Positions 1 to 64,000 of a DNA stretch of 64,000 nucleotides are shown here, piece by piece. Numbering within the stretch: position 1 is the first letter of the stretch; every line of letters begins with the position of its first letter. The notes beneath the pieces were generated by a model. It was not told where the DNA came from and searched no databases. It saw only the letters and a program-made list of their open reading frames with translations. This stretch comes from a virus (lineage: Duplodnaviria > Heunggongvirae > Uroviricota > Caudoviricetes): the IMG/VR virus record IMGVR_UViG_3300047320_000132, positions 3,101 to 67,100 of that record. The stretch is one strand, 5' to 3'. A program made the translations under genes and the position numbers.

Positions 1-537
1 CCAATCGCCATGATGGTTATACGCTAGTTGTGCGATTTCATCGTTGGTAACTTCAGAGTTTGACGATACATATACGTTTGGATAGTCTGTATAGCGCATC
101 GACCAGTCAAACGCAATTCCTTCATTCGCAAGGAACGGCGACTTACTATGGTTACGAATAACCCACTTCACATTCGGGTGAAGTTTTGCTAAGACATCGA
201 ACTTCTCTGGAACAACCCAGTAAGCTTCGATGATTACAACATTTGGTTTAAAGCGGGTAACTTCACGATCGATAGCGTTGTTATCTTCTACGTGTACGAT
301 TTCTGCTTCGTACCGGTCAGGCTCTTCATTGAGCATTTCAACCATAAAGCGTGCGCTGTTAAACAGGCCGCTCTCAAGCATACCCGAGCAGTTATATCCG
401 TCTTCGTTTGTATATTGGTTCTCTCTGTACTTGAGAATGAACTGAACTTTAATTGGCACGATTTCTCCTTGATTCTTCGGCGTTGATTGTTTGTTGAATA
501 GTACTCTCCGTATCCATTCTGTTAGTTTGTTGAGCAT
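1..537 (-). CDS. Putative glycosyltransferase (GT-B-like N-terminal domain), truncated by the window edge
   Basis: Not in the ORF track. Manual translation from ATG 537 stays open to base 1: MLNKLTEW...SARFMVEML...EDNNAIDREVTRFKPNVVIIEAYWVVPEKFDVLAKLHPNVKWVIRNHSKSPFLANEG. This resembles phage glycosyltransferases as I recall them. Confidence 0.55.
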   Translation of the reverse strand, partial: MLNKLTEWIRRVLFNKQSTPKNQGEIVPIKVQFILKYRENQYTNEDGYNCSGMLESGLFNSARFMVEMLNEEPDRYEAEIVHVEDNNAIDREVTRFKPNVVIIEAYWVVPEKFDVLAKLHPNVKWVIRNHSKSPFLANEGIAFDWSMRYTDYPNVYVSSNSEVTNDEIAQLAYNHHGDW

Positions 538-539
538 AA

Positions 540-1580
540 TTATCCTAGTTGTACGCCACCTGATGTGACTTTCATAAAATGACCGCTATAGGTTGCATTT
601 ACCCCATTACTATCCAGAGTTACTTCAGCACCACTACTATGTTTTAGGTCAATGACACTTGCGTTGAGTGTAACAGTTTGTTGCCCTTCGTAGTCTAGGG
701 TGATTTGTGACCCGTCCCACGTGGCTATGTGATTTCCGCCAAAATCAACTGTGACTTTTGTCCCGTCTTGGTACATCTTTGTTTGACCAACTATCTGAAT
801 GACGGCTCCACTGGTTCCATCTACAGTACGAGACATAGAACCCGCAGGGGCTTCTTCTCGGAATATGATAGATGAGGCAGATGGTAAAGACGTGACATTT
901 TGGTAATTAGTCTTTACTGCTTGTGCAAGTGCAACATCGCCATAATACAGGTTATATCCGTAATTTTCAATCTGTGCTGCGGAAGAAGTTGATGCATATC
1001 CAGTATAGCGGTACACTCTACCTTTAATGTTCTTGATGATATCAGAGCTTACATCGGTGAAGTGTTCAAAGTTTCTGGAAACGATACGAACTACGTCGTC
1101 CCATTTGGAGATGAAGATTTCAGCTAAGCGTGAGCTTCGAAAAAGCAAAGAACCGCCACGCAAGATAGCTAACATGCCTCCGCCGCTTGAACCTAGAATT
1201 CTGTCGCCAACTGCCATGTCTCCAGGCTTGTTAATGTCATTAATTGCATTGACGCCTTCAGGACTAAAGTTGCCGGTATCAGCGACGGGATCTCCGGAAT
1301 CGATATGCTTCGGAAATGCACTATCTACTGTCTGAGTCTTTGACATGAATAGAATAATCACCGGATATCCGAGGCCATACATGATAGCAACACGGTCTCC
1401 CATTACGGGCGTAACACGGTCGCCAGCTCTGCTGGAACCACCGGATGGCTGGCCCCATTGGACTTGATCCAAGTTCTGGCCCCGAACAGTTTTTACCTTG
1501 CAAAAACCTCTGGTCACGTCAACTTCAGTGACAAAGCCTTCGTCAAAGTTGGAATCAATTCTTGACGGATTGTTAAACAT
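540..1580 (-). CDS. Baseplate central spike (gp5/gpV/VgrG-like OB-fold plus beta-helix)
   Basis: N-terminal EGFVTEVDVTRGFCKVK...GDRVAIMY OB-fold pattern; C-terminal short beta-strand repeats; lies in the tail operon. Confidence 0.7.
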   Translation of the reverse strand: MFNNPSRIDSNFDEGFVTEVDVTRGFCKVKTVRGQNLDQVQWGQPSGGSSRAGDRVTPVMGDRVAIMYGLGYPVIILFMSKTQTVDSAFPKHIDSGDPVADTGNFSPEGVNAINDINKPGDMAVGDRILGSSGGGMLAILRGGSLLFRSSRLAEIFISKWDDVVRIVSRNFEHFTDVSSDIIKNIKGRVYRYTGYASTSSAAQIENYGYNLYYGDVALAQAVKTNYQNVTSLPSASSIIFREEAPAGSMSRTVDGTSGAVIQIVGQTKMYQDGTKVTVDFGGNHIATWDGSQITLDYEGQQTVTLNASVIDLKHSSGAEVTLDSNGVNATYSGHFMKVTSGGVQLG

Positions 1581-1596
1581 TATTTATAACCTCGTT

Positions 1597-1605
1597 TGGT
1601 ATAAG
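1597..1605 (+). promoter_or_regulatory. TGGTATAAG promoter motif (representative of a family)
   Basis: Exact copies at 1597, 3641, 4096, 11190, 26838, 33360, 44091, 44168, 44657, 50113, 53698, 55231, 55844, 59189; variants at 27583, 28872, 61499. All on the plus strand upstream of genes. Confidence 0.8.
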
Positions 1606-1625
1606 TATTATAGGAGAACTTTATT

Positions 1626-2465
1626 ATGATCGTACAACCTATTTCCGACCTCCACCTCGACTGTCTCAACGAGATGCACCTTGAACAGGTGATGGAGAAC
1701 ACTATCAACCCCAAGGCAGATGTCATCATCCTTGCAGGGGACACCTGCGAACATGCAGAGATCCAACTGCTGAAAGACTTCGTAGGACAGACCTCAAAGC
1801 CCTTCTATATAGTGGCTGGTAATCACGAATATTGGGGCGACGTCAATTGCAAAGAATTCATCCCTTGGTTCAAGAAACAGCTTGAGCACTTTCCTCATGT
1901 GAAAGTCCTTGAGAACGATCACGTCGTTATCGACGATGTGGTTATTTTTGGAGGAACCCTTTGGACGAATCTGCGGAATCCGATCAATGCCAACATGATC
2001 AGACAATACATGCGTGACTTTGTTCGATCTCCCGGTCTCACCACCGATTTCACGAATGACAAGCACGAGGAAACTGTTGAGTATATCCGTCAGTGTCTGC
2101 ACTTGGAGCAGTGGAAAGATTTGAAGAAAATTGTCGTTACGCATCACGGCCCTTCTTTTAAAGCTGTCGATGATTTCTACAAGTTCGATACTGCGAACTG
2201 TGGCTATCAAAGCAACCTGGATTATATCCTGGAAGCTGAGTGGGCACCAGAAGTTTGGATCCACGGCCACAGCCATATGAAGATGGATCGCAGATTGGGG
2301 AATACCCGTGTAATCCGCAACCCAATGGGCTATAAATCGTACGGTGAAATGACAACTGGTTTTGATCCCAAGTTTTTGATTAATACCGATGATTTGACAA
2401 CCGTTGATAAGTATCACCGTTCCATTATTGACATCTGGAATGAATTTGAAGACCAGTTCAAATAA
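1626..2465 (+). CDS. Calcineurin-like metallophosphoesterase
   Basis: Motifs SDLH, AGD, GNHE, THH, HGHSH. Confidence 0.9.
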   Translation: MIVQPISDLHLDCLNEMHLEQVMENTINPKADVIILAGDTCEHAEIQLLKDFVGQTSKPFYIVAGNHEYWGDVNCKEFIPWFKKQLEHFPHVKVLENDHVVIDDVVIFGGTLWTNLRNPINANMIRQYMRDFVRSPGLTTDFTNDKHEETVEYIRQCLHLEQWKDLKKIVVTHHGPSFKAVDDFYKFDTANCGYQSNLDYILEAEWAPEVWIHGHSHMKMDRRLGNTRVIRNPMGYKSYGEMTTGFDPKFLINTDDLTTVDKYHRSIIDIWNEFEDQFK

Positions 2466-2477
2466 TCGAGGTGTACT

Positions 2478-2690
2478 GTGGCGAAAAAAGAAAACTTTTG
2501 TCTCCAGTGTGGGGTTACCCAATCCGATTGGAATCTCCTCCAGCAAGGAAAGCTCGTAGTAATAGGAGAAGTTCGAGATAACGGTGTCACCTGGTTCAAT
2601 CGAAATCCCCATGCGTGGCCTCTTGGAACCCTGATTTATGCACAGGAAGTGAATGTCAAACCCAGAGCCGAAACCGAAACGGACGCGTGA
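2478..2690 (+). CDS. Hypothetical protein
   Basis: ORF with gagg SD, in a plus-strand cassette. Confidence 0.55.
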   Translation: MAKKENFCLQCGVTQSDWNLLQQGKLVVIGEVRDNGVTWFNRNPHAWPLGTLIYAQEVNVKPRAETETDA

Positions 2691-2758
2691 AAAGAAGCGT
2701 ATCCGTAAGTTGCTTAGAGAACAGTTACCACAACCAAAATCCGATAAGGAGAAAAAGA

Positions 2759-3229
2759 ATGACCGAAGACCAAGTTAAGGCGATTTTCCTGCTGGCGAAT
2801 GTGAAGTATAAAGCCCTTATCCAGACAGAGAATGAGTACTGGCCTAAAGCGTATGTCGAGGAGATCAAAAGTGATCCGTGGTGGCTTGTCGCAACTGATT
2901 TCGGCATAGTCAAGATCGGCTGGCGCAAACGGGTTATTAACATCGATTGGTCAGACACTAAAATGCGTCTTAGATCGACATTCAGTTATGACGATTTCGA
3001 ATTTTGGGAACGTGGACTTACTCAGGATGACGTCACGAAATGGGAGACGGGTATTCATGCATATGGCTATGGTAAAGCCATTGATTATCTGAGGGAGTTG
3101 GAGGTGCGGTCTAGACAATGGACTTACGCACACAGCGAAGAAGGGAAGAAAGAACTCGTTGAGCGTCGTATCAGAGATGAGAAGTACAAAGCTGAAAAGG
3201 CTGAGAAAGAAGCAAAACAGACCGCGTAA
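2759..3229 (+). CDS. Conserved phage hypothetical protein (probable start MTEDQ)
   Basis: ORF 2615..3229; aggag SD upstream of ATG 2759; PWWLVATDFGIVKIGWRKRVINIDW segment. Confidence 0.65.
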   Translation: MTEDQVKAIFLLANVKYKALIQTENEYWPKAYVEEIKSDPWWLVATDFGIVKIGWRKRVINIDWSDTKMRLRSTFSYDDFEFWERGLTQDDVTKWETGIHAYGYGKAIDYLRELEVRSRQWTYAHSEEGKKELVERRIRDEKYKAEKAEKEAKQTA

Positions 3230-3347
3230 ATAAAAATCCCGGCATTGCACCGGGATGAATTCTCAGTAGAAAGGAGCGAAACAACTGAGAAGCGGAAGTT
3301 GTTCTAATTATTCTTTGAAGAATGTATTCAAATTTTAACACACTAAC

Positions 3348-3593
3348 ATGGGGTTTACAATGAATAACCGTGAACGCTGGGCTATGATTCTCTTAATAGT
3401 CTATACGATGTTCTATCTGTACACAGGACTCGTGGCTTTTTTGGAACACATGTACATTCACGCTGCTATTCGAGCGGCTTATGTATCGATCGCAGTGTGG
3501 TGTATTCGGGGCATCAATCACACAGTAGAGCATCGTGAAGATGTCTTTCAAAAATGGAAGGCGGAATATCAACGTCGACACTTCGTCGGCTAA
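3348..3593 (+). CDS. Small membrane protein (2 TM)
   Basis: Two hydrophobic segments; followed by a terminator. Confidence 0.6.
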   Translation: MGFTMNNRERWAMILLIVYTMFYLYTGLVAFLEHMYIHAAIRAAYVSIAVWCIRGINHTVEHREDVFQKWKAEYQRRHFVG

Positions 3594-3695
3594 AGGAATG
3601 CCCGGTTAGTACGACGGGCTTTTTTTAGACTGCCTAATTTTGGTATAAGGTATATAGTAACACCAGTAGTTTACTTGTTATAAGGAGGGAACACG

Positions 3696-4040
3696 ATGTT
3701 GGCTCCATATGTAAAAGTAAGGGTGAGTACTGATGGCCGAGCCAAACTAATCTCGTTTGAGATACCTGGAGTTACTCTTCAGTTGTTGCAGGAAGAAGGG
3801 AAGCCTCTGCAGGCGTTCGGAGAAGGACCTGAGCATTCCGTTGAGAACCTTGTCCACGCTGCAAAATACGCTATCGATATGCAGATGGCGCAAATAGCCG
3901 GAGCACGTTATTCAAAACCTCGAATAGATGCATTAGAACAGGTTAAAAGATACATGGATGCGTTACTCACCCATAGTGCTATTGAGATTCTAAAGCATCG
4001 TCCGACGGTTAAAAGAAGGGTTGCAATGACCGTTCAATAG
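3696..4040 (+). CDS. Hypothetical protein
   Basis: Own TGGTATAAG promoter (3641), aggagg SD and terminator. Confidence 0.7.
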   Translation: MLAPYVKVRVSTDGRAKLISFEIPGVTLQLLQEEGKPLQAFGEGPEHSVENLVHAAKYAIDMQMAQIAGARYSKPRIDALEQVKRYMDALLTHSAIEILKHRPTVKRRVAMTVQ

Positions 4041-4155
4041 AGGTATTGAAATAGCCCAAAGTATCGGGCTATTTTTAAATTCCTGATGTCCAGACTGGTA
4101 TAAGTAATGTAGAGGAATATACCTCTTTTCATAACTATCTTTGAGGACTACGACC

Positions 4156-4500
4156 ATGAAACTCTTTTGCGAAATCGGCTTTTACGGCTATGTCGTTATC
4201 ATGTTTTTGCATTTTATGATCCAGAACTTCCTGGCTCACAAATACCCCGAGATTGCGGCTTTCCAGAAGGAAGCCTACAGCAATCCCGACGTTCTGGAGG
4301 TATCAAGACAGATTATCCACAACGGGCCTATCTTCGTTCAGCCGTGGTTTTTCCTGTCGATGAACTTCGTGGTGATGATTCTACTCATCTGTATGGGCAT
4401 TAAGGCTCAAGTCACCGTGTTGGCATGGGTTGCCTTCATGGCAGCAGCAATGTACATGTACATCTCTCTGTGGAACAGGGTGAAATACCTGTGGGCATAA
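4156..4500 (+). CDS. Membrane protein (about 3 TM)
   Basis: Own promoter (4096); gagg SD before ATG 4156; hydrophobic segments. Confidence 0.7.
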   Translation: MKLFCEIGFYGYVVIMFLHFMIQNFLAHKYPEIAAFQKEAYSNPDVLEVSRQIIHNGPIFVQPWFFLSMNFVVMILLICMGIKAQVTVLAWVAFMAAAMYMYISLWNRVKYLWA

Positions 4501-4517
4501 AGCCCCCACAGAAAAGA

Positions 4518-4547
4518 AAAAGCCCAGTTTAACCCGGGCTTTTTTTT
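4518..4547. terminator. Bidirectional intrinsic terminator
   Basis: aaaaagccc...gggctttttttt between convergent genes. Confidence 0.75.
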
Positions 4548-5223
4548 AGCTGTTGAAGCTTACTGGAACTGGTCGATCAAACTGAATCGAGACGTTTTCC
4601 GCGATGACTGGCTGTGCGCTTGCCACTGCAAAACTGTAGTTCTGGAACATACAGTATTCAAGGTACAGACCGGCTAGAGCCTGACCAAAACCATCTGAAC
4701 CACCTCCACGAGTCTTGAACACCATCAGAAGACCGAACGGAACTGCAAACGTTTCCGAGTCAAGGTTCATCTGGATGTACGTATTCGGAGCATCAGCCCC
4801 AGCCGAACTAAACCCACCATTGTCCATTGCAGGACGATAAGCTTGTTGCGAAAGCGCAAACAGAACGTTACCCTGGTCAGCCAGGAACTTAGAAAGTGAA
4901 ATTGCGTGTTGGGTCTTTCCGCGCGTGAAGAACGAACGGTTTGAACCGATTTCAAATAGACGTGCGAGACCAGCATCTGCGCTCATTTGAATGTTATCTG
5001 TAAGACCTATAGGGATGAGGTCGCCCACACCGCCTGAAAGGCCAGTAAAACGTGCCGGTCCTGCGAACAGGGCGGTTGTGTCTGGAGATGCTGAGAATTG
5101 TGAGAAACGCTCGTAACCGTCTTGGTTCAGGCGACTCATGTACTCATTTTTCCAGTCCCATCCTAGGCCGAATCCGGCTTCTTGGACGGTTGTTAGACGA
5201 TCGTTTGTCGGATCTGCTGCCAT
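4546..5223 (-). CDS. Tail tube protein
   Basis: 225 aa directly downstream of the sheath; IGLTDNIQMS...LFEIGSNRSFF...G and YLEYCMFQNYSF tube-like patterns. Confidence 0.7.
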   Translation of the reverse strand: MAADPTNDRLTTVQEAGFGLGWDWKNEYMSRLNQDGYERFSQFSASPDTTALFAGPARFTGLSGGVGDLIPIGLTDNIQMSADAGLARLFEIGSNRSFFTRGKTQHAISLSKFLADQGNVLFALSQQAYRPAMDNGGFSSAGADAPNTYIQMNLDSETFAVPFGLLMVFKTRGGGSDGFGQALAGLYLEYCMFQNYSFAVASAQPVIAENVSIQFDRPVPVSFNS

Positions 5224-5310
5224 GTTAATAATCCTTAATATGTGAATTCTTGGTACAGGTAGCCGAACGACACTGTACTCTACGGTTGTATTTTAATTGT
5301 ATTTAGAAAT

Positions 5311-5342
5311 AAAAAAGCCCAGATTTCTCTGGGCTCTTTTTT
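5311..5342. terminator. Intrinsic terminator after the sheath gene
   Basis: aaaaaagcccag-atttct-ctgggctctttttt. Confidence 0.7.
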
Positions 5343-5355
5343 AGCTGTGAGTTGA

Positions 5356-7992
5356 TTAGATAATCAAGTACAGGTTGATGTAATTCATAGGATAAACGAC
5401 CGAAATATTCAGATTGATAATCACGCTATCCTTGTTATTCGGATCTTGAGCAAGGCTCGCAATCTTGTAACCCAGAAGAGGAGCACCGATCTTCGGCAAC
5501 TTCTGACCCATTACCAGTTGTGAAGCTGAAATAATCGTCTGACGAAGAGTATTCAAGCTATCTGGGGTAATATTCCACTTACCGATAAACGAAGCCAGTT
5601 GCTCGGCGTAGAAATAGCTGAGCCAATCCCAATTCTTAACAACCAACAGTTCACGATACTCAAGTACCGACATATCTGTAGTCAGTTCATGACGGACGTA
5701 AGGGATAGAACCTTGAGTTTGTTGGACAAACAGGAACGTACCAGCAGCGGCCATCGTGTTCATTTGAGCACGCGTGAAGTAGAAGTTCGAATACTTCAGA
5801 TCCGCAATTCCAGCAACGCCAACGTTAGTAAAGCCTTGTTGTACCGGGAATCCAGCAACCATGCCACCAAGTGCAGCGCACAGGTAATAGCCAGGCAGAT
5901 ACTTAACAACGCCATTCACAGTAATACCAACGGTATCCGGTTGAACGTGAGTAATACGCTTGTCAGTGAACGTCGTGCTTGCACCAGCTACAGCAGCGGC
6001 TTTTTGAGTCTTCGTCAGCGTACGAGCAACGTAGTAGCTAACAGCAGTCGCAGTACCAGTAGCAGCCACAACAACTTGCTGATTGCTCAGCACTTGCTGA
6101 ACTTGCAGCGAACCAACTTGCGTCGGGCTACCAGTAGCAGCCGTAACGACAACTGAGTCACCCGGAACAACGCCATCAGACATGAACGTAGCATTCGATG
6201 CAGTCAACACGTAGTTACCATTGATAACCGTAATTGTGTTGTTGCCACCGTTTGCGTTCACGAAACCTGACGAGTAAGGGCCAATGTTCTGAGTCGTCGG
6301 GATTGCAGTATTAACCAGAGCTACGCGCCATGCAGCCATCTGCGGAGTTGACATTTGGTCAACGTGAGCCTGAAATAAAGCCAGGATATCCGTTTCTTGC
6401 GTCAGCGGAACCAGGGCGTACAGGGTGTGACCTTCAGCCAATTCCAAAGCGGTTTCATAACCAATCAGGTCATTGCTCGGTACAGCGATAACGTTGATTT
6501 GCGTTGTCGTGTTAGCCATACAAATAACCGAAGCCAGACCCAGCGGGTTCATATCAGAAGTATCGCCAAGAATACCTGTGATGTCACCAGTCGTCGTCAG
6601 AACTTGGATCGTCCCTGACAGATCGGTACGCAAAGCACGATATGCGAAGTGAACTTCACCAGTCACAACACGACCGTAGATGATGAACGGATTAGGTTCA
6701 ATCGAAATCTGGCCAGTCGTAGGCGCATTCGAAGCATCGTAGTTGGTAGTACCAGTGCTAGGATTCGTTTGCGGCAGAAGCTGATTGTTGTAAACCTTGC
6801 GAGTCTTAACCGTGAACAGAGCCTTCTTGATTACGACAGCACCAGCGCCTACGGCAGTACCGACAGCAGGAGAAATCGTAAGGACGTTCGTTGATACAGC
6901 ACTCACCGTAGCTACGAGGTCAGCATTGTTTGCACCAGCGCCACGAATAAGGATAGTGTCACCGACGATAATGCCAGTTGCGGAAGCAACAGTAACCGAA
7001 GTAGCGCCTTGAGTCAGCGTACCGGGAACAGTCGTTTGAACGCTCAGATCAGCCGGAAGCACGTCAGTCGTGTTCAGGGTAATAAGAGTCGAAGTCGGGT
7101 TTACAACTGCAGTGACAGTCGTATTAAACGTTTTTGCTACAGAAGAAGTATTCGTGTAGTCGATTTCGATTGCATCACCTGGTTCAACCAGAAGAGTCGA
7201 AGTCGTTTGGTTAACGTTAGAAACCGTTGCTTTCGTGATAGCACCTGACGTAACAGCCGTACCAGCTTGAGCCGAAATCGTGAACGTCGTTCCCGAAATG
7301 TTCGAAATCGTAGCCGTCAGATTAGCACCACTAGCGCCTGCGCCAGCAATGGTGATGATATCGCCGATAACGAAACGCGTAGCATTGGTAACAGCCGTAA
7401 CTGAAGCCGAGCCAACCGTAGTCGTACCCGTGCCAACAGGAGCTGAAATATCCAGTTCGTTAGAACCAGAATAACCCAGGAAGCCGCTAACCAGCGTTTC
7501 GATTTTTGCGTTGTTCAGATAGACTTGTACAGAAGTCGGATCCACAACTTGGCCTGGCAGCGAACCAGGAATACCAAAGGTGTTAACTACACCGGAGTTG
7601 CTGATAACAGCAGTTTTCGTAACAGTAACATTGCTTACAGTAGTGCCTGCAGCAGTATCTGTCGTAGCTGTGAAGCCAGACACAGAAAGGACGGTTGCGC
7701 TAAGAGTACTACCCGTTGTGGAAGCACCTGGGATAAGCAGAACGTCGCCAATAGCGAAAGGAACCGGAGTGGTAAAAGTAACCACTGCAGAACCAAGCGT
7801 CATGCTACCAATTGCATTCAATGCAGGGACAGCTGCAGTTTGAATAAGGGATGCCGTCGAACCCGCGACGTAGCTAACTACGTTATAAGCAGGTCCAATA
7901 AGGCATACTTCCAGATCAGGCGTAGTGTTAGCAACACCGCCAGAACTTTGGAGTTGTTGATAAACGAGTACTGATGGAATTACATATGACAT
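5356..7992 (-). CDS. Tail sheath protein with inserted repeat domains
   Basis: C-terminal sheath core (YLPGYYLCAALGG, YVRHELTTD, FIGKWNIT, NYINLYLII); MSYVIPSVLVYQQ N-terminus. Confidence 0.85.
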   Translation of the reverse strand: MSYVIPSVLVYQQLQSSGGVANTTPDLEVCLIGPAYNVVSYVAGSTASLIQTAAVPALNAIGSMTLGSAVVTFTTPVPFAIGDVLLIPGASTTGSTLSATVLSVSGFTATTDTAAGTTVSNVTVTKTAVISNSGVVNTFGIPGSLPGQVVDPTSVQVYLNNAKIETLVSGFLGYSGSNELDISAPVGTGTTTVGSASVTAVTNATRFVIGDIITIAGAGASGANLTATISNISGTTFTISAQAGTAVTSGAITKATVSNVNQTTSTLLVEPGDAIEIDYTNTSSVAKTFNTTVTAVVNPTSTLITLNTTDVLPADLSVQTTVPGTLTQGATSVTVASATGIIVGDTILIRGAGANNADLVATVSAVSTNVLTISPAVGTAVGAGAVVIKKALFTVKTRKVYNNQLLPQTNPSTGTTNYDASNAPTTGQISIEPNPFIIYGRVVTGEVHFAYRALRTDLSGTIQVLTTTGDITGILGDTSDMNPLGLASVICMANTTTQINVIAVPSNDLIGYETALELAEGHTLYALVPLTQETDILALFQAHVDQMSTPQMAAWRVALVNTAIPTTQNIGPYSSGFVNANGGNNTITVINGNYVLTASNATFMSDGVVPGDSVVVTAATGSPTQVGSLQVQQVLSNQQVVVAATGTATAVSYYVARTLTKTQKAAAVAGASTTFTDKRITHVQPDTVGITVNGVVKYLPGYYLCAALGGMVAGFPVQQGFTNVGVAGIADLKYSNFYFTRAQMNTMAAAGTFLFVQQTQGSIPYVRHELTTDMSVLEYRELLVVKNWDWLSYFYAEQLASFIGKWNITPDSLNTLRQTIISASQLVMGQKLPKIGAPLLGYKIASLAQDPNNKDSVIINLNISVVYPMNYINLYLII

Positions 7993-8069
7993 ATTTGTTT
8001 CCTAAAAGGATTTTGTTACCTGCAGCCACATGGCTACAGGCGAGAATCTTGACACATTATGCTGGTATT

Positions 8070-8675
8070 TTAGCTTAAATTAACGCCGTCGGCTTGCATG
8101 TTAATAACGAAGCTTTTGATCTTGATACTGTCGTTTTTAACCTGCCATTCCTCTTCTTTCATGTAAGGTACAGAAATAGAAACCCTGAATTTACCGTTGG
8201 TTTCAGATCCGTCATACTCACAAGAACTTACTGACAGAGGAGAAGCGAAGTCTTTAAAGCCTTGTGTTTCGCATAGGTACGGACGTGACCAAAGCAAAAA
8301 GTGTTGAACCATGTCCGTCAAAATTTCACAGCTGCCTTGCTGGGCTGCTTCTATGATTATAGACGCCTGGCCCGAGTAGATAACGAAGTTTTTGATATCT
8401 TTCAAACCAAATGTTTCAGACATTGTTTTGCCAGACGACATATTGTCCGTAAGCGAAAACTTGTTTACTGAGTAAGAGCCTCTATCAACGAGAATCCGAG
8501 GACGCTCATTGAACGGAATCTTGTGCATATTATTAGAATAATCCAGTTCTACCGAACGTTTCTTTTCGTCGGGATCCCAGTGGAAATGACTAGGATCCGT
8601 ATAAGTACTAAAAAAATAACGAAGAGGACCGAGGATTAAAGAGCTTAGATCTACGGGACTAAAAAATTGGCTCAT
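8070..8675 (-). CDS. Putative tail completion/terminator protein
   Basis: Lies between neck and sheath genes; PRILVDRG motif. Confidence 0.5.
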   Translation of the reverse strand: MSQFFSPVDLSSLILGPLRYFFSTYTDPSHFHWDPDEKKRSVELDYSNNMHKIPFNERPRILVDRGSYSVNKFSLTDNMSSGKTMSETFGLKDIKNFVIYSGQASIIIEAAQQGSCEILTDMVQHFLLWSRPYLCETQGFKDFASPLSVSSCEYDGSETNGKFRVSISVPYMKEEEWQVKNDSIKIKSFVINMQADGVNLS

Positions 8676-9559
8676 GCTGGGTAAGGCTCCAAATATTGCG
8701 TTGGGAAGTCTGGTAGGTTACGAGTTACAAGTTGATACTCAACATCTCCCTTGCTAAGTTGAATCAAGGTAGTCATTTGTCTTACGACATTGCCTTGAAG
8801 CTCAGTGGTTGCAATTTTACCAACTTCGTAAATGTTCCAGTCGCCTGTCCGAACGATAACATCTCCAAGACGAATATCAGGCATAGAGATAGTCCACGCT
8901 CCAATTGTGTTTTCTTCGTCGTGGCCGATATAGGTTTTGACTTCCTGGTTAGGTGTCGGATCGTATTGTAGATACAAGCGTACAGGATCAAAAAATCCGC
9001 CCTGGAACGACGTTCCCAAGCATTGAGGACAATGATCGTCAGTTACCTGCTCAGTAGTAGGGTTCCAGCAGCGAGTGCAACGCATTCCATAAGTCTTTTT
9101 GCGGAATAGGTAAGAGCTGATACCTGCAAAACGGCTAAGGAGCCAGTATTCCCTGCGCTGAATTTCAATTGCTCGCAAAGTGACCCAATTGCGTTGGTAT
9201 GTATTCCAGCTGACTGGATCAGATCTAAGGGCAACATTATTTTTACTTGTAAGGATTGCTTCAACAACATAGTAGCCCTTGTTGTATTTAGAGTATTCTT
9301 GTGTTGTAGTATCGGCAAACGTGGTTCCAGTAATAGGAGTTGAGTTTAGCTTTACAAAACCGGTATCCTGAACTGAAGAGAAATAAACGTCGAATAGGCA
9401 ATTGCCAAAGGAAGCCGGTACAGACCACTCCACGGTCACCTGTTTGAACCACTGTGGGTAGACCTTGACTTGTATAGCCGAAGCCCTCCTAGCCGTTTCT
9501 AGGGGCAACTGACGGGTTTGAATGAGGAACCCTGGGGTGACTGAGAAGTTGAATGCCAT
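8672..9559 (-). CDS. Putative head-closure/neck protein with Zn finger and FN3-like N-terminus
   Basis: CTRC...CPQC; GDVIVRTGD...YEV; synteny. Confidence 0.5.
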   Translation of the reverse strand: MAFNFSVTPGFLIQTRQLPLETARRASAIQVKVYPQWFKQVTVEWSVPASFGNCLFDVYFSSVQDTGFVKLNSTPITGTTFADTTTQEYSKYNKGYYVVEAILTSKNNVALRSDPVSWNTYQRNWVTLRAIEIQRREYWLLSRFAGISSYLFRKKTYGMRCTRCWNPTTEQVTDDHCPQCLGTSFQGGFFDPVRLYLQYDPTPNQEVKTYIGHDEENTIGAWTISMPDIRLGDVIVRTGDWNIYEVGKIATTELQGNVVRQMTTLIQLSKGDVEYQLVTRNLPDFPTQYLEPYPA

Positions 9560-9561
9560 AT

Positions 9562-9834
9562 TTAAGGAGTGTCGTTCTTAAAGTACTCGGCTACTTTACG
9601 AGGAGTTGTAAGTTTGTGATGATCGCCAGGTTTGATTTTTCCAAATCTGCTTTCTATAGCCGTTACCAGTTTATTAGCCGCAATTGTTGTAGCAGCTTTG
9701 TTTTCACGATTTTTAGGGAAGAATTTATGGTCGGGCTTCATGCTTGAATCGAAGTGCTTGTGAGTCAGGTCCATAACGATTCCTAATGCACTGTCATCAG
9801 AAAGTTCGGCTATTTTTTCAAGATACTTATTCAT
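9562..9834 (-). CDS. NKYLEKIA-tagged acyl-carrier-protein-like protein
   Basis: LVTAIESRFGKIK...KLTTPRKVAEYF aligns with the ACP C-terminal half LVMALEEEFDTEI...KITTVQAAIDYI. Confidence 0.5.
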   Translation of the reverse strand: MNKYLEKIAELSDDSALGIVMDLTHKHFDSSMKPDHKFFPKNRENKAATTIAANKLVTAIESRFGKIKPGDHHKLTTPRKVAEYFKNDTP

Positions 9835-9894
9835 GGTGTTATTTTAAAAGCAAAAGCCTCCCGAAGGAGGCCTTGTATTTGAATCGTTTATACA

Positions 9895-10344
9895 TTACCA
9901 CACGGGCATGATGGCCAAATCACTTGATACATGACCCCAACCACTTTCCATGTTCAGATTAATCTTCAGCTTAGTAGCTGCTTCCATAAACTGTTGCTGA
10001 AAGTTAGCCGCCAGGCTTTGATACAACTGGGTACGTTCTTCAATAGGGATTTGTAATCCGCCATCGCTATACTCCATTGTATTACGAGCCAACAGCAAAG
10101 CTTTACCGTTGTATGCATGCCAGAGAGTTCCCCACAGAAGCACAGCTTTTGAAGGGAAGTTCTGAATACCCATATTACCCATAGGTGGGATAGAATTAAA
10201 CGAATCAGCTGCGAAGGTCATGCAAAGTTCAATGAAGGTATCCGTCATTTCCTCACCTTCAATAAGGTAATTGTTGTCAGCATAGTCTGACGTATATTCT
10301 CTCACTTCTTGTGCAGTGAGGACTTGAGGCATTGACACCGACAT
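9895..10344 (-). CDS. Putative head-tail connector/adaptor
   Basis: About 150 aa between capsid and neck genes; NTMEYSDGGLQI motif. Confidence 0.55.
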   Translation of the reverse strand: MSVSMPQVLTAQEVREYTSDYADNNYLIEGEEMTDTFIELCMTFAADSFNSIPPMGNMGIQNFPSKAVLLWGTLWHAYNGKALLLARNTMEYSDGGLQIPIEERTQLYQSLAANFQQQFMEAATKLKINLNMESGWGHVSSDLAIMPVW

Positions 10345-10348
10345 TTAA

Positions 10349-10795
10349 TTACTCCGCAGCGTCTGCTGCCTTATCTGCCGCCTTGCGGCCCTTCTTTGCT
10401 ACGCCATTTGCTTCTTCTGCAGTCTTACCAATTGCTACCGAAACTGCTTCACCTGACTTTTCTATTTCTGCGTTACGGCCAATTGATTCCGTACGTGAAG
10501 TGCTCTCTTTCGGAGCGTCAGTTGACTCTTTTAGTTCATCGGCAGTCATACCGCGATACGAGTCCACTTCGATAATCGGAGTCGGGGCTTTAGGCAACGA
10601 GCTTACGTCCGGTTCCGACGAATGGACTTCAGCCCATTCTTTGTTAACTGCGTCGATCACATCTGGATGTTCCAGATCCGATTCCATGATTTTGGCGTAG
10701 CCGCCAACCTTGATTGAAATGTAACCCGCTTTCAGAACCAGACCGGTAGCCAGTTTGTTAACGAGGTAAAAATTCTTGAATACGACTTTTGACAT
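10349..10795 (-). CDS. Hypothetical virion-region protein with acidic/low-complexity C-terminus
   Basis: ORF co-oriented in the structural operon; aggaa SD. Confidence 0.6.
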   Translation of the reverse strand: MSKVVFKNFYLVNKLATGLVLKAGYISIKVGGYAKIMESDLEHPDVIDAVNKEWAEVHSSEPDVSSLPKAPTPIIEVDSYRGMTADELKESTDAPKESTSRTESIGRNAEIEKSGEAVSVAIGKTAEEANGVAKKGRKAADKAADAAE

Positions 10796-10824
10796 TTGTC
10801 ATTCCTTTCTTAAGAGTTTGTAGT

Positions 10825-11133
10825 TTATTGCTTATTGTACATTTTGTCAATTCTGGCCAGAATCTTATTGTTCTGATATTGCATGTATTTATGCAAGCCT
10901 AGAAGACCGCCAGTCAAAGCAACACCTCCACCAACGCCAAGTTTTACACGATTCTGAAATGTCCTGCCATTGCTGACCTTTGCCTTACGCGAGGCGCGGG
11001 TAGCCGTTAGACCTGTGACTTTAGCTTCATTAAGCACACGTGCCTTCGTAGCCCATTCTTTGGACGTTTTGCCATGTACCGAATCTAGCATGTTAATAGT
11101 CTTGGATAGGTATCTATTAAATTTACCTGCCAT
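10825..11133 (-). CDS. Small basic head protein with glycine-rich hydrophobic tail (probable start MAGKFNRYLSK)
   Basis: The 5' extension to 11304 overlaps a plus-strand promoter and gene; FNRYLSK resembles the NKYLEK tag. Confidence 0.55.
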   Translation of the reverse strand: MAGKFNRYLSKTINMLDSVHGKTSKEWATKARVLNEAKVTGLTATRASRKAKVSNGRTFQNRVKLGVGGGVALTGGLLGLHKYMQYQNNKILARIDKMYNKQ

Positions 11134-11242
11134 GTTGGTTTCCTGTAATTTACAGACGTATTTTAACAGAGAAGACGAACCAATGAAATTGGTATAAGAA
11201 GTATAGAAACACCCGTAGTCTATAACTCTTCCAGGAGAGACC

Positions 11243-11512
11243 ATGAAGATTAGCGAGATGACAAACTTTGTAAGCAGAGCGCCTTGGCCTATGGTCGTGT
11301 CCATAGACAGGTGGGGGGAGAAAGATCCAGAGATAAAGAGGAAGATAGTAGCGGTAGATCGTGCGTTGAGTATGAACTACGGGGATAAAGTTGTAAAGGC
11401 ATTGTTAGAAGAGTTGTTTGACTATGTAGAAAAACGGTATCTGGTAAATAGAAAACAGATGGAATCTAAAGTAGTTATGTTCCTGGCTGACAATAGGAAG
11501 AAATCAGCGTGA
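11243..11512 (+). CDS. Hypothetical protein
   Basis: TGGTATAAG at 11190, aggag SD. Confidence 0.65.
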   Translation: MKISEMTNFVSRAPWPMVVSIDRWGEKDPEIKRKIVAVDRALSMNYGDKVVKALLEELFDYVEKRYLVNRKQMESKVVMFLADNRKKSA

Positions 11513-11571
11513 GAGACCCGTCCCGGCTAGTACAGCGGGATTGCCTTTTACAAGTAAATAAGGAGAGTATT

Positions 11572-11700
11572 ATGACTGACGAGAAAAGTGGGGATCACAG
11601 CGTTTTGATGGGTATTCTCGGAATCATATTGCTAGTTGCTTTATTCGGCAGGAAAGAAGAGAAAAAAGATGAAGACAATAAATCCTCGACACCTAAATAA
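11572..11700 (+). CDS. Small single-TM protein (MTDEKSG...)
   Basis: aaggag SD; VLMGILGIILLVALFG. Confidence 0.6.
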   Translation: MTDEKSGDHSVLMGILGIILLVALFGRKEEKKDEDNKSSTPK

Positions 11701-11710
11701 AGGAGGAGGT

Positions 11711-11878
11711 ATGCTGACGCAAGAAGATATGAGAGATATTCGTCAGACGGTTGCCGAAGAAAATACAAAGGCTTTTGCCGCAGGGCTCATTTCAGGAACA
11801 CTCTTACTTTGCATAAGTATTATTACCCTTGCGTACTTGGACTCCAGAAATACAAGAGCGATAATTACACGACTCTAG
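11711..11878 (+). CDS. Small single-TM protein (MLTQED...)
   Basis: aggagg SD; AFAAGLISGTLLLCISIITLAYL. Confidence 0.6.
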   Translation: MLTQEDMRDIRQTVAEENTKAFAAGLISGTLLLCISIITLAYLDSRNTRAIITRL

Positions 11879-12004
11879 TAAGCAGGGGAAAGTCCCGCTA
11901 GTACAGTGGGCTTTTTTAGCTTCCAGAAATGAGAAAAGCCAGGCATTTAACCTGGCTCGTCTTAGATAGGACCACCTCCTCTCGAAGGCTTCCAAACACT
12001 GGGT

Positions 12005-12898
12005 TTAGAAGTTTAGAACAACTGCACCGTTCACGTTACCGATACCTGCACCTACAGCTTCGTATGCGTGGAATTCGATAATGTCTGCTTCAGTCTTCAG
12101 GAAGACCGTAGGAGCTTGCAACTCATAGAACTGACCTAGGTAGTTCTGCGGAGCAAACACAAGTGCTTGGTTCGTCGGGAGGATGTTAGCCTTGTTCGTC
12201 GTGATGATCTTGTAACCGAAGAACGTATCGAGCGTACCTTCACCACGGAACAGATCCGAAGCGGCAGGCGAACCCACGTCAGTTGCGGCAAAAGTCAGCA
12301 GATCAGCATACATCGATTGCGTCATAAGGATACAACCAACCGGCAGCTTATTCAGAAGCATGAACTTAATACCAGCCATCAGGTTAGCTTTCGTGAAGCC
12401 ACCACCGATGGTGTGAACATTGCTGTTCGCCGTAGCGATTGACAGAATGTTGTTGTAAAAGTTTACGTCTTCTTGCTCTTGGATATCCTTAACGCTGTTT
12501 TCCTGCAGGATCGTGCGAATGTCGGTACGATACGTAGCGAGTTCGAACTTGCTCTTGCGGAAATCTTGCGACATGATCTTTTGGAAAGTCACCGGATAAC
12601 GTGAAGTTTTCCAATAACGAATTTCCGGACGGCCCAGGAACGGAGCAGTAGCTGCAACCGAATCCGGTTCTTTTTCAACGATAACCGTCGGTTCTTCCGT
12701 CAGTTGGCGATCCAGCTCTGAAGCTGTGATTTGAACCGGAGTAAGAATCTTACGGGTAAAGCCGTCTTCACGAAGCTTCTGACGTACGAAAGCTGACATA
12801 GCAGCTGAAGCTTCTTTAGTGTGACCTTGGTCAATCTTGTCGAGGAAAGATTGATTCAGGAATTGTACGTTTACGGTTTCTGTCGAATATGCGCTCAT
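12005..12898 (-). CDS. Major capsid protein (HK97 fold)
   Basis: 297 aa after decoration/scaffold/protease genes; LREDGFTRKIL, IRYWKTSRYPVTFQKI, EDVNF, YEAVGAGIGN pattern. Confidence 0.8.
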   Translation of the reverse strand: MSAYSTETVNVQFLNQSFLDKIDQGHTKEASAAMSAFVRQKLREDGFTRKILTPVQITASELDRQLTEEPTVIVEKEPDSVAATAPFLGRPEIRYWKTSRYPVTFQKIMSQDFRKSKFELATYRTDIRTILQENSVKDIQEQEDVNFYNNILSIATANSNVHTIGGGFTKANLMAGIKFMLLNKLPVGCILMTQSMYADLLTFAATDVGSPAASDLFRGEGTLDTFFGYKIITTNKANILPTNQALVFAPQNYLGQFYELQAPTVFLKTEADIIEFHAYEAVGAGIGNVNGAVVLNF

Positions 12899-12912
12899 TT
12901 TAATTATCCCTA

Positions 12913-13335
12913 TTACGCTACTTTGATTGTAAGGTGAGCGGTTTCCGTCGTAGCAGCAGCCACAACGTCAAGTACGAAACCAATAACCGGGTCAGTAGTA
13001 CCGTTAGCAAGTGCCAGTTGACCACTCTTCACCGTCAGCGGCGAGCCAGGAGCATAAGCACCAGCTGCATAGTTCGAAACTTTAGCCAGGAAGTTACCCC
13101 AAAGAACAACTGCCTTACCTGCATACGCTGCCGAACCACTATCACCATTACCGACGATTACCAGGCCTACATTGTTTGACGCCGACGCACCGGTTTTATT
13201 AACAGTGTTATCGCTCTGTTTGGTAACCCAGTCACCATTTTGCAGAGTAGCAGCAGCTGTAATCGGTTCGACGCGCTCTAGAGAACCATCGTACGGCCAG
13301 CCACGGATGATCTCTGCGTTACGTTCCATTAACAT
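12913..13335 (-). CDS. Capsid decoration/cement protein
   Basis: 140 aa immediately upstream of the capsid gene; beta-tulip-like YAPGSPLTVKSGQL. Confidence 0.65.
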   Translation of the reverse strand: MLMERNAEIIRGWPYDGSLERVEPITAAATLQNGDWVTKQSDNTVNKTGASASNNVGLVIVGNGDSGSAAYAGKAVVLWGNFLAKVSNYAAGAYAPGSPLTVKSGQLALANGTTDPVIGFVLDVVAAATTETAHLTIKVA

Positions 13336-13421
13336 ATTTGTTTCCTTGTATATGTTTCTTTTTTAAATAAGCCAAGTAAAAGCATTGTTCAACTTGGCTC
13401 TAAATTTGTTCACAACATTCC

Positions 13422-13428
13422 TATTTTA
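13422..13428 (-). promoter_or_regulatory. Candidate late promoter TAAAATA (representative)
   Basis: Also at 5289, 8066, 9840, 18265, 20316, 23651, 26322, 38058, 44028, 47562 (minus) and 28856 (plus), each shortly upstream of a structural gene. Confidence 0.45.
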
Positions 13429-13467
13429 ATGCGTGATAAATGTAGTGTGGGAAAAAGGATAATTTTC

Positions 13468-13926
13468 TTAGTAATAACTCTGTGAGTTATTGCTTGAAGA
13501 AACTCCTTTAACTACAGCTCCTGTCAAAGCAGCTCCCCCGAGGGCGAGACCAACTTTATTACGGGCTTTAGTCGTTTTAAGCTCAGCTTGATCGATAGCT
13601 GGTTGGAGACTGTTAGCGTGAGCCTGAAGCTTGCTAGCGCGGTTTGCATTATGGGATGCGATGTCTTGGTTCAAAGGACGGGCAGAAGCTCCGTAAACGC
13701 GTCTAGAAGCGTCACCACCCCTATTATCCGCAAGACTCTTGAATACGTTCGCCTTGGCGGTTGCTCTATCAGCTAAAGAAGCTGTTCGAGATTGCGTTGT
13801 AGAAAGACCCTTAAATTCAGCGCCTGTCGCATCTTTAAGAACACCAGGAACAGTTTTAGCTACATTTTTAGCTGCCCCGATAATCCCTGCGATACCTGCG
13901 ATCTTTTCGAGGTATTTATTCATCAT
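13468..13926 (-). CDS. NKYLEKIA-tagged internal head protein
   Basis: MMNKYLEKIAG; basic; C-terminal GLALGGAALTG. Confidence 0.7.
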   Translation of the reverse strand: MMNKYLEKIAGIAGIIGAAKNVAKTVPGVLKDATGAEFKGLSTTQSRTASLADRATAKANVFKSLADNRGGDASRRVYGASARPLNQDIASHNANRASKLQAHANSLQPAIDQAELKTTKARNKVGLALGGAALTGAVVKGVSSSNNSQSYY

Positions 13927-13927
13927 G

Positions 13928-14524
13928 TTAACTCAGCATGAATTCAAGAAGTGGGTCGGTCTTAGGACGTGCTACACCTACTCCATTACCCATACCCCAC
14001 GGTTCTTCGATAGCCGATGCAACCTTCATCAGAAGCTCAGGTGAAACGCTTTGTAGTTCAGCAAGGTCTGCTTGGGTAAACTGGGCAGCAGAAGCAATTT
14101 TGTTAAGCTGTTCAGGCATATGAGTCACAGCTTCGATATGATCGAGTTCTGACTGATGTACGGAAGCTTGTTTTTCGATATCGCCCTTAAGGCCAGCGAT
14201 TTGCGTTTCAAGAGCTTCGATGTATTCAGCAGCCTTCTGCAGGAGTTCCACAGTAGGGTTCGATTCATCTGGAAGTGCAAAGCTCGTAAGTTCGGAAATG
14301 TTGAGGTTAGCAGCCTTGACCAGTTTCACAGCGTCTTCAGGGTCAATGCCTTTCATGGTCAAAGCTGAAGCGGCTTCTTTTTCCATGATGTGCTGAGCTA
14401 CTTGATAACGTGCGTCTTTATCGCTATAGCCAGCTTGTTTAAGATGTTCTACAGCAACTGCTTCCGGGGTCGAAAGACGAACGTCTTCCGCGTGTTGCAT
14501 AAGAATTGAGGATAGTTTAGTCAT
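13928..14524 (-). CDS. Scaffold-like head protein (probable start MTKLSS)
   Basis: Coiled-coil character, five K-x-A motifs; start overlaps the upstream stop codon. Confidence 0.6.
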   Translation of the reverse strand: MTKLSSILMQHAEDVRLSTPEAVAVEHLKQAGYSDKDARYQVAQHIMEKEAASALTMKGIDPEDAVKLVKAANLNISELTSFALPDESNPTVELLQKAAEYIEALETQIAGLKGDIEKQASVHQSELDHIEAVTHMPEQLNKIASAAQFTQADLAELQSVSPELLMKVASAIEEPWGMGNGVGVARPKTDPLLEFMLS

Positions 14525-14969
14525 TTTCGTCTTCACTGTGGACTCTGCTGAATCCAGCATTTTCGAGTCGTCTATTGTAATCTTTGGTGTTAGCGATACG
14601 GGCACCGAGACCTAGTCCAAGCACTGCACCGAGAAACTTATTCTTGAAAAGCCGTGACTTTCCAATATTTGTCAGTCTTGATGCGTGAGTTGCAATGGAC
14701 GGATCCAAATGCGCATTTGCAGCGGTACTAGCCAAATAAGGAAGCATAGTTGCCTTCGTATAAAAATGGCCTGCCGTTCCGCCTAGCGTAGCTCCACCTA
14801 GAGCCCAAGCCGCAGTTTGAACCGGATGGATGCCTTCTGCATTTTCAAGTTTTGCAAACTCTTCCCGATTCAAATGGAGCTTATCGACACCATACCAACT
14901 CTTATCATCTGGGTGCGGAGCCATCGCATACGACTCAGCTACCTTCTCAAGATACTTGTTTTTCGACAT
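14517..14969 (-). CDS. NKYLEKVA-tagged head protein with glycine-zipper helices
   Basis: MSKNKYLEKVAE; ALGGATLGGTAG and LGAVLGLGLG. Confidence 0.7.
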   Translation of the reverse strand: MSKNKYLEKVAESYAMAPHPDDKSWYGVDKLHLNREEFAKLENAEGIHPVQTAAWALGGATLGGTAGHFYTKATMLPYLASTAANAHLDPSIATHASRLTNIGKSRLFKNKFLGAVLGLGLGARIANTKDYNRRLENAGFSRVHSEDEND

Positions 14970-15357
14970 GTTTGTTGATCGCTTTATTTAGTTTAACACC
15001 GGCGTAATCAGCAGCCAAACTTGTAGCGCCAGTCAATGCCAAAAGTTTTGCATTATGCATATGTCCTGCACCTTCCCCTATAATTTTGGGAGAGAGTTTT
15101 TGCACTCCAAAACCTGTACCTGCACCGATACCTCCGATTATTCCAGTATCAATAGCGTCGTGTTTCCAATTAGATTCCTGTTCTTGAGCAGCTTTATGTA
15201 ATGCTGCGCTAAGAAGAGTTTTATCCCCGCGAACTAATTTTGAACCTGGTGAAACAACTTTAGATGGTTTCGCAACTTTGCCAAGTCTTGCGCCGACTCC
15301 CTTGGATGCCAAATTCGGAAAAGTCATTCCTGCAATTTTTTCCAAATACTTATTCAA
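14947..15357 (-). CDS. NKYLEKIA-tagged head protein with glycine-zipper helices
   Basis: TTG start with ggag SD; GIIGGIGAGTGFG. Confidence 0.7.
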   Translation of the reverse strand: MNKYLEKIAGMTFPNLASKGVGARLGKVAKPSKVVSPGSKLVRGDKTLLSAALHKAAQEQESNWKHDAIDTGIIGGIGAGTGFGVQKLSPKIIGEGAGHMHNAKLLALTGATSLAADYAGVKLNKAINKHVEKQVS

Positions 15358-15431
15358 TTATTTTCTCCAAGAAAAAAACCCCGCCCGTAATGTTGTACAG
15401 AGCGGGGCCTTAATTTAAGTCAGACTACAGA

Positions 15432-16691
15432 TTAATAGCCGTACAGTTCGTTCGATTTAGCGTTAACCATTTCGATTGCGCTGTCGAAATCAACGCCGTT
15501 AGCGATGAGCATATCGAGAGCAGCCTTCTTTTCACGGCCAACAGCGTATGCACCAGCAGCACCGGCAGCAGCAGCGCCAGCACCCAGATGAACAGCCTTG
15601 TTGTTAGCCAGAGCCTTGAACGAGCCTTGGGTAGCTTGGGCCTTAACGCGGTTAGCGTCAAACGCTACGCCATTAGCAGTCTTCTTAGCAGCACGGCCTA
15701 CATGTTCAGCAGTCGTTGCAGCCTTACGGGCAGCACGAGTTGCTGCACCACCACCGACCGAACGTGCAGCTTCGTTAAGCATCTTTGCAGCGCCAGAAGC
15801 AGCAGCAACCTTCGTAAGCTCAACAGCTTGGTCGAAATCAAAACCAGCAGCTAGGAACGAGTCAAAAGCGGCTTGCTTGACTTGCGTTTCTTCTTCTTGT
15901 TCGAGTTCAAACGCAGCTTCTTTAACCAGGTTCACAGCGGCGTCGAAGTCGAAGCCTTGGCTAACGAGTTCAGAAACAGCTGCAGCCTTTTCTTGTTGGT
16001 CAGCATCGACCCAACCCGTAACACCACCTTGGTTAGGAGTCTGAGCAGCAACTTGTGCGCCTTCTTCCTTAGCAATGCCAGCAGCGGGGTTTTGATCAAC
16101 CGGAGCAGCACCATGAGCCATAGCATCTGAAACGATTGCATCGAAAATTTGGTTGATAGTACCACCATTACCACGACCATCCGTACCCGGTTGGTTTTGG
16201 ATAATGCTATCTTGTTCTGCTACTTGAGCAGCCAGGTCTACCTGGGTCTTGTTCGGAACACCACTGGCAATGCCATTCATGGTGTTTTGGTCACCGACTG
16301 AAGCCAGCTTCTCAAGAAGAGCTTCGGCCAGAGCCTTACCTGCGTCAGCAGCTTGTTTGTTCATAGTATCCTCTGTATTAACTTGATCAAGTTTAATGGA
16401 TGCAACTTTTTGCATTACTTCTTTAGCCAAGGCGGCACCTTTTGCAGCTGCTTCCTTAGTTTGTTCGTCGTCTTTCTTCTTGTCGTCTTTTTGTTCGACG
16501 GCATTTTCTTTCTTAGCAGCTTGGTCGGCTTTGCAAGCAGTATCTAGTTCTTCATCTGCTTTACAAACTGCCGTCTCGGCTTTTTCTTCATCTTTCTTTT
16601 CATCCTTCTCTGACTTTTCGCTGGCGGACTTAGTAAGACCGGCGCTTTTTTCAAGATCCTGGATGAGATCATCAAGACTTAGATTCATCAT
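15432..16691 (-). CDS. Major scaffolding/core protein
   Basis: Charged coiled coils, about 11 K-x-A motifs, repeated GFDFDxA(V/I) units; lies between protease and capsid genes. Confidence 0.65.
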   Translation of the reverse strand: MMNLSLDDLIQDLEKSAGLTKSASEKSEKDEKKDEEKAETAVCKADEELDTACKADQAAKKENAVEQKDDKKKDDEQTKEAAAKGAALAKEVMQKVASIKLDQVNTEDTMNKQAADAGKALAEALLEKLASVGDQNTMNGIASGVPNKTQVDLAAQVAEQDSIIQNQPGTDGRGNGGTINQIFDAIVSDAMAHGAAPVDQNPAAGIAKEEGAQVAAQTPNQGGVTGWVDADQQEKAAAVSELVSQGFDFDAAVNLVKEAAFELEQEEETQVKQAAFDSFLAAGFDFDQAVELTKVAAASGAAKMLNEAARSVGGGAATRAARKAATTAEHVGRAAKKTANGVAFDANRVKAQATQGSFKALANNKAVHLGAGAAAAGAAGAYAVGREKKAALDMLIANGVDFDSAIEMVNAKSNELYGY

Positions 16692-16753
16692 GACTAATAT
16701 CCCTTTTTGAACGAGGCCACTGGATTGTAGCCTTTTGAAAATCTTCAGTCAAT

Positions 16754-18259
16754 CTATTTATTCTGAATCAACTTTAGCATTGCCGACTTGGCTAATTTGT
16801 AAGTCAATTTGTAGTCAGAAGCAGATTTAACTAAAGGTATTTTAACACCATCTGAAAGCTTGTTCAATTCCTGCTCTTTCATTTTCTTCTCAATTACTTG
16901 AGTAATGAACCACTTTGCAGCGAGAGCAGCACCGCCGATTGCTACGATGGCATTGAACACACGCAAGAGTTCAGACTTTTGTGGAGCGTTAGCCAGATTC
17001 TGTTCTCTGAACCTTTCATAAACCGTCGGTTCGATATGATGACCATTTCCGCTGTACCCTACGTTTGTACCTTGCATATATCCATACATCGATGCTTGCT
17101 TATTCATAGCTACACGGCTTTCTACATAATCCGGCAGATACGAAGAATCTTCCATGTGTGGAAGAAGCGCATGCACAATTCCTATATTAGGTTCTGTAAT
17201 TTCACCGAAGTCACGATCAAAGTCCATCAGTGCAGAAGTACCTGATTTATTCACATAAGCAGCAGCCATAGGGCCGATGCCCTTAGCTTCGTCACCGAGG
17301 ATCTTGCGACCAATCAGTTCTGCCAGAAAACCCAATGAAGGGCTAATACCAAGATGACCCAAGGTGCTAAGAACTTCATTAAGCTTATAGTTTCTAAGAA
17401 CGTCGATAACGTCACCTTTCGGATCAGAAACTCGTGATACAAGATTATCAAAACTAGGATCAGCAGATACAACATCACCATCGACCTCTTTTAGTAATTC
17501 TGATAGCTTCTTTAACGACGCGGCTTTGTGCATCGTAATTTCAGATAGGCCAGCCATCATGGCTTCATCTACAGAACCAACAACTTCAGCTGTTGATGCA
17601 ACTTTCTGTAGAACAGAACTCGTTACGTCGGCAGGGCGGAATACGATAGAGATATCGAAGAATCTAAGCGGAGCCAGATTCAACGCCATAACCTTGCGGC
17701 CATCTGGATAAATTCTGCCAAGCTGTTCGCTCAAGTGTTCACAATACTCTTCACGAGTCTTAGCCTTGTTACTGCAAATACTGCAAACGTCGAATGGAGT
17801 ACGGCAAGCCATAGAAGTCTTAGGCCAATCACCGCTTTCGATCTTGTCGACGATGTCAGGGGCCTTGTCATTCCACAGTTCGGCAATAAGCTCAACACGA
17901 TGCATTCTATCGTTATAAACGGAATAGATAACACGCCCGATAGCAATTTCAGGGTTCTTGTTTACGTGGTTGCGGAAGATATGGGCGGGTGAAGTCTCAA
18001 AGGTATTGTGATAATCAATGAGATTCGATTCAGGGAAATAGTCTGCGTTACGGTTGGCACCATAGAATTCACCCGCGCCCATAGCGAGGATGTGCAGATA
18101 TGTCTTTCCATGAATAGGAGTGATTTTGGATGCGAATTGTTGAATACGAGAATCCGCAGCCTGTTTGATGAGACTGCCTGTAAGGTCTCTGTTGTCAAGA
18201 ATCGTAACCTGGGGTTCGTCTTGGTAAAAAGAAGAGGTATCGATCAGTTTTGTTAGCAT
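16754..18259 (-). CDS. Prohead maturation protease (HK97/assemblin fold) with C-terminal extension
   Basis: RNHVNK (His), KTSMAC (Ser), DISIVFRPAD; CSIC...C...H Zn motif; synteny. Confidence 0.75.
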   Translation of the reverse strand: MLTKLIDTSSFYQDEPQVTILDNRDLTGSLIKQAADSRIQQFASKITPIHGKTYLHILAMGAGEFYGANRNADYFPESNLIDYHNTFETSPAHIFRNHVNKNPEIAIGRVIYSVYNDRMHRVELIAELWNDKAPDIVDKIESGDWPKTSMACRTPFDVCSICSNKAKTREEYCEHLSEQLGRIYPDGRKVMALNLAPLRFFDISIVFRPADVTSSVLQKVASTAEVVGSVDEAMMAGLSEITMHKAASLKKLSELLKEVDGDVVSADPSFDNLVSRVSDPKGDVIDVLRNYKLNEVLSTLGHLGISPSLGFLAELIGRKILGDEAKGIGPMAAAYVNKSGTSALMDFDRDFGEITEPNIGIVHALLPHMEDSSYLPDYVESRVAMNKQASMYGYMQGTNVGYSGNGHHIEPTVYERFREQNLANAPQKSELLRVFNAIVAIGGAALAAKWFITQVIEKKMKEQELNKLSDGVKIPLVKSASDYKLTYKLAKSAMLKLIQNK

Positions 18260-18285
18260 ATTTATATTTTACAGGCAGTTACTAC

Positions 18286-18606
18286 TTAAATACGAATGTA
18301 TTTATTTTTGGTACCAGCAGCTTTCTCTTGTTCGGGCAACTTAACGTGAACATTAACGCTCTGTCGTTTCTTCAAAGCCTCTGCGATATCTTTCAATTGA
18401 TCTAAAGATTTACTTTCCACATCCGCCATGTGATTTCCTCGATGTTTGCTCTCTATACCATTGGCTAGATTCGCAACACCTAGCCCAAGACCGGTAGCAG
18501 ACATACCTAGACCAATCTTGGAGGTTGTTGAACTTCTCTTCCAGCCTTTAGCGAAGCTCTTTCCGAACTCACTTAGACTGGCAATTTTCTCTAGGTATTT
18601 ATTCAT
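18286..18606 (-). CDS. NKYLEKIA-tagged head protein
   Basis: MNKYLEKIAS; IGLGMSATGLGLGV. Confidence 0.7.
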   Translation of the reverse strand: MNKYLEKIASLSEFGKSFAKGWKRSSTTSKIGLGMSATGLGLGVANLANGIESKHRGNHMADVESKSLDQLKDIAEALKKRQSVNVHVKLPEQEKAAGTKNKYIRI

Positions 18607-18608
18607 GG

Positions 18609-19148
18609 TTAAACAAACGCTTTAGGATTAACCGAACCGTTGTCACGATAGCGGCCTTCAAGATCCGTAAGACTCTTAATAGTCATCAGATCGATACCGT
18701 CACCTTGAACTGCGTTCGTAAGGATAGATTGTAGCAGATTCGGATCCACTGCAACCAGCGGAGCAAATCTGTAAATCGTATCAGCATACTTTTCAACCTT
18801 AGCAGGGTTCTGATCACGAAGGAACGATGACGAAGCAACAGCATGTTGCAACGACTTAAGGAAGCGTTGGTATCTGAACTGATCCGTTACGAAACGATAA
18901 CCAATCATTGCACCGCCAACCGCACCATGAGAGACGATACCACCAATGCCCTTACCAAGTTGGCCAGCGATATTGTCTGTGAATTCACGACTGATGTCTT
19001 GCTCTGAACGTGGGTTAGCCGCTTCTTTTTCCAGAAGTGCTTCTTTTTCCATCAAAACATGAGTAATGAAGCCTGCTACGAATTGGTCAGCGAGATCTTC
19101 ATTGCCAGCGAATTTTTCAAGACCTAGCTCTTTAACTTTTTCTAACAT
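18609..19148 (-). CDS. Internal head protein
   Basis: LEKFAG, LEKEAA motifs; glycine-rich hydrophobic helix. Confidence 0.6.
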   Translation of the reverse strand: MLEKVKELGLEKFAGNEDLADQFVAGFITHVLMEKEALLEKEAANPRSEQDISREFTDNIAGQLGKGIGGIVSHGAVGGAMIGYRFVTDQFRYQRFLKSLQHAVASSSFLRDQNPAKVEKYADTIYRFAPLVAVDPNLLQSILTNAVQGDGIDLMTIKSLTDLEGRYRDNGSVNPKAFV

Positions 19149-19173
19149 TTGAATTGTCCTTTGTTTACTTTAA

Positions 19174-20274
19174 TTAATCACGTTGAAGAGCTGACCATAC
19201 GTCATTGCTTCTTCCGGTATGTGAATCTGTACCCGGGTCATACAGAGCTGCATCCATAACTGGGTTAGCTGCTTTCCATACTCCCTTCAGAGCAGAACCT
19301 GAAGTCTTGCCGACAGCCTTGGTAACTGCAACCGCCTGTGACTTTTCGCCAGCACCCATAATAGCTTGGGCATTCGTTTTAACACTTTTTATTGCTGCAT
19401 TTCCGACGGCTTTACCGGCGTCAATTGGAGTCTTTGCAACTCTGCCAGCTACGTAACCCGCCGCATAGCCAGGAGCACCAATAGTTTTGTTAACTACGTT
19501 CTTTGCACCGGCACTAACATTATTCATCGTATTAACGAATGAATTTGTTTTGATACCTTGAGTCGTTTCTGCAGCTTGCTTTTGAAGACTCGATCTTTCA
19601 CGTTGTTCACGAACCAGTTCACGAGCTTGCTTATATAGATTCGAGAAATTAGTAACGTCCTTCAGTTGGGCTTCTTTGAAAAGACCAACACCTGCGAGGT
19701 CACGATACTTTTGAACTGAGCCTGAAACAAGGACCGACAATTCTTTGAATTCCTGTTCGCTCGTTACACAAGCCAACTTATCCATCCACTTCTCATCCTT
19801 GCCAATAGCCTTAGCCGTCTTGACAAGAGTATCAGCAACAGTAATGCTTTCTATTTGTAGACGTTCAAGTGATTCTTTATTAGCGGAAGCTTCTTTTACG
19901 AAGTAAGTAATCTTTTCACCGAATTCCAGTTCACGCATTTGATATGCAGAAGCTGTCTTTTCGATACTTTTACTTTCAACGCTAATGGTTGCTGCCACTT
20001 TTTCCTGGAAGTTATCAGGAAGCGTAGCCGAAGCCATGACTTCAGCGTATTTTGCAAGTGGGAATTCTACCGTACGGTCTTCGCTCAACTGCAGTACTTT
20101 CAGATAAGCGATGTTGTTTGTTGATTCAACAGCACGCTTAACTTGTTCTTCATTAAGTTCATAAGCTGCCGCTTGTTTAGCCAAGCCAACGCTTAGTGGA
20201 ACTTTGTTATTTAGAAAATCTTCGACCGCGCTGATCGAAAGATCCCTAAGTTGTTCTGGCGAGATGTTTGCCAT
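19174..20274 (-). CDS. Internal head/core protein
   Basis: About 7 K-x-A motifs; lies in the head operon. Confidence 0.6.
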   Translation of the reverse strand: MANISPEQLRDLSISAVEDFLNNKVPLSVGLAKQAAAYELNEEQVKRAVESTNNIAYLKVLQLSEDRTVEFPLAKYAEVMASATLPDNFQEKVAATISVESKSIEKTASAYQMRELEFGEKITYFVKEASANKESLERLQIESITVADTLVKTAKAIGKDEKWMDKLACVTSEQEFKELSVLVSGSVQKYRDLAGVGLFKEAQLKDVTNFSNLYKQARELVREQRERSSLQKQAAETTQGIKTNSFVNTMNNVSAGAKNVVNKTIGAPGYAAGYVAGRVAKTPIDAGKAVGNAAIKSVKTNAQAIMGAGEKSQAVAVTKAVGKTSGSALKGVWKAANPVMDAALYDPGTDSHTGRSNDVWSALQRD

Positions 20275-20276
20275 GT

Positions 20277-20438
20277 TTATCCCTTGCGACCTTTTTTGGT
20301 CCCTTTAGTCATGTCTATTTTAGTCTTGAGACTCATGAAAGGCTTACTCTTTGGAGCCTTAAGGGGCTTCTGACCAGCTCTTACCTGAAGCTGGCCTCCT
20401 TTCTTTCTAGCAGCGATTTTCTCTAGGTATTTATTCAT
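20277..20438 (-). CDS. 53-aa highly basic NKYLEKIA-tagged peptide
   Basis: Manual translation MNKYLEKIAARKKGGQLQVRAGQKPLKAPKSKPFMSLKTKIDMTKGTKKGRKG; ATGA overlap with the upstream HNH gene; below the ORF-track cutoff. Confidence 0.75.
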   Translation of the reverse strand: MNKYLEKIAARKKGGQLQVRAGQKPLKAPKSKPFMSLKTKIDMTKGTKKGRKG

Positions 20439-20962
20439 AAAAGCTCTTCAATGAGTCTGTTCTTTTTCTGCATGTTTTCTTTTGCAGGGATAACACGTAG
20501 ATTGGTATGAACATGGAGCCCTGAAACCGTTTTACCTCTAAGCGGAACTATATGATCAACGTGGTGAGGTATGCCTGTTTTTTCACTAAGTTCTATACTC
20601 AATGCGTAAATTTCTCGTATCTTTTCAATATCTGCCCAAGGAGGGGTTCTATCCTTTATAAACTGTTTACGTCTCTTAGAGTATTCTTTAAAGTAGGCTT
20701 TATTATCATGATAATAATCTCGCCCTTTCTTCAAAACCTTCTCTTTGTTTCTATTTGCGTACCGGATTGCCCACTCACACGCTTTTGTAGGATTAGCCGT
20801 ATGAAATTTATCATTCGCAATTTTTCCGCATTCAAGACAAGTTCCCTTAGCTACATATCTTTCAGAAACATGCCCATTTTTGCAAGGCTTACCTGTGTAA
20901 TATTTAGTAAGCCCTTCCTCTTTAGCTTTCTTCCGAGTTATCAGGCTCATCTTCACTATCAT
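20435..20962 (-). CDS. Free-standing HNH endonuclease
   Basis: HHVDHIVPLRGKTVSGLHVHTNL; N-terminal YYTGKPCKNGH. Confidence 0.85.
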   Translation of the reverse strand: MIVKMSLITRKKAKEEGLTKYYTGKPCKNGHVSERYVAKGTCLECGKIANDKFHTANPTKACEWAIRYANRNKEKVLKKGRDYYHDNKAYFKEYSKRRKQFIKDRTPPWADIEKIREIYALSIELSEKTGIPHHVDHIVPLRGKTVSGLHVHTNLRVIPAKENMQKKNRLIEELL

Positions 20963-21647
20963 TTAGTTCCTGACTGACGTCTCTTACAGGTAAATTATTA
21001 AATTCAGAAATGTCAAATCCATCCAATGAAGTAAACCCGTCAAAATCGGGAATAACTTCTCTGATGGCAAGCTCAAGGTCTTTCTTAGCTGCACCTGAAT
21101 CAACTGTCCACAATTTAAGAAGTCTTGAAATATCGACACTTAATTTGACCCATTTTGTAGCTTCTTTGGATGCTTCTGCAACGTTACCGCTGAACATAGC
21201 CTCTTTACTTTTATACATGCAAGTAGTAAAGAGATCCACTAATCCATCCACTGGGGAAATTTGAATCTGTTTACCCATACGCCAAGCTATGAATTCAAGA
21301 CCCTGGCTTAGAGCCCAGAGTTTAAGGTTGGCTTCATTTTTATCACGAACATCTAGAAGCTCCATCTTACTTAATTTATCACATTCAGTTACATCGTAGA
21401 AAATAGCAGAATACATCCGAACTACTTCCACCGGAAGTTCTAGAATGTTGGAGATAGCTTCGAAATCATTGGTACATAGAAGGCTAGCTTCTACATACCC
21501 TTTTTTTAATTTCGATTCTTTAATAGGACACGCCTGTAAATAGGCGTCACGCTCAGGCCCTTCAACCCCCGAGAGAATTATATCTACAAGGGGGTCTACA
21601 TTCCGAACGTTGTTACGAATATGCAGCTCTCTCTGATTTGGTCTCAT
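20922..21647 (-). CDS. Hypothetical protein (late operon)
   Basis: Long co-oriented ORF. Confidence 0.65.
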   Translation of the reverse strand: MRPNQRELHIRNNVRNVDPLVDIILSGVEGPERDAYLQACPIKESKLKKGYVEASLLCTNDFEAISNILELPVEVVRMYSAIFYDVTECDKLSKMELLDVRDKNEANLKLWALSQGLEFIAWRMGKQIQISPVDGLVDLFTTCMYKSKEAMFSGNVAEASKEATKWVKLSVDISRLLKLWTVDSGAAKKDLELAIREVIPDFDGFTSLDGFDISEFNNLPVRDVSQELNDSEDEPDNSEES

Positions 21648-21656
21648 CGTTCATGG

Positions 21657-23612
21657 TTACTCTTTAACGGCTAATTGTTTTCCAGGACCTTCGGTGTCGA
21701 TAGAGTCAGCGGTAGCGGAGTATTCTTTAAGTTTCAGGTAATTATCACCTAGCAGACGATATACAGTCTTCAGGCCTGCAAGGAATGCATAAACCTGGTC
21801 TGCGTCGTTTGCTTCAGCAAGGCGACTAACGTGAACACGAGCCATGAACAAAGTACGGCCAAGTTTGTCAATGGCTTGTTCGATTTCCGGAAGATATTCT
21901 TCGATCAGCTCGAACATGTCAGGGGCTTGAAGCAATTCCGAGATAATGGTTGCTTCTGTTACCTGGGCGTCGTTAGTAGCCAGTGCATTCTGAATGTTAG
22001 GGATAAACTGACCATTAGGCTGATAAGCCCCGTTCATCGTAACTTCATCAGGATCAATACCAGTTTGATCCTCGTCACCATACTGAGGCATGTTACCGTC
22101 GTCTTGGGCATTCGTAAATCCAGCACGTTTAGTCATGTAAACCTTAACGAACTTGATTTCCTTAGCCTGCTTGACAAAGCTCGATGCCACTTCAGGATCG
22201 ATGCCTTCATCAACAACCAGACGTTTCATAACATTAGCTTCAGCGCCAGCACTCTTACCGTTAATAGCGAATTCAACACCATCGTAACCGATGTTCATTT
22301 CATCGCCGAGCCATTGAATGTCATGGATATGACGCTTACGACTTGCAGCATTAACGTTGACTTCCAGTTCGGAACTCAGATTCTTCTTAAGTTTGATAAC
22401 GATTGAGTTGAAAGGAATATAGATTTCCTTACGCTCGTACGTACCACAAACATTGATACTGCCTGGAACATTACGATAACCGAATAGAGTCAATGCGCCA
22501 TATCCAGAATCATATGATGAACCCTTTACTTCTACACCGTAGCTGCTCAGAGATACTCGGCTTACCGAAATCGGACCAAGGAATTCACCTGAATTTAGCA
22601 CGATGACAATTGTATCACCGCTCTCAACGTCTTTCAACATAAGGGGCGGATTGTAATCAAACATTGTTTTAAGAACGGTTCTACGATCAAGAGTTTCACC
22701 TACTGCGATAAAACCTTCATCCAGAGCGTAATCACCAGTTGTAAACAATGCCAGAGTCGAACGCGGTGCGTCGTAATCGCCACTCACACCTCTTGGGCGA
22801 GAGCCCAGAGTATACATTTTAGGAATGTATGCTTCACGAGACGTACCATTAGAAAGCATAATTTCAAAATCTCTATCTCCATCAAGATTTGTAACGTTAC
22901 GGAACGTACCTGAAGTATTGAAATTTTGCACTGCAACGGCAACACGCGCATAAGGCTGTTCGCCCGATACGTGATAACCGTCGTTCAGGATTGAGGAGAT
23001 CTGATCTTGGGTCATTGCCGGATTTGCATCCGTAACAACTGAAATAGGTACAGCATTAGTAACAGCGGCCAAGCTTTGCGGACGACTTTTCAGTACGTCG
23101 AAAATGGCCTTGAGTCCATACATTTCATCAAGGGAGTCATATACCGATTTTTCGGCAGCGATTTTCTCCATTGTTGCTTGTTTAAGATAGTCAGGCAATG
23201 CGGCCATGAACTCGGTCAGACGACTTGAGCTGGCGTAAACATGCTTGCCTGTACGCGGCGGATTAATCATGTCCGCAACGCTAGGATTACCAACGACAGT
23301 CTTAGGAATGTCAGTAGGCTTACCTTGGTCCATTTGGCTCGATGAGGTGACGAGCATGACCGTTTTCTTTGTCAGCGGGAAAAACCGCTTTTCCGAGTCA
23401 AAGAAGATAGAGTCGATAGGGTATACGTTATCGTTCTTTGAAACGACAGGGATGAAGAAGATTTCAGTACCGACTCTCAGTACGAAAACGCCGACCTGAA
23501 TACCAGTGTCATCTTGGAGTTCTTCAGAAACGTCCTTAAACGTGATAATGTAATTTCCTAGCTCCGGAACGGTTTGAAGCAGTTTTGCAAGAGCGATGTC
23601 GGAGAAATCCAT
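21657..23612 (-). CDS. Large putative virion structural/internal protein
   Basis: 651 aa with K-x-A motifs (LKQAT, EKIAA, TKRAG); TAAAATA upstream. Confidence 0.6.
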   Translation of the reverse strand: MDFSDIALAKLLQTVPELGNYIITFKDVSEELQDDTGIQVGVFVLRVGTEIFFIPVVSKNDNVYPIDSIFFDSEKRFFPLTKKTVMLVTSSSQMDQGKPTDIPKTVVGNPSVADMINPPRTGKHVYASSSRLTEFMAALPDYLKQATMEKIAAEKSVYDSLDEMYGLKAIFDVLKSRPQSLAAVTNAVPISVVTDANPAMTQDQISSILNDGYHVSGEQPYARVAVAVQNFNTSGTFRNVTNLDGDRDFEIMLSNGTSREAYIPKMYTLGSRPRGVSGDYDAPRSTLALFTTGDYALDEGFIAVGETLDRRTVLKTMFDYNPPLMLKDVESGDTIVIVLNSGEFLGPISVSRVSLSSYGVEVKGSSYDSGYGALTLFGYRNVPGSINVCGTYERKEIYIPFNSIVIKLKKNLSSELEVNVNAASRKRHIHDIQWLGDEMNIGYDGVEFAINGKSAGAEANVMKRLVVDEGIDPEVASSFVKQAKEIKFVKVYMTKRAGFTNAQDDGNMPQYGDEDQTGIDPDEVTMNGAYQPNGQFIPNIQNALATNDAQVTEATIISELLQAPDMFELIEEYLPEIEQAIDKLGRTLFMARVHVSRLAEANDADQVYAFLAGLKTVYRLLGDNYLKLKEYSATADSIDTEGPGKQLAVKE

Positions 23613-23689
23613 TTATAACAGTCCTTTGAAATTGAGCTTAATTATGCACGTATTTTAGCAGAATAAGCCATATTTAGTCTACGCTGATT

Positions 23690-24472
23690 TTAGCACCCAG
23701 GCGGATGCTGATTGTCGCCAGAAGCTATTGTAATAGCACCTGTACTTGTTGATCCTGGATTTGATACCACAACGCCACCTGATCCATTAGCCTTATTAAA
23801 GGCATCACCATAATAAATACTGGCTACATAGGTAGATGTCAAACTCCCATTGCCTCTATCTGTAGTAGCAAGTCCGATATACGCCTGAAACGTTGCTTCC
23901 ATGCGACTATTATACGTGAACTGCCCGATACTGAATTGATTTCCTGACTGTTTCACCGCTTTATACTTGGATTCCAGAACGACCAGACCAGCAAGGATCT
24001 GGTTTGAAACTGTAGCTGAGCCGTTGAACTTTACAGAAAGGCTTTCGCCTGGATTCACACACAGCACGGATACAAGGTCAGGCCTTGCTGTTTCAATAAG
24101 GCACTTACCCGTTTTCTGGGATGCGCCCTTAACCTGGTTCCAACCCATCGTTTGAAGAAGACCCCATGCTCTAAGACCTTGATCGACATTGACGGATTGT
24201 TGGCTGATACCCCTACCGATAATAGTTTGAACTGCGCTAGAGTTCATATAGTCTCTAGCACCTGACGAATTGATAACACTCAAGGCTGGACCTTGAGCAT
24301 TAACGTTGAAGTGACTTTCGTATTGGATTTGAGCCAATATCAGTTTAACGATGTCGGTCTCTTTCCCCAGTGTGTTCGCAAAATATTGGCTAAGGAGTTG
24401 AGAGATCGTAGTAGAGCAAATCTGTTTAATAGAGTTGTCTACTACTGGACCTGTAACTGCACCACTTGCCAT
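23690..24472 (-). CDS. Lytic transglycosylase/lysozyme-like (virion-associated) protein
   Basis: AQIQYESHFN (catalytic Glu) and AWGLLQTMG. Confidence 0.7.
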   Translation of the reverse strand: MASGAVTGPVVDNSIKQICSTTISQLLSQYFANTLGKETDIVKLILAQIQYESHFNVNAQGPALSVINSSGARDYMNSSAVQTIIGRGISQQSVNVDQGLRAWGLLQTMGWNQVKGASQKTGKCLIETARPDLVSVLCVNPGESLSVKFNGSATVSNQILAGLVVLESKYKAVKQSGNQFSIGQFTYNSRMEATFQAYIGLATTDRGNGSLTSTYVASIYYGDAFNKANGSGGVVVSNPGSTSTGAITIASGDNQHPPGC

Positions 24473-26310
24473 TAGTACTGTCCTCCTTCACCTTCGCCAA
24501 ATTCATTACCGATAATGTACGGAGTAATAGGCTCAGTGCTATGAAGATCAGACTCTGCACCAACTGCAGCGCTTTCACGAAGCGTATTCTTAAGACCGGA
24601 GAACGACAGTTTCGAAACCCAGTTATCGTCAAGCAATTTTGCAGTCTTAAGACCGGGAACGATAGGGATTACTTTCAGTCCGGTCGATGCTACTGGAACC
24701 TTTGTGACACCACGTTCACGCAATTCCTGGATGTGGTTACCGTCAAGCAGCGTACCTGCTGTAAGCTCATGCACGCCTTTGGCCAGAAGCTTACCTTCTG
24801 CGTTTTCGAGAGGCACGTCACCATGTGTATCAGAGAAATATTTACGAACCGTGTTTACATCAATCTTTTGACCGGGTAGGAAGCCAGTTTCACCTGGATC
24901 TACGACTTCAACGTGCTTGACCAGATTCTTTGCGATCATTTCAAAGTGACGAGGATCTAGATCTGAACCGTAAATACCACGAAGTTCATGACTCATATAA
25001 AGTCTTCCTGCTCCAAGGCCTTTAAGACCTACGAGCTTACGGGGATTGACAACGCCAGTAGAAAGCGAATCGCCTTTCAGAACCTTATCACCTACTGAAA
25101 CTTTTAGGTTTTGGATGCGCGGAACGAAATGGGACTGTTCATTAACAAATACCTGATGGTCACCAAGAGGAGTTTGCTTGATTAAAGAGACAGTTCCGTT
25201 AATACCCGAAATAGTAGCTTCGTCCTTGAAGTTTTCAGCCGGATTGCGCAGAAGATTAGAAGCCTGTTCATACGAATTGCCTTTACGAGCGCCTACCGAT
25301 GCTTTGTGCTTAGTTGCAAGCATAGACTGCGTAAGAACTTCTGACACAGATTGTGCTGCGATAACGCCGACGTTTTCGCCAATTTCAGCAGGTTTTCCAT
25401 TCCCCATAAGACCGTAGCATTTCTTGCAAACGCCTTGATGAGCTTCGCAGGTAAGAACACTACGAACCTTTATGCTCTTGGCTCCAGAGGCAACCTTTTC
25501 TTTGTAGTAAGCTTCGTCGATAAGCGTGTTAGTGCCAGCTTCATATCTACCGATAGCACCTTTTTTGTCGGATATCGGAAGAAGAATGCCATTGGTGGTT
25601 CCGCAATCATCAATAGTGATAACTTCGTGGAATACAGTTGGGGACAGTTCCTTAAATAGAGCGCCCGGTAGAGCCGTTGATAGTTGAGACAGAACCGTAG
25701 ATCCACGTCCCATGTACGACATCGCTATCAGTTCAGCTGGAGTCATACCTTGGGCAAAAGAATGCTTAATAACGAACGGTACTAGTTCGCCCTTCAAGTT
25801 AATCGACATAAGAGGCGTTGAAGTACCAGTTGCAAGCTGAGTAGGATTACCACGAGCACCCGTCTTGGCCATCTTTGCCGCAGTAGAGCCTCGTGACATA
25901 AGGTAGTCTATGTTCTGTTTTTCAATCTTCCCATTGTACTCTCCGGTTAGATTGCCAAGAGCTTCATTTTCTTCTTTTTTGGCTAGTTTCCTGGAGAAAA
26001 TCTGATCAACCTTTGTCTGAAATTCATCGATAATTGCCTGACGTTCATCAGATTCGTTGATGTAGTCAGTCAGAGGCGTGGTTGCACCAATCTCAGTAGC
26101 CTTGTTGAAGAACTTTTTACCAAGATCATTTATGGATTCGTGGGAATCAGGGCCGCCATGTTGCAATAGAAGATTCACAAGATCACTGATACCCCGTTTG
26201 TCAAGGGGTTTATATAGATCGAAGTGTTCTCTGGCTTCAGGCGTAGGCAACTCACTTTTCAGTTTGATAGCCCCAGGTGTAGTATATTTTTCAGTCATAG
26301 TGGTTGGCAA
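24472..26310 (-). CDS. rpoC: RNA polymerase beta-prime C-terminal part (bridge helix, Zn site, trigger loop)
   Basis: GARGN, SFAQGMT, DDCGT, RSVLTC...GVCKKCYG, GENVGVIAAQSVSEVLTQ. Confidence 0.9.
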   Translation of the reverse strand: MPTTMTEKYTTPGAIKLKSELPTPEAREHFDLYKPLDKRGISDLVNLLLQHGGPDSHESINDLGKKFFNKATEIGATTPLTDYINESDERQAIIDEFQTKVDQIFSRKLAKKEENEALGNLTGEYNGKIEKQNIDYLMSRGSTAAKMAKTGARGNPTQLATGTSTPLMSINLKGELVPFVIKHSFAQGMTPAELIAMSYMGRGSTVLSQLSTALPGALFKELSPTVFHEVITIDDCGTTNGILLPISDKKGAIGRYEAGTNTLIDEAYYKEKVASGAKSIKVRSVLTCEAHQGVCKKCYGLMGNGKPAEIGENVGVIAAQSVSEVLTQSMLATKHKASVGARKGNSYEQASNLLRNPAENFKDEATISGINGTVSLIKQTPLGDHQVFVNEQSHFVPRIQNLKVSVGDKVLKGDSLSTGVVNPRKLVGLKGLGAGRLYMSHELRGIYGSDLDPRHFEMIAKNLVKHVEVVDPGETGFLPGQKIDVNTVRKYFSDTHGDVPLENAEGKLLAKGVHELTAGTLLDGNHIQELRERGVTKVPVASTGLKVIPIVPGLKTAKLLDDNWVSKLSFSGLKNTLRESAAVGAESDLHSTEPITPYIIGNEFGEGEGGQY

Positions 26311-26332
26311 AAATTATTCCCTATTTTAGTGT

Positions 26333-26815
26333 TTACGGCATGTCAGGCCAGTATCTGTTGTTCTTGATAACGTTGACAGATTTAGACAATATAGTTAAGT
26401 TCTGTTCACAATGTAGGCCGCATACCAATTTTGACTGTAAGGGTACGATGTGATCTACTTGCCAAAATTCCCCAGACAGTTTAGACCACGTTTTTGCACG
26501 AAGGTAGTAATCCTCAACTACTTTGGTATTTATCCATTTGGGAGTTGCTTTTTTATGAACAGCTCGTCTTTTAGCGTTAGCTGCAGCAAATTTTTCAGGA
26601 TGCGCCTTTCTGTACTTTAAACTCTGAAGCCTATCTGAGAGAATTCTCAATTCTAAATTGTTAAGCCTGTATTTTTTGCTGTATGCCGCAGATTTATCTT
26701 TTCTAATTTCTTTCAAACAAATTTTGCAATAATACTCATAGCCGTCTTTTTGGGCTTTATTTTTGTTGAACGATTCAAAAGGCTTGCTTTCTTTGCATTT
26801 GGAACATATCTTCAT
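26333..26815 (-). CDS. Free-standing HNH endonuclease
   Basis: CSKC...CKIC; VDHIVPLQSKLVCGLHCEQNL. Confidence 0.85.
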   Translation of the reverse strand: MKICSKCKESKPFESFNKNKAQKDGYEYYCKICLKEIRKDKSAAYSKKYRLNNLELRILSDRLQSLKYRKAHPEKFAAANAKRRAVHKKATPKWINTKVVEDYYLRAKTWSKLSGEFWQVDHIVPLQSKLVCGLHCEQNLTILSKSVNVIKNNRYWPDMP

Positions 26816-26888
26816 ACCTACATATTACACTGAATCTTGGTATAAGAGAAGTATGGAAATAATATCCACCTCGTTTTAGGGAGTTATC

Positions 26889-27155
26889 ATGAATGGAGCT
26901 TGGCGTATCGAAATGATAGAAGTAGAACATGGTTGGGGTCCGAGACCGGATGGCTATATCTATTCTTTAAACAAGGAAGCACTTCAAGTCCACGTCAAAA
27001 GCCTGACGGATAAGAAGTGGAAAACCGTGACCATTGAAGCTGGTCCTGCGGAGTTTATCCCCATCTCGGCGGAACTTCACAAAGACCTGATGGAAACCGT
27101 GTGTATCACCACAGCTGTTGGCAAGAAAAAGGGCGATCTCACGATCGTAGGTTAA
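26889..27155 (+). CDS. Hypothetical protein (EHGWGPRPDG family)
   Basis: Promoter 26838, gggag SD. Confidence 0.7.
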   Translation: MNGAWRIEMIEVEHGWGPRPDGYIYSLNKEALQVHVKSLTDKKWKTVTIEAGPAEFIPISAELHKDLMETVCITTAVGKKKGDLTIVG

Positions 27156-27180
27156 TCGCAGCAAAACATAGGGGTGAGCT

Positions 27181-27522
27181 ATGTATGCGGTATATAGGAC
27201 TCAGATTGAAGAGTATCAACCTGGCTTTGGCTGGATCGACGATGGCTGTATTTACAGCACGGATCAGATCAAGTTGAAGACTGAAGTCGAACGTCGCCTT
27301 ACTTCCTGCTATCACAATCAGGAACGTGTCCGTGCAGGCACGTCTCAGATCGTAGTAGTTCACGAAACGTTTCTGCGTGACTTGAAAACCACGCCGGTTC
27401 TTTCGACCATGAAGGGAATGCACCCGGCTGACCTTGGCCCTCTCAAAGAGTATAAAGAGAAGGTAAAGCACGGCAAAGTTCCGGCTGCACAGTTTCAGCA
27501 TCTCAGCAATACCCGAGTATAA
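27181..27522 (+). CDS. Hypothetical protein, probable paralogue of the upstream gene
   Basis: Similar N-terminus (GFGWIDDGCIYS vs GWGPRPDGYIYS). Confidence 0.65.
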   Translation: MYAVYRTQIEEYQPGFGWIDDGCIYSTDQIKLKTEVERRLTSCYHNQERVRAGTSQIVVVHETFLRDLKTTPVLSTMKGMHPADLGPLKEYKEKVKHGKVPAAQFQHLSNTRV

Positions 27523-27654
27523 GAAGCAGGCTGTGAGACTAATAATCTCCAGCCTGTTTTTTTAAGTAAATTGAGAATCTGTTGGTATAACGTATGTAAA
27601 GCCCATTTACCTTTCTTTTACTTTTTTAGGTTAATGGAATTTCATTTTCTGTAA

Positions 27655-28851
27655 TTGGATTATAGTATGGCTTTTAGAAAACCTGCACCAACGCATAAAG
27701 ATGCACCTGAAATTGCTAAAGCCGTTCTTCCGGCTCCTGTAAATCCGCTAGCTGCAAATGTTAATCATTGGGTCCCCGTTCCTAAATTTCAAGCGGACTA
27801 TGAAAAACTTTGCAATGATATGCATTCGGAGATCAATAAGACTTTTAAAGAATCTGGATTTTCTTTTTACCTCAGACCTTTGTATAGATTTACAGATAAT
27901 CCGTCTGGTGTCAGCTACGTAGAAACTATTACATTTTCACTTGAAGTTTCTTATTATAGTTATGGAAAACAGCAAACTATAGAATTCATGAGTTTGATTA
28001 TCGACCATTTTAAGCTTGATACACTTACGGCTAGAATGAGTCATAACAACAACAGGATTGAATTTATGTTCAAAGGGACTAAAGTTGTACTTCATAATTT
28101 TGGCCCTGAATTCCGTGAACTGGGTTGCTACCCTGAAAACTATATCATTTCAATGCTCAACGGGTTTGAGGGCGAATTCCTTAAAGTGGTTCAGCATTTT
28201 ATTAGAAAGTTTGGTTTTGATGTTGACTACATGGGCCGTACTGAATTCATCCTTAAAGATGAAGACGAGGAATACAAGCGTTACCTCGTAAACACTAGTA
28301 ATATGGAAACTATCACTAAGCTTCTTGGCGCTTCAACTAAGAACTACGGAAGCTACGGATACTTCAGGTCTAGAATGGAGATAGCTCAATGGTTTATGGG
28401 TTCGAAATATATCAGTAAGTCTTCGTTTGATATTGATGAAGACAACAATTACGTCGGCCCTGCAGATTACTACGGATCTAGGCTGTTCAAGGAACTCGTC
28501 GAAATCATTCGGACGAAATATGCTGACCATAGACATACTCCCGAGAGTCTGCCTGAAACCATCCGTAAGTATCAAATGAAGCTTTGGCAGGAACGGAATC
28601 CGAATACGCATAAGGCAATGATCTCCGACTCCACAAACTTCAAAGAACTAAAAATGATCCGGGCCAAATACAACGACGATCTTATTACTGAAGTTACCGG
28701 CGTTACGGAACCGGAAGCAGTAGGTATCGTTAAGAAGGCATTTGAGAAACACATTTCTCAGAAAGAAGATTTCGCTTTCTTTGTTATGAGTTCTTCGGAT
28801 GAAACGATTCGTGAAAAACTGACTTCGTATCGTCAGAGCTTTGTAGCTTAA
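27655..28851 (+). CDS. Possible degenerate nucleotidyltransferase-family protein
   Basis: C-terminal FRSRMEIAQWFMGSKY and YNDDLITEVTGV resemble phage NTase proteins; no clear GDxD motif. Confidence 0.4.
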   Translation: MDYSMAFRKPAPTHKDAPEIAKAVLPAPVNPLAANVNHWVPVPKFQADYEKLCNDMHSEINKTFKESGFSFYLRPLYRFTDNPSGVSYVETITFSLEVSYYSYGKQQTIEFMSLIIDHFKLDTLTARMSHNNNRIEFMFKGTKVVLHNFGPEFRELGCYPENYIISMLNGFEGEFLKVVQHFIRKFGFDVDYMGRTEFILKDEDEEYKRYLVNTSNMETITKLLGASTKNYGSYGYFRSRMEIAQWFMGSKYISKSSFDIDEDNNYVGPADYYGSRLFKELVEIIRTKYADHRHTPESLPETIRKYQMKLWQERNPNTHKAMISDSTNFKELKMIRAKYNDDLITEVTGVTEPEAVGIVKKAFEKHISQKEDFAFFVMSSSDETIREKLTSYRQSFVA

Positions 28852-28919
28852 GTTTTAAAATAGTCTAGACGTGGTATAATGCGTCTAGGCTTTTTTTAGC
28901 TTTTCAAAGGCACTTTAGA

Positions 28920-30188
28920 ATGTTACAACCCAATGATGAATTCCTTTTCACCCGGCAACGTCACGAAGCTGATGTAATGGGCCTTCACTACGATCTCCGA
29001 CTAGTTCATGGAGATAAGGCGTACTCCTTCGCAACGCTCAAAGACATGCCTGGTCCAGGTGAAATCATTGCAGTCTACGAACAACCTGTTCATGACAGAG
29101 CGTATGCGCTAAGCAAGAAAGTGGTTATCCCTACTGGCCAATACGGTGCAGGTGTTACTCATTTAGATTGGGTTAGAAAAGCAATCGTAGCTCCACACAG
29201 TACAGAAACCTCGCTGGTTATATTCACCAAAGATGGTCAGAAGTTCCTGCTTAAGAAATCTCCGACTAAAGAAAATGAAAAATCGTGGATTTTCAGGAAC
29301 ATTACGGGAATGGGTAAAAGTCAGAACCCTTACCTTAAGAAAATAGAAGAAGGTATGGATAAACAAGCATCGTTTATCGGCGGTGCAATCGCTACTCACT
29401 TACTTCAAAATGTAGCTACGAATGTGGCTTTGGGAAAACGTCGTGTGTCACGCTATCTGGCCAATTCGTTTGCCCAAGGCGCTCACGGTGTCGTAGATAA
29501 TAGCATCAAGGCAAGAGCGCTGCGTACTGCACTTGGCGCAACCCTGCCGGATATCTCAGTGGCTCATAAGTCGATGCATGACTTAGGTCGTGCTGTAGGT
29601 GGACTTACTGCCCATGCAACTCCTCGCCAACGCGTAGCTGTTAGGATGCTTACGCAAGGTCGCTTCAACGATCTAAAAAAATACGATTTGCATAGAGACC
29701 CTGTAGTACAAGCAGTTCATAATCATGTCAGCAAACATCTCGGTCTGCCTTCGCTTGACCATGTTATGAGTAAAGCCGATGACGTGGCTAAGTTATGGAA
29801 AGATAAAACTCATCCGTTGCTTTCCAATATTGCAACCAATATTACGAAAGGTGCAAAACCACAGGGCAAGCATTTTGTACCGGGGCATCTTACTGCCAAA
29901 CCAGGTTTGACGGGCGCAGTTGCAAGCTTTGCTATCGATCCCGCTGCGGGTAGTTTAAACACAGCCAAAAATCTTATGGCTAGTAAAAAAGTGGCGAATA
30001 ACAAGTACGGTAAGAAAGTGGTTGATATGTTGAATAATCAATTTATCAAGAAACCGATTAAAGCTGGAGTGGAATCTGAAGGTCGTATTTCACAGCTAAA
30101 AAATAAGGCGTACAAGTTAGGGGTTAACCCTCTTTCAGCTCATCTAAAAAGAACATCGTCGGCGTTAACCGATGTTCTCAAGGATTAA
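28920..30188 (+). CDS. LigD-type 3'-phosphoesterase domain fused to a basic head-protein-like domain
   Basis: QRHEA..GLHYDLRL, VHDRAY, IPTGQYGAG; linker NPYLKKIEEGMDKQAS. Confidence 0.8.
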   Translation: MLQPNDEFLFTRQRHEADVMGLHYDLRLVHGDKAYSFATLKDMPGPGEIIAVYEQPVHDRAYALSKKVVIPTGQYGAGVTHLDWVRKAIVAPHSTETSLVIFTKDGQKFLLKKSPTKENEKSWIFRNITGMGKSQNPYLKKIEEGMDKQASFIGGAIATHLLQNVATNVALGKRRVSRYLANSFAQGAHGVVDNSIKARALRTALGATLPDISVAHKSMHDLGRAVGGLTAHATPRQRVAVRMLTQGRFNDLKKYDLHRDPVVQAVHNHVSKHLGLPSLDHVMSKADDVAKLWKDKTHPLLSNIATNITKGAKPQGKHFVPGHLTAKPGLTGAVASFAIDPAAGSLNTAKNLMASKKVANNKYGKKVVDMLNNQFIKKPIKAGVESEGRISQLKNKAYKLGVNPLSAHLKRTSSALTDVLKD

Positions 30189-30319
30189 TTCCAGCATATT
30201 AATACCAATATAGCAATCGTTATTATTACATCTATAGGATGATGTAATAGAATTTGAAGTAGTGACATGATAACCTCCAGGTTTAGTACATTACTTATAC
30301 CAATTTAGCACATAGGCAA

Positions 30320-31777
30320 ATGAATAAGTATCTAGAAAAAATAGCCCGGAAGCAGAAAAGCGATCTTCGTCCAAATCAGATTGACGCACTTGAGCATCTT
30401 GAAAAAGAGAAAGGTGTTGTCCTTCATCATAGCCTTGGTAGTGGCAAGACAAAAACGTTCCTTAAAGCGGTGGAACATTACCAGAACGAAAATCCGAAGA
30501 AACGAGCATTGGTTATCGCCCCGGCGAGCCTTGTTACTAACGTTGACAAGGAATTGCTCAAGCACAAGATCAACCTTGACAAGAATAGGCTTGACGTCAT
30601 GAGCTACGAGAAGGCAGTAAACGAAGCTCATAATCTTCGCAAGAACGATTATTCGATCGTAGTTGCCGACGAGGCTCACAGACTTCGCAATACGAATACT
30701 AAACGTACCAAAGAGCTTCGTGACATTATCAGCGGAGCGGATCGACGTCTTCTAGCTACCGCTACGGGTAACTACAATAAGCTGTCTGATATTTCAGCGC
30801 TCGTTAACATCGCTGCTAATGACGATGTTCTTCCTGAAGATTCTAAGAAGATGGAAGAGCGTTACACTAAGGACGAAATTGTCAAGCCTGGGTTTAAAGA
30901 ACGGCTTCTTGGTGCTAAACCTGAAGCTGTTAAAACACTTGACCGTCGTAAGGAACTTAAAGAAGCGCTTCAGCGGTATGTGAGCTATTACGATAGCAAG
31001 GATGATCCTGAAGCCAAAGATCATTTCCCTTCCAAGACTGAAAAGAACGTGGATGTAGAAATGTCCCCGGAACAGTTGAAGTATTACAAGTTTACTGAAG
31101 GTAAGATTCCGTTCCTGCTCAGAATGAAGATTCGTCACAACCTTCCGTTGGACAAGAAAGAGAAGTCGAGTCTCAATGCTTTCTCGACAGGCGTGAGACA
31201 GGTTTCCAACGGCTACAAGCACCTCAAGGCTGATGGCAAGGGTGAGTACTCACCTAAGATCCAAAAGGCCGTAGCGAGCCTCCAGGACGGTCTGAAGACG
31301 GATAAGAACTTCAAGGCTCTCGTATATTCAAACTATCTTGATGCGGGTCTGAAGGATTACTCTAAACGACTGCAGGAACTGAAAATTGACCATGCTATTT
31401 ACGACGGCTCCCTTTCACGTAAAGAAAAGGATGAATTGGTTAAACAGTACAACTCTGGTAAGAAGAAAATTTTGTTGATTTCTTCATCTGGTTCAGAAGG
31501 ACTTGACAGTAAAGGCACCAAGCGTGTACAAATTCTTGAGCCTCACTTTAACAAGAGCAAAATCAATCAAGTAGTTGGCCGTGCGGTTCGGTTCGGAAGC
31601 CATGACCATTTACCCAAAGAAGAACGCAAAGTAGAAGTTGAGCATTTTCACAGCGTACATCCTAAGCCGCTTTGGGGTAAGACGCCGTACAGTATCGACA
31701 AGTATCTGTCAGAGAATTCTGATACGAAGCAGGACCTGTTTGACGAAGTTAAAGATTTGATGAAGAAAGATGACTAA
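30320..31777 (+). CDS. SNF2-family helicase/ATPase, NKYLEKIA-tagged
   Basis: HSLGSGKT, DEAH, SGSEGLD, QVVGRAVRFGSH. Confidence 0.9.
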   Translation: MNKYLEKIARKQKSDLRPNQIDALEHLEKEKGVVLHHSLGSGKTKTFLKAVEHYQNENPKKRALVIAPASLVTNVDKELLKHKINLDKNRLDVMSYEKAVNEAHNLRKNDYSIVVADEAHRLRNTNTKRTKELRDIISGADRRLLATATGNYNKLSDISALVNIAANDDVLPEDSKKMEERYTKDEIVKPGFKERLLGAKPEAVKTLDRRKELKEALQRYVSYYDSKDDPEAKDHFPSKTEKNVDVEMSPEQLKYYKFTEGKIPFLLRMKIRHNLPLDKKEKSSLNAFSTGVRQVSNGYKHLKADGKGEYSPKIQKAVASLQDGLKTDKNFKALVYSNYLDAGLKDYSKRLQELKIDHAIYDGSLSRKEKDELVKQYNSGKKKILLISSSGSEGLDSKGTKRVQILEPHFNKSKINQVVGRAVRFGSHDHLPKEERKVEVEHFHSVHPKPLWGKTPYSIDKYLSENSDTKQDLFDEVKDLMKKDD

Positions 31778-31988
31778 TAAATACCTAACCAAAATTGCTT
31801 CTGACCTAGCTACGGCAGAGAAGAACGAAAAAGACGAAAACGATGATGTAAACAAGTATTCGGAAGAATTGAAGAAAGCCAGAAATCCGAAACTCGTCGC
31901 AGCGTTGAAGTTTGCGTTACCAGAAGAAAAACAACACAGGGCTAAATTTGAGGCTGCTGTTGCAGCTATCAAACAAAGAGATCACTGA
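31770..31988 (+). CDS. Half-ferritin (encapsulated-ferritin EncFtn-like), NKYLTKIA-tagged
   Basis: E-x6-Y-x9-P-x-L-x-A-x-L-x5-EEKQH matches EncFtn ferroxidase spacing without gaps. Confidence 0.7.
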   Translation: MTNKYLTKIASDLATAEKNEKDENDDVNKYSEELKKARNPKLVAALKFALPEEKQHRAKFEAAVAAIKQRDH

Positions 31989-33349
31989 TGAACAAGTACC
32001 TAGAAAAAGTAGCAACCGAACTTAAGGAACCAGCTAGCCCTGAGGGGCTTGGCTTTGACTTGTCTAAGGGCGATGAAAAGGAACTGTATAAATGGCTTAC
32101 AGCGGTGACTCTTTTTTCTAGACCTATTCAGCGTTCTGTAGCAGGTATGGCTGCAAAACATATGGCAGAACAGGGGTTCCACTCACCTGAAGCTGTTGAA
32201 TCAGCTGGTTGGGAAAATCTTCGTGACAACCTGGTCAAAGGACATTATGGCCGATTTGATGAATCCACAGCTACGACGATGCTTGCACAAGCAAGGCATC
32301 TAAAAGAGAAATACGGAACGATTGGTAATCTTATCGATAGCCGTACGCCTGAAGAGATTCGTGCTGAAATTCAAACGTTCCGTGGAATCGGTCCACTTGG
32401 AAGTCAGCTATTTGTCGAAGGTGTCAATCCGTATCTGGGTCAAATTCAAAAGCAAGCCTCTGCTGAAAACTATCAACGTCACAAATACGTTGAAGGTGAT
32501 TGGACTAAGCTTGAGCATCCAGTTGCATCAAAGAAATGGGACGGCGCTCACTTTATTTTGACAGTTCAGCCTGACGCTTCTCTTACGTTTCACTCACGTA
32601 GAGAGAGCGTTAAAGGCGGATACCCGGAGCGTTCTTCACAATTGCCTCACCTTGCAAAGCAGATGCCTGACTATATCGGTAATCAATTTGCAGTAGAACT
32701 TGTGCATACCGGACTTGCTAAATCCGAAACGGAATCACATCCGACGGTTTCAGGTATTCTGAATTCGCTTGCACCTCGTGCAATTGCAACTCAAGCTGAG
32801 AAGGGTCCAGTTAGAGCCGTGCTTATCGATGTCAAGAATCCCGATCTTGCTACATACAAGGATAAGATTGAGTACATCAAGAAATTCGAAAAGGATTTTG
32901 GAAATAACGAAGTGATGTTTGCACCTCACCTTGAACATGGCGTTGAGAATATCAACAAGTACCTCGACAAGATTAAAGGGGATAAAGGTGAAGGCTTGAT
33001 TGTTGCTGACTACGAACAACCAGAAACAGAATCAGTACGATACAAAGTTAAAAACTATGTGACATATAATCTGAGAGCACAGGGTCAGCAGCAGGAAATC
33101 GACATTAAGGGAAATCCTAAAGATAGTATGGGAGCTTTGTATCTATACGATGCTTCAGGAAAAATGGTTGGAAAGGTTGGAACGGGGTTTGATAGAGAAA
33201 CACGAATCAATGCACGCAAGCATCCAGAGATGTTTGATGGAAAATTGATCCAGGTTAGAGCGTATCCGCCAAGCGTACCGGGAGGCCAGATAAGATTCCC
33301 GGTCTATAACGGATTTGCTGATGGGGAAATTGACCGAGTCCATCTTTGA
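31988..33349 (+). CDS. lig: HhH-domain protein fused to ATP-dependent DNA ligase, NKYLEKVA-tagged
   Basis: HhH-like FRGIGPLG and YGRFDE; ligase KWDG, GEGLIV, YKVK, GKVGTGF. Confidence 0.88.
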   Translation: MNKYLEKVATELKEPASPEGLGFDLSKGDEKELYKWLTAVTLFSRPIQRSVAGMAAKHMAEQGFHSPEAVESAGWENLRDNLVKGHYGRFDESTATTMLAQARHLKEKYGTIGNLIDSRTPEEIRAEIQTFRGIGPLGSQLFVEGVNPYLGQIQKQASAENYQRHKYVEGDWTKLEHPVASKKWDGAHFILTVQPDASLTFHSRRESVKGGYPERSSQLPHLAKQMPDYIGNQFAVELVHTGLAKSETESHPTVSGILNSLAPRAIATQAEKGPVRAVLIDVKNPDLATYKDKIEYIKKFEKDFGNNEVMFAPHLEHGVENINKYLDKIKGDKGEGLIVADYEQPETESVRYKVKNYVTYNLRAQGQQQEIDIKGNPKDSMGALYLYDASGKMVGKVGTGFDRETRINARKHPEMFDGKLIQVRAYPPSVPGGQIRFPVYNGFADGEIDRVHL

Positions 33350-33434
33350 CCTTTAAATTTGGTATAAGAAAATTGTAAGGAAATAGATTTATTCCTTACG
33401 CTATTCTAACTATACCTTTTTCGAAGGACCAACA

Positions 33435-34208
33435 ATGTCAACCTCTATTGCCAAGCAACAAGTTATGAAGGCTCGCAAGCCGAAGGTGGTCAATGTGGAA
33501 TCGCTTGAATACGTAACGAACTCTCACGCCGTGTATCAGTTGCTTCAGAAGTACGGCGGCGGTTTGTCCCGTTCGGATCTTTGCACCGGGCTTGTTCATG
33601 ACAAGTCTGACATCAAAGAACAGGCGATTGATAACGCTTTGCTCCATCTGAAAGACAATGGATTTATCCGCGCAGAGATCAGCGCTGGAGGCGGAGGTCA
33701 CAAGCTGTATTACATCAACGAAGACGTCGAGTACAAACCTCGAAAGCTGGCGCACAAGGTCGCTCGAAAGGTCGCACCTAATGACGTGAAAGCCCAGAAG
33801 GCTATCCGTCGCATGACGAGAGTCAAGCCAGTTTTGGCCCTCGTCGAAGCCCAACAAGCCCTTCCGTTGGAGAAAGTCAATGGTGCCGAGCCTGAGAAGG
33901 AAGTTACCGTATCGCCCGAGGCGCAGCCTGTTCAACCTCAAGATGCGAACCTTAAAGTCACGCCGAAGGCTCAGAGGAAATTTGGAAAGTTTGAGTTCGT
34001 TCAAGGGATGGCTGCACTGGATCCGGACAGCCCGCACTTTGGACAGACGGCGCGTGAGCTTGCTAAGAAGGTGGTCGGTAAAGACGGAACTGAATTCGAG
34101 CCGAAAGCCTACATGTTCTTCGAATTCGGAGAAGGATCAGTAGTTCTGACCCCGAAACAGGCGTACAGTTTGTACAAGGAACTTCACAAGGCATTCGGTC
34201 AAAATTAA
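33435..34208 (+). CDS. Winged-helix DNA-binding protein
   Basis: LSRSDL...AIDNALLHLKDNGFIR...YYI pattern; promoter at 33360. Confidence 0.6.
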   Translation: MSTSIAKQQVMKARKPKVVNVESLEYVTNSHAVYQLLQKYGGGLSRSDLCTGLVHDKSDIKEQAIDNALLHLKDNGFIRAEISAGGGGHKLYYINEDVEYKPRKLAHKVARKVAPNDVKAQKAIRRMTRVKPVLALVEAQQALPLEKVNGAEPEKEVTVSPEAQPVQPQDANLKVTPKAQRKFGKFEFVQGMAALDPDSPHFGQTARELAKKVVGKDGTEFEPKAYMFFEFGEGSVVLTPKQAYSLYKELHKAFGQN

Positions 34209-34215
34209 GGTGGCT

Positions 34216-34320
34216 CTCAGGCAGCGGTTCATCAAGGCGGATTCGGCCCCGAGTCCCGCTTCCGCTGCCCGAGGAGGTTGAGGAGTACGTCCCCCTCCAG
34301 GACGTATCTCCTCTTTTTTT
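34216..34320 (+). ncRNA. Candidate structured RNA: long GC-rich hairpin plus terminator with CCUCC loop
   Basis: ggcagcgg (34220-27) pairs with ccgctgcc (34262-69) around an inner stem; terminator gaggag-tacgtcc/ggacgta-ctcctc-T7. Confidence 0.4.
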
Positions 34321-35482
34321 AGCCTTCTATTTTGATAGGCGTTCTATCGTTGATTTCACCACGTTCAAGCGCAGCCAAAACTTCTGCTTCAGAAGCGAAT
34401 GTTCTAGGCGATTGATCCATATCTGGCTCAGTCAAAGCCATAGATCCAATAACTGCTTCGTGACCCGGTGCAACCATCGAAGCACCCTGACCTTTACGGT
34501 AATCGTAAATGTGTTGTTGTGGCAGAAGTTTCTGCTTGGCTTCTTCAACAGCTTCCGGCGTCATCGGAACGTGCAAAGTCAAAGCATCCCCGTCAAAGTC
34601 GCCTGCATACATCGGCAAGTGCAATGGATTAATACCAAGCGTCTTACCTTCGATAGGCACAGGATAGTGAGCAGTAATGTTCGTTCTCATCAGAGTCGGA
34701 GCACGGTTAAGAATGACCGGAACTTGTTTGATCATTTTATTAAAGCTATTCGTTGCACCAACATCACGATTTGCTACTGCCTTCCTTGCGGCCATCATGT
34801 CGTAGCCGTTACGAACCAGATCCCGGATTATGTGAAATTCATACATTGTCCACAGCATGTCTTTCGGAGCAGCAACTTCGTTAAAGCCGAGATTAGGCTC
34901 AGCATAAATCGTTGCACGGCCAGAGAAGTCTTGCTTCTTCTTCAGTAGCTTGTTATGGAAGAAACCACCTTTAGGCCCGGTATCGCCAGCAATTTGCTGG
35001 ATATATCCTTTCAACTCCTTACCACGAGCGCCACCTGATACTGCGTCACCAAGACCGAACACAGCCTTAAGACCGTTGTAAGCGTCTTTACGTTCATTGA
35101 TAAGCATGTCGTGAGGCAATATATCTACGTTGCCTTTCAAGCCGTTATTAACAAGCATGTGGTCACGATAAAGCGTATTAACGTCAGCAAATTCGATACG
35201 GTTACCACCCATTGGGATGCTTGGACGTACAAGCGGCGGAGTAACAGGAACATTGTGAATGACGTATGCAGTTTCAGGACGCAGATCCACTTTCTGCAAA
35301 CCTGCGAGGTACTTGATCTTTTTTACGATTGTGTCTTTTTTAGATGGCGACTTGGTTTCTTTAATTTCTGCTTTAAGGGCTTTAATCTGTGCATCTACAT
35401 CGATAGTAGAAAGCATTTGGTGCAAAGCATCGCCAGACACCGCAAGGCTATCTGTATCAATTGTGTCATTAGGTTTATTCAT
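34319..35482 (-). CDS. rpoC: RNA polymerase beta-prime middle part with catalytic DxDxD
   Basis: PVTPPLVRP, KQDFSGRATI, LNRAPTL, YAGDFDGD. Confidence 0.92.
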   Translation of the reverse strand: MNKPNDTIDTDSLAVSGDALHQMLSTIDVDAQIKALKAEIKETKSPSKKDTIVKKIKYLAGLQKVDLRPETAYVIHNVPVTPPLVRPSIPMGGNRIEFADVNTLYRDHMLVNNGLKGNVDILPHDMLINERKDAYNGLKAVFGLGDAVSGGARGKELKGYIQQIAGDTGPKGGFFHNKLLKKKQDFSGRATIYAEPNLGFNEVAAPKDMLWTMYEFHIIRDLVRNGYDMMAARKAVANRDVGATNSFNKMIKQVPVILNRAPTLMRTNITAHYPVPIEGKTLGINPLHLPMYAGDFDGDALTLHVPMTPEAVEEAKQKLLPQQHIYDYRKGQGASMVAPGHEAVIGSMALTEPDMDQSPRTFASEAEVLAALERGEINDRTPIKIEG

Positions 35483-35500
35483 GGTTTTAATTTTAAAGCG

Positions 35501-36133
35501 TTAAGAGCTGATAGTCAAAATTCGTCTTACTCGTGGAATTTTAGATGCTGTACCGTTTAGGTATTTAACTGCCCCTATCCACACGTTGCCATCACTGTCA
35601 AGACCTATTTGCGTAAGTGTTAAATCTATCTGCAATCTTTGATTGGGAGAATTTGCGTTATATGTAAGAGTTGAAGAGTAATACGTGGACTGCCCGCCTG
35701 GACTTGTCGCAGGTTCATTTTGAATAAAAGGCTGGGCGCTACCGTCCAATAAAGTCGCAGTTAATCGGCCAGCACCGCTATACGTTCCCCAATAGATTAC
35801 AGCGGTACGAGAGGTCATATCTGCAGGCATAGTAAATCTAAGACCTTGACCCACTATTGCCGTGGTATGATCTACTCCAATCCCTTCTCTGACAGCCGTT
35901 CCGGAAGCTACTGGAGTTCCACTAGTCCAGGTATATCCTAAACCAAATCCGAATCCGCTAATAGTTCCGCCAGTGCCTAGCAATGTCGGTGAGCTTATAG
36001 TAGAACCTCCTCCGCTCTTTCTATTGTAAGTAAGAGTTTGTGCAAATTCAATCCAGTCGGTTTGTACAGGACTTACAAGACTGAAAGTTTCAGTGCCAGT
36101 AAGTACTGCAATAGATCCAGTAAGTGTACCCAT
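35501..36133 (-). CDS. Putative fibre tip / carbohydrate-binding beta-sandwich protein
   Basis: G/S/T-rich beta composition; end of the fibre cassette. Confidence 0.5.
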   Translation of the reverse strand: MGTLTGSIAVLTGTETFSLVSPVQTDWIEFAQTLTYNRKSGGGSTISSPTLLGTGGTISGFGFGLGYTWTSGTPVASGTAVREGIGVDHTTAIVGQGLRFTMPADMTSRTAVIYWGTYSGAGRLTATLLDGSAQPFIQNEPATSPGGQSTYYSSTLTYNANSPNQRLQIDLTLTQIGLDSDGNVWIGAVKYLNGTASKIPRVRRILTISS

Positions 36134-36663
36134 TATGTTCTTGTTCCCACTAGGTTAAATCGTACGTTTGCAAGCGTAGTGTCTGCCGTAGCTGGTCCCA
36201 CGATTTCAAAAATATCACCGATTGCAAAACTTACAGTGGATGAAAAAGTAAGAGTAGCTACACTACCGCTTGCTGCAAATACGGCAGTTCCGATAGATGT
36301 GCCGTTCTTTGTGAACGTAATAGTTGTCGATGCAGTAGCAGAAGTTTTAGCGTCTACTACACTTCCAGTAAGGTTTGCCGGTAACGAAAATGCTCTTCTA
36401 GTATTTATAGAAGTAAGTGTTTCAGCATTTGCAAAACCGCCTTGAACGAAAAGAATTATATCAAAGGGCGTACCTGGAAGGCCTGCAGCTAAGGTTACAT
36501 CGCCAGTACCAGAATCAGCACCAGTGAATGCTGAAATTGAAATACCAGTTCCAGCCAGCACCTTTGTAATAACAGCGCTCCCTGCGGTTGTGGTATTCAG
36601 ATCTGCTCTTAATACAGTTCCGTCAGCGCCTTGGGCTCCAAGATTAATCTGTGTGCGTGCCAT
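36133..36663 (-). CDS. Tail/head fibre component
   Basis: MARTQINLGAQ start similar to MAQTLIRGSTQI of 36900..37997; G/T/A-rich. Confidence 0.55.
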   Translation of the reverse strand: MARTQINLGAQGADGTVLRADLNTTTAGSAVITKVLAGTGISISAFTGADSGTGDVTLAAGLPGTPFDIILFVQGGFANAETLTSINTRRAFSLPANLTGSVVDAKTSATASTTITFTKNGTSIGTAVFAASGSVATLTFSSTVSFAIGDIFEIVGPATADTTLANVRFNLVGTRT

Positions 36664-36903
36664 TTATTCTCTCTTTCGTCGTTCAGGCTGAATAGTCTCT
36701 TTTAGCTCTGTATTAGCCTGCTCTAATTTTAGAATTCTTTCCTTGAGATGGGCAATAAGTTCCGCATCTTGAAGAACACGATTAGTCAGGCGCTCCTTCT
36801 GAATTTCCAACATCCACACGTTAGAATATAAAACGCCCAGCTCGTTTTGCATCTTTCCGAGCCAGGCGTCTTGTTCAGGTACTACGTTTGTATTATTCGT
36901 CAT
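36664..36903 (-). CDS. Small coiled-coil protein (possible fibre chaperone)
   Basis: Heptad-like LKERILKLEQANTELKE. Confidence 0.5.
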   Translation of the reverse strand: MTNNTNVVPEQDAWLGKMQNELGVLYSNVWMLEIQKERLTNRVLQDAELIAHLKERILKLEQANTELKETIQPERRKRE

Positions 36904-37997
36904 TTCCAGTAATATGCTCTTAGCTTGTCCCCGCTCAGCGGAGCGAACAGCATAGTTATGGCTGTTCCGCTAATAGTATAGTCGTTTCCTGATCCGGGTT
37001 CAAGTAGCATACCGTTCAGGAAAAGCTCAAGAGATGAAACCTGCGGAGTGCTGACAAGCGTAAATGCAGTGTTAGCACCGTTAACCGTTCCGCCAGGAGT
37101 TTCATTGTTAACCATATTCGTGTACTTCGTGAAACCAGTGCCAGCAGTGTTGTTAACAGTGAAAACGCCAGCATTCGAGATGGTTGCGTCACCGCTTGCG
37201 CTAACCCATGCAGCTTGGTTTGAAGCGTTGGAAACAATTAGCTGGGCGGCAGAAGAAGAGTTAGTAATACCTACTCCACCAGCAGCAACGGTTAGCAACC
37301 CTCCAGTAGCAGGAGAAAGTGTAACGTTGTTCGAACCGTCGAAAGTCATACCGTTACCGAGCTTCACAGCAAAGGTAGAGCCTGTAAGCGAAATACCCTG
37401 ACCATTACTATACGAAGCGCCTGATGTGTCCTGCACCCAAGCCGTAGACGTTGTATCGACCGTAATTGTGCCGGTGTTAGTGCAGTACCATTTACTGTTC
37501 TTGTACGTAGTGCCATCAGGATCGACGAGAACGTACGCTCCTTCCTTTTGTGTCGTTGCTGCAGCCCAGTCTGAGGGACGAGTCCACGAGCCCGTCTGAA
37601 CCGTCCATAGACCGTTCTGTGAGCCTGTTGTCTGTGCAGTTAGAAGCACACGATCATTAACAACGAGAGCTACGCCGTCGATAGTCTGAGTACCCGTAAG
37701 TGTAACGTTTGCAGCAGATAAAGCACGTACAGCATTCTTGAAGCTAAGGCCGTTTGCCAAAGCATCAACGTAAGATTTTGTAGCACTGTCGGTTCCATTG
37801 ACAGGAGTACCGAGGTTTGTGATTGTAAATCCACCCATGCTGAGTGAAGCACCCATAGCAACTGAACCGGTCGAACGAATAAACGTTGCGCCGTCTTGAA
37901 GTTGTGAAGTGGCGAGATTAAGGCTCGACACAAAAGCTGAAGCCGGGATTGTCCCGGCCATTATCTGCGTCGAACCGCGAATTAGAGTTTGGGCCAT
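36900..37997 (-). CDS. Tail fibre protein
   Basis: TNLGTPVNGTDSATKSYVD, LVVNDRVLLTAQT..QNGLW, LFLNGMLLEPG..NDYTISG fibre modules. Confidence 0.8.
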   Translation of the reverse strand: MAQTLIRGSTQIMAGTIPASAFVSSLNLATSQLQDGATFIRSTGSVAMGASLSMGGFTITNLGTPVNGTDSATKSYVDALANGLSFKNAVRALSAANVTLTGTQTIDGVALVVNDRVLLTAQTTGSQNGLWTVQTGSWTRPSDWAAATTQKEGAYVLVDPDGTTYKNSKWYCTNTGTITVDTTSTAWVQDTSGASYSNGQGISLTGSTFAVKLGNGMTFDGSNNVTLSPATGGLLTVAAGGVGITNSSSAAQLIVSNASNQAAWVSASGDATISNAGVFTVNNTAGTGFTKYTNMVNNETPGGTVNGANTAFTLVSTPQVSSLELFLNGMLLEPGSGNDYTISGTAITMLFAPLSGDKLRAYYWK

Positions 37998-38078
37998 ATA
38001 AGGCTTCCTTTATTTAAAAGAAAGGCCCTATATTAGCCGGGCCTTAGCTACATCTATTATTTTAGAATCCGCAACAGA

Positions 38079-38438
38079 CTATTTCAAATATAGAAATATT
38101 ATCAAGTCTCCCGCAAACAAATTCAAAGAAGAAGGGAGAATTAGAGAATCTCCGCTAGTATCATACGATGTTTTCGATTGAATAAACCCATTTATAAATA
38201 ACATAGAATTGGATCCTGGGGTTTCCCCTATGGATAAAATCTGAGCGCCGTCTATGGTAAGAGTTTGTTCAAATTGAGTCAAAGATGCGATCGAAGTTAC
38301 CGTAGAAGGTGCAGGGGACGGCACCACCAAGGGAATAACGGTTGTTTTATGTATTACTTCAGGCCCGTCATTACATGGAATATCTACAATATCTGAAATA
38401 TCAGATAGTCCCCTGATAAACCGATTAGGATTCTGCAT
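38079..38438 (-). CDS. Fibre-associated small protein
   Basis: MLFINGFIQ...YDTSG...AGDLIIFLY module like the fibre C-terminus. Confidence 0.55.
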   Translation of the reverse strand: MQNPNRFIRGLSDISDIVDIPCNDGPEVIHKTTVIPLVVPSPAPSTVTSIASLTQFEQTLTIDGAQILSIGETPGSNSMLFINGFIQSKTSYDTSGDSLILPSSLNLFAGDLIIFLYLK

Positions 38439-38441
38439 CGT

Positions 38442-41400
38442 TTAATCTCCTGCATCTGCTACATTAGCGCTATTCACCTTAATGGTTTTAATATGCTTAC
38501 CGTCAGACGTATTATGCAAAGCAAAAGATCCGTCACCCATATTTTTAACACCGATAGTGCCTTGAACGATTCCGTCGAATTCACTTGATTTCAAGCCTAG
38601 CAAACTCTTGATCGGACGCTCAAACACAGGATTCGGTAGAGCTTCGGCCAATTCATAATGAGTCCATTTATTACCTCTCAGTCCACCCGTAGTTGCTGGA
38701 TCGTACAGACCGCCCTTTTCAGGTTCAAGATTCTTTGCACTCAATAGTTCTGGAGATTCGATCTTGCCATTCGACATGCCGATAATATCCTGGTCAGTCA
38801 AAGGAGAAGCTGTAAGTTTGCCATCCTTGATGCTAGTCTTAATCCCCGAACCGCTCAGATAATCGAAGAACTTCTGCGTAGCAAAAGTCATCTTTGGCTT
38901 CGGAAGAGCGTGACCCATCTTGAAACGAGTCCAATATTCTGAATTATCCTGGGACTTAAGCGTTGCGATTTCCTTAAGGTTCTTACGGGCGTTCGAGCCA
39001 AGCAGACCAAGCATTTCCATGTAGCCGACAGACTTCGAACCTTCTTCACCACCTTTCTGCGGTTGTAGAACGTTGTCATAGCTACCAACGTTACGTGCAG
39101 ACCAGTTCTGGTCAGTCGTCTTATAAAGCTTCAGGAAGTACTGTGGACCTGTAAGAATACGTCCAAGGTCTTTACCTGTCTTCGGGTCGACCATCATGTC
39201 GGTATCGCTAATACCGATACTGTCAAGTTCCTTCTTTAGATCACTTACATTGCTGCCTTTGCTGAAGTTATGCACGAAGTAAGGAGTACCCTTAGCTTTT
39301 GCGATCTTACCAGCAGCAGTTTCCATCAACTGGCCCAAGTTAATACGAGAAGTAACAGAAGCCGGATTCAGTAGAATATCAACTGGCTTACCATCGTCTT
39401 TCTTGTAAGGCATTTCGTGATCTTCGAGGATCTTCGAAACAATACCTTTGTTACCATGAAGTCCGGTCAATTTGTCGCCAATCTCAAGCGGTTTGATAGA
39501 ACGGACGAGAATACGGATATTTTTGCCTTCCGTATGCGCATCAACCACTTCCCCATTCTCTTCGTGGGTCCACAGTTCTGTAGCAAGACGATACGGGCTA
39601 ACTAGCGATTTATGCAAACGAGCCAACATTTTATCTTCAGCCGTAGGTTCACGCTTTTCAAGCACAGTGTAGACTGGGTCCCCGTGTTTGATGATAGAAC
39701 CGACTTTAGCGAAGCCTTGATCGTCGAGGTTGTTCAGTTGATCCTTCGTGAATTTACCTGGAAAGTGACGCACAACCAGGGTTTTGCTCATTGTCGAGAT
39801 CGGCTGAACCGAATAGTCGACCTTGTATGCGTGATGACTGCTCAGACTATCCGCGCATGAACGGCTGATAACTAAACCGTCTTCGTGGTTGTAGCCCTTG
39901 TACGGCATGTAAGCTACTTCAAGATTCTTACCAAGCGCAAGCTCTCCATCAACCGTGTAGTTGTTATCGGCGATAGGCTGATTCATATCCACTTTATCGC
40001 CAACCTTTACCAAAGGCTTTTCATCGTCAAGGAAACCTTTCATGTTGAATGGTAGATTCTTAACGAGGTCAACCTTGTGGGTTTTACCGTCAGCATCCTT
40101 GATGTGAATCTGCGTCTTGTTAATAGTCGAAATTGTGCCTGCTACGGGAGCAACAGTACTTACAACCTGGCCTACAGCTTTGACGAAACTCGTTCCAGCA
40201 CCATTAACGGTCTGGACAAGCGGTTTTTCACGCTCGACCAGAGACAAGGCCTGAGGGATAGCTTTACCCGCCATCGTCAGACGACCCGGGTGGTTACTAT
40301 TCAGGAACGGTACGAGGTTAGTCGTAATCGTGTACATGTCGGTCGTGTCGCCAAGCCAGTAATCAACTTGGCCAACCGGGACTTCTTTCAGGTCGCCGTG
40401 AACCTGAGCCTGCACAATCTTCTTGCCTTCTTGATGCGGGAATCCGACGGTATGCGTCATCATCTCCTGCACGGACAGATAGTGCTGTTTGCCCTGTTTG
40501 TCGATAACACGAGCGTATAGATTACCGCTGTCGTCACGACGCGCAGAAATAGTGAAACGTTGGTCAATACCAGCGTGACCCGATTCCGGCGTACGGCTCG
40601 GATCGATAATGCCAAGATGCGAAGGATCAATATCTCGGGCAGACATAGGCACACCACGATCAGAAGCAATACCGCCTTCACCGGCTCCAAGAACTGTTAC
40701 TTTACCAACGCTTTCCAAAGATTCGATAGGGTTCGTTTCCGATGGAGTTGAAACCAGGTTACTTTCAATGATGTAGTTTGACATCACCTTGTTGTAAGGC
40801 TTGCTTACTACCACGTCACGGATTGACGGATTTTTCGTCTTATCCAGATTAGCTAGAAGTTTACGACGAATGCTAGGCAGCATTTCGTGTTTGTTAAAAC
40901 GAGTCGTAATAAAGTCAGGCAGATTCTGAACACGCTTGAATTGTAGCGAATCTCGGTTATCTTCGGGCTTATCGCCAGCATGGACCTTAACAAGATTTTG
41001 CATAGCACGAAGGATGGCATCAGAGTTAACTGAGGTAACCGACTTACCAAGCGTAACCAGAGTCGTTTGCGGGGAAAGTGACGAAGCTTCCATCGACTCC
41101 CGCAGTTGCATCATCTTTTCTTCAAGTGATGCTGCAGGCTTCTGTTTACCCGTCGACACGAGTTTAGAGTATAGATCGTTGACGATCTTAGCTTCCTTGC
41201 CCGCCGAAGCCGCAAGGTTAGCTTCCCACACCTGTGCAGGAATATACTGACTTACTTCTTTCAGACCAATGCCAAAAACCTTGGAAACTAGCGGGCCGAG
41301 GGGAATTGACGAAGATGAGCTTGCCGGATGAACCGAGAACTGGAATGTCTGAGGATCAAGCGTGATCGAAAAGCTTCGGCCAGAGCCCGTGTTAAAGTGG

Positions 41401-41819
41401 GACTCAAGTTCGCCTGTTTCTTTACTACGTGTGTATACCCCAGGATTCAACTGGAGTTGGTTGGCAACTGAGTAGTTGTTGCCTTTATACACCATTGTGT
41501 GCTTCGGTGTAATGTAAAAAGCGTCCATCAACGAGAAGTTCTTATTCTCGTCAACGACTTTACCCGTTGCCTTTTCAATCAACTTGATATGGCCTTTGAT
41601 AGGATACGATAGTGATTTGGATTTCAAAATCGCATCCTTTTCATCAGCGTGGGTAAATTCTTTAGGTTCAGCCTTAAGATCCGAAATGGTCAAAATGTAG
41701 TTTTTACCTTCGATCGGAAACTGGGAAAGAATACCCTGCATAAGCGAACCATCAACACGGGTATTAATTTCCCGTGGTGACGAAAAGATTAGTTGAAGGT
41801 TATTAGCGGGTGTCGGCAT
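38442..41819 (-). CDS. rpoB: RNA polymerase beta subunit fused to the beta-prime N-terminal segment
   Basis: RDIDPSHLG..TPES, YMPYKGYNHED, GDKLTGLHGNKG, LNPASVTSRINLGQ; then SNGKIESPE...PEKGGLYD and THYELA (beta-prime region A). Confidence 0.92.
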   Translation of the reverse strand: MPTPANNLQLIFSSPREINTRVDGSLMQGILSQFPIEGKNYILTISDLKAEPKEFTHADEKDAILKSKSLSYPIKGHIKLIEKATGKVVDENKNFSLMDAFYITPKHTMVYKGNNYSVANQLQLNPGVYTRSKETGELESHFNTGSGRSFSITLDPQTFQFSVHPASSSSSIPLGPLVSKVFGIGLKEVSQYIPAQVWEANLAASAGKEAKIVNDLYSKLVSTGKQKPAASLEEKMMQLRESMEASSLSPQTTLVTLGKSVTSVNSDAILRAMQNLVKVHAGDKPEDNRDSLQFKRVQNLPDFITTRFNKHEMLPSIRRKLLANLDKTKNPSIRDVVVSKPYNKVMSNYIIESNLVSTPSETNPIESLESVGKVTVLGAGEGGIASDRGVPMSARDIDPSHLGIIDPSRTPESGHAGIDQRFTISARRDDSGNLYARVIDKQGKQHYLSVQEMMTHTVGFPHQEGKKIVQAQVHGDLKEVPVGQVDYWLGDTTDMYTITTNLVPFLNSNHPGRLTMAGKAIPQALSLVEREKPLVQTVNGAGTSFVKAVGQVVSTVAPVAGTISTINKTQIHIKDADGKTHKVDLVKNLPFNMKGFLDDEKPLVKVGDKVDMNQPIADNNYTVDGELALGKNLEVAYMPYKGYNHEDGLVISRSCADSLSSHHAYKVDYSVQPISTMSKTLVVRHFPGKFTKDQLNNLDDQGFAKVGSIIKHGDPVYTVLEKREPTAEDKMLARLHKSLVSPYRLATELWTHEENGEVVDAHTEGKNIRILVRSIKPLEIGDKLTGLHGNKGIVSKILEDHEMPYKKDDGKPVDILLNPASVTSRINLGQLMETAAGKIAKAKGTPYFVHNFSKGSNVSDLKKELDSIGISDTDMMVDPKTGKDLGRILTGPQYFLKLYKTTDQNWSARNVGSYDNVLQPQKGGEEGSKSVGYMEMLGLLGSNARKNLKEIATLKSQDNSEYWTRFKMGHALPKPKMTFATQKFFDYLSGSGIKTSIKDGKLTASPLTDQDIIGMSNGKIESPELLSAKNLEPEKGGLYDPATTGGLRGNKWTHYELAEALPNPVFERPIKSLLGLKSSEFDGIVQGTIGVKNMGDGSFALHNTSDGKHIKTIKVNSANVADAGD

Positions 41820-42093
41820 TTGTATCTAGTTCCAGGTAGCTCACTACCATATAGTATTTGTCCATGAAGGTGAATTTATCTTTAGTCAGAATAACCACAC
41901 CTTGATTTTTAATTGCTCTAGTTTCGATGATTTCCAACTCTGCTCGTGAGCCTGGATCCATGATATCGATTTGAGCATATCTAACATGATAGTTATTGAA
42001 GTCGTTTTCATCGACCTTCTTCGGGCCGAAGCCCGGAAACATACTCTCTTCTTTACTTGTTACGGAGTTTGTAACTCCATTAGACGCTGCCAT
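41803..42093 (-). CDS. Hypothetical protein
   Basis: Coupled between portal and RNAP beta. Confidence 0.65.
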   Translation of the reverse strand: MAASNGVTNSVTSKEESMFPGFGPKKVDENDFNNYHVRYAQIDIMDPGSRAELEIIETRAIKNQGVVILTKDKFTFMDKYYMVVSYLELDTNADTR

Positions 42094-42102
42094 TATTTAT
42101 CC

Positions 42103-44001
42103 TTACTGTTGACCGGGATTTCCACCAGCAGTTTCTTCCTGCTTTTCTTCACCCGATCCATTTTGACTTTCTGCAGAACCAGCGCCGTTAGTGGCTTCTT
42201 CCTGTTCTGCACCACCGCTTTGACCCGGCTGTCCAGGCTGCCCTTGTTGACCAGGCTGACCTGGAATCGGCTTACCATCGGGTCCGACTTGTTGTACTTG
42301 AGAGGCTTGCTCTTCTGCGTATTCTTCCAGAAGCTTTCCGACGAGCATGTACATTGCATAATCTTCTAATTTTAGACGGTTAAGTATAGCACGTTTTGTG
42401 CCATCATCAGCTGTATAAAGCTGTTCAGCGATTTGCTGAGCCTTAGCCAAGGCCACCTTATAATCGTTGTTCCGGTCGAAACTATCGCCTGTTTCTTTAG
42501 CAGCCAGATACGTACTTTGATCCACTTCGAGCTTGGTCTTAACTTCATTAACGGCACGGGCTACAGCGTCTTCACGCATGTTATCCAATTCAGTACCGAA
42601 TTTCATACCGAACGATTCGTACAGACTCGACAGAGAACCATTATTGGTCTGTACTGTTTGCAGAAGCATCTGTTGCAAATTAGGATCATCAGTAAGTTTA
42701 AACGGAGTCAAGTCGACTTCACATGTTTCGATGCCTAGATACTTGGAAACGCGGGACATGATCCACGAGATAAGCTCAGTAATTTGTCCGGTGTAACAAA
42801 GCATCGTGTTTTCAAGCAAGCGAAGTCCAGTCGTGGAGCTGGTCCAGTTCGTCGTACCTGCAAGCAATTCTCTTGAAACGCCAAGCGCCAGAAGAATCGA
42901 ATCTTCAGCTTGTTGGATTTCCGTAGCAACCAACAGGTTCTTACCTTCGCCACTAATGGCTTGGTAACCAATCGGTGTCGGTGCTACAACAACGTGATTG
43001 TTATCCTGTTTGTGCTTGACGAGGTTAGCCTGCATCCGTTCAACGAAGTTACGAAGACTGATGCTTGATACTGGATCGCTGTTTCCAGTCTGTGCTTGTG
43101 GAAAAATCACACGAAGCGGAGACATGAAGTCCGTAGCGATTGACTCATTGGCTTTACGAAGCGTTGCTTGATAGAACACAAGGTAGAACAGGGACACAAG
43201 CGGAGGCACAGCCACGCCGTTGATCTGTTGTCCTGCCGACAGGTTCTTCAAGTGGAATATGTTATTCGGATCAAACTTGAAATCCTGATTATTTTTTACA
43301 GCCTCGATAAAGCCCCAAGGAACCGAATTGACAAAAAGCTTGTCACCTTCACGAATTCTACGTTTAACGTCATTCGGAATCTTGTAGTAGTACTCGTATT
43401 CGCCTGTAATTGGATTGAAGTTAACGTTGATATTGATTGGATCCCATTGAATCAAATTCATATCATCGATGTTCATCGACTTCGTATCACGACGTGTAAA
43501 CGTAACGCCTTTAGAGTCACAGAACGGGCAATCGCCTACGAAATTGTAGTTTTTGAATTGCGTAAATTCAGCATTCTTTGCAGTAACGTTGCCGTTGCAA
43601 TGCGGGCAGAACAGAGTTCTATGAATGGGGAAATAAATCGAAACGAATACATTACCAACTGTGTAGTACTCGAAACCGATATTATGCAAAGCAGATTTAA
43701 GCTTGAAGCTTTTGAAAATGCTTTCATACTTGTTTTTAGTAGCCTCAGACTTAGTTTTGATAACGAAGTCCGTGATCGGATACGTAGCATATTTACGGAT
43801 GACTTCGGTCGTTACCGGAGATTGAACGGTAATGTACTTAGCCCAACGAATTACGTCATGCAGATTTCTAGGCAGGAATTGATTCGAGACCGAAAACCAC
43901 GGGCTACTTGCAGTTGCTAGCGTGTTATCCCCGGGTAGTCGTCCAGATGTTCCTGGAATCGGAGGAGGTTGGTATGGCGTGTAAAAACCGTTATTTGACA
44001 T
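42103..44001 (-). CDS. Portal protein with Zn-ribbon insertion and Q/G/P-rich tail
   Basis: YPITDF, GNVFVS, FHLKN, PPL, LRKANESIA, PLRVIFP portal-like motifs; CPHC/CPFC. Confidence 0.72.
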   Translation of the reverse strand: MSNNGFYTPYQPPPIPGTSGRLPGDNTLATASSPWFSVSNQFLPRNLHDVIRWAKYITVQSPVTTEVIRKYATYPITDFVIKTKSEATKNKYESIFKSFKLKSALHNIGFEYYTVGNVFVSIYFPIHRTLFCPHCNGNVTAKNAEFTQFKNYNFVGDCPFCDSKGVTFTRRDTKSMNIDDMNLIQWDPININVNFNPITGEYEYYYKIPNDVKRRIREGDKLFVNSVPWGFIEAVKNNQDFKFDPNNIFHLKNLSAGQQINGVAVPPLVSLFYLVFYQATLRKANESIATDFMSPLRVIFPQAQTGNSDPVSSISLRNFVERMQANLVKHKQDNNHVVVAPTPIGYQAISGEGKNLLVATEIQQAEDSILLALGVSRELLAGTTNWTSSTTGLRLLENTMLCYTGQITELISWIMSRVSKYLGIETCEVDLTPFKLTDDPNLQQMLLQTVQTNNGSLSSLYESFGMKFGTELDNMREDAVARAVNEVKTKLEVDQSTYLAAKETGDSFDRNNDYKVALAKAQQIAEQLYTADDGTKRAILNRLKLEDYAMYMLVGKLLEEYAEEQASQVQQVGPDGKPIPGQPGQQGQPGQPGQSGGAEQEEATNGAGSAESQNGSGEEKQEETAGGNPGQQ

Positions 44002-44225
44002 GTCTTGACCAGATTGTTAGATACCCGTATTTTAAACTGACCTCTAGTTTAGGTCAAGATAGGAAAAATTCAATTTTTTAGCATAGGAATTGGTATAAGT
44101 AAAGTACCGGGAAACAATTATCGTTTTTGGCCATCCAAAGCGTGATTCAATTTTCGGGCATCAGGCTTGGTATAAGTGCTGTGTAGTTAAACATACATTT
44201 TTCAAACCTCCTAGGAGAGCAAATC

Positions 44226-44552
44226 ATGACGACCGCAAAACAAGCAGGACAAGGCGCAACGGGCAAGGCATCGGACGACGTTCGTGAAACGACGGACATC
44301 CACGAAGAACAGATTCGTGATGCTCGTGGCCATGCCGACACCGTCGAACGCACGGTTCATCATCATGAAGTTTACGGCGATCCGCAAGGTCGCTTCAAGC
44401 GTGCCGTGAGCCGTATGGGTGCGATGTGGGTTGGCGCAGCAGCAATGGCAGTCGGCGTTGCAGCAGGCGTCGGTGGTACCGTGCTGGTGCAGAAGCGCAT
44501 GAACCGCACCGCAGTTGGTTCGACGCACGACGTGCCGCAGATCACGGAGTAA
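44226..44552 (+). CDS. Early membrane-anchored protein
   Basis: Tandem TGGTATAAG at 44091 and 44168; aggag SD; WVGAAAMAVGVAAGVGGTVLV. Confidence 0.75.
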   Translation: MTTAKQAGQGATGKASDDVRETTDIHEEQIRDARGHADTVERTVHHHEVYGDPQGRFKRAVSRMGAMWVGAAAMAVGVAAGVGGTVLVQKRMNRTAVGSTHDVPQITE

Positions 44553-44782
44553 AGCAGTGCCGGGGTAGGGTCAGGAAACTGATCCTCCTCATCGTCGCCT
44601 AAAAACCGGATCCCCCCGACCGGTTTTTTTAGTCTTTCAAGGCAGACCTGGATTTTTGGTATAAGTATATTGTACAGAGATACTTTTGTACGTTTCGCCT
44701 ATCGCAGGTATCAAAAATCTAATAGCGATAGCGTCAACTCAAATGACTTATTGTTGGAAGGTCATAATCTAGGGAGTTTGCC

Positions 44783-44938
44783 ATGTTTCAGTCTAAACCC
44801 ATTCATAAGGAGCAAGTTCCGGAAAAATCGAATCAACTCTTTAGCAACGCTTTTAAGGAGCTGTTTCACTCAGCTGGCGTTGTTATTGGAGGGATCCTCA
44901 TTTCGGCACTTCTAGTTTCGAGAGAAGGGCGACACTGA
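44783..44938 (+). CDS. 51-aa tail-anchored membrane protein
   Basis: Manual translation MFQSKPIHK...AGVVIGGILISALLVSREGRH; agggag SD; promoter 44657. Confidence 0.6.
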   Translation: MFQSKPIHKEQVPEKSNQLFSNAFKELFHSAGVVIGGILISALLVSREGRH

Positions 44939-45080
44939 TAACAAAGTCAATTGACTTAGAGTGGACTGAGAGCCTCTCGCGGGGGGCAACAAAACGCTTC
45001 ACCAGCAGTTGTTGTCCTTGTAGTACTTTGTTGTTGAACTTTGTGGCCGAAAGGCTTAACGTTGGATCGGGAGTATCATC

Positions 45081-45299
45081 ATGCCAGGTACAAAAAATAC
45101 TGAAAGGCCTGTTTACACTGGGGACGAAGAAGTATTTACACAGAGTAACGTCTCTGTGTTTGCTGCAGAAGGTATCAAAGGTTTGTTGCGAATTACTGGA
45201 TTCGCAATGCTTGCTGTAATCGCTGGATATAGCGCTGGTTTTGCAAATGCGAGTTATCACGACTCCAAGAATCGTAACAACGCTCCAGCGGGTCACTAA
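45081..45299 (+). CDS. Small membrane protein
   Basis: gggag SD; LLRITGFAMLAVIAGYSAGF. Confidence 0.6.
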   Translation: MPGTKNTERPVYTGDEEVFTQSNVSVFAAEGIKGLLRITGFAMLAVIAGYSAGFANASYHDSKNRNNAPAGH

Positions 45300-45351
45300 C
45301 CGCCGCCCTGACATTAATCCAATAAGCAACTTGAGTCAAGAGGTAAAAACA

Positions 45352-45948
45352 ATGTCAGGGGTTCGTAATCAAAACACCGATTGGCAGGAGAAGCTGTCTA
45401 GCATCAAGAGCACTCTTGCCGATGATATCGGTTACGATAAAGGTGGGTTTGTACCAACCCGTCATCGCCGAAAAAGTAGTAGCCACGAACGGATTGATCC
45501 GTTTGGGGAAGTAGTCGTAGTTAAGAAGCGCAGGGACCGCAGTGGTAAGTCTGAGGATGCAAGCCGGGGGGCTGAGTTGCTGTTTCTCACAAATCCTGAA
45601 GACATCGGAGGTATGGCCACTGGTATTACTATTGGCGACGAAGAGGTTAATACTATGAGTCAAAACAACGACCAATCCTCGGAGAATGAGGACCACAGTA
45701 ACAATCCTAACTATGGGAGTAAACGTAGTTCTGGTAGTAAAAGGGAGTATGCTGAAGGCGTATACGAACAAGAACTCTCCCCTGAGCAACTTGCTGAGCG
45801 GGCGAGAGTCCAAAGAAAGAACGCCAAAATCAAGAAGGTTGGATTTTGGGGCGGTTTGCTCTTCGGGACTTTAGGGGTCACCGTAGCCACAGTTGCCGTA
45901 GCAGCTGGGCTTATGGGGAAGCATAAGTCTAACATCATGAATATGTGA
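45352..45948 (+). CDS. Disordered protein with C-terminal TM (second in-frame start at 45655)
   Basis: gagg SD before both ATG 45352 and ATG 45655; FWGGLLFGTLGVTVATVAVAAGL. Confidence 0.6.
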   Translation: MSGVRNQNTDWQEKLSSIKSTLADDIGYDKGGFVPTRHRRKSSSHERIDPFGEVVVVKKRRDRSGKSEDASRGAELLFLTNPEDIGGMATGITIGDEEVNTMSQNNDQSSENEDHSNNPNYGSKRSSGSKREYAEGVYEQELSPEQLAERARVQRKNAKIKKVGFWGGLLFGTLGVTVATVAVAAGLMGKHKSNIMNM

Positions 45949-46015
45949 TGTTGTAACAATGGAGAACCTGGGGTAAACTCAGGTTCTCCTTCACGTTAAT
46001 ACGACCGGATTTTTT

Positions 46016-46363
46016 ATGCCTATCAATGATTTCAGTTTTAAAAATACACAGATCAAAGCCTATTTCGAAGGCTCTGACAAATACGTACCTTCTTCAGAGC
46101 TTATTTATATTCACTCACATCCGCTTGTGAAACCTAATTTTTTAGATGAACTGGAAGCCATTATCTTGAAGACTATGGATCTGATTCAGAAGAAGAATAT
46201 TCGAGGCGCAATAATCGATAAGATTGGCAACCTCACAATGCAATTCGGAGCTGAACTCCCAACCATAAGTCAGGAGAACGCTCCGAAGATTCTCAGTCAC
46301 TTGCGTGACATTTACAAGCTGTGTACAGGTTTACTGAAAAACCACAATATCGTGTATGCGTAG
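46016..46363 (+). CDS. Hypothetical protein
   Basis: ORF only. Confidence 0.5.
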   Translation: MPINDFSFKNTQIKAYFEGSDKYVPSSELIYIHSHPLVKPNFLDELEAIILKTMDLIQKKNIRGAIIDKIGNLTMQFGAELPTISQENAPKILSHLRDIYKLCTGLLKNHNIVYA

Positions 46364-47518
46364 GTTACCAGTGTTGGTATCCAAGCCATTTGAGCCGAGG
46401 CGATTCAGAGTCACGAAAAGTTTCTCTGAATTGATCGACCAGTTATTATTCACGAAGCCTGAGAACGCAGTTGCAGGAATGATAGCCGTTGCTGTAGCGT
46501 AAGTTTGCATTGCATTCGCAGATACGTTCATTGCCACAGTTTCGATACCCGTAGTCGTAAGTCCAGCCGTAGTGCTAGCCCCAACGCCTACTGCAAGATA
46601 CGAAAGTTGCAATGCAAAGTTATTACCAGCAGCATCGCCTGAAAATGCTAGACGCAGTTTGATAGGCACGTAAGGATTGGTTCCTTGACTTCTCAAGGGA
46701 ACAGGAATAGCCAGTCCTTGCGTTGAGCCATCAGCAAAACTCCACGAAGGAATACCTGCCACGTTAACCTGAGTTGCAGAAGCAGCCGTAAGCGCTTGAC
46801 CCATTACAGAGTGGTTAATACCCTTAATTGCAGGAGCGCTTGCTTGTGCGTATACAGTAGGATTCGTTACACCGAATGTGACGACAACCGTGTATAGGCC
46901 GAACCAACCGGGATCAAGCGATGGCTCTACTTGAGTTCCGGTAGGAGCTTGAGTACCTGCTTTAAGTTGCAGTTTCAGTTCTTTATTAAGAAGCAAACAT
47001 GGAAGGAACGTATTAGTTGCATCAAGGAACGAAGCGGGAAGACCTGATGTAGCCATGTTAGTTGCCGACAAGTCAGAGAACTGAGCTTCGATAACGTACG
47101 CAATAGAAGTGCCTGCGCTTGAAGGCGAAACAAGATTAAACGATACAGGTGCAAATAGAAGCGCCTGTTTTACAATGGTTTGAGCGATGCTATCGTTGGT
47201 TGACTGTGCTTGATACACAGCTCCAGCATTCACGGTAAGAATGTTCGAACCAGGATAGCTAACAGTAAGGCCAGACATAACCAGTGAGTTATTGGCGTTG
47301 GAAAACAGTTCCTGATACACAGAAGCCATTGCTAGTTGGTTAATCAGGACGCCACGTCTAGCCGAATCCCCCCCTCCAGAGCTGATCGTGGTAATATTTG
47401 TAGCGAGATCTGTCAGCGGTCTGTTATCGACTGCGTAATGGTATGGATCGAACTGGGTATAGTAACGCACTTGCGCTAGAGAGTTACTGTCCTGTGCGAT
47501 GAAGCCTGGGGTAGACAT
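46331..47518 (-). CDS. Putative virion structural (baseplate/fibre-associated) protein
   Basis: FDPYHYAVDNRPLTDL N-terminus; beta-rich; TAAAATA upstream. Confidence 0.55.
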   Translation of the reverse strand: MSTPGFIAQDSNSLAQVRYYTQFDPYHYAVDNRPLTDLATNITTISSGGGDSARRGVLINQLAMASVYQELFSNANNSLVMSGLTVSYPGSNILTVNAGAVYQAQSTNDSIAQTIVKQALLFAPVSFNLVSPSSAGTSIAYVIEAQFSDLSATNMATSGLPASFLDATNTFLPCLLLNKELKLQLKAGTQAPTGTQVEPSLDPGWFGLYTVVVTFGVTNPTVYAQASAPAIKGINHSVMGQALTAASATQVNVAGIPSWSFADGSTQGLAIPVPLRSQGTNPYVPIKLRLAFSGDAAGNNFALQLSYLAVGVGASTTAGLTTTGIETVAMNVSANAMQTYATATAIIPATAFSGFVNNNWSINSEKLFVTLNRLGSNGLDTNTGNLRIHDIVVFQ

Positions 47519-47593
47519 AAGAGTTGAATTCCGATTTGGTTATGGTACAATATCTGTGGCTTATTTTACAGCAATTATTTTTGAACTTCAACA

Positions 47594-48058
47594 ATGAAAC
47601 TTACAGAAAAAGGCATTGTCTTCGAATACCACGGAGATACTATTACGCGGCGATGGCCCTGGAGAAATCGTCAAGGGGCTAAGTATTCCAGCCAAGAATA
47701 CTCTCTGTATTTTAACGATTTCAATACGTACTGGAAGCATGTCGGCGCAGGACAGGCTGCATTGGTGAAGTCGGAAAACAAGCTGGAAGGTTTTTCGTAC
47801 ACTGAAATGCTTGGGCAGTGGGTTCGTTCCCGCTATGCCAATGAGACGATTGTGGTATTGAAAGACGTTAACGTAGAGGAAAGAGGCTTGTCATTCTGGG
47901 CGAAGATCCCGAAGGATAAACTGGAATATATTAAGAAGGACATTATAGTTCTTCGTTGTGGTAGTAAAGAAAACGCATGTGAAATCGTAGATTCGATTGA
48001 GTCTAGTTTTGCAGAAGCCTTTGCGTTTTCAGGCGGTATTTTGATTAATTACAATTAA
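47594..48058 (+). CDS. Hypothetical protein
   Basis: First gene of the operon with the helicase; TGGTACAAT upstream. Confidence 0.65.
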   Translation: MKLTEKGIVFEYHGDTITRRWPWRNRQGAKYSSQEYSLYFNDFNTYWKHVGAGQAALVKSENKLEGFSYTEMLGQWVRSRYANETIVVLKDVNVEERGLSFWAKIPKDKLEYIKKDIIVLRCGSKENACEIVDSIESSFAEAFAFSGGILINYN

Positions 48059-48349
48059 ATGAAAGGTTACGCTTTTTTGGATGCCGACTTCAAATTACAG
48101 TTCAGGCATAAAGAGTATATAGACTTAGATAATCCTTTTTTCTGGCAACAGAATAATGCTGAGATTCTACGTAAATGGGAATTTGATACTGAAAACATCG
48201 AGTCTATGCATTATATGTTCAGACAACTTCGTGATATTTTCAGAGGTAGTAAATTAAGTCAACAGACTATCAAGGATTTTTGTGTAATGGTTAACTTCGA
48301 TATTAAAGTCTTAAAAGATGCGTATAAAATTCAACCAGAACAAGACTAA
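48059..48349 (+). CDS. Hypothetical protein
   Basis: Coupled ORF. Confidence 0.6.
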   Translation: MKGYAFLDADFKLQFRHKEYIDLDNPFFWQQNNAEILRKWEFDTENIESMHYMFRQLRDIFRGSKLSQQTIKDFCVMVNFDIKVLKDAYKIQPEQD

Positions 48350-50120
48350 AGTCTACTTCATCAATGATGATGCCAAGGAATACAAGTTCCTTATGAATTA
48401 CCCGGCCTTTCTTCGTGAAGGGCCTTATTTTTTCGTACCCTCTAAATGGGCTGTGGTCCGTAATGTCTTTATGCGTCTACGCAATGATATGGCCAAGTCA
48501 ACCAAGTGGGCAATAGATAAAGACGTTCACGAGTTTATTAATGAAAAACCAAAACTTAGAGAAATTCCTGAATCATTTCGGTTCTTTACTGAGCCAATGG
48601 ATTTTCAGCGTATAGCTTTACGCTTTTTGTATACTGTGGGTAGTGGTGGTATTCTTCTCGACCCTGGAATGGGGAAATCGAAAGTAACGCTAGATTACAT
48701 TGCGTTAATGGCATTTAAGAAGGTCATTATAGTTTGTCCTAAACCCTTGCTATTCGTTTGGGAAGATGAAATCGGTATTCATCGACCAGACCTTAATTTT
48801 TACACAGTTAAAACAACTGATTGGGAAAAAGAGAAAGAGGGTATTCTCTCTAAACAGGTAACGATCATTAACTACAACAAGGCGATTACTTTTGCAAGCG
48901 AATTGGCAAGTATCGGATACGATTATATTCACCTTGACGAGTTTCTGATTAAAGATCCTAAGACTGAACGTACTAAAGAATTAACCAAACTATCCAAAAC
49001 TATTCCCTATCGTTCTGGTGGTTCTGGTACGTTGATTAATAACAGTATTATGGATGTGTATTGTCCCGTACGCTTCCTTGAACCTTCACTGGTCGGTGGT
49101 AATTATTCACACTTTCTAGATAGGCATGCAGTGAAGGTTGCTGTTAAACGTGGCGAAGATTCATCAGTTAGGGCTATCGTAGCATTTAAAGGAATGGATA
49201 TTGCAAGGTCTATCCTTGAATCATGCTCTATTGTAATGACGAAAGAAGAATGGCTTAAAGGGAAGATTCCTGAAAAGCAATTTCACGATGTATACGTATC
49301 TCCTTCACCGGAACAAAAAGAAGTCTATGATTCGTTGATGCGAAACTATATCGCTGAATTTAAAGGTGAGTTTATCGAAATCGATAATCCACTTGTCATG
49401 CTTAGTAAGCTATATCAAGTTTCAAACGGATTTCTTTATAAAGCGGATAAAGATGAAACCGAAATGAAGAATGGCGATGCTATGGCCGTTAACGATATGG
49501 ATGAACTGTTACAAGACAATCCTCGTAAACGCAGACCAAAGCGTAAAACGTTGTTCTTCGAAGAGCAGCCTAAAGTTGAAGCGTTGAGACAGATTGTATG
49601 CGATAAAATCCCAGAGCGTAAGGCGATTATCTGGTTCAATATGTCAGCCGAGCTTGAACTGATTGAGGCTATGTTAATTAAAGAGAATAAATCATATGAG
49701 GTTATTAAAGGCGGCGAAGCAAATATTGGCAAAAAGGTTCGCAGGTTTAATGCTGATCCTTCAATTCAGTATCTGGTATGTCAAGCCAAGGCTGTCAACT
49801 ATGGAATTACAGTACTTGGAACGACAGTTGAAAAACTCGAAGAAGAAGATAATGAATTTGAAATAATGCCGAATATCAATCCGGAAGTTCATACTGAAAT
49901 TTTCTATAGTATGAATTTCAGTCTTGAAGTATACCTGCAACAACAAGATAGAATTCACCGTATTGGTCAGAAGCACGTATGTGATTATTATCGGATATTC
50001 CTGAATACGTCTATTGAGCACCAGATCAGAAAAGCTGCTATCGATAAAATGAGTATCCGTGAAGAGATGCTCGTGGACTTCGCCCATAAACTTAGAGAAA
50101 CAGACTCTAATTTGGTATAA
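48318..50120 (+). CDS. SNF2-like SF2 helicase
   Basis: LDPGMGKS, LDE, SGT, QQQDRIHRIGQ. Confidence 0.88.
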   Translation: MRIKFNQNKTKVYFINDDAKEYKFLMNYPAFLREGPYFFVPSKWAVVRNVFMRLRNDMAKSTKWAIDKDVHEFINEKPKLREIPESFRFFTEPMDFQRIALRFLYTVGSGGILLDPGMGKSKVTLDYIALMAFKKVIIVCPKPLLFVWEDEIGIHRPDLNFYTVKTTDWEKEKEGILSKQVTIINYNKAITFASELASIGYDYIHLDEFLIKDPKTERTKELTKLSKTIPYRSGGSGTLINNSIMDVYCPVRFLEPSLVGGNYSHFLDRHAVKVAVKRGEDSSVRAIVAFKGMDIARSILESCSIVMTKEEWLKGKIPEKQFHDVYVSPSPEQKEVYDSLMRNYIAEFKGEFIEIDNPLVMLSKLYQVSNGFLYKADKDETEMKNGDAMAVNDMDELLQDNPRKRRPKRKTLFFEEQPKVEALRQIVCDKIPERKAIIWFNMSAELELIEAMLIKENKSYEVIKGGEANIGKKVRRFNADPSIQYLVCQAKAVNYGITVLGTTVEKLEEEDNEFEIMPNINPEVHTEIFYSMNFSLEVYLQQQDRIHRIGQKHVCDYYRIFLNTSIEHQIRKAAIDKMSIREEMLVDFAHKLRETDSNLV

Positions 50121-50163
50121 GAGTATTGGGTTAAACTGTAACTTTTTCGTCGAGTTGAAAGGA

Positions 50164-50442
50164 ATGTGGATTTGTAAGTTTTGTATTATGCGCTTGAACC
50201 GTGAAGTTCCTAAAAGCTTGACATTCCATGCGTGTCGTACGTGTCACAATCCTATGGTTGAATGCGCTGCGGAAGCAGAAGTTTTCAATATTGGACCCTC
50301 GAATTGGCATAAGTATGCTGAGGACAATAACCATTCTCTTAGCCCTAAGGAACTTCCGATTCCTGAAAATGGATTGTATCTCTGGCTTAGGCCAATAACT
50401 CAAACCAGTAACAAGACCGACTCAAAGGCTCAAAATGAATAA
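50164..50442 (+). CDS. Possible Zn-finger protein
   Basis: CKFC...CRTC; promoter 50113. Confidence 0.4.
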   Translation: MWICKFCIMRLNREVPKSLTFHACRTCHNPMVECAAEAEVFNIGPSNWHKYAEDNNHSLSPKELPIPENGLYLWLRPITQTSNKTDSKAQNE

Positions 50443-51076
50443 CGCAGAAGTGCAACACATCTTCAATCTCGGCTCGATCACCGAGGCAGTCGAAGCGGCC
50501 ATCAATGGCTGGATCGTGAAGAACCCGAACGCAACTTCGGAACAAATCCGTGAGAAGCGTGCGGACATCGCAACGAACATCACGGAGGCTCGGACCAAGG
50601 ACAAGTTCCTGAACTCCAAGGCCAATCGCACGGCTCGTCGTGCTCACATCGCAGAAGAAGTTGCGAAGCATGGCCTGGCATTTCTGACGGCCAAAGACCT
50701 GACTACGGTAGACGACATCTTCGTGATGCCGGAAGAAGCATACCGCAAGACCCCGCTGATTGCGGAGTTCTTCGAAGAGCTGATCAACTCGATCGGTTTG
50801 AAGAAGGACGTGGAGCGTGCTGTCACGTTCTGCTACAAGACGGAAGATATCGGCTACAGCCACACCGGCGTCAAGCTGTCGATGGCGTTCCAAAACCCGG
50901 CAGATGAGCCGGATGCATTGATTGCCCGGGAGTACGCACTGGCGCGTTTTCTGGAAGGCAAGATCGTCGAAGTCGCAGCACCGAACCTCCTCCTGGAAAA
51001 GTTCGGGCTCAACAACTTCATCCGTGAATGTTTGAACACCGACATTCCGGTGCAGTACGCAGCAAAGCATCTGTAA
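50435..51076 (+). CDS. Hypothetical protein, GC-richer codon usage
   Basis: Long ORF with strongly biased codons. Confidence 0.75.
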   Translation: MNNAEVQHIFNLGSITEAVEAAINGWIVKNPNATSEQIREKRADIATNITEARTKDKFLNSKANRTARRAHIAEEVAKHGLAFLTAKDLTTVDDIFVMPEEAYRKTPLIAEFFEELINSIGLKKDVERAVTFCYKTEDIGYSHTGVKLSMAFQNPADEPDALIAREYALARFLEGKIVEVAAPNLLLEKFGLNNFIRECLNTDIPVQYAAKHL

Positions 51077-51204
51077 CAAAGTTTCGGGGGTGGGGAGACC
51101 AAAATCCCCTCCGGATTGCTCTATAGGACCGCCAAACTATAAGAGTGCAGTTTCCTTGGCACAAAACCAATCTCGTAGTTAAACGTTTGTTAAGGAGAAG
51201 TACC

Positions 51205-51717
51205 ATGAAACGCAATTTCATCGCTGCAGTTATCGCATCCCTGTTCGCAGCTTCGGCATTCGCTGGCAACGGCAATGACAACGGCAACAACGGTGTTTCG
51301 GGCTCGGCTTCGGTCGGGGGCCAGTACACCATCGGAACCGTGTCGGCAAGCATCGGTGCGAACAGCGTCACGTCGGGCAATGCAGTCTCGGCCACGAAGA
51401 CCTTCGGTCCGAATGCGTTCAGCACGCAATCGACCGTGTCGACGGGGAACGGTTCGGCAACGGCAGGCATCAACGTCACGCCGACGTCGGTGAACGCCAA
51501 CACGTCGCAAAACGCATCCACGAACGTGGTTTCGAAAAGCGATCAGTCGGCGCAACTGCCGACGCTGGATAACGCAGGTCTGCTGATCAACGGCACGGCT
51601 GGTGTGTCCCAAGTTATCAACAACGCTGCGGCTGGCGTCACGCAAACCATCGTCGGCCAGACCGGCCAAGCATCGATCGACGGTTCGATCGCTGTGCAAG
51701 GCATTCACGGCTTCTAA
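51205..51717 (+). CDS. Sec-secreted N/S/G/T/A-rich protein (beta-solenoid/amyloid-like)
   Basis: Signal peptide MKRNFIAAVIASLFAASAFA; aaggag SD. Confidence 0.75.
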   Translation: MKRNFIAAVIASLFAASAFAGNGNDNGNNGVSGSASVGGQYTIGTVSASIGANSVTSGNAVSATKTFGPNAFSTQSTVSTGNGSATAGINVTPTSVNANTSQNASTNVVSKSDQSAQLPTLDNAGLLINGTAGVSQVINNAAAGVTQTIVGQTGQASIDGSIAVQGIHGF

Positions 51718-51799
51718 GCCGAAGTAGTAAAAGGTAAAACGGGCTAGTCGGACCGGCTGGCCCGTTCCACAACAACAACGTAGTTCGGAGTAGTGAATC

Positions 51800-52501
51800 A
51801 TGAAAAGTTTGAATAAATTTGCTCTGGGCATTGCTCTGAGCTTGGTTGTTACCGGGGTGTTTGCACAGACCAACGTGAATGCCAGCACTACCAGCACGAA
51901 CAACGCAGCATCGCAAAGCACCTCTGCGAATCAGGGTGTTAACGCAATCAACAACTTCAACACGACGACTCCGTCGGACACAACGTTGCATGAACACATC
52001 AGCGGAATCACCGGCTCGAATCAGTCCATCGGTCTGAGCGGTTACGCCGGCTCGTTTTCCCCCAATTACTGCGGTGGTACAGCACAAGCGGGGGTGAGCG
52101 CCCCGTACGTTACCATCGCTGCAGGTAAGCCCGTTCTCGGCGAGCCTGGAGTAGCTTGCGTTCTCGAAGTTGCATCTGTTCATACGATGGAGTATTCGGC
52201 CACGTATGGTAATGCTGCTGCAAAAGCCGCACAGGCCGGTAACCCGGACCTCGCAAAGCAGTACGCTGAAATGTCTGGTAAGCTTGCAAACGCGGCTGTG
52301 AACATGCAGTGCAACGTTTCGGACATCGTCCGTAAGAGCATGCGTGATGCTGGCATCGACTGTCCTCTGTCGGATTCCGAGCGGGTGGCAAAGTCCGCAG
52401 CGGATGCAGAGCTGGTCAAGAAGGAAGTTGTAGCACGCGGCGAATCGCTCGATCCGTTCGTGCGTCGTCGTGAAGGTCTGCCTGTTCTGGCAGCGCAGTA
52501 A
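51800..52501 (+). CDS. Sec-secreted protein with N/S/T-rich N-terminus and Cys-containing domain
   Basis: Signal peptide ending GVFA-Q; SFSPNYCGGTAQAGVS...C...C...C. Confidence 0.75.
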   Translation: MKSLNKFALGIALSLVVTGVFAQTNVNASTTSTNNAASQSTSANQGVNAINNFNTTTPSDTTLHEHISGITGSNQSIGLSGYAGSFSPNYCGGTAQAGVSAPYVTIAAGKPVLGEPGVACVLEVASVHTMEYSATYGNAAAKAAQAGNPDLAKQYAEMSGKLANAAVNMQCNVSDIVRKSMRDAGIDCPLSDSERVAKSAADAELVKKEVVARGESLDPFVRRREGLPVLAAQ

Positions 52502-52581
52502 ACAGGGCGTGGGCAGAAACACATAGGAACTTCTGCCCTGTCTCTGCATTATAAAATATCATACTTGTCAAAGGATCTATC

Positions 52582-52932
52582 ATGAACATTCTGAACCTGT
52601 TTACGCGTAAGAGCGCTCTGATTGAAAACGGCGCTGTTGTGACAAAAGAGTTTGTTCCGACTCTTCCGCTGGACATTTATCAAGATCTCCCGGCCATGCC
52701 TTCCGGCAACATCGGCCCGAACGGCGAAGCTCTGTACAGGATGATCGCCGACGCATATCCTGAAGGCGTTCTGTATCCCCACGCCAAAGAAAATCGTATC
52801 AAGTTGTATCGGTCGATTTACTTTCTCCGCACGCAAAGCTCGGAGCCGTGGGTGTATGACAAGGTCGTCGCCAATGAACCGAAAGTATTCTTGTTGCATC
52901 GTGTTGCTAAAAAACAACAATTGCTGCACTGA
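52582..52932 (+). CDS. Hypothetical protein
   Basis: aagga SD; followed by a terminator. Confidence 0.65.
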   Translation: MNILNLFTRKSALIENGAVVTKEFVPTLPLDIYQDLPAMPSGNIGPNGEALYRMIADAYPEGVLYPHAKENRIKLYRSIYFLRTQSSEPWVYDKVVANEPKVFLLHRVAKKQQLLH

Positions 52933-53020
52933 AGCAAATCGAATGGGTTAAACTCATTCAAAGGGCTCACGACGAAGGTCGTCGAGCCTTTTTTTATTTC
53001 ACTTAACGGAGGTTCATCCA

Positions 53021-53674
53021 ATGGCTTACATCCGACGATGGGTAGGTGTTGTTATCCTCGCACTAGCAGTACCGGTGCTACTCTCGGCGTGCGGCTCACA
53101 AGAAGTCAAACTTGATACACCAATCAATACGCCTGTTTTATCAACATCCCTTTCCACTCCAACCGACGTTCTCACAGTTTTTCAGCAGCAAAACTTCTCC
53201 CTGACTGGACTTGGTGAATTACCAGTTCAGATAGATCCGGAAGATCAGCACACTTTACGTTTGATCAAATTTGTTGCAAGTAGATTCAACAAGCCTGAAT
53301 CGCTTATTTCGAAAATCGTTTACGCAGCACAGAAATATGCTCGTCCAGATTTTCCGAGAACGGAAGACCTTCTCGCTATCATAGCGGTAGAGTCTACTTT
53401 CAACACCAATGCACATCACCGTGGATCTTGGGGATTGATGCAAATCGAGGCAAAGTCTCATCGTGATAAAACACGGGGAGAAGCTTTGACAAATATAGAC
53501 ACGAATATACGTGTCGGTTCTGACGTGCTCGCTGAGTACTATTCCATGACGGGGTCTTCCTCAAAGGCTGTCATGGCGTACAACGTCGGGATAGGAAGCT
53601 TCCTGAACGGTCGTAGACCTAGAGGGTACCTGACTAAGGTAAACCGTGAGCGGGAGGCTCTAAGGCACGTTTAA
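53021..53674 (+). CDS. Lytic transglycosylase (SLT) lipoprotein
   Basis: Lipobox LLSAC; IAVESTFN, WGLMQI, AYNVG. Confidence 0.85.
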   Translation: MAYIRRWVGVVILALAVPVLLSACGSQEVKLDTPINTPVLSTSLSTPTDVLTVFQQQNFSLTGLGELPVQIDPEDQHTLRLIKFVASRFNKPESLISKIVYAAQKYARPDFPRTEDLLAIIAVESTFNTNAHHRGSWGLMQIEAKSHRDKTRGEALTNIDTNIRVGSDVLAEYYSMTGSSSKAVMAYNVGIGSFLNGRRPRGYLTKVNREREALRHV

Positions 53675-53748
53675 AGCTCAATACGAGTACCTCTACTTGG
53701 TATAAGAGAATTGGGTATAACAATCTTTTTTGGAAGGGTGAGTTCCAA

Positions 53749-53982
53749 ATGAATATGATCAACATTGATGGTCGCCATATTATCGAACAAAACAAACATG
53801 CGAAGTTTGATTCTCGCATGCGTGCAGCGTTCCTGATCGCAGCTCTAGCTTTGACGGGCTACGTGGCAAACCTCTACAACAACCATCTGAGCCTTCCGGA
53901 AAAAGCCGTGTGTGCGGACACGGTTTCCCACCAGAAGTCAGACGATCGCTACTCTGCGTATTACGTCGAGTGCCATCGGTAG
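53749..53982 (+). CDS. Small membrane protein
   Basis: Promoter 53698; AFLIAALALTGYVA. Confidence 0.55.
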   Translation: MNMINIDGRHIIEQNKHAKFDSRMRAAFLIAALALTGYVANLYNNHLSLPEKAVCADTVSHQKSDDRYSAYYVECHR

Positions 53983-53999
53983 TCAGTCAGGAGACTGAA

Positions 54000-54146
54000 A
54001 TGATAACGTTTTTCCTTAAAGCGATAATAATCATGTTTTTTGTGATTATCGTCGTCGTGATCTGTGCGTCGATGGTAGTTTCTGCAATCGCCGGTATGTT
54101 CGCCGGTATCTTCGGAAAGAAAGACAAAGACTGCAATAAGTGCTAA
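54000..54146 (+). CDS. Small hydrophobic membrane protein
   Basis: aggag SD; MITFFLKAIIIMFFVIIVVV. Confidence 0.55.
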   Translation: MITFFLKAIIIMFFVIIVVVICASMVVSAIAGMFAGIFGKKDKDCNKC

Positions 54147-54234
54147 AGAGACGCTCCGAAGTTCGGGGCGTTTTTTTATCCAGGCTCTTTTTTTAGCTTA
54201 ATAACGAAGTATAGGCTAACCTGGAGATCAAGAG

Positions 54235-54561
54235 ATGGACAAAGTTAAAAGCCCGAAGTACAATAAAATGCCTAGTCAAGTCAGGGTGTTAGGCAAAGTT
54301 TTCAAAATCGTCAAAATGAAGGACGACGAATATGAGGACGCAGATGGTCTTTGTAAAACTGCTGCACAAGAACTACACGTAAGAGAACAGCCTGCGTTGG
54401 CATATAGGCAGGACACTCTCCTACATGAAACCATTCATGCTATAGATGAAACGTTATTTCTTAAAATGACGGAACGACAAGTAAGCAATCTTGCGAGTGT
54501 ACTGTTGGGAGTTTTAAAAGACAATCCTGAATTCACAAAATGGATTTTGCAAGATGAATAA
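54235..54561 (+). CDS. Zn metallopeptidase-like (HExxH) protein
   Basis: TLLHETIHAID. Confidence 0.7.
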   Translation: MDKVKSPKYNKMPSQVRVLGKVFKIVKMKDDEYEDADGLCKTAAQELHVREQPALAYRQDTLLHETIHAIDETLFLKMTERQVSNLASVLLGVLKDNPEFTKWILQDE

Positions 54562-55228
54562 CGAAACTAACAATAGACCAGAAATTTGGTTCATACACGG
54601 TGCTAATGCCACGCCACTATCATTTACTCATATTCAAGCCAGTCTGAAGTTGGACGAACGGTTTGAAGGCATGAAGTTTGTAAATGTACGATACGATTGT
54701 CAAGATCCTATCTCCACAACCACAGAAATTATCGCAGAAAATCTCCCTGATAATACGCCTATCTATTTAGTAGGTCACAGTCTAGGCGGTGTACTGGCCG
54801 TAGCTGTGTCTCAACGAGTAAAACACTTTGCTCTTAGCAAGGATATCAGATGTGTAGTCACACTTTCTTCCCCGCTCGGTGGATGTGAAGGCGCTGATTA
54901 TCTGCAATGGATGTTTCCTCATTATCATCTCTTCAAAAATATCTCCACGAAGAATCGAGTAATCAATGATCTCCGTTCCGCAGGTGCAGTAGTCCCTACG
55001 CTTAACTTCGTTACCACTTCCGGTAACAACCCTATTTATCCAGAAGCTAACGACGGTGTTGTAACTGTTAATTCTCAACGTGCATTGAGAGGAGCTAAGA
55101 AGATGGAAGCCCCTTTTAATCATTTCGAAGTTTTGCTAAGCGAGGATATTGCCACTCATATCAAGAATGCAATCTCAAATCCAGAGGCTTTCTTCGGGGT
55201 TCAATTTGATCTCAAGGAAGCTGATTAA
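54554..55228 (+). CDS. Alpha/beta hydrolase (lipase/esterase-like)
   Basis: HGAN, GHSLGG, NDGVV, HFE. Confidence 0.85.
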   Translation: MNNETNNRPEIWFIHGANATPLSFTHIQASLKLDERFEGMKFVNVRYDCQDPISTTTEIIAENLPDNTPIYLVGHSLGGVLAVAVSQRVKHFALSKDIRCVVTLSSPLGGCEGADYLQWMFPHYHLFKNISTKNRVINDLRSAGAVVPTLNFVTTSGNNPIYPEANDGVVTVNSQRALRGAKKMEAPFNHFEVLLSEDIATHIKNAISNPEAFFGVQFDLKEAD

Positions 55229-55320
55229 TTTGGTATAAGCATCTTGTAGTAAAACACTCATATCGAAAGCCACTTGGCAAGGAAGTCTTAGTAGTATAAG
55301 CTGTTGTTTTTGAGGTAGTT

Positions 55321-55827
55321 ATGGAAGAGATTCACAAGTTGACATCCCGAGGTCTCGAAGAGTACCTCTCTAATGAAAAGTATGTTCAGGCTGAAGATCT
55401 GATCTCAGCTTGTAACGTTAATATCATCGGTTCTGTTTCAGGCGTATTGATTTCTATGTACGAAGTCCGTGGAACGTCTGAAACCCCAGATGAAAGCAGC
55501 ATTCGGAGTGATTTACAGATTATTGTTGAGCACATCGGCATTCTAGCTCACTGCCTTGATGTTGAGCTTCCAGAGTACGATGAACTACAGGAATACTTTG
55601 AAGAAGAAATAAGCGTTGCATTAAGAATGGATGTAACTCTAGCATGCACGAATCTCCTTTACATTAGTTCGAATATCGTACTGGAGTATTTCGCATCGGG
55701 ATTTGATGAAGACAATCCTTTAGATATGGACTTACTAGATGTTGGATTCAGAGATATGCTCGGCTCGGTTATGGGTATTTGCAGTCGTCTCAAATATGAC
55801 TTTACAGATGTAATTGTCCGAGGTTAA
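55321..55827 (+). CDS. Acidic helical hypothetical protein
   Basis: Promoter 55231; gagg SD. Confidence 0.65.
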   Translation: MEEIHKLTSRGLEEYLSNEKYVQAEDLISACNVNIIGSVSGVLISMYEVRGTSETPDESSIRSDLQIIVEHIGILAHCLDVELPEYDELQEYFEEEISVALRMDVTLACTNLLYISSNIVLEYFASGFDEDNPLDMDLLDVGFRDMLGSVMGICSRLKYDFTDVIVRG

Positions 55828-55858
55828 TTTAGACTTCGGTTTTTGGTATAAGAGAATT

Positions 55859-55968
55859 GAGAAAGACCACTGTCAGGCATTAGGATTCTAGGCACTCACC
55901 CTGCCTTCTCTTAATCGTTGATGTCCACGTAGGCCGCATAACCTCGTGCGCAGATGGCGGTCTTTCTC
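55859..55968 (+). ncRNA. Candidate structured RNA/leader (three-way junction)
   Basis: GAGAAAGACC (55859-68) is the exact reverse complement of GGTCTTTCTC (55959-68); two internal stems; starts about 6 nt after TGGTATAAG. Confidence 0.5.
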
Positions 55969-55997
55969 CTTAATCTCATTAATTCGGTGAAACAGCC

Positions 55998-57623
55998 ATG
56001 CAGGAAAATCAAAGCGATATCCTTTCTTTTTTCCCTCTCAAAACTCCGAGATCAAATCAGAAAGCCGTTCTGCTAGAAGTAGATAACGCATTTAAAGAGG
56101 GTAAGAAGTTCATTATCCTTGAAGCCCCGGTTGGTTCAGGTAAATCCCCTGTAGCCATGACCTTCGCAAGAAAGTTTAGGGACTCTCACATCCTAACTCC
56201 GCAGAAATCTCTGCAAAATCAATACTACGAAGACTTCGAAGAAGACTCTGTCCTGATGAAAGGACGGAATGCTTATCCGTGTACTCGTGGTCGTGGTAAA
56301 CGTATTTATTTGAAGGTTATTAGCGACATTCATAAAGGTCAGGTCAAACAGCCTGCCCGGGGTGAAGATAGCTGTACAACGGCTCCGTGTCGTAATAGTC
56401 AGACTGTGTATAACCTTTGTGTAGAATCGCAAGGCGCTTGTCCGTATACTGCAGCAATTGAAACAGCTCAGCAGCATCACACGGTTATTCACAACATCCA
56501 TTCTTTTATCTTTCAGACAAATTTCAGTGGTAAGTTTGAAAAGCGAAAACTATTGGTTGTTGATGAAGCTCATTTGATTGAAGGCATTATCCGGGAATTC
56601 ATCACCAAGAAAATCACAGTCCGAGGCCTCGTTGAAGCTCTGGATATGCCTGAGGAAGTCAGTGTTGATGCCTGGTGTGATTTATTTGAATCAGAGCGAT
56701 TCCTTCCGGCAATTACGGCTTCAGAAAAAGCGTTGAAGGAAGTAGACGAAACCTACGTAACTGAACAGGATAAGTATCTCGAACAGATTCTAACGTTTCG
56801 TGAAAAGGCTGACTATTACGGTCATGCATTTACTGTGCGTCGTATTCCGAATTACGTAGGTGAGCGTTGTATCAACACCACGTTTGAGTTCATCCCGCAT
56901 AGTGTAGGTAATGCTCCGACGAATCTGATCTTTAACTTTGGTGAACACGTCTTGTTGATGTCAGGTACGATTTACGACAAGACCATGTTCTGTAAAAGCA
57001 TTGGTATTAACCCGGATGATGCATACTTTATCCGTGTTCCGTCGACGTTCCCGTTAAAGACTCGTCCAATTTATTTGAAGCCTGAATATCAGGTCGATAC
57101 TTCGTTTGCAAACTGGGATAGTAACTTCAAGGATATGATTGCGAAAATCAGCAAGATCCTGAAAATCTTCCATGACGTTAAAGGGTTAATCCATGTTCCG
57201 TCCTACCAAGCAGCTGAAGAAATTGCTAGTTGGTTACCGCCCGACCGTGTCATCTGGCATGACAAAACTAATGCGCAAGAGAAACTGCAGGAGTTCTATA
57301 GCTCTACCGAACCTAAGGTCTTTTTATCTCCTGTCTGTCAACAAGGAGTGGACTTCAAGTACGACCGTGCGAGGTTCCAGATCGTACTACGTATCCCGTA
57401 CTTGAACACGTCTGACGAGTATGTGAAGCATGTTGTAGAGAATGATTTTCCGAAGTATAATTATTGGGCTCTACTTACCTTCGGCCAACAGATCGGTCGG
57501 GTTAACCGGGCAGAGGACGACTTTGGGGTAACGTTTCTGATGGACTCTCGTTTCAACAAGTTTATCCAGAAGAATTCAGCGAAGCTTCCGAAGTGGCTTA
57601 AAGACGCATTCATTTACAAGTAG
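55998..57623 (+). CDS. DinG/XPD-family helicase (Fe-S type)
   Basis: EAPVGSGKS, four Cys, DEAH, LLMSGT, QGVDF, QQIGRVNR. Confidence 0.88.
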   Translation: MQENQSDILSFFPLKTPRSNQKAVLLEVDNAFKEGKKFIILEAPVGSGKSPVAMTFARKFRDSHILTPQKSLQNQYYEDFEEDSVLMKGRNAYPCTRGRGKRIYLKVISDIHKGQVKQPARGEDSCTTAPCRNSQTVYNLCVESQGACPYTAAIETAQQHHTVIHNIHSFIFQTNFSGKFEKRKLLVVDEAHLIEGIIREFITKKITVRGLVEALDMPEEVSVDAWCDLFESERFLPAITASEKALKEVDETYVTEQDKYLEQILTFREKADYYGHAFTVRRIPNYVGERCINTTFEFIPHSVGNAPTNLIFNFGEHVLLMSGTIYDKTMFCKSIGINPDDAYFIRVPSTFPLKTRPIYLKPEYQVDTSFANWDSNFKDMIAKISKILKIFHDVKGLIHVPSYQAAEEIASWLPPDRVIWHDKTNAQEKLQEFYSSTEPKVFLSPVCQQGVDFKYDRARFQIVLRIPYLNTSDEYVKHVVENDFPKYNYWALLTFGQQIGRVNRAEDDFGVTFLMDSRFNKFIQKNSAKLPKWLKDAFIYK

Positions 57624-57628
57624 GAACT

Positions 57629-57829
57629 ATGTTTTTCCACATCAACGAAAAGACGCTTAAAGATATTATCGAACAGCAGAAGAAGCGAGAAGAAGCTGCT
57701 GCTAATGCTGAACCGGTAATTGAATATGACGGTCATAAACTTACGTTTGTTGATTTGGCTGACGGATCCGTTATCGTGGATTCTAATCCTCCGCTTGTAA
57801 AAGAATTAAAGGAAAATACAAGCGAGTAG
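57629..57829 (+). CDS. Hypothetical protein
   Basis: agga SD. Confidence 0.55.
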   Translation: MFFHINEKTLKDIIEQQKKREEAAANAEPVIEYDGHKLTFVDLADGSVIVDSNPPLVKELKENTSE

Positions 57830-57831
57830 GT

Positions 57832-58110
57832 ATGTACGTAATGTTGGTGATTTATCTAATTACTTTGGCTCTATGCATTTGGTTCGGACCAAAGGTAGTA
57901 GCAGTTATAGAGAAACGTGATGCAAGGGCAGAGGTGGAGAATATCCATGCTATCGCTGCTCTTATACTGGGCTTGATTCCAGCTATGAATATCATGTTTC
58001 TCTTTTTTGGAGCGAAACTCCTTTTTGATGTCGACAAGTTGCTTAAAGCAAATAAATACAATGACATATATGAATTCAATCGAAAACTAAAAGAACTGTT
58101 CGATGAGTAA
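57832..58110 (+). CDS. Membrane protein (2 TM)
   Basis: Two hydrophobic segments. Confidence 0.6.
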   Translation: MYVMLVIYLITLALCIWFGPKVVAVIEKRDARAEVENIHAIAALILGLIPAMNIMFLFFGAKLLFDVDKLLKANKYNDIYEFNRKLKELFDE

Positions 58111-58564
58111 CAATCACGCAAAGCATATGGCTCACGCAAAGTTTATCGGTGAGCTGTATAGTAAAGATACATCAAGTAAGGTCGGTGCCTTAATTCTTGA
58201 TGCACAAAATAAGCCTCTGTCATGGGGCTATAATGGTTTCCCGAGAGGAGCAAATGACAATCCAGAAGATCATCCAGAACGACACGACAGAACAAGAGAA
58301 AAGTACCAGTGGGCCGAACACGCTGAGCGCAATGCTATCTATAGCGCTGCAAGCTCTGGTCACAAGCTCGATGGTAGCAGAATCTATGTTTCCACTTTAC
58401 CTACCTGTGTTGATTGTGCTCGTGCAATAGTCCAGTCTGGTATTAAAGAAGTCTATGTCGAAGCTAAAGTTCTCGATGTAGAACGTTGGAAAGAAAGTTG
58501 GGGCTTGGCTCAAAAGATCTATGCTGAGACAGGCGTTAAAGTGATTCCTATGCAAGATACTTAA
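58103..58564 (+). CDS. dCMP deaminase
   Basis: GYNGFPRG, HAERNAI, PTCVDC. Confidence 0.92.
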   Translation: MSNNHAKHMAHAKFIGELYSKDTSSKVGALILDAQNKPLSWGYNGFPRGANDNPEDHPERHDRTREKYQWAEHAERNAIYSAASSGHKLDGSRIYVSTLPTCVDCARAIVQSGIKEVYVEAKVLDVERWKESWGLAQKIYAETGVKVIPMQDT

Positions 58565-58565
58565 A

Positions 58566-59174
58566 ATGGACAAACCGCTCCACTACGAAATTCACGTAAC
58601 TGTAAAAACAGATGATGTTAAGAAGTTTATTGAAGAGTGTGGAGCGATTGGCGTAAAGCCTATTGTTCTGGACTTACAATTGCAGGATACGAGTAGTATT
58701 CAGGACGTGATGACATCCTCTAAATTATCAGGGGATGATACAGACGTATGGACCAGGATGAAGGAAATCTCCTGGTACTTACAATCAAAAGGATTTAACG
58801 TTGTTCGAGAGAAGATCGAAACTGTTCCTTGGCATCCGAAAGCGCTTTTACATGGCGAGGATTCGAAAGAGGGTTATTTTGAAACTCACATACCAGTTGT
58901 TGTAAAAGAAGAAGGCGTTGCGTTTCTAAAAGGACTGTCACAGGGTCTCGGATTGCACTGTAGTCGTAACTCGTTTAAAAAGCTTCACAACGGAAACGTT
59001 GTTCAAATGGTTACGTTACGAAAGAGCTGTACTTTAGTAGAATACAGAAGTCATTACGATTGGATTCTGTCCAGCCTTTATAAATACGGATATTCTTTGG
59101 CTAAGGAATCTGAAATTGAATACGCTCTCCACGATTCAAACGTTTCACATGACGCAGCATGGATCGGTTCATAA
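58566..59174 (+). CDS. Hypothetical protein with duplicated E-x-H-(V/I)-x-V domain
   Basis: YEIHVTV and FETHIPV repeats. Confidence 0.6.
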   Translation: MDKPLHYEIHVTVKTDDVKKFIEECGAIGVKPIVLDLQLQDTSSIQDVMTSSKLSGDDTDVWTRMKEISWYLQSKGFNVVREKIETVPWHPKALLHGEDSKEGYFETHIPVVVKEEGVAFLKGLSQGLGLHCSRNSFKKLHNGNVVQMVTLRKSCTLVEYRSHYDWILSSLYKYGYSLAKESEIEYALHDSNVSHDAAWIGS

Positions 59175-59304
59175 TCAATATAGCTTTTTGGTATAAGAGT
59201 ATTGTGAAGTAGTATTAATCTTAAAATCAATACCTATTTTTTGGCCAAGACCAACTGGAGTCAGAAGTGATGCAAGACCTGTCAATGAAAGAAGGACTGG
59301 AAGA

Positions 59305-59745
59305 ATGTCAAAGCACAAAGAAGAGCCTGACGAAAAGTCTGAAACAAAACCCGAGGCCTTCCATTGGCCATTTCCACGATTTGACTTCGGGAAAAACTCG
59401 GGCAAGGTTTTTTCAGGACCGGGGGCAACCGAGAATTACCGCCGAGATAAAGAAGGCGACAATTCCTCTGCTGGAAGAAATAGCGCTGGAAGAAGTAATG
59501 TCGGAGTTGAATCTTCCGATATCGTGTCTGAACCTCGGAAGAGGCGAGGACGACCACCAAAAAACGCAGGAGTATTGGACGAACCTGGGAATCTACAGGT
59601 AAGTCAACCGTCTGAAGCTACTACAGTTCAGGCGGCTAAGGAAGTTTCGTCGGAAACTTTAGCCCCTCAAAGCCAACCCCAAAACGGAGAACAGCCTGTC
59701 AAACGCGGACGTGGCAGGCCTCGCAAGATTAAGCCTCTGGATTAG
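59305..59745 (+). CDS. Disordered protein with two AT-hook motifs
   Basis: RKRRGRPPK and KRGRGRPRK. Confidence 0.7.
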   Translation: MSKHKEEPDEKSETKPEAFHWPFPRFDFGKNSGKVFSGPGATENYRRDKEGDNSSAGRNSAGRSNVGVESSDIVSEPRKRRGRPPKNAGVLDEPGNLQVSQPSEATTVQAAKEVSSETLAPQSQPQNGEQPVKRGRGRPRKIKPLD

Positions 59746-59830
59746 ACTGAAAGAGATTATGGGTTTTATCGTAGGTAGAGACAACATGCCTTGGAACTGG
59801 GACTGCTGGCCGGTACCCCCGACGAAGTAA

Positions 59831-60616
59831 TTACTTTCCGGGAACCAGCTTTTCCTTAAGCATCTCCATTGCTTCTCGTTTATAAGCACGTAGTTGATCT
59901 TTGGAGATGTTAAGGTTTGATGCCATCTCCGCATGAGTTTTTTCTTCACCGTCTTTGACTCCATAGGCCATGAGGACGATTTCTTTGTGCGGGCTAGGCA
60001 GTTCATCGATCATATGATGAATACGCTCTTTGTCAATTCGGCTCTCTACTTCTGTCCCAATTGGGTCAATCTCAAATTCAGGTCCGTCTGAACCCATATC
60101 TTCTATGTAGTATGTAAGGAATTTCGATTCGGAAAGTTCCCTGAGGTCTTTATCTGAGACGTCGGGGAACTCCTGTTTCAAGTCTTCGAAAGAGCACTTG
60201 TCAGGATTGGCTTCCATGTATTTCTGAATGCGTTGTCCGAGCTGTTGCCTCCAAATAGGAAGAGACACAATGCGAACCTTTGACATTGCATAAAGGATTC
60301 TTTGATTTACCCACCACCCGCTGTAGCTCAAAAATCTAACCTCTGTCGTGGGTTTATATTTTTCAAATCCTACAAGCAGGCCTTCATTCGCAGCGCCGAT
60401 CAACTCTTCAAATAAGTAGAGGTCTCCTTTACTAAAATATTTTGCTTGTTTGAAAGCAAAACGTAAGTTACTTTGAATAATTCTATTTTTAATAGCTTCT
60501 TTTTTAGCCTTAGAAATAGCTGGATCATAGTATTCTAAAAACAAATCATATTCTTCTTCGCGGTTAAGAAGGGGTTGCGAGCAAATGCTCTCATAATATT
60601 TGGATAAATCTGTCAT
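59831..60616 (-). CDS. Sigma70-family RNA polymerase sigma factor (probable start MTDLSKY)
   Basis: PLLNREEE (region 1.2), SNLRF..AK (2.1), NEGLL...RFLSYSGWW (2.2-2.4), region-4-like HTH. Confidence 0.88.
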   Translation of the reverse strand: MTDLSKYYESICSQPLLNREEEYDLFLEYYDPAISKAKKEAIKNRIIQSNLRFAFKQAKYFSKGDLYLFEELIGAANEGLLVGFEKYKPTTEVRFLSYSGWWVNQRILYAMSKVRIVSLPIWRQQLGQRIQKYMEANPDKCSFEDLKQEFPDVSDKDLRELSESKFLTYYIEDMGSDGPEFEIDPIGTEVESRIDKERIHHMIDELPSPHKEIVLMAYGVKDGEEKTHAEMASNLNISKDQLRAYKREAMEMLKEKLVPGK

Positions 60617-60692
60617 GGTTTCCGTTGAGACCTTGCGTCTCCTATGGAGGTAATGTATCATGAGGAACGTTAATAAAGCAAGAGTAATGTAA

Positions 60693-61307
60693 ATGTCTAA
60701 ACATCTAATCACCATCACTGGTCCTAGCGGATCGGGAAAAACTGAACTACTTAATAAGCTTTGTGAGACTGGGAAGTTTTCCCGTCTCGTAAGCGTAGCA
60801 ACCCGTCCTATGCGAGAAGGCGAAAAGGACGGCGTCGATTATCACTTCACAAGCATTCCTATTTTTGAACGTCTCCTTGAACAGGACAAATTCGTACAAC
60901 ACGTTAATTTCCGTGGGCAATTTTATGGCACCCTTAAAGAAGACGCATCTAACGCAATTCTATCGGGGACAATCCCTGTTGTTATCGTTGAGCCCTCGGG
61001 TATACCTCAGTTTAAAGAATTCTGTGATGAGAACGGCTTTGAGTTATTTACGATATTCGTACAGGCCGAGTTCGAAGTCCTCATTGAGAGATACCTATCC
61101 CGGATGGAGCCTTCTGATCTTGGAAGCTCGGAACGTATCGCATATCATTCGAAACGAGTTGCCGCAATCCACACTGAATATTCTGACTGGGGACATTGTC
61201 ACCCATTTGATATTACTTTCCACAACTCAGGAAACAACTTGAACTACATTCATGAAATGGCTACAATGGTAGGTACTTTTTTACAAGAGAATGAAAATGG
61301 CGGTTAA
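60693..61307 (+). CDS. gmk: Guanylate kinase / dNMP kinase
   Basis: GPSGSGKT, TRPMREGEKDGVDYHF, YGT. Confidence 0.9.
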   Translation: MSKHLITITGPSGSGKTELLNKLCETGKFSRLVSVATRPMREGEKDGVDYHFTSIPIFERLLEQDKFVQHVNFRGQFYGTLKEDASNAILSGTIPVVIVEPSGIPQFKEFCDENGFELFTIFVQAEFEVLIERYLSRMEPSDLGSSERIAYHSKRVAAIHTEYSDWGHCHPFDITFHNSGNNLNYIHEMATMVGTFLQENENGG

Positions 61308-61482
61308 GGTAGAAATGGAAGTGAACGAAGAAGCAAAGATGATTGCTCTTTCGTTTACGAGTAGTACGGATACGGAACTCGATGTGCTTGATGCAATTCG
61401 CACAGCAATGTTTGGGGACTTCGACAAACGCGGCTCGTATGTGAAATCCAACCAGCTTATTGTGCAAGTTAAGACCGAGTAA
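61291..61482 (+). CDS. Hypothetical protein
   Basis: Coupled ORF. Confidence 0.55.
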   Translation: MKMAVKVEMEVNEEAKMIALSFTSSTDTELDVLDAIRTAMFGDFDKRGSYVKSNQLIVQVKTE

Positions 61483-61523
61483 ACAATTCCAGATTTTTTG
61501 GTATAACAGTAGTGAGCATATAA

Positions 61524-61691
61524 ATGCTTGAAAAGCAAAGTAAAGTTGTGTTGACCGATGAAGACCTCGAAGAGTATAATAGAGGTCAAGTCTCATCAAG
61601 AGTTCAAGAAACATGGGGTCTATCTTTTAGTGACCTCAAAGATGTAATTGCAACGAAGCAATACGTAACGATTAAAACTAAAGGTGTATAA
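61524..61691 (+). CDS. Small hypothetical protein (55 aa)
   Basis: Manual translation MLEKQSKVVLTDEDL...; promoter TGGTATAAC at 61499. Confidence 0.45.
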   Translation: MLEKQSKVVLTDEDLEEYNRGQVSSRVQETWGLSFSDLKDVIATKQYVTIKTKGV

Positions 61692-61694
61692 GTA

Positions 61695-62552
61695 ATGAAT
61701 CTCGATTCACTGAAAGAACTGGCAGCAAAGCTCCCTGAATCGCATAAGCAAAATGCTCTAGACCTCCTGGAGCGTATGGAATCAGTTGTTGAAGGCATCG
61801 GTGACGAACCGATTCGTTGGCGTGCTCCCATGCTTCGTCTGCTTCAAGCGACGTCGGATCGTAGCAAGCTTCCGAAGGGTGTAGGCGCAGGTGACTTCAT
61901 GATTGGCGAAGAAAAGGTTGACCAACCGCTTCCGCTGATTATCCTGACGATCTATAACACTCGTCAATATTGGAGTCCGGATAAGGACGAAGCAAAGATG
62001 CTCTGTTCGAGCCCTGATGCAAAGGTTGGCTTTATCGGCCTGGATTGCAACAAGTGCCCGCACGGTAAGTTCGATGAAGAAGCACGTAAGTCTGAATGTG
62101 GTAAGGTCAAGCAGGCACTCGCAATTACTGCTGACTTCAAGGAAATCGTAGTCGTCAACTTCTCGAAGACGAACTACGCTATCGGCACGGAACTGGAAGG
62201 CTTTCTGAAGAAGGCTGGTGTTGCTCCGTATCGTCGTATCTATAATTTGAGTTCGAAGACGAACGCAAAGTACAAGAACGTTGAACAGTATGTCGTTGAA
62301 CCGGCAACTGGCGCAGAAAAGAACGTTGCAACTGAACTCGTCGATTTCCTGAAGGAACTCTTCGAAGTCGTTCGTGACGATCGCAAAGAATCGCTTGAGA
62401 AGTTCTACGAAATCATTCAAGTCCGTCGTGAGCAAGGTACGACCCCGGCTCTGACGAATGAGAGCGCAGATTCGGTCGTGATGATCGAAGGTCCTGTCGA
62501 AACCGCTGATGCTGGCGGAGATGATGGTCTGGCGAGCAAGTACTCGGTTTAA
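61695..62552 (+). CDS. Putative single-stranded DNA-binding protein
   Basis: Zn motif CSS..CNKC..C, acidic flexible C-terminus, replication context. Confidence 0.5.
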   Translation: MNLDSLKELAAKLPESHKQNALDLLERMESVVEGIGDEPIRWRAPMLRLLQATSDRSKLPKGVGAGDFMIGEEKVDQPLPLIILTIYNTRQYWSPDKDEAKMLCSSPDAKVGFIGLDCNKCPHGKFDEEARKSECGKVKQALAITADFKEIVVVNFSKTNYAIGTELEGFLKKAGVAPYRRIYNLSSKTNAKYKNVEQYVVEPATGAEKNVATELVDFLKELFEVVRDDRKESLEKFYEIIQVRREQGTTPALTNESADSVVMIEGPVETADAGGDDGLASKYSV

Positions 62553-62605
62553 GAAAGCGTAAGATAAGGCTCCGTTCGCGGGGCCTTTTTTCAAGGTAAT
62601 TCGTC

Positions 62606-63166
62606 GTGCAAGAAATTGAAAATAACGTTCCAGTCGAAGAGAACGAAGAAGAACTCAAAACAGTACCTGAGTACATGAAGACCTGTATTCAGCTATCTAT
62701 AAATACAGAGCTTGGCGAGAACGAAGTCCGAGATAGATGCTTCCACCTATTGAGTGGCGGTGCTATTTTCGGAATTTGCATCGGTGAACTCTCGGACTCT
62801 TTTTTAGTCTCTAACAGTTGTCAATTAGTTAGTGAATCTGGAAAAGTATCTGGTAAGCCCTTTGCAAGATCGAAAATTATCCGGTTGTACCGCAATGCTA
62901 TTGCGTTTACTTCAATCCCGGACAGGGAACATCGGTACTATTACTTTAACTGGCTAAAGAAGCAATTTGAAGGTCAGGAAGAGTTCTTTAATAAAGACAG
63001 ACGTGACATTATTGAGAAATACGTGTATGCTTACGCTAACAGCAAACCAAAAGTTTCGCAAACAGCTGCACCAGAAGATGATGAATTGCCCGTAGAAGAG
63101 AAAAGTGCTTCGCCTGGTAGTCCGGACTCGTTCTGGTCACCATTCACAAGCACGGAATTTCACTAA
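62606..63166 (+). CDS. Hypothetical protein
   Basis: ORF in the replication operon. Confidence 0.6.
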   Translation: MQEIENNVPVEENEEELKTVPEYMKTCIQLSINTELGENEVRDRCFHLLSGGAIFGICIGELSDSFLVSNSCQLVSESGKVSGKPFARSKIIRLYRNAIAFTSIPDREHRYYYFNWLKKQFEGQEEFFNKDRRDIIEKYVYAYANSKPKVSQTAAPEDDELPVEEKSASPGSPDSFWSPFTSTEFH

Positions 63167-64000
63167 ATGACTACAGAAGTTGACAACGTACAAAGCGTTG
63201 GAGAAGACGATGACAAGCTAAAGACGATCTCTAAGGATTTCCTCGAAAGTTTGTATGCTCAAAGCAATGCATTAGAAGAAGTAAAACTCGACGATATCTC
63301 ACTTGGACCTTGGAGCCATAGTAAGCTAAAGGTTTTGGAGAAGTGTCCATTGCAGTTTTATTTGAAGTACATTCTTAAAGTTAAGCTCCCAGCAGAGCTT
63401 TCCGCAAATCAGGATACTACGCTAGCTGACGTGGGTTCAGCAGCACACAAAGTTCTGGAGTTGATTTTTGCAGGTCATACAGTAGCAAGTGCTTATGCTA
63501 TGGCCAAAACGGAGTTTGTCCCTTCTAAGCTCACAGAAGAACTGTGGACTGAACGGATTGAAGGTGTTGAATTTAACATCACGCAATTCAAAGACAGAAT
63601 CGACGCATTCAAGAAGCGTCACAAGGTTAAGAAGATTTATACAGAACTTCGACTTGGCGTTACCCGAGACTGGAAACCCACGAAGTTCTTCGCATCTGAC
63701 GTATGGATGCGAGGAGTTGTCGACTTTGTCGTGATCCTGGAAAACGGCGATGCGATGATCATTGACTGGAAATATGGTCCTCCTGCAGCAGCTGGCATTC
63801 GTAACTACAAGCAACAGCTGGATAGCTACAAGCCTTTGATCAACTTCGGTCTGAAGCCCATTCGTGGAGCTACTTCTGGAGTCGGATTTATCCGTGAGGG
63901 TGAGATCGTCCTGGATGAGTTCACGACGCAGGAAGACATCGAAGGTAAGATGAAGAACATGATTGAGTTCAACGTCGAAGGAGCTATCGAGTCAACCAAG
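63167..64000 (+). CDS. PD-(D/E)XK (RecB/Cas4-like) nuclease, truncated by the window edge
   Basis: Manual translation: WSHSKL..LEKCP, GSAAHKVLE, RGVVDFVV...IIDWKYG. Confidence 0.8.
   Translation, partial: MTTEVDNVQSVGEDDDKLKTISKDFLESLYAQSNALEEVKLDDISLGPWSHSKLKVLEKCPLQFYLKYILKVKLPAELSANQDTTLADVGSAAHKVLELIFAGHTVASAYAMAKTEFVPSKLTEELWTERIEGVEFNITQFKDRIDAFKKRHKVKKIYTELRLGVTRDWKPTKFFASDVWMRGVVDFVVILENGDAMIIDWKYGPPAAAGIRNYKQQLDSYKPLINFGLKPIRGATSGVGFIREGEIVLDEFTTQEDIEGKMKNMIEFNVEGAIESTK

Follow-up and report, generated by a model that had tools for sequence, protein, structure and literature searches.

A portable N-terminal peptide on unrelated proteins of uncultured myophages resembles the T4 capsid-targeting sequence and a prohead protease motif

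Introduction

Phage T4 marks a set of unrelated, mostly basic head proteins (IPI, IPII, IPIII and Alt) with a short N-terminal peptide, the capsid-targeting sequence (CTS; Mullaney and Black 1996). The CTS reads MKTYQEFIAE (PMC8442874) and uses residues 4 and 7 for targeting and residues 8 and 10 for processing (PMC9026906). In giant phages of the phiKZ/SPN3US type, a gp21-like protease processes internal and ejection proteins and, in some cases, subunits of the virion RNA polymerase; paralogues such as gp53 and gp54 of SPN3US can have identical N-termini (PMC5694885). The propeptides of these phages mostly span at least 100 residues; cleavage is at (A/S/G)-x-E↓, and only paralogues have them in common (PMC5694885). 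In herpesviruses, pUL26 of PrV is cut at its R and M sites, YLQA↓T and VQA↓S (PMC4498786).

Here, we analyze a 64,000-nucleotide stretch (the window) of the IMG/VR record IMGVR_UViG_3300047320_000132, in which the peptide NKYLEKIA begins a series of proteins. The source phage is uncultured, with a genome of 130-180 kb, and the tag-bearing clade is a large uncultured group of myophages with genomes of ~130-190 kb and a virion-packaged RNA polymerase. Among isolates, Salmonella phage Arash and the Vibrio phages D181, D148 and D69 are closest to this clade.

Results

Tagged proteins in the window

Six-frame motif scans identify nine ORFs that begin with M(x)NKYL(E/T)K(I/V)A, in agreement with the at least nine N-terminal copies claimed by the initial annotation, and a tenth ORF with a degenerate copy (Table 1). 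That annotation had listed genes by their low ORF ends, and the minus-strand N-termini therefore lie at the high ends (9834, 13926, 14969, 15357, 18606 and 20438); the plus-strand tags start at 30320, 31770 (MTNKYLTKIA) and 31988 (MNKYLEKVA). The two variants that it had listed, FNRYLSK and the internal NPYLKKIE (29325), were both recovered. The former extends to FNRYLSKTI and is N-terminal, yielding the tenth tagged gene, if ORF 10825-11133 starts at 11133; homologues of this ORF begin with the canonical MNKYLEKIAS in two related loci and with MAG(A/S)FN(K/R)YLSKTL in three others. A further internal copy, NKYLDKIK, is located at 32954 within the ligase domain. No tag copy was found outside 9.5-33.4 kb of the window in the 131-kb record (CheckV 72% complete).

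The tag is conserved as a peptide. A degenerate pattern written at the DNA level for NKYLEK[IV]A hits the window eight times and 100 dinucleotide shuffles not once. The codon differences noted at first are confirmed: in the window and its related loci, 80 contexts hold 72 distinct 24-mers that encode NKYLEKIA, with all six Leu codons in use, and the 45 nt upstream of the copies are unrelated. Such codon freedom, together with the unrelated upstream DNA and the shuffle result, indicates selection at the peptide level.

All but one of the ten tagged proteins are basic (pI 8.8-11), like the T4 internal proteins, which counts in favor of a propeptide. Six or seven of the ten genes are interleaved with capsid, decoration, scaffold-like and protease genes, consistent with the head-operon location first assigned to most copies. 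Two observations count against a propeptide: the helicase-ligase genes lie on the strand opposite to the head genes, and the virion RNA polymerase subunits encoded in the window lack the tag. As for the cargo domains that the initial annotation had named, we confirm the SNF2-type helicase, with a domain that starts near residue 11-15, and the ATP-dependent DNA ligase; glycine-rich segments and the basic 53-residue peptide are visible in the sequences. The ferritin domain is reduced to a sub-threshold Rubrerythrin match (E 5.7e-4), and the ACP-like domain finds no support.

Several tagged ORFs belong to recurrent families. ORF 9562-9834 has homologues with an identical tag in three related loci, and the family of ORF 14947-15357 is found in 20 tagged head loci. 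ORF 18286-18606 lies directly upstream of the protease gene, and in five loci members of its family have a pro-region of 55-75 residues ahead of the tag. The product of ORF 20277-20438 is a basic, internal-protein-like peptide; homologues occur in three loci, and a similar basic protein of Vibrio phage D181 begins with MDNVDTLLEKIAAKSKK. The ligase contains a second motif, IQKQAS (32444-32461), just inside the start of its domain match (residues 146-445).

Table 1. Tag copies and head or virion genes in the window (motif, [LIVMF]-x-K-x-A-[SAG]).
Feature	Position	Strand	Description
Tag MNKYLEKIA	9808..9834	-	ORF 9562-9834, 90 aa, pI 9.4, no family
Degenerate tag MAGKFNRYLSKTI	11095..11133	-	Probable start of ORF 10825-11133, 102 aa, pI 10.8
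Major capsid protein	12005-12898	-	phrog_2522 major head protein; 55% identity to Arash capsid protein gp226
Decoration-like protein	12913-13335	-	phrog_766 head decoration
Tag MMNKYLEKIA	13897..13926	-	ORF 13468-13926, 152 aa, Gly/Ala-rich, pI 10.2
Head protein	13928..14605	-	225 aa; 4 motif copies versus 0.15 expected; weak match to Arash gp225
Tag MSKNKYLEKVA	14937..14969	-	ORF 14517-14969, 150 aa, glycine-zipper-like segments
Tag NKYLEKIA, TTG start	15331..15357	-	ORF 14947-15357, 136 aa, pI 10.0
Scaffold-like protein, acidic/Ala-rich	15432..16691	-	419 aa; 7 motif copies
Prohead protease with scaffold-like tail	16754..18259	-	501 aa; phrog_18299 head maturation protease match
Tag MNKYLEKIA	18580..18606	-	ORF 18286-18606, 106 aa, glycine zipper
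Two head proteins	18609..20274	-	179 aa and 366 aa; 2 and 4 motif copies
Tag MNKYLEKIA	20412..20438	-	ORF 20277-20438, 53 aa, 32% K+R, pI 11.0
Virion protein	21657..23612	-	651 aa; Arash gp218 orthologue; 2 motif copies, MEKIAA at residue 148
Internal tag-like stretch NPYLKKIEEGMDKQAS	29325..29372	+	Junction of LigD-phosphoesterase and C-terminal domains, ORF 28920-30188
Tag MNKYLEKIA	30320..30346	+	SNF2-type helicase 30320-31777, 485 aa
Tag MTNKYLTKIA	31770..31799	+	ORF 31770-31988, 72 aa, weak Rubrerythrin/ferritin-like match
Tag MNKYLEKVA	31988..32014	+	ATP-dependent DNA ligase 31988-33349, 453 aa

Distribution in related phages

A motif search across related genomes, as the initial annotation had proposed, reveals many further tagged ORFs in IMG/VR. 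The exact pattern starts 73 more ORFs in 55 loci on 31 contigs (pattern scan), which BLASTP sorts into 26 cargo families, so that at least 26 families are covered. Each head locus contains two to seven tagged ORFs, and the cargo in relatives includes a possible ADP-ribosyltransferase. A relaxed scan collects 156 distinct N-terminal instances with the consensus N-K-Y-L-E-K-I-A, in which N, K and Y are nearly invariant and after which nothing is conserved. Position 10 is occupied by S, A, E, G, K or L; the small residues S, A and G account for 46% of the instances and Glu for only 25 of the 156. This variability after Ala is looser than the herpesvirus A↓S rule and counts against a propeptide. 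The tag is confined to one protease clade: a homologue of the window protease is present in 26 of the 31 tag-bearing contigs, the other five being a 4.6-kb piece and records that are 27-41% complete.

The N-terminal placement claimed at first requires refinement, given that the tag also occurs within fusion proteins and behind pro-regions. In ORF 28920-30188, the part C-terminal to the internal copy matches the Arash virion protein gp100 from residue 146; MDKQAS precedes this gp100-like domain in the window, and Arash gp100 itself begins with MEKQAS. One related locus encodes a phosphoesterase and a helicase joined by NVYLEKIA within a single 651-residue ORF, and another has a ferritin-like domain fused behind the LigD-phosphoesterase domain via an internal NKYLKKIAS. 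Multi-tag proteins are found in three loci. At fusion junctions and after the 55-75-residue pro-regions, the tag thus behaves as a linear recognition and cut site.

The prohead protease and a wider motif in head proteins

Together with a small residue after it, the C-terminal half of the tag (L-E-K-I-A) is one instance of a wider motif, [LIVMF]-x-K-x-A-[SAG]. The wider motif occurs 44 times in the genome versus 13 expected and 26 times versus 2.9 expected in 15 head or virion proteins, an enrichment of ~9-fold. An unbiased tally around K-x-A shows M or L at -2, E at -1, Q at +1 and S at +3. The scaffold-like 419-residue protein, which weakly matches Arash gp223, has seven copies versus 0.54 expected (P 0.0005), and the 179- and 366-residue head proteins are orthologues of gp221 and gp220, structural proteins of Arash. 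Copies of the motif within scaffold proteins lack N-K-Y.

The protease itself contains five copies, at residues 30-35 (LIKQAA), 217-222 (LQKVAS), 243-248, 385-390 and 476-481 (LVKSAS). K32/A34, K219/A221 and L476/K478 are invariant in 25 protease homologues; the first two pairs flank the catalytic domain, and the third is located ~20 residues from the C-terminus. No sequence-level match of the protease was found to gp21, assemblins, Pfam S77 or PDB chains. An AF2 model of residues 1-240 (pLDDT 79.7) has the fold of T4 gp21 and the herpesvirus assemblins. The model superimposes on gp21 with a Z score of 11.4 and an rmsd of 2.7 Å over 133 residues and on herpes assemblins with VIA-align Z scores of 8-10 over ~120 residues, and its top Foldseek matches are all herpes proteases (best E 2e-4). 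H56, H98, S149 and H175 are invariant in the 25 homologues, from which we would guess that H56, S149 and H175 form a Ser-His-His catalytic triad of the assemblin type. The S149-to-H175 spacing of 26 residues is close to the ~25 residues between Ser and His in the HCMV protease.

Virions of phage Arash

Arash gp217 is an orthologue of the SNF2 helicase, the only tagged protein that has a relative in a measured virion; residue 16 of the window protein aligns with residue 6 of gp217, and gp217 lacks the tag. In Arash virions, Gp217 was detected by 38 unique peptides and 1148 spectra, next to 1333 spectra for the capsid protein and 1210 for the RNA polymerase beta' subunit (PMC10585845). This abundance, on par with that of the capsid protein, ranks Gp217 with the major proteins of the Arash virion and provides virion evidence from a relative, and the packaging of an untagged helicase indicates that the tag is not the sole route into the head. 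The Arash list comprises 116 'virion' proteins, with metabolic enzymes among them (PMC10585845), and is probably contaminated.

Discussion

What is the function of a peptide that begins so many unrelated phage proteins? We propose, with a probability of roughly 65%, that NKYLEKIA is a T4-CTS-like propeptide in which N-K-Y targets the protein and L-E-K-I-A provides a protease site, probably cut after Ala like the herpesvirus sites. The clade-wide motif [L/M]-[E]-K-x-A-[S/A/G] would be the recognition site of the gp21/assemblin-fold protease, and N-K-Y would serve as an extra handle by which otherwise foreign proteins bind the head core as it assembles. After late synthesis, tagged proteins would join the core during shell formation; the tag would be clipped when the protease fires, and the cargo would stay in the head. 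Basic peptides, glycine-zipper proteins, the SNF2 helicase, the DNA ligase and the ferritin-like protein could then be delivered with the DNA. The initial annotation had likewise read the peptide as a portable, T4-like prohead tag removed by the protease. Gene context, protease fold, motif placement and the Arash helicase indirectly support that reading; its encapsulin analogy is weaker.

The tag resembles the T4 CTS in several respects. Both are short peptides on unrelated, mostly basic proteins, here on ten ORFs of the window and 26 cargo families of relatives, and the proposed halves of the tag follow the order of the CTS, in which the targeting residues precede the protease site. The two peptides agree at five of nine positions (M1, Y4, E6, I8 and A9), the cargo set varies between relatives, and a gp21-fold protease is encoded in the head module. 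However, the tag belongs to an Arash-like clade with a virion RNA polymerase and a protease without sequence similarity to gp21. The T4 rule, (L/I)-x-E↓, does not describe it: a conserved Glu is lacking at the end, and the clade has its own K-x-A-small pattern; the tag would likely be cut after Ala, unlike the CTS, which is cut after Glu. The tag also differs from the CTS in its internal occurrence in fusion proteins and in having a helicase, a ligase and a phosphoesterase among its cargo.

In the modeled fold and in the fusion of the protease to a scaffold-like C-terminal region, the system is reminiscent of herpes assemblin. The conserved LQKVA-S, which directly follows the catalytic domain, and LVKSA-S, ~20 residues ahead of the C-terminus, are placed like the R and M sites, with Ala as the likely P1 and Ser as the likely P1' residue. 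The phage motif differs in its invariant Lys two residues ahead of Ala, and we know of no herpesvirus that uses such a site as a portable cargo tag. Compared with the giant-phage propeptides, the tag is only eight residues long and is carried by dozens of unrelated families. Encapsulin cargo-loading peptides mostly occupy the C-terminus (rarely the N-terminus), dock on the shell protein itself and remain on the cargo, and the encapsulin shell has no portal or tail. A portable short peptide for an HK97-fold shell and a ferritin-like protein among the tagged ones are common ground, but we rejected this assignment because the tag is N-terminal or junctional and resembles a protease motif; the genome has portal, tail, protease and terminase-type relatives. 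A Sec or Tat signal peptide, which has a positively charged n-region, then a hydrophobic core of 7 to 15 residues and a signal peptidase site, was also rejected, given eight conserved residues with three charged positions and nothing conserved after them.

The tag may instead be a processing site only, that is, the best substrate of the prohead protease and a separator of propeptides or polyproteins, with the proteins reaching the prohead by binding DNA, RNA polymerase or scaffold proteins. Its position at fusion junctions and after pro-regions, the identity of its core with the general motif in scaffold proteins and the packaging of the untagged Arash helicase suit this explanation. We nevertheless consider it unlikely: N, K and Y are nearly invariant in the 156 instances and lie outside the general motif, which suggests selection for something beyond a cut site, and small unrelated proteins have solely this peptide in common. 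It is less probable still that the peptide is retained, either to dock the protein on the shell, portal or scaffold or to order its exit through the tail during ejection. As read from the residues, the tag could form a short amphipathic helix with Y4, L5, I8 and A9 on one face, and the position after Ala is variable. Nonetheless, a motif that flanks the protease catalytic domain and is repeated four to seven times in scaffold-like proteins fits cleavage better than docking, and the fusion junctions point to separation.

Recognition by another machine, such as a modifying enzyme, a chaperone, a membrane-insertion route or an import system of a phage compartment, is favored by the glycine-zipper, membrane-like segments of many cargoes. 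However, a hydrophobic core is missing from the tag, scaffold proteins and the protease have the motif too, no radical-SAM gene is present in the 131-kb record (72% complete), and an SLT-like protein is the only enzyme family specific to tagged head loci; we regard such recognition as improbable, marginally more so than docking. That the conservation stems from an element acting in RNA or translation, such as a start context or downstream box, or from inheritance by gene duplication is extremely improbable. The tag does occur at start codons with no clear Shine-Dalgarno sequence upstream, but codons vary at every degenerate position, in-frame internal copies exist and the cargo families are unrelated.

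Within the propeptide reading, a more specific and doubtful proposal is that the protease cuts in a herpes-like manner after Ala at [L/M]-E-K-x-A↓S, that its cleft is the tag receptor and that a DNA end-repair kit is delivered. The substrate cleft would be held in the core by the scaffold tail of the protease and might itself capture the tag. If this is true, eight residues would suffice to load any protein into the head. The phage would deliver with its genome an end-repair kit of 3'-phosphoesterase, SNF2 translocase, ligase and ferritin-like protein, and membrane-active and host-modifying proteins would be delivered alongside it.

Genomic context of the tagged genes

The genome record consists of one 131.1-kb contig with a CheckV completeness of 72%. 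Among named phages, Salmonella phage Arash and Vibrio phages D181, D148 and D69 are the closest, with protein identities of 45-55%, and they share its gene order between the RNA polymerase beta' and capsid genes. Most of the tagged genes, which begin with the peptide M(x)NKYL(E/T)K(I/V)A, are located amid these conserved head genes, and only the tagged helicase has a match in Arash. Therefore, the tagged genes look like lineage-specific insertions in a conserved head module.

Several other features of this region were observed. The virion RNA polymerase beta subunit is split into 1125-aa and 387-aa genes that lie ~3 kb apart with five other ORFs between them (35501-38438); the Arash counterpart is a single 1525-aa gene (gp206). 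Two paralogous endonuclease VII/HNH-like genes within the head/RNA polymerase gene run are probably homing endonucleases, and D181 carries homing endonucleases at similar places. The 131-kb record contains 28 copies of the sequence TTATACCAA, of which 27 are on the minus strand (window copies at 1604, 3648, 11197, 26845, 27590, 33367, 44098, 44175, 44664 and from 50120 onward). In the window copies that were checked, its plus-strand reading, TTGGTATAA, precedes the starts of plus-strand ORFs by ~45-65 nt and thus resembles an extended -10-type promoter for plus-strand genes. The sole plus-strand copy of TTATACCAA (30287-30295) is found ~20 nt ahead of the start of the tagged helicase gene in the opposite orientation. 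A radical-SAM gene was not found in the 131-kb record, which is 72% complete.

Coordinates of the features in the window
Feature	Position	Strand	Remark
Tagged ORFs, N-termini (n=6)	9834, 13926, 14969, 15357, 18606, 20438	minus	six-frame scan
Tagged ORFs, N-termini (n=3)	30320, 31770, 31988	plus	six-frame scan; SNF2 helicase, small ferritin-like protein (sub-threshold match), ATP-dependent DNA ligase
Tenth, degenerate tagged gene	10825-11133	minus	starts MAGKFNRYLSKTI
HK97-type major capsid protein	12005-12898		decoration-like protein also encoded in the window
Protein with general motif	13928-14605		4 motif copies
Scaffold-like protein	15432-16691		7 motif copies
Head maturation protease	16754-18259	minus	5 motif copies
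Protein with general motif	19174-20274		4 motif copies
Endonuclease VII/HNH-like paralogues (phrog_1035, phrog_26577)	20435-20962, 26333-26815	minus	
260-aa protein	23690-24472	minus	ES...GLLQ pattern
Multisubunit RNA polymerase piece	24472-26310		
Phosphoesterase/gp100-like ORF	28920-30188		NPYLKKIEEGMDKQAS between the two domains
RNA polymerase beta subunit, split	34319-35482, 38442-41819	minus	
Portal protein	42103-44001		

Copies of the tag in the window

A six-frame scan of the window yielded nine tagged ORF starts, in agreement with the initial annotation, which had counted at least nine. The positions that it gave are the low ends of the ORFs, so that the N-termini of the minus-strand ORFs lie at the opposite ends. 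The tag takes the forms MNKYLEKIA (five copies, one with a TTG start), MMNKYLEKIA, MSKNKYLEKVA, MTNKYLTKIA and MNKYLEKVA. Different codons are used at each degenerate position, as had been claimed, and the 45 nt upstream of the copies share no common sequence. The degenerate DNA pattern of the tag matches the window eight times versus zero matches in 100 shuffles, and the 131.1-kb record contains no extra copy beyond window positions 9.5-33.4 kb. Homologues of the degenerate tenth gene in two related contigs begin with the canonical MNKYLEKIAS.

Six of the nine tagged ORFs, together with the degenerate tenth, lie among the head genes, consistent with the proposed concentration of the tag in the head operon. 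Among the downstream domains that had been named, the helicase and ligase were recovered, and the ferritin-like assignment corresponds to a sub-threshold match. All but one of the ten tagged proteins are basic and resemble the T4 internal proteins in this respect. The ligase also contains NKYLDKIK within its catalytic domain (32954-32977), which is kept in the ligase homologues of two related loci (L010 and L040) and is probably a fold element that resembles the tag by chance.

The tag in related phages

A motif search across related genomes, suggested with the initial annotation, was performed as a degenerate-pattern scan of 2.9 million IMG/VR contigs and identified 73 tagged ORF starts at 55 loci on 31 contigs. 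The proteins behind the tag range from 50 to 633 residues and fall into 26 BLASTP families, including helicases, ligases, basic peptides, glycine-zipper proteins and one family that shows weak signs of similarity to ADP-ribosyltransferases. The 80 contexts of NKYLEKIA use 72 different 24-mers; given that the peptide is kept despite these different encodings, selection acts at the peptide level, and the peptide can be regarded as portable. A relaxed scan (N-x-Y-L-x-K) returned 156 distinct N-terminal instances, in which the Met-to-Asn spacing is 0-5 residues and K2 (79%), E5 (78%), I7 (74%) and A8 (90%) are conserved, with no conservation beyond the Ala residue.

A homologue of the window protease is encoded on 26 of the 31 tag-bearing contigs; the remaining contigs comprise one 4.6-kb piece and four records of 27-41% completeness. 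Protease homologues number more than 875 in metagenomes. Among 80 head loci fetched around such homologues, those of one sub-clade carry the tag on 2-7 ORFs each, and it is missing from the more distant loci. It is also missing from Arash, and a 4-mer test for any shared tag in Arash found none. Neither a paper that mentions NKYLEKIA (full-text literature search) nor a cultured tagged member of the clade (phage collection search) was found.

A tag-clade-specific receptor was sought by protein-family presence or absence in 46 head loci, and this comparison returned cargo families, one SLT-like protein and nothing else; across head loci, the tag does not go together with any enzyme family. The 260-aa protein of the window has a pattern reminiscent of lytic transglycosylases, and its gene sits in the slot of the Arash helicase gene. 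Its family is present in 24 of 27 tagged and 0 of 19 untagged head loci.

A tagged family with a YHGT motif was noted in four related loci (L016:138-917, L032:7623-8402, L030:2678-3343 and L046:1446-2111). It has a sub-threshold match to Tpt1/KptA and low-TM Atlas matches to Scabin, DarT and enterotoxin-type ADP-ribosyltransferases, and the structure prediction for the 260-aa L016 protein (pLDDT 36) is too low for use. As a lead only, this family could be an ADP-ribosyltransferase counterpart of T4 Alt.

A putative cut-site motif in head proteins

L-E-K-I-A-(S/G/A), which forms the second half of the tag, conforms to a general motif, [LIVMF]-x-K-x-A-[SAG], that occurs 44 times in the genome versus 13 expected from within-protein shuffles. 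Thirty-one of these copies are located between 13.4 and 33.4 kb, and 15 head/virion proteins hold 26 copies (2.9 expected; maximum of 12 over 2000 shuffles). In an unbiased K-x-A tally over 951 proteins from 37 head loci, with the first 12 residues excluded, position -2 favoured M (5.6-fold) or L (3.3-fold), position -1 favoured E, and positions +1 and +3 favoured Q and S, respectively. Arash contains 41 copies of the motif (18 expected), concentrated in gp220-gp225 and gp242, and a short form, M-x-K-x-A-S, starts exactly three of its ORFs: the virion RNA polymerase beta subunit (MPKSAS), gp100 (MEKQAS) and one more (MMEKVAS). The N-K-Y of the tag is outside the general motif, and the scaffold copies are devoid of it.

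What is the function of the general motif? Based on the fold of the protease, the placement of the motif in the protease and its presence at domain junctions, we read it as a putative protease recognition or cut site. A model of protease residues 1-240 (pLDDT 79.7) best matches T4 gp21 (Z 11.4, 133 residues, rmsd 2.7 A), followed by herpesvirus assemblins (Z 8-10), which also constitute all top Foldseek matches. At the sequence level, the protease has no link to either gp21 or the assemblins, and single-sequence and profile searches of Pfam, NCBIfam and PDB chains gave no match; its candidate catalytic residues are deduced from invariance alone. In an alignment of 25 homologues with identities down to 47%, the K and A of the motif are invariant at residues 32/34 and 219/221, which flank the conserved domain on both sides, and L476 and K478 are invariant ~20 residues before the C-terminus. 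These places match those of herpesvirus precursors, which have a release site after the protease domain and a maturation site near the C-terminus. The pseudorabies virus protease-scaffold sites, YLQA|T and VQA|S, are both cut after Ala (PMC4498786). A herpes-like cut after Ala is probable by sequence and analogy for the tag, in which the residue after Ala is looser than the herpesvirus rule. A literature search on cleavage by related proteases (phage G and cluster C mycobacteriophages) found nothing useful. A complex prediction for protease residues 36-225 with a tagged 53-aa peptide scored a median of 0.36 versus 0.61 for an unrelated control and is therefore uninformative both ways. The C-terminal half of the protease (residues 222-501; 16754-17596) contains a conserved hydrophobic helix, GGAALAAKW (A445, K449 and W450 invariant), and ends after LVKSAS in a conserved amphipathic tail of ~20 residues, resembling the capsid-binding tail of herpes scaffold proteins.

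The tag and its relatives are also found between domains. One relative (L025) combines a LigD-phosphoesterase domain, NVYLEKIA and an SNF2 helicase in a single 651-aa ORF, and another (L012, a 264-aa stop-to-stop frame) joins the phosphoesterase via NKYLKKIAS to a ferritin-like domain. In the window ORF that links a phosphoesterase domain to a gp100-like domain, the Arash orthologue of the second domain is the virion protein gp100, with its MEKQAS start. The window ligase has IQKQAS near the start of its catalytic domain, several proteins of relatives bear the tag two or three times, and in some cargo homologues the tag is preceded by a region of 55-75 aa. Such gene fusion and fission at the tag would fit the expectation for a cut site, and the junction copies show that a free N-terminus is unnecessary for the tag. 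The LigD-type 3'-phosphoesterase domain of these three proteins is never tagged at its own N-terminus; in each case it is fused through a tag-like junction to a downstream helicase, ferritin-like or gp100-like partner, and it may enter the head by means of the tag of its partner.

A proposed targeting role and comparison with T4

In T4, MKTYQEFIAE brings internal proteins into the scaffolding core and is then removed by gp21 (PMC8442874); residues 4 and 7 function in targeting, and residues 8 and 10 function in processing (PMC9026906). The tag shares M1, Y4, E6, I8 and A9 with the T4 sequence and follows the same two-part logic, with an invariant N-K-Y that precedes the cut-site motif. By this analogy, we keep a putative targeting role for the tag beside its cut-site role. 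Among the tagged proteins, the helicase alone has an orthologue in a virion that has been measured. This orthologue, Arash Gp217, was detected in virions with 38 unique peptides and 1148 spectra, near the capsid protein and polymerase beta' (PMC10585845). The Arash helicase is packaged without the tag, and the Arash virion list of 116 proteins is probably inflated. From sequence, models and analogy, we infer that the tag would mediate binding, cleavage and packaging.

The address-plus-cut principle is known from T4, and a longer form occurs in phiKZ/SPN3US-type phages (PMC5694885). The present case is distinct in its clade, which is Arash-like and packages a virion RNA polymerase. Its tag differs in sequence, has a probable herpes-like Ala cut site and is also used at internal junctions, and its cargo includes DNA-repair-type enzymes.

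We know of no description of DNA-repair enzymes as capsid cargo. If the proposed role of the tag is true, such cargo hints that the arriving genome needs sealing or protection, and the injected protein cargo of a large, common clade of uncultured phages would be readable straight from sequence. The eight-residue tag would also provide a compact handle for the protein loading of phage heads in laboratory systems. Moreover, the tag would represent a second, independent case of the address-plus-cut-site principle known from T4, here combined with a cut site like that of herpesviruses, and would bear on the common ancestry of phage and herpesvirus head maturation.

Follow-up and report, generated by a model that had tools for sequence, protein, structure and literature searches.

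Organization of the locus

The analyzed window, a stretch of 64,000 nucleotides, derives from an uncultured phage of ~180 kb. On the plus strand it carries four adjacent ORFs, which an ORF check confirmed to be real, as first noted. They encode a 422-aa protein with a LigD-type phosphoesterase (PE) domain, termed PE422 (28920-30188), a minimal SNF2-family ATPase of 485 aa (30320-31777), a tagged ferritin-like protein of 72 aa that appears to be variable cargo (31770-31988), and an ATP-dependent DNA ligase of 453 aa (31988-33349). A late-type promoter-like motif, TAAAATA, was found 64 nt upstream of the first gene (28856..28862, plus strand). The genome contains 23 copies of it, and 13 of these are positioned 12-93 nt upstream of minus-strand genes in the head and virion RNA polymerase (RNAP) region. 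Of the 25 copies in the complete relative G001, 14 were intergenic, with intergenic DNA making up 8% of the genome (binomial p-value of 1e-9). L001 and L003-L006 share the identical sequence GTTTTAAAATAG ahead of their PE genes. A terminator-like hairpin of 12 pairs with a T-run marks the end of the upstream gene (28862..28891, plus strand) and overlaps the promoter-like motif; in the relatives both arms differ, while the pairing is retained. No further terminator-like site was found downstream on the plus strand before position 34285. The four genes are best explained as a single operon of the late (virion) class.

Enzymes encoded by the operon

The PE domain occupies residues 1-135 of PE422 (28920..29324). 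Scores against LigD_N (PF13298) were 27.9-30.3 bits and thus below the cutoff of 31.1 bits, while the G001 ortholog was above it with 33 bits; TIGR02777 yielded 19 bits. Residues 4-125 matched the archaeal PE of PDB 3p43 (E 1.8e-5). The proposed catalytic pattern was recovered as H15, H23-Y-D25-x-R27, H58-x3-Y62 and G-x-YGAG at positions 73-78, with the His, Asp, Arg and Tyr residues aligning with those of 3p43. The residues that we take to be essential (His, His-x-Asp, Arg, His-x3-Tyr) are those of the Shuman laboratory's work. The PE domain is followed by the sequence NPYLKKIEEGMDKQAS (aa 136-151, 29325..29372, plus strand), an internal variant of the tag described below, and by a domain of about 270 aa, termed domain X (29373..30188, plus strand). 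In other phages domain X is a separate tagged protein: L119:7772-8632 and L078:216-1217 showed 37-44% identity to it, and a Pfam search for domain X gave no family match. Since these standalone homologs of the C-terminal 285 aa begin with a variant of the tag themselves, MTTTNPYLEKSAS in L119 and MSNRYIAHLEKQSS in L078, NPYLKKIEEGMDKQAS represents a true tag relic.

The SNF2 protein exceeded the Pfam cutoffs by far (SNF2-rel_dom 70.8 bits, Helicase_C 59.7 bits), matched PDB 1z63 with an E-value of 3.6e-12 and carries the motor motifs GSGKT (aa 40) and DEAH (aa 117).

The ligase consists of two parts. Its all-alpha N-terminal domain (32015..32425, plus strand) contains a helix-hairpin-helix (HhH) motif, FRGIGPLGSQLF, at aa 131-142, and was helical in the AF2 model with a pLDDT of 50-79. 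The earlier note had likened this region to base-excision enzymes. This was not established, as the evidence consists of just sub-threshold HHH_5 matches (E 0.003-0.1, in four of five homologs) and Atlas leads scoring ≤0.80; the region is more simply read as an accessory domain that binds DNA. The boundary to the core is formed by the junction motif NPYLGQIQKQAS (aa 147-158, 32426..32461, plus strand), whose place is taken in relatives by a full second tag, NKYLQKAA; untagged minimal ligases begin about 6 aa past this junction. The core itself, a minimal ATP-dependent ligase with nucleotidyltransferase and OB domains (32462..33349, plus strand), was modeled with a pLDDT >90. Its motifs I, III, IV and V are intact as claimed before: K183-x-D185-G186, E237, E335-G336 and K353/K355 show no or hardly any variation across 55 sequences. 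By sequence the family is divergent: there was no PF01068 (DNA_ligase_A_M) match in the Pfam search, OB_2 reached 17 bits, and PHROG 114 was matched at 2e-16. The fold agreed with Chlorella virus, LigE and T4 ligases, with matches to 2q2t, 6gdr and 6dt1 at E about 1e-13. Foldseek gave E 1.3e-13 and a TMt of 0.63 for 2q2t (Chlorella virus ligase), and a TMt of 0.73 for 6gdr (LigE).

The 72-aa protein showed similarity to Rubrerythrin in Pfam (E 5.7e-4; 20.7 bits, below the cutoff of 22.8) and had no significant match in a PDB search. The residues E23, Y30 and E53-x2-H56 were kept in three divergent tagged homologs (L028, L048, L093), and their spacing corresponds to that of the iron ligands of EncFtn (Glu, Tyr, Glu-x-x-His). 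The protein, called a half-ferritin, had been counted as a kit member, and this membership did not hold. Outside the window, only relatives with 99% identity to it have the gene, which is absent in L003-L006; a different tagged ORF takes its slot in L003, and none in L004-L006. The gene is variable extra cargo outside the conserved kit.

For the remaining three, the case for a single functional set became much stronger, as they occur fused in pairs in the relatives. PE-SNF2 fusions were observed in L003-L005, PE-ligase fusions in P0050, P0051, P0064, P0070, P0091 and P0092, and a tag-SNF2-ligase fusion in P0087. In L131 and L133 the PE, SNF2 and ligase genes adjoin genes for scaffold-like and tagged proteins.

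A shared tag, probably an address peptide

Three ORFs of the operon begin with a short peptide of the consensus M(T)NKYL(E/T)K(I/V)A and PE422 has an internal variant, which bears out the initial observation that all four neighbors carry the tag or an internal variant. It reads MNKYLEKIA in the SNF2 protein (30320..30346, plus strand), MTNKYLTKIA in the 72-aa protein and MNKYLEKVA in the ligase (31988..32014, plus strand). The internal variant NPYL...KQAS marks domain boundaries within PE422 and within the ligase, so that the ligase has both forms. In total, nine ORFs of the phage genome are headed by the tag, all within the head module or the PE/SNF2/ligase operon; in a complete 181-kb relative, seven N-terminal copies and one internal copy are confined to the same two regions. 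The tagged ORFs of the head module lie on the minus strand at 9562-9834, 13468-13926, 14517-14969, 14947-15357, 18286-18606 and 20277-20438. Within this module, the tag is found on small glycine-zipper and basic proteins encoded between the protease and major capsid protein (MCP) genes. In IMG/VR, the tag was present in 112 stretches from 71 contigs, and 166 of 208 copies were located 1-3 codons past an ATG. It heads 129 distinct proteins in 66 clusters, corresponding to about 66 unrelated protein families.

A chance origin of the tag is excluded: the degenerate DNA pattern of the tag had eight matches in the 131-kb record and none in the reversed control. That the common N-terminus might be a nucleic-acid feature that acts in translation initiation or regulation, or a repeat that arose by chance, and not a peptide signal, would be suggested by its position at gene starts alone and has next to no probability, as synonymous codons vary between the copies, with third positions changing freely, the upstream DNA is unrelated, and the tag also occurs inside the PE-SNF2 fusions of L003-L005 and at the C-terminus of the L006 PE (155 aa). 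The best explanation is an address peptide of the head-internal proteins of this clade, M-N-K-Y-L-E-K-[IV]-A, or NPYL...K-Q-A-S inside fusions. The residue following it varies (S, G, A, E, T, R) and is R or K in the SNF2 protein; consequently, it is unnecessary that every tag is cut.

Head module, prohead protease and putative cleavage motif

Six further tagged ORFs, scaffold-like proteins and the MCP (12005-12898) are encoded by the head module on the minus strand (9562..20438). The module also contains a prohead protease (16754..18259, minus strand) with a gp21/assemblin fold at aa 46-222. Using VIA-align, it matched T4 gp21 (5jbl) with Z 11.4 (rmsd 2.8 A, 130 residues aligned) and herpes assemblins with Z 8-11, the best herpesvirus proteases scoring 11.1-10.4 and unrelated folds ≤5.7; it also matches PHROG 18299. 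The catalytic domain is directly followed by an invariant VLQKVA-S, with K219 and A221 invariant in 14 homologs, and by a C-terminal extension. This motif contains the core of the tag, a hydrophobic residue-x-K-x-A followed by S, A or G, which is abundant in the scaffold-like proteins and precedes the mature MCP N-terminus (TKEA-S at about aa 28). The pattern Phi-x-K-x-A-[SAG] occurred 28 times in the 4,187 aa of the head module versus 13 times in the 33,766 aa encoded elsewhere (odds ratio 17, p-value of 6e-18). KQA[SA] was found nine times proteome-wide, namely seven times in head proteins and once each at the PE422 and ligase junctions. Head proteins of the cultured relatives Arash and Vibrio phage D181 were full of the same motifs. 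Because of its 17-fold enrichment in head proteins (scaffold-like proteins, MCP N-terminus, protease), the tag core is most likely the cleavage site of the prohead protease.

Proposed packaging and role of the enzymes and alternative explanations

As the tag of head-internal proteins is also found on the PE, SNF2 and ligase proteins, the phage probably packs a small DNA-mending kit in its capsid and delivers it with the genome. To our knowledge, no phage is known to do so. A virion destination of the operon products is supported indirectly by the tagged head proteins, the enriched tag core, the late-type motif and the detection of Gp217, the SNF2 ortholog of the cultured phage Arash, in particles, although this detection was not selective and Gp217 is untagged, as described below. 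We regard it as fairly probable that a loading and processing system similar to that of the T4 capsid targeting sequence (CTS) operates here and that a module for healing and sealing DNA ends forms part of its cargo. For cleavage, packaging, injection and a role in the next host, we infer the following course. The procapsid core would take up the tagged proteins, and the prohead protease would then remove the tag and cut the internal junctions. This would release the PE domain, domain X, the HhH domain and a minimal ligase that matches the free-standing ligases of other phages in extent. Kept inside the capsid, the pieces would reach the cell along with the DNA and the virion RNAP. There, the PE could convert blocked 3' ends (3'-phosphate or 3'-ribonucleotide) to 3'-OH, the ligase could seal nicks or ends, once even without ATP if pre-adenylated, and the SNF2 motor may travel along or clear the incoming DNA.

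Alternatively, the enzymes could work solely in the producing cell. Late in infection, and perhaps where packaging takes place, they would mend nicks and blocked ends of replicated or concatemeric DNA; the tag would recruit them to the procapsid or a common hub, with no delivery to the next host. A second DNA ligase was not detected, neither by PF01068 over cutoff in the 72%-complete record nor as an NAD-ligase in the complete relative, so that the ligase may serve replication also, or only. Late expression is compatible with clean-up before packaging, and in many related phages this ligase core lacks the tag, as in P0053, whose contig has the tag on other proteins. Against this, the tag is otherwise found on small head-module proteins, and the junction motifs of the enzymes match those of the scaffold, the protease and the MCP, which suggests exposure to a prohead protease that is active inside proheads. 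We therefore consider an exclusive role in the producing cell rather unlikely.

Even less credit is given to the SNF2 protein being mainly a partner of the packaged RNAP, in RapA-like recycling or in clearing host proteins off the DNA, with a secondary link to PE and ligase. The basis for this idea is Arash Gp217, to which the SNF2 protein is 39% identical in an alignment starting only at aa 16, Gp217 having no tag. The Gp217 gene comes directly after that of beta', its start overlapping the beta' stop, and virion mass spectrometry detected Gp217 in particles together with RNAP beta and beta', both among the top five proteins by abundance (PMC10585845). This detection was not selective, because 116 proteins including ribonucleotide reductases were listed for the preparation (PMC10585845). 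A RapA-specific domain was not found in the SNF2 protein by domain searches, and its in-frame fusions to PE (L003-L005) and to the ligase (P0087) also speak against a role mainly with the RNAP.

Comparison with known systems

The closest parallel is found in T4, where the CTS has the sequence MKTYQEFIAE (PMC8442874). It is located on IPI-III and Alt and removed by gp21. In both cases a peptide of about 10 residues heads unrelated, fast-evolving proteins encoded in or near the head genes, and the same genome encodes a protease of gp21 fold; five positions are common to both peptides (M1, Y4, E6, I8, A9). The cargo comprises small basic proteins and enzymes, with a PARP/ART-like tagged protein of a relative paralleling T4 Alt. 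The tag lacks the conserved Glu site of the T4 (L/I)-x-E type and ends with K-x-A instead, and cleavage would occur after Ala, K-x-A-(S/A/G), whereas T4 is cut after Glu. The tag would work like a CTS with a different motif. Unlike in T4, it is also employed inside fusion proteins or at a C-terminus, the MCP is small and HK97-type, a multisubunit RNAP is carried in the virion, and the cargo would include a DNA ligase, a PE and an SNF2 ATPase, none of which is known as a T4 head protein.

[quoted passage not shown] Common features, those of processing being predicted for the phage studied here, are the multisubunit RNAP packaged in the head, the processing of many head proteins at a short motif, a protease removing its own C-terminus, and paralogs with identical N-terminal propeptides containing the motif. 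However, this motif is A/S/G-x-E, no single tag is distributed across unrelated families, and DNA repair enzymes have not been reported among the ejected proteins. Herpesvirus assemblin (R and M sites) shares the protease fold (Z 8-11) and the order of protease domain, release site and scaffold-type extension. Assemblin cleaves between Ala and Ser in (V/L/I)-x-A|S, which resembles the phage K-x-A-S motif; for this eukaryotic virus, however, no cargo tag system is known.

The catalytic PE residues are the same as in bacterial LigD, which joins PE, polymerase and ligase for NHEJ, and in the archaeal PE (3p43, 3p4h). As in LigD, the PE is coupled to an ATP-dependent ligase, being fused to it in relatives of this phage. 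In contrast to LigD, the phage ligase is of minimal Chlorella virus/LigE size, an SNF2 motor joins as a third partner, the genes form a late operon with capsid tags, and a search for Ku and a polymerase domain found neither. In phage P1, the Dar system packs the methyltransferase-helicase DarB in the head as anti-restriction cargo. A virion proteome is available for P1 (PMC9024508). Other proteins are involved, loading proceeds via Dar proteins with no short shared tag, and ligase or end-healing functions are absent; the likeness would lie in packaging into the capsid a large enzyme that acts on DNA, has a helicase-type motor and protects the incoming genome.

Tag-bearing genes in the record and across IMG/VR

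The window spans bases 3101-67100 of an IMG/VR phage record that is 131 kb long, with an estimated completeness of 72%. Four adjacent, co-oriented ORFs were found on the plus strand, encoding the 422-aa phosphoesterase (PE) protein PE422 (28920-30188), a 485-aa SNF2 protein (30320-31777, N-terminus MNKYLEKIA), a 72-aa ferritin-like protein (31770-31988, MTNKYLTKIA) and a 453-aa ligase (31988-33349, MNKYLEKVA). As the earlier note had stated, all four carry the tag, an M-N-K-Y-L-E-K-[IV]-A-type peptide, or a variant of it, which is N-terminal in three and internal in PE422. Six more tag-initial ORFs lie on the minus strand (9562-9834, 13468-13926, 14517-14969, 14947-15357, 18286-18606 and 20277-20438), all inside the head-morphogenesis module. 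Beyond these nine ORFs no strict tag copy was found in the whole record, in which a reversed-pattern control gave zero matches. Since third codon positions vary freely and the upstream DNA is unrelated between copies, selection acts on the tag peptide. A literature search did not find the tag string in papers. The annotated 159-aa ORF at 10825-11304 (minus strand) probably begins at an internal Met (MAGKFNRYLSKT...); its counterpart in G001, a complete 181-kb relative, has 105 aa and the N-terminus MAGSFNRYLSKT. TAAAATA precedes the G001 ORF by 34 nt and occurs in the window at 11165. The window ORF would encode a tenth protein with a tag variant.

Using a degenerate DNA pattern of the tag, 112 stretches from 71 IMG/VR contigs were obtained, with 166 of 208 tag copies located 1-3 codons past an ATG. 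The tag heads 129 distinct proteins in 66 clusters, the majority of them small glycine-zipper or basic proteins; a ligase, an SNF2 protein and a weak PARP-like protein were also found. A few matches, for example a chaperonin-like ORF read by eye from the sequence, appear to be due to chance. In relatives, a tagged 434-aa protein (L080:6690-7991, minus strand) gave a weak PARP/ADP-ribosyltransferase match (E 3e-4) and is reminiscent of T4 Alt, and a tagged 632-aa protein (L015:1798-3693, minus strand) gave weak DnaJ and glycine-zipper matches.

Phosphoesterase, SNF2 ATPase and ligase

Residues 1-135 of PE422 constitute a LigD-type 3'-phosphoesterase domain, matched by the archaeal PE structure 3p43 (E 1.8e-5). 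With Pfam LigD_N the window protein scored slightly below and an ortholog in a relative above the cut-off. The LigD metal/catalytic pattern noted earlier (His, His-x-Asp, Arg, His-x3-Tyr) was intact. Homologs of the C-terminal 285 aa, here called domain X, are free-standing in other phages and start with a tag variant (MTTTNPYLEKSAS... in L119, MSNRYIAHLEKQSS... in L078); the PE422 gene therefore represents a PE domain fused ahead of a tagged protein. The PE protein of L006 has 155 aa, with NPYLKKVEE... at its C-terminus. Domain X, a 257-aa gene downstream and a 398-aa gene upstream matched no family in Pfam or NCBIfam. Identification of the 485-aa protein as a minimal SNF2 ATPase holds: both Pfam lobes scored well over the cut-off, and GSGKT and DEAH are present.

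The C-terminal ~295 aa of the ligase form a minimal ATP-dependent DNA ligase (AF2 model pLDDT >90), for which Foldseek returned the Chlorella virus, LigE, T4 and Rhizobium-phage ligases at E ~1e-13. Motifs I, III, IV and V, regarded as intact before, were invariant across 55 homologs. The N-terminal domain is helical with one helix-hairpin-helix (HhH) motif. Its HHH_5 matches were sub-threshold only, and the proposed resemblance to base-excision enzymes did not become an established link to glycosylases; a DNA-binding accessory domain would be the simpler reading. A tag relic (NPYLGQIQKQAS), of the same kind as the internal variant of PE422, separates this domain from the core, and a complete second tag, NKYLQKAA, occupies its position in the homologs P0004, P0006 and P0007. 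Untagged minimal ligases of other phages start ~6 residues past the junction motif. Cultured phages gave no match to the operon or to the ligase in DNA and protein searches.

Further variation was seen among the ligases. Within the nucleotidyltransferase domain, directly ahead of motif IV, lies a tag-like INKYLDKIKG (aa 322-331, window 32951-32980); most tagged ligases read have kept it, with divergence in P0008, and none of the untagged minimal ligases read contains it. In the tagged ligases P0009, P0012, P0013, P0015 and P0016 an unrelated ~150-aa domain (..RFxPDLxPxEMEELGVLAxQYYGKDP.., aa 1-150) substitutes for the HhH domain, and the same domain terminates a PE polyprotein (L131:2017-3294, aa ~290-425). 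Neither Pfam nor NCBIfam gave a family for it, and it may represent a further component of the repair module. P0069 (470 aa) has the reversed order, with the ligase core first, a glycine-zipper segment next and a tag-like MNQYLAKIEGY near the C-terminus.

The three enzymes were also found joined in pairs. PE and SNF2 form a single 643-aa protein in the relatives L003-L005 (ligase 85-86% identical), with the tag NVYLEKIA kept between the parts. Among the ligase homologs, P0050, P0051, P0064, P0070, P0091 and P0092 are PE-ligase fusions, while P0087 is a tag-SNF2-ligase fusion whose contig carries a PE polyprotein two genes upstream, with scaffold-like and tagged genes next on the same strand. 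These three independent pairwise fusions are strong evidence that PE, SNF2 and ligase form one functional module. The half-ferritin, counted by the earlier note as a kit member, is not part of it: the gene was found only in the window and in 99%-identical relatives, and its slot holds a different tagged 128-aa ORF in L003 and nothing in L004-L006. Its rubrerythrin match was sub-threshold and a PDB search gave no significant match; a Glu / Tyr / Glu-x-x-His pattern is conserved in three divergent tagged homologs.

The head module and a candidate cleavage site

The head module (minus strand) encodes an HK97-fold major capsid protein (MCP, 12005-12898) and acidic scaffold-like proteins (13928-14605, 15432-16691). 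Another of its products, 501 aa long (16754-18259), matched "head maturation protease" in PHROG. The portal gene is located further along (42103-44001). A structure model of the N-terminal 245 aa of the protease (pLDDT 79.5) matched T4 gp21 (Z 11.4 over 130 residues, rmsd 2.8 A) and, at Z 8-11, herpesvirus assemblins, compared to at most 5.7 for unrelated folds. A sequence search against the PDB gave no match, and fold comparison alone provided these relatives. Protease homologs adjoin tags on many of the 71 tag contigs.

Immediately past the protease domain, (V/I/F)(L/M)xK(V/L)A was found in 14 of 14 homologs, mostly followed by S. The 39,385-aa proteome contains 15 copies of [LM][EQDNK]K[IVLTS]A, 14 of them in tagged or head-module proteins. 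Phi-x-K-x-A-[SAG] was counted 28 times in the 4,187 aa of the head module and 13 times in the 33,766 aa elsewhere (p 6e-18), and KQA[SA] nine times in the proteome, with seven copies in head proteins and two at the PE422 and ligase junctions. The MCP carries TKEA-S near residue 28. The same motif is abundant in head proteins of the cultured relatives Arash (Salmonella phage) and D181 (Vibrio phage), and one basic D181 protein starts MDNVDTLLEKIAAKSKK. We infer that the prohead protease cleaves at K-x-A where S, A or G comes next, with predicted cuts after TKEA/VKEA in the MCP, after LQKVA/LEKVA in the protease and between MDNVDTLLEKIA and A in D181. The tag would then be a short propeptide ending in such a site, and the tagged proteins, kit included, would be substrates of an enzyme acting inside proheads. 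When the protease domain and ligase aa 1-45 were modelled as a complex, the score was 0.00, which carries no weight either way.

HNH-like ORFs were recognized by eye inside the head / polymerase module at 20435-20962 (HVDHIVPL...) and 26333-26815 (QVDHIVPL...), both on the minus strand. An ORF with a similar Cys-rich N-terminus (L131:3263-3901) sits between a relative's kit genes. These are probably homing endonucleases helping to shuffle head/polymerase and kit modules.

Promoter-like motifs

In the record 13 of 23 copies of (C/T)TAAAATA precede head and virion-polymerase genes by 12-93 nt. Of 25 TAAAATA copies in the complete relative, 14 are intergenic, with intergenic DNA making up 8% of the genome (binomial p 1e-9). 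Judging from the genes downstream, these sites would be late promoters. The sole plus-strand copy ahead of a gene in the window lies 64 nt upstream of the PE gene, where GTTTTAAAATAG is identical in five relatives and the motif shares sequence with the upstream gene's terminator-like hairpin. Downstream of the kit start no plus-strand terminator-like site was found before 34285. The extended -10-like TTGGTATAAG(N5)T occurs 40 times in the record, 39 of them on the plus strand and mostly preceding plus-strand genes (e.g., window 1597, 3641, 26838, 27583, 33360, 44091). It is probably an early or middle-class promoter read by host or phage sigma-RNAP; it marks a gene class other than that of TAAAATA. 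As TAAAATA precedes the PE gene and TTGGTATAAG marks the other class, the kit appears to be co-regulated with virion genes. The lone minus-strand TTGGTATAAG copy (30302) is antisense to the PE gene and directed into its 3' end. TGGTATAAT at 28872 was dropped as a promoter, being variable in relatives and located in a terminator-like hairpin loop.

Possible function and relation to known systems

The earlier observation of a tagged enzyme cluster was confirmed, and its interpretation as an injected repair kit was supported in part only. Tentatively, and as a possibility that we would not yet call probable, we propose that a clade of ~180-kb virion-RNA-polymerase phages uses an undescribed capsid-address code, NKYLEKIA, which is cut between A and S in K-x-A-S by an assemblin-like protease and is modular at N-termini, C-termini and between polyprotein domains. 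One conserved cargo would be a Ku-independent DNA end-healing/sealing machine of PE, SNF2 and minimal ligase, injected pre-assembled, which would repair or circularise the incoming genome ahead of phage gene expression and counter nicking or end-attacking host defences.

Action of the kit enzymes in the producing cell is a live rival, because no second DNA ligase and no Ku were found: there was no PF01068 match over the cut-off in the 72%-complete record and no NAD-ligase in the complete relative. An independent hint at packaging comes from Arash, the closest cultured phage (beta' 52% identical), whose virion proteome has RNA polymerase beta and beta' within the five most abundant proteins and includes the DNA helicase Gp217 (PMC10585845). 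Gp217 is the ortholog of the window SNF2 protein (39% identity, E 1e-114); the alignment begins at residue 16, and Arash is therefore without the tag. We regard this presence as supportive, not decisive, since the preparation listed 116 proteins (PMC10585845). The SNF2 protein may also chiefly serve the packaged polymerase. A clamp-binding or secretion signal was rejected for the tag, as the majority of tagged proteins are small head-module proteins. In Arash a single 1525-aa protein comprises beta plus the N-terminal portion of beta'; in the window (34319-41819, minus strand) beta/beta' is split (38442-41819, 34319-35482) by five inserted genes, one of which (36900-37997) has head-decoration/fibre-like PHROG matches.

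If true, the packaged kit would represent a new counter-defence class, directed at systems that nick DNA or attack its ends, as well as a new way of protecting linear incoming genomes. Tag and Ala-Ser-type processing code together would allow the injected proteins of a large uncultured phage clade to be predicted by a sequence rule, and foreign proteins could be loaded into capsids of tag-bearing phages with the tag as a portable handle. Phages inject polymerases, anti-restriction proteins and ADP-ribosyltransferases; we know of no description of a packaged DNA ligase or 3'-end-healing set. Herpes assemblins, which share the fold of the window protease, cut between A and S in (V/L/I)-x-A-S, and the processing code would illustrate herpesvirus-like specificity in a phage protease. 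MKTYQEFIAE, the T4 capsid targeting sequence (CTS; PMC8442874), has five positions in common with the tag. For the giant phage SPN3US, motif-directed processing of head proteins has been described, along with a protease that removes its own C-terminus and paralogs with identical N-terminal propeptides (PMC5694885). We rate the system described here as putative CTS-type capsid loading with an unusual cargo; its new elements would be the tag in a non-T4 clade, the Ala-type processing and a DNA-repair module as cargo.

Follow-up and report, generated by a model that had tools for sequence, protein, structure and literature searches.

We found that an uncultured phage encodes a 72-residue half-ferritin, a divergent yet genuine member of the EncFtn-like superfamily whose metal-site residues are intact and whose N-terminus carries a short tag shared with proteins of the head module. 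Its homology with EncFtn-type half-ferritins, as proposed in a first-pass annotation of this DNA, is well supported by sequence profile, predicted fold and predicted dimer, and the gene is linked to, and in relatives fused with, genes for DNA-repair enzymes. The best explanation overall, to which we assign a probability of roughly 0.55, is that this EncFtn-like half-ferritin would be loaded into the phage head by its tag and would curb oxidative DNA breaks.

The source is an IMG/VR virus record of 131.1 kb (completeness estimate 72%; phage of ~180 kb). The window, i.e., the whole stretch of 64,000 nucleotides analyzed here, covers bases 3101–67100 of that record and has a G+C content of 44.6%. 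The half-ferritin open reading frame is real, and its residues 23–56 are the peptide quoted in the first-pass annotation. The start codon (ATG) shares bases with the stop codon of the SNF2 helicase gene upstream, and the stop codon (TGA) shares bases with the ATG of the ATP-dependent DNA ligase gene downstream; all three genes are therefore translationally coupled. The coordinates of the features discussed below are given in Table 1.

Table 1. Features of the window that bear on the half-ferritin, with positions counted from the first base of the window.
Feature	Position	Strand	Remarks
Half-ferritin gene, tagged	31770..31988	+	72 aa + stop; coupled to both neighbours
Tag NKYLTKIA, residues 3-10 of half-ferritin	31776..31799	+	L6-T-K-I-A-S11 fits Φ-x-K-x-A-(S/A/G)
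Half-ferritin domain, two helices, residues 11-72	31800..31985	+	Alignment, profile, fold and dimer models
Putative metal-site codon E23	31836-31838	+	
Putative metal-site codon Y30	31857-31859	+	
Putative metal-site codon E53	31926-31928	+	
Putative metal-site codon H56	31935-31937	+	
LigD-type 3'-phosphoesterase (PE) protein	28920..30188	+	PE domain, internal tag variant NPYLKKIE, motif MDKQA|S, then domain X
SNF2-family helicase, N-terminal tag	30320..31777	+	Arash orthologue is Gp217, abundant in virions
ATP-dependent DNA ligase, N-terminal tag, extra N-terminal domain	31988..33349	+	IQKQA|S at domain boundary, residue 153
Head module	9562..20438	-	Six small basic tagged proteins, major capsid protein and protease-like protein
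Small basic tagged head-module proteins	9562-9834, 13468-13926, 14517-14969, 14947-15357, 18286-18606, 20277-20438	-	
Major capsid protein	12005-12898	-	Ordinary HK97-type phage major head protein
Protease-like protein of head module	16754-18259	-	

Searched as a single sequence, the half-ferritin scored 20.7 bits against Pfam Rubrerythrin (E 5.7e-4), under the cut-off of 22.8, and 13.3 bits against Pfam EncFtn-like PF22277 (E 0.075), below the cut-off of 27; it had no PHROG match. A profile built from 4 sequences matched only three PDB entries, all ferritin-like and weak (E 0.045–1.4). Three close homologues were obtained by word-indexed search and 31 cluster representatives by exhaustive HMMER search (E ≤ 1e-3). 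With a 34-member profile (A2), the PDB matches were headed by 3k6c (E 1.1e-11), which is NE0167, the molecular-replacement model used for solving EncFtn (PMC5012862), and by R. rubrum EncFtn itself (5da5, E 3.8e-9). These were followed by M. xanthus EncC and EncB and by H. ochraceum EncFtn, the further matches including 7s8t (E 2e-6), 5n5f (E 3.4e-5) and 7oe2 (E 6.1e-5). Classical bacterioferritin, rubrerythrin-type proteins and Dps appeared only at E 0.16–1.3, and the A2 matches listed down to E about 0.1 were ferritin-like or designed di-metal helical-bundle proteins. PF22277 was matched by 25 of 34 family members at E ≤ 0.1 (best E 2.3e-12), with full-length P0013 (31.7 bits) and P0026 (28.0 bits) exceeding its cut-off of 27 bits. 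A language-model atlas provided leads only, namely small rubrerythrin-like clusters at 0.91–0.93 and an EncFtn-like entry at rank 23.

The stretch of R. rubrum EncFtn given in the first-pass annotation proved correct in every letter, as HMMER shows it as residues 32–67 of PDB 5da5. The gapless alignment claimed there was also recovered, these residues being aligned by HMMER with family-profile residues 22–57 with no gaps; counted by hand, the half-ferritin and R. rubrum EncFtn agree at 11 of 34 positions. The ferroxidase residues are kept as stated, with E23, Y30, E53 and H56 aligned to EncFtn E32, Y39, E62 and H65. In EncFtn, E32, E62 and H65 together with Y39 constitute the di-iron ferroxidase centre and its neighbouring tyrosine (PMC5012862). 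Moreover, D22 and D25 occupy the positions of EncFtn E31 and E34. Throughout the 34-member domain alignment, the only invariant columns besides one Ala were those of E23, Y30, E53 and H56, which places the EncFtn match beyond chance. The spacing E-x6-Y-x(20-24)-E-x2-H was kept in 35 of 35 family representatives (P0001–P0035).

The monomer model computed from 4 sequences was poor (pLDDT 60), and the AlphaFold2 monomer computed from a deeper alignment reached a pLDDT of 95.8, with helices at domain residues 2–28 and 32–63. Among 350,542 PDB chains searched with Foldseek, the best-ranked were NE0167, EncB, EncFtn and EncC (TMq 0.70–0.84), at E-values of only 0.3–1, as expected given the 64-residue query. 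The AlphaFold2 helix-turn-helix and the EncFtn-type identity of all top Foldseek chains are in agreement with the ferritin-like fold proposed earlier. A two-copy prediction with two iron ions gave an ipSAE of 0.87, compared to 0.00 for the best of 3 controls; as EncFtn dimers are already in the PDB, this score shows likeness, perhaps through model memory, and is no independent proof. In the calibration of the dimer score, the mark was reached by 20 of 30 one-chain pairs and by 1 of 23 solved single chains. Contacts agreed by at least 92% between dimer runs, with a partner pLDDT of at least 92. The predicted interface is symmetric and involves domain residues 15, 22, 44, 45 and 48, i.e., E23, Y30, E52, E53 and H56. 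Based on these models, two copies of the helix-turn-helix would pair antiparallel into a four-helix bundle, or into a higher assembly, and would share a di-iron ferroxidase-type site made of E23, E53 and H56 of each chain with Y30 beside it.

Also correct was the claim that the half-ferritin bears a phage tag and that the genome encodes an HK97-fold capsid. The tag, with the consensus M(x)NKYL(E/T)K(I/V)A, was found at the N-terminus of ten ORFs, and the PE protein has an internal variant. All copies belong to the head module or the repair operon and lie at 9.5–33.3 kb of the window; the rest of the 131 kb has none. Six carriers lie in the head module and are small, basic (pI 8.8–11) and Gly/Ala-rich, as is typical of internal or ejection proteins. 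The tag is also borne by the helicase, the half-ferritin and the ligase. Between copies the wobble positions vary freely (synonymous) and the upstream DNA is unrelated, which indicates selection on the tag peptide. A DNA-level repeat or a shared translation start was ruled out on the same grounds. The tag was present in 28 of 35 family representatives, either N-terminal, internal or C-terminal to the domain, usually 20 residues ahead of the first Glu and sometimes far upstream. Given this variable position, the tag behaves as a portable module. A full-text literature search for the tag string found no papers.

The tag contains a motif resembling a protease site, and we counted the pattern [LIMF]-x-K-x-A-[SAG] against shuffled sequences. 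It occurred 27 times in the 20 head-module ORFs, compared to 1.9 ± 1.3 in shuffles (maximum 6), and 3 times in the repair operon, compared to 0.5. In the other 166 ORFs of the contig, 11 occurrences stood against 6.6 in shuffles. Relatives of this phage infect Salmonella and Vibrio. The head regions of two cultured relatives, whose capsid proteins are 55% (Arash) and 50% (Vibrio phage D69) identical to that of the present phage, gave 20 versus 3.0 and 26 versus 2.1, respectively. The occurrences clustered in protease-like, scaffold-like and adjoining proteins, the genes of the first two spanning 15432–18259. In the repair operon, copies fell at domain boundaries: one follows the internal tag of the PE protein, and the ligase copy marks the residue at which the shorter ligases of related phages start. 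The simplest reading of these counts would be that the motif reflects a conserved specificity of the head protease, which would cut at Φ-x-K-x-A, and that the NKYL prefix is an added address. A cut at the motif within the tag would leave S11-H72, a mature half-ferritin of 62 residues.

Related loci, searched with a 12-member subset of the family alignment as query, showed that the half-ferritin lies in the same repair module in every related phage contig recovered. In three of these contigs (L005, L006 and L012), one protein comprises a LigD 3'-phosphoesterase domain, the tag and the half-ferritin; downstream of it, each of the three has a ligase gene, and L006 and L012 have an SNF2 helicase gene as well. 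In L011, the tag, the half-ferritin and the SNF2 helicase form a single 572-residue protein, and L007 has a separate tagged half-ferritin near PE and helicase genes. Fusions to PE were found in 6 of 31 representatives, with Pfam LigD_N above its cut-off in five. P0013 joins the tag and half-ferritin to domain X, which in the window follows the PE domain. These fusions to LigD 3'-phosphoesterase or SNF2 helicase point to a role in DNA breaks, and the half-ferritin may act in limiting or repairing them. Strand breaks made by hydroxyl radicals leave 3'-phosphate or 3'-phosphoglycolate ends that have to be cleared before a ligase can act, and 3'-phosphates are substrates that LigD phosphoesterase domains take off. 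Because the ends of radical breaks need cleaning before ligation, an Fe(II)-lowering ferroxidase, a 3'-end cleaner and a ligase would make a coherent kit against oxidative breaks. The recurrent fusion to a LigD 3'-phosphoesterase and the linkage to ligase and helicase thus lend indirect support, beyond the argument given in the first-pass annotation, to its suggestion that the protein may limit Fenton damage to packaged DNA.

Evidence on the virion comes from Arash, whose particles were analyzed by LC-MS/MS (PMC10585845). Arash Gp217 is 39% identical to the tagged helicase over 97% of the helicase. Purified virions yielded 1148 spectra and 38 unique peptides of Gp217, on a level with the major capsid protein (PMC10585845). 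Gp100, a virion protein with 471 spectra (PMC10585845), is a weak homologue (E 1.7e-4) of domain X, the post-tag domain of the PE protein. With 116 of about 270 Arash proteins on the virion list, being listed is weak evidence. Arash and D69 have neither the NKYL tag nor the half-ferritin, nor a homologue of the tagged ligase. The RNA polymerase subunits, abundant in Arash virions, are untagged in the present phage; hence, even if the tag does lead into the particle, it is not the only way in. From the six carriers in the head module, the protease-site-like motif, the likeness to the T4 capsid targeting sequence (CTS) and the helicase orthologue in Arash virions, it is reasonable to infer that the tag serves to load proteins into the phage head. 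That the half-ferritin is capsid cargo is plausible and, in our estimate, somewhat more likely than not.

In the proposed mechanism, proteins bearing the tag are most likely directed to the head during its assembly, where the head protease would then cut after K-x-A, so that the mature half-ferritin would end up inside the capsid. The tagged PE protein, SNF2 helicase and ligase would be packaged, and probably ejected, alongside it. The half-ferritin would likely bind and oxidize Fe(II) near the phage DNA, leading to fewer oxidative strand breaks. Breaks that still arise would have their 3' ends cleaned and be sealed by the partner enzymes.

A point against this mechanism is that EncFtn has no iron store of its own and that a DNA-filled head offers no evident place for the oxidized iron.

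Other explanations differ in how much of this they retain. The ferritin likeness as such could be a chance resemblance of a charged helical hairpin, in an ORF of unrelated function, and this we consider highly improbable: a single sequence under every curated cut-off, Foldseek E-values of 0.3–1 and a first monomer model with a pLDDT of only 60 would suit it, but neither the E-values of 1e-11 to 4e-9 between the family profile and EncFtn-type chains nor the exact coincidence of invariant columns with site residues would be expected. Rather unlikely, too, is that a genuine di-metal half-ferritin stays unpackaged and acts in the infected cell with the PE protein, helicase and ligase, its tag serving as a docking peptide for a common hub or for other sorting. 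Operon linkage and fusions do tie the half-ferritin to DNA enzymes and not to capsid genes, the ligase is untagged in L005, L006 and L012, and Arash packages its helicase orthologue without such a tag. However, a hub for DNA enzymes would leave unexplained that six tagged small basic proteins are encoded within the head module and that the tag contains a motif that head proteins alone have in about 14-fold excess over shuffles, which counts against the absence of packaging. A clamp- or hub-binding peptide was ranked low as a function of the tag, since six of its carriers are head-module proteins.

It is also possible, if improbable in our view, that the domain serves mainly as a metal-dependent oligomerization or anchoring module that multimerizes its partners or docks them under the capsid vertices, with iron oxidation having no physiological role. 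The assembly of EncFtn is indeed metal-dependent, its H65A variant staying monomeric, and its decamer corresponds to the five-fold axis found in HK97-fold shells (PMC5012862); moreover, the phage domain occurs in fusions with quite dissimilar proteins (PE, SNF2, domain X and others). Yet the strict invariance of the four site residues, including the non-ligand Y30, suggests catalysis beyond binding, and many family members are stand-alone proteins of 63–75 residues. Loading of a ferroxidase-type half-ferritin into the head by its tag remains our preferred reading. A more far-reaching form of it, which is conceivable and on balance doubtful, holds that the phage head is partly encapsulin-like: the tagged half-ferritin, perhaps as rings under the vertices, would oxidize iron in the shell, and a full kit for limiting and repairing breaks (ferroxidase, 3'-phosphoesterase, helicase and ligase) would be co-loaded and injected with the DNA.

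Among 50,697 deposited phage genomes, the half-ferritin had no close DNA or protein match and no detectable homologue. Family member P0012 was likewise unmatched in deposited phage genomes, and the matches of P0021 in deposited phages arose via its C-terminal acyl-carrier-protein part only. Full-text searches found no paper on a phage-encoded EncFtn-like protein and none on a LigD phosphoesterase in virions; as far as these searches reach, the tagged EncFtn-type phage protein and its fusion to DNA-repair enzymes are new. Encapsulins and tailed-phage capsids have the HK97 fold in common, and how one arose from the other is debated. According to a 2026 proposal, procapsids might assemble together with cargo-related proteins and perform chemistry (PMC13669383). 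The gene described here is a concrete candidate for that proposal, encoding a viral protein homologous to the most common kind of encapsulin cargo, with a probable head-loading tag. If the head were indeed encapsulin-like, it would be a living example of an encapsulin-cargo-homologous enzyme in a viral HK97-fold shell. The results suggest that a set of enzymes for limiting and repairing DNA breaks is placed in the heads of some phages in advance, which would bear on virion longevity in environments containing iron and peroxide and on the non-DNA substances that phages inject. A tag that loads proteins would also be a practical handle for placing foreign proteins in these capsids.

Compared with known systems, the phage protein resembles EncFtn (R. 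rubrum Rru_A0973, 5DA5; N. europaea NE0167, 3K6C; PF22277) in being a two-helix half-ferritin with E, Y and E-x-x-H in register and in its predicted symmetric antiparallel dimer with the site at the interface. Unlike EncFtn, it ends at helix 2, without the third helix (a3), and it has an N-terminal phage tag, a place in a DNA-repair operon and, in relatives, frequent fusion to LigD phosphoesterase or SNF2 helicase. It has no C-terminal encapsulin localization peptide, and the 131-kb contig contained no match to an encapsulin shell gene (Linocin_M18, PF04454), which was matched in control genomes. As both localization peptide and shell gene are absent, a role as classical (Family 1) encapsulin cargo was discarded. 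M. xanthus EncB and EncC (7S5K, 7S5C, 7S8T) are similarly minimal two-helix ferritin-like proteins of similar length (64–68 residues resolved) and are among the best structural matches, with Foldseek TMq values of 0.81–0.84 for EncB and 0.73 for EncC; the EncB PDB entries, of 65–68 residues, list 10 chains each. Unlike the phage half-ferritin, EncB and EncC are non-viral and are loaded into a cellular T=3 encapsulin via encapsulin-type targeting peptides. With Dps, the phage protein would share the logic of a ferroxidase placed beside DNA to suppress Fenton chemistry, whereas Dps, a dodecamer of complete four-helix bundles, has an iron store and shows only marginal sequence similarity (E about 1).

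For the tag, the closest parallel drawn is the CTS of the T4 internal proteins IPI, IPII and IPIII, likewise a ten-residue N-terminal peptide common to otherwise unrelated proteins. In T4, the CTS directs such proteins to the scaffold core, after which it is removed (PMC9026906); it probably binds that core and is cleaved by the head protease. In IPII and IPIII it reads MKTYQEFIAE (from record AF158101), which agrees with MNKYLEKIAx at 5 of 10 positions (M1, Y4, E6, I8 and A9). The cut motif differs, the one predicted here being Φ-x-K-x-A and that of T4 L/I-x-E. In contrast to T4, the tag of the present phage family also stands internally or C-terminally in fusions, and its prospective cargo includes DNA-repair enzymes and a ferritin-like protein.

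In the head-module proteins of this phage, Salmonella phage Arash and Vibrio phage D69, the motif [LIMF]-x-K-x-A-[SAG] occurred about 7- to 14-fold more often than in shuffled sequences. This motif probably marks where the head protease cuts its substrates throughout the clade. At its N-terminus the ligase encoded in the window carries an additional domain, about 150 residues long and tagged, which the ligases of the related phages lack. Because the boundary of this domain bears IQKQA|S, the head protease may separate it from the remainder of the ligase. The catalytic region of the ligase also holds a second, internal tag-like string, NKYLDKIK (residues 323-330), which may be a coincidence.

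Features of the window and the related loci considered with them
Feature	Location	Strand	Details
[LIMF]-x-K-x-A-[SAG] enrichment	9500-23700; also L002 and L003	- (window)	counts versus shuffles
DNA ligase	31988-33349		boundary at residue 153; compared with loci L005, L006 and L012
NKYLDKIK in ligase	32954-32977		
RNA polymerase beta-prime-like subunit, two separate pieces	24472-26298 and 34319-35482	-	

Among the relatives of the half-ferritin, the untagged P0034 (173 aa) forms a complete ferritin-like four-helix bundle from two repeats, with two E...ExxH halves. At the level of sequence similarity, P0034 links full-length rubrerythrin-like proteins to the phage half-domain family (E 3.4e-4). 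Another relative, P0021, combines phosphoesterase, tag, half-ferritin and a C-terminal acyl-carrier-protein-like domain (residues about 205-291) in a single protein, and this last domain matched acpP genes in several jumbo phages. In several relatives (P0009, P0011, P0030) the half-ferritin occurs together with another recurring module, I-x-I-K-P-S-H-x-G-x-L-H...F-A-x-N-A-x-K-W-x-H.

Both beta-prime-like RNA polymerase pieces flank the region. Phages of this clade probably inject their own multisubunit RNA polymerase, since the beta and beta-prime proteins rank among the most abundant proteins of Arash virions (PMC10585845).
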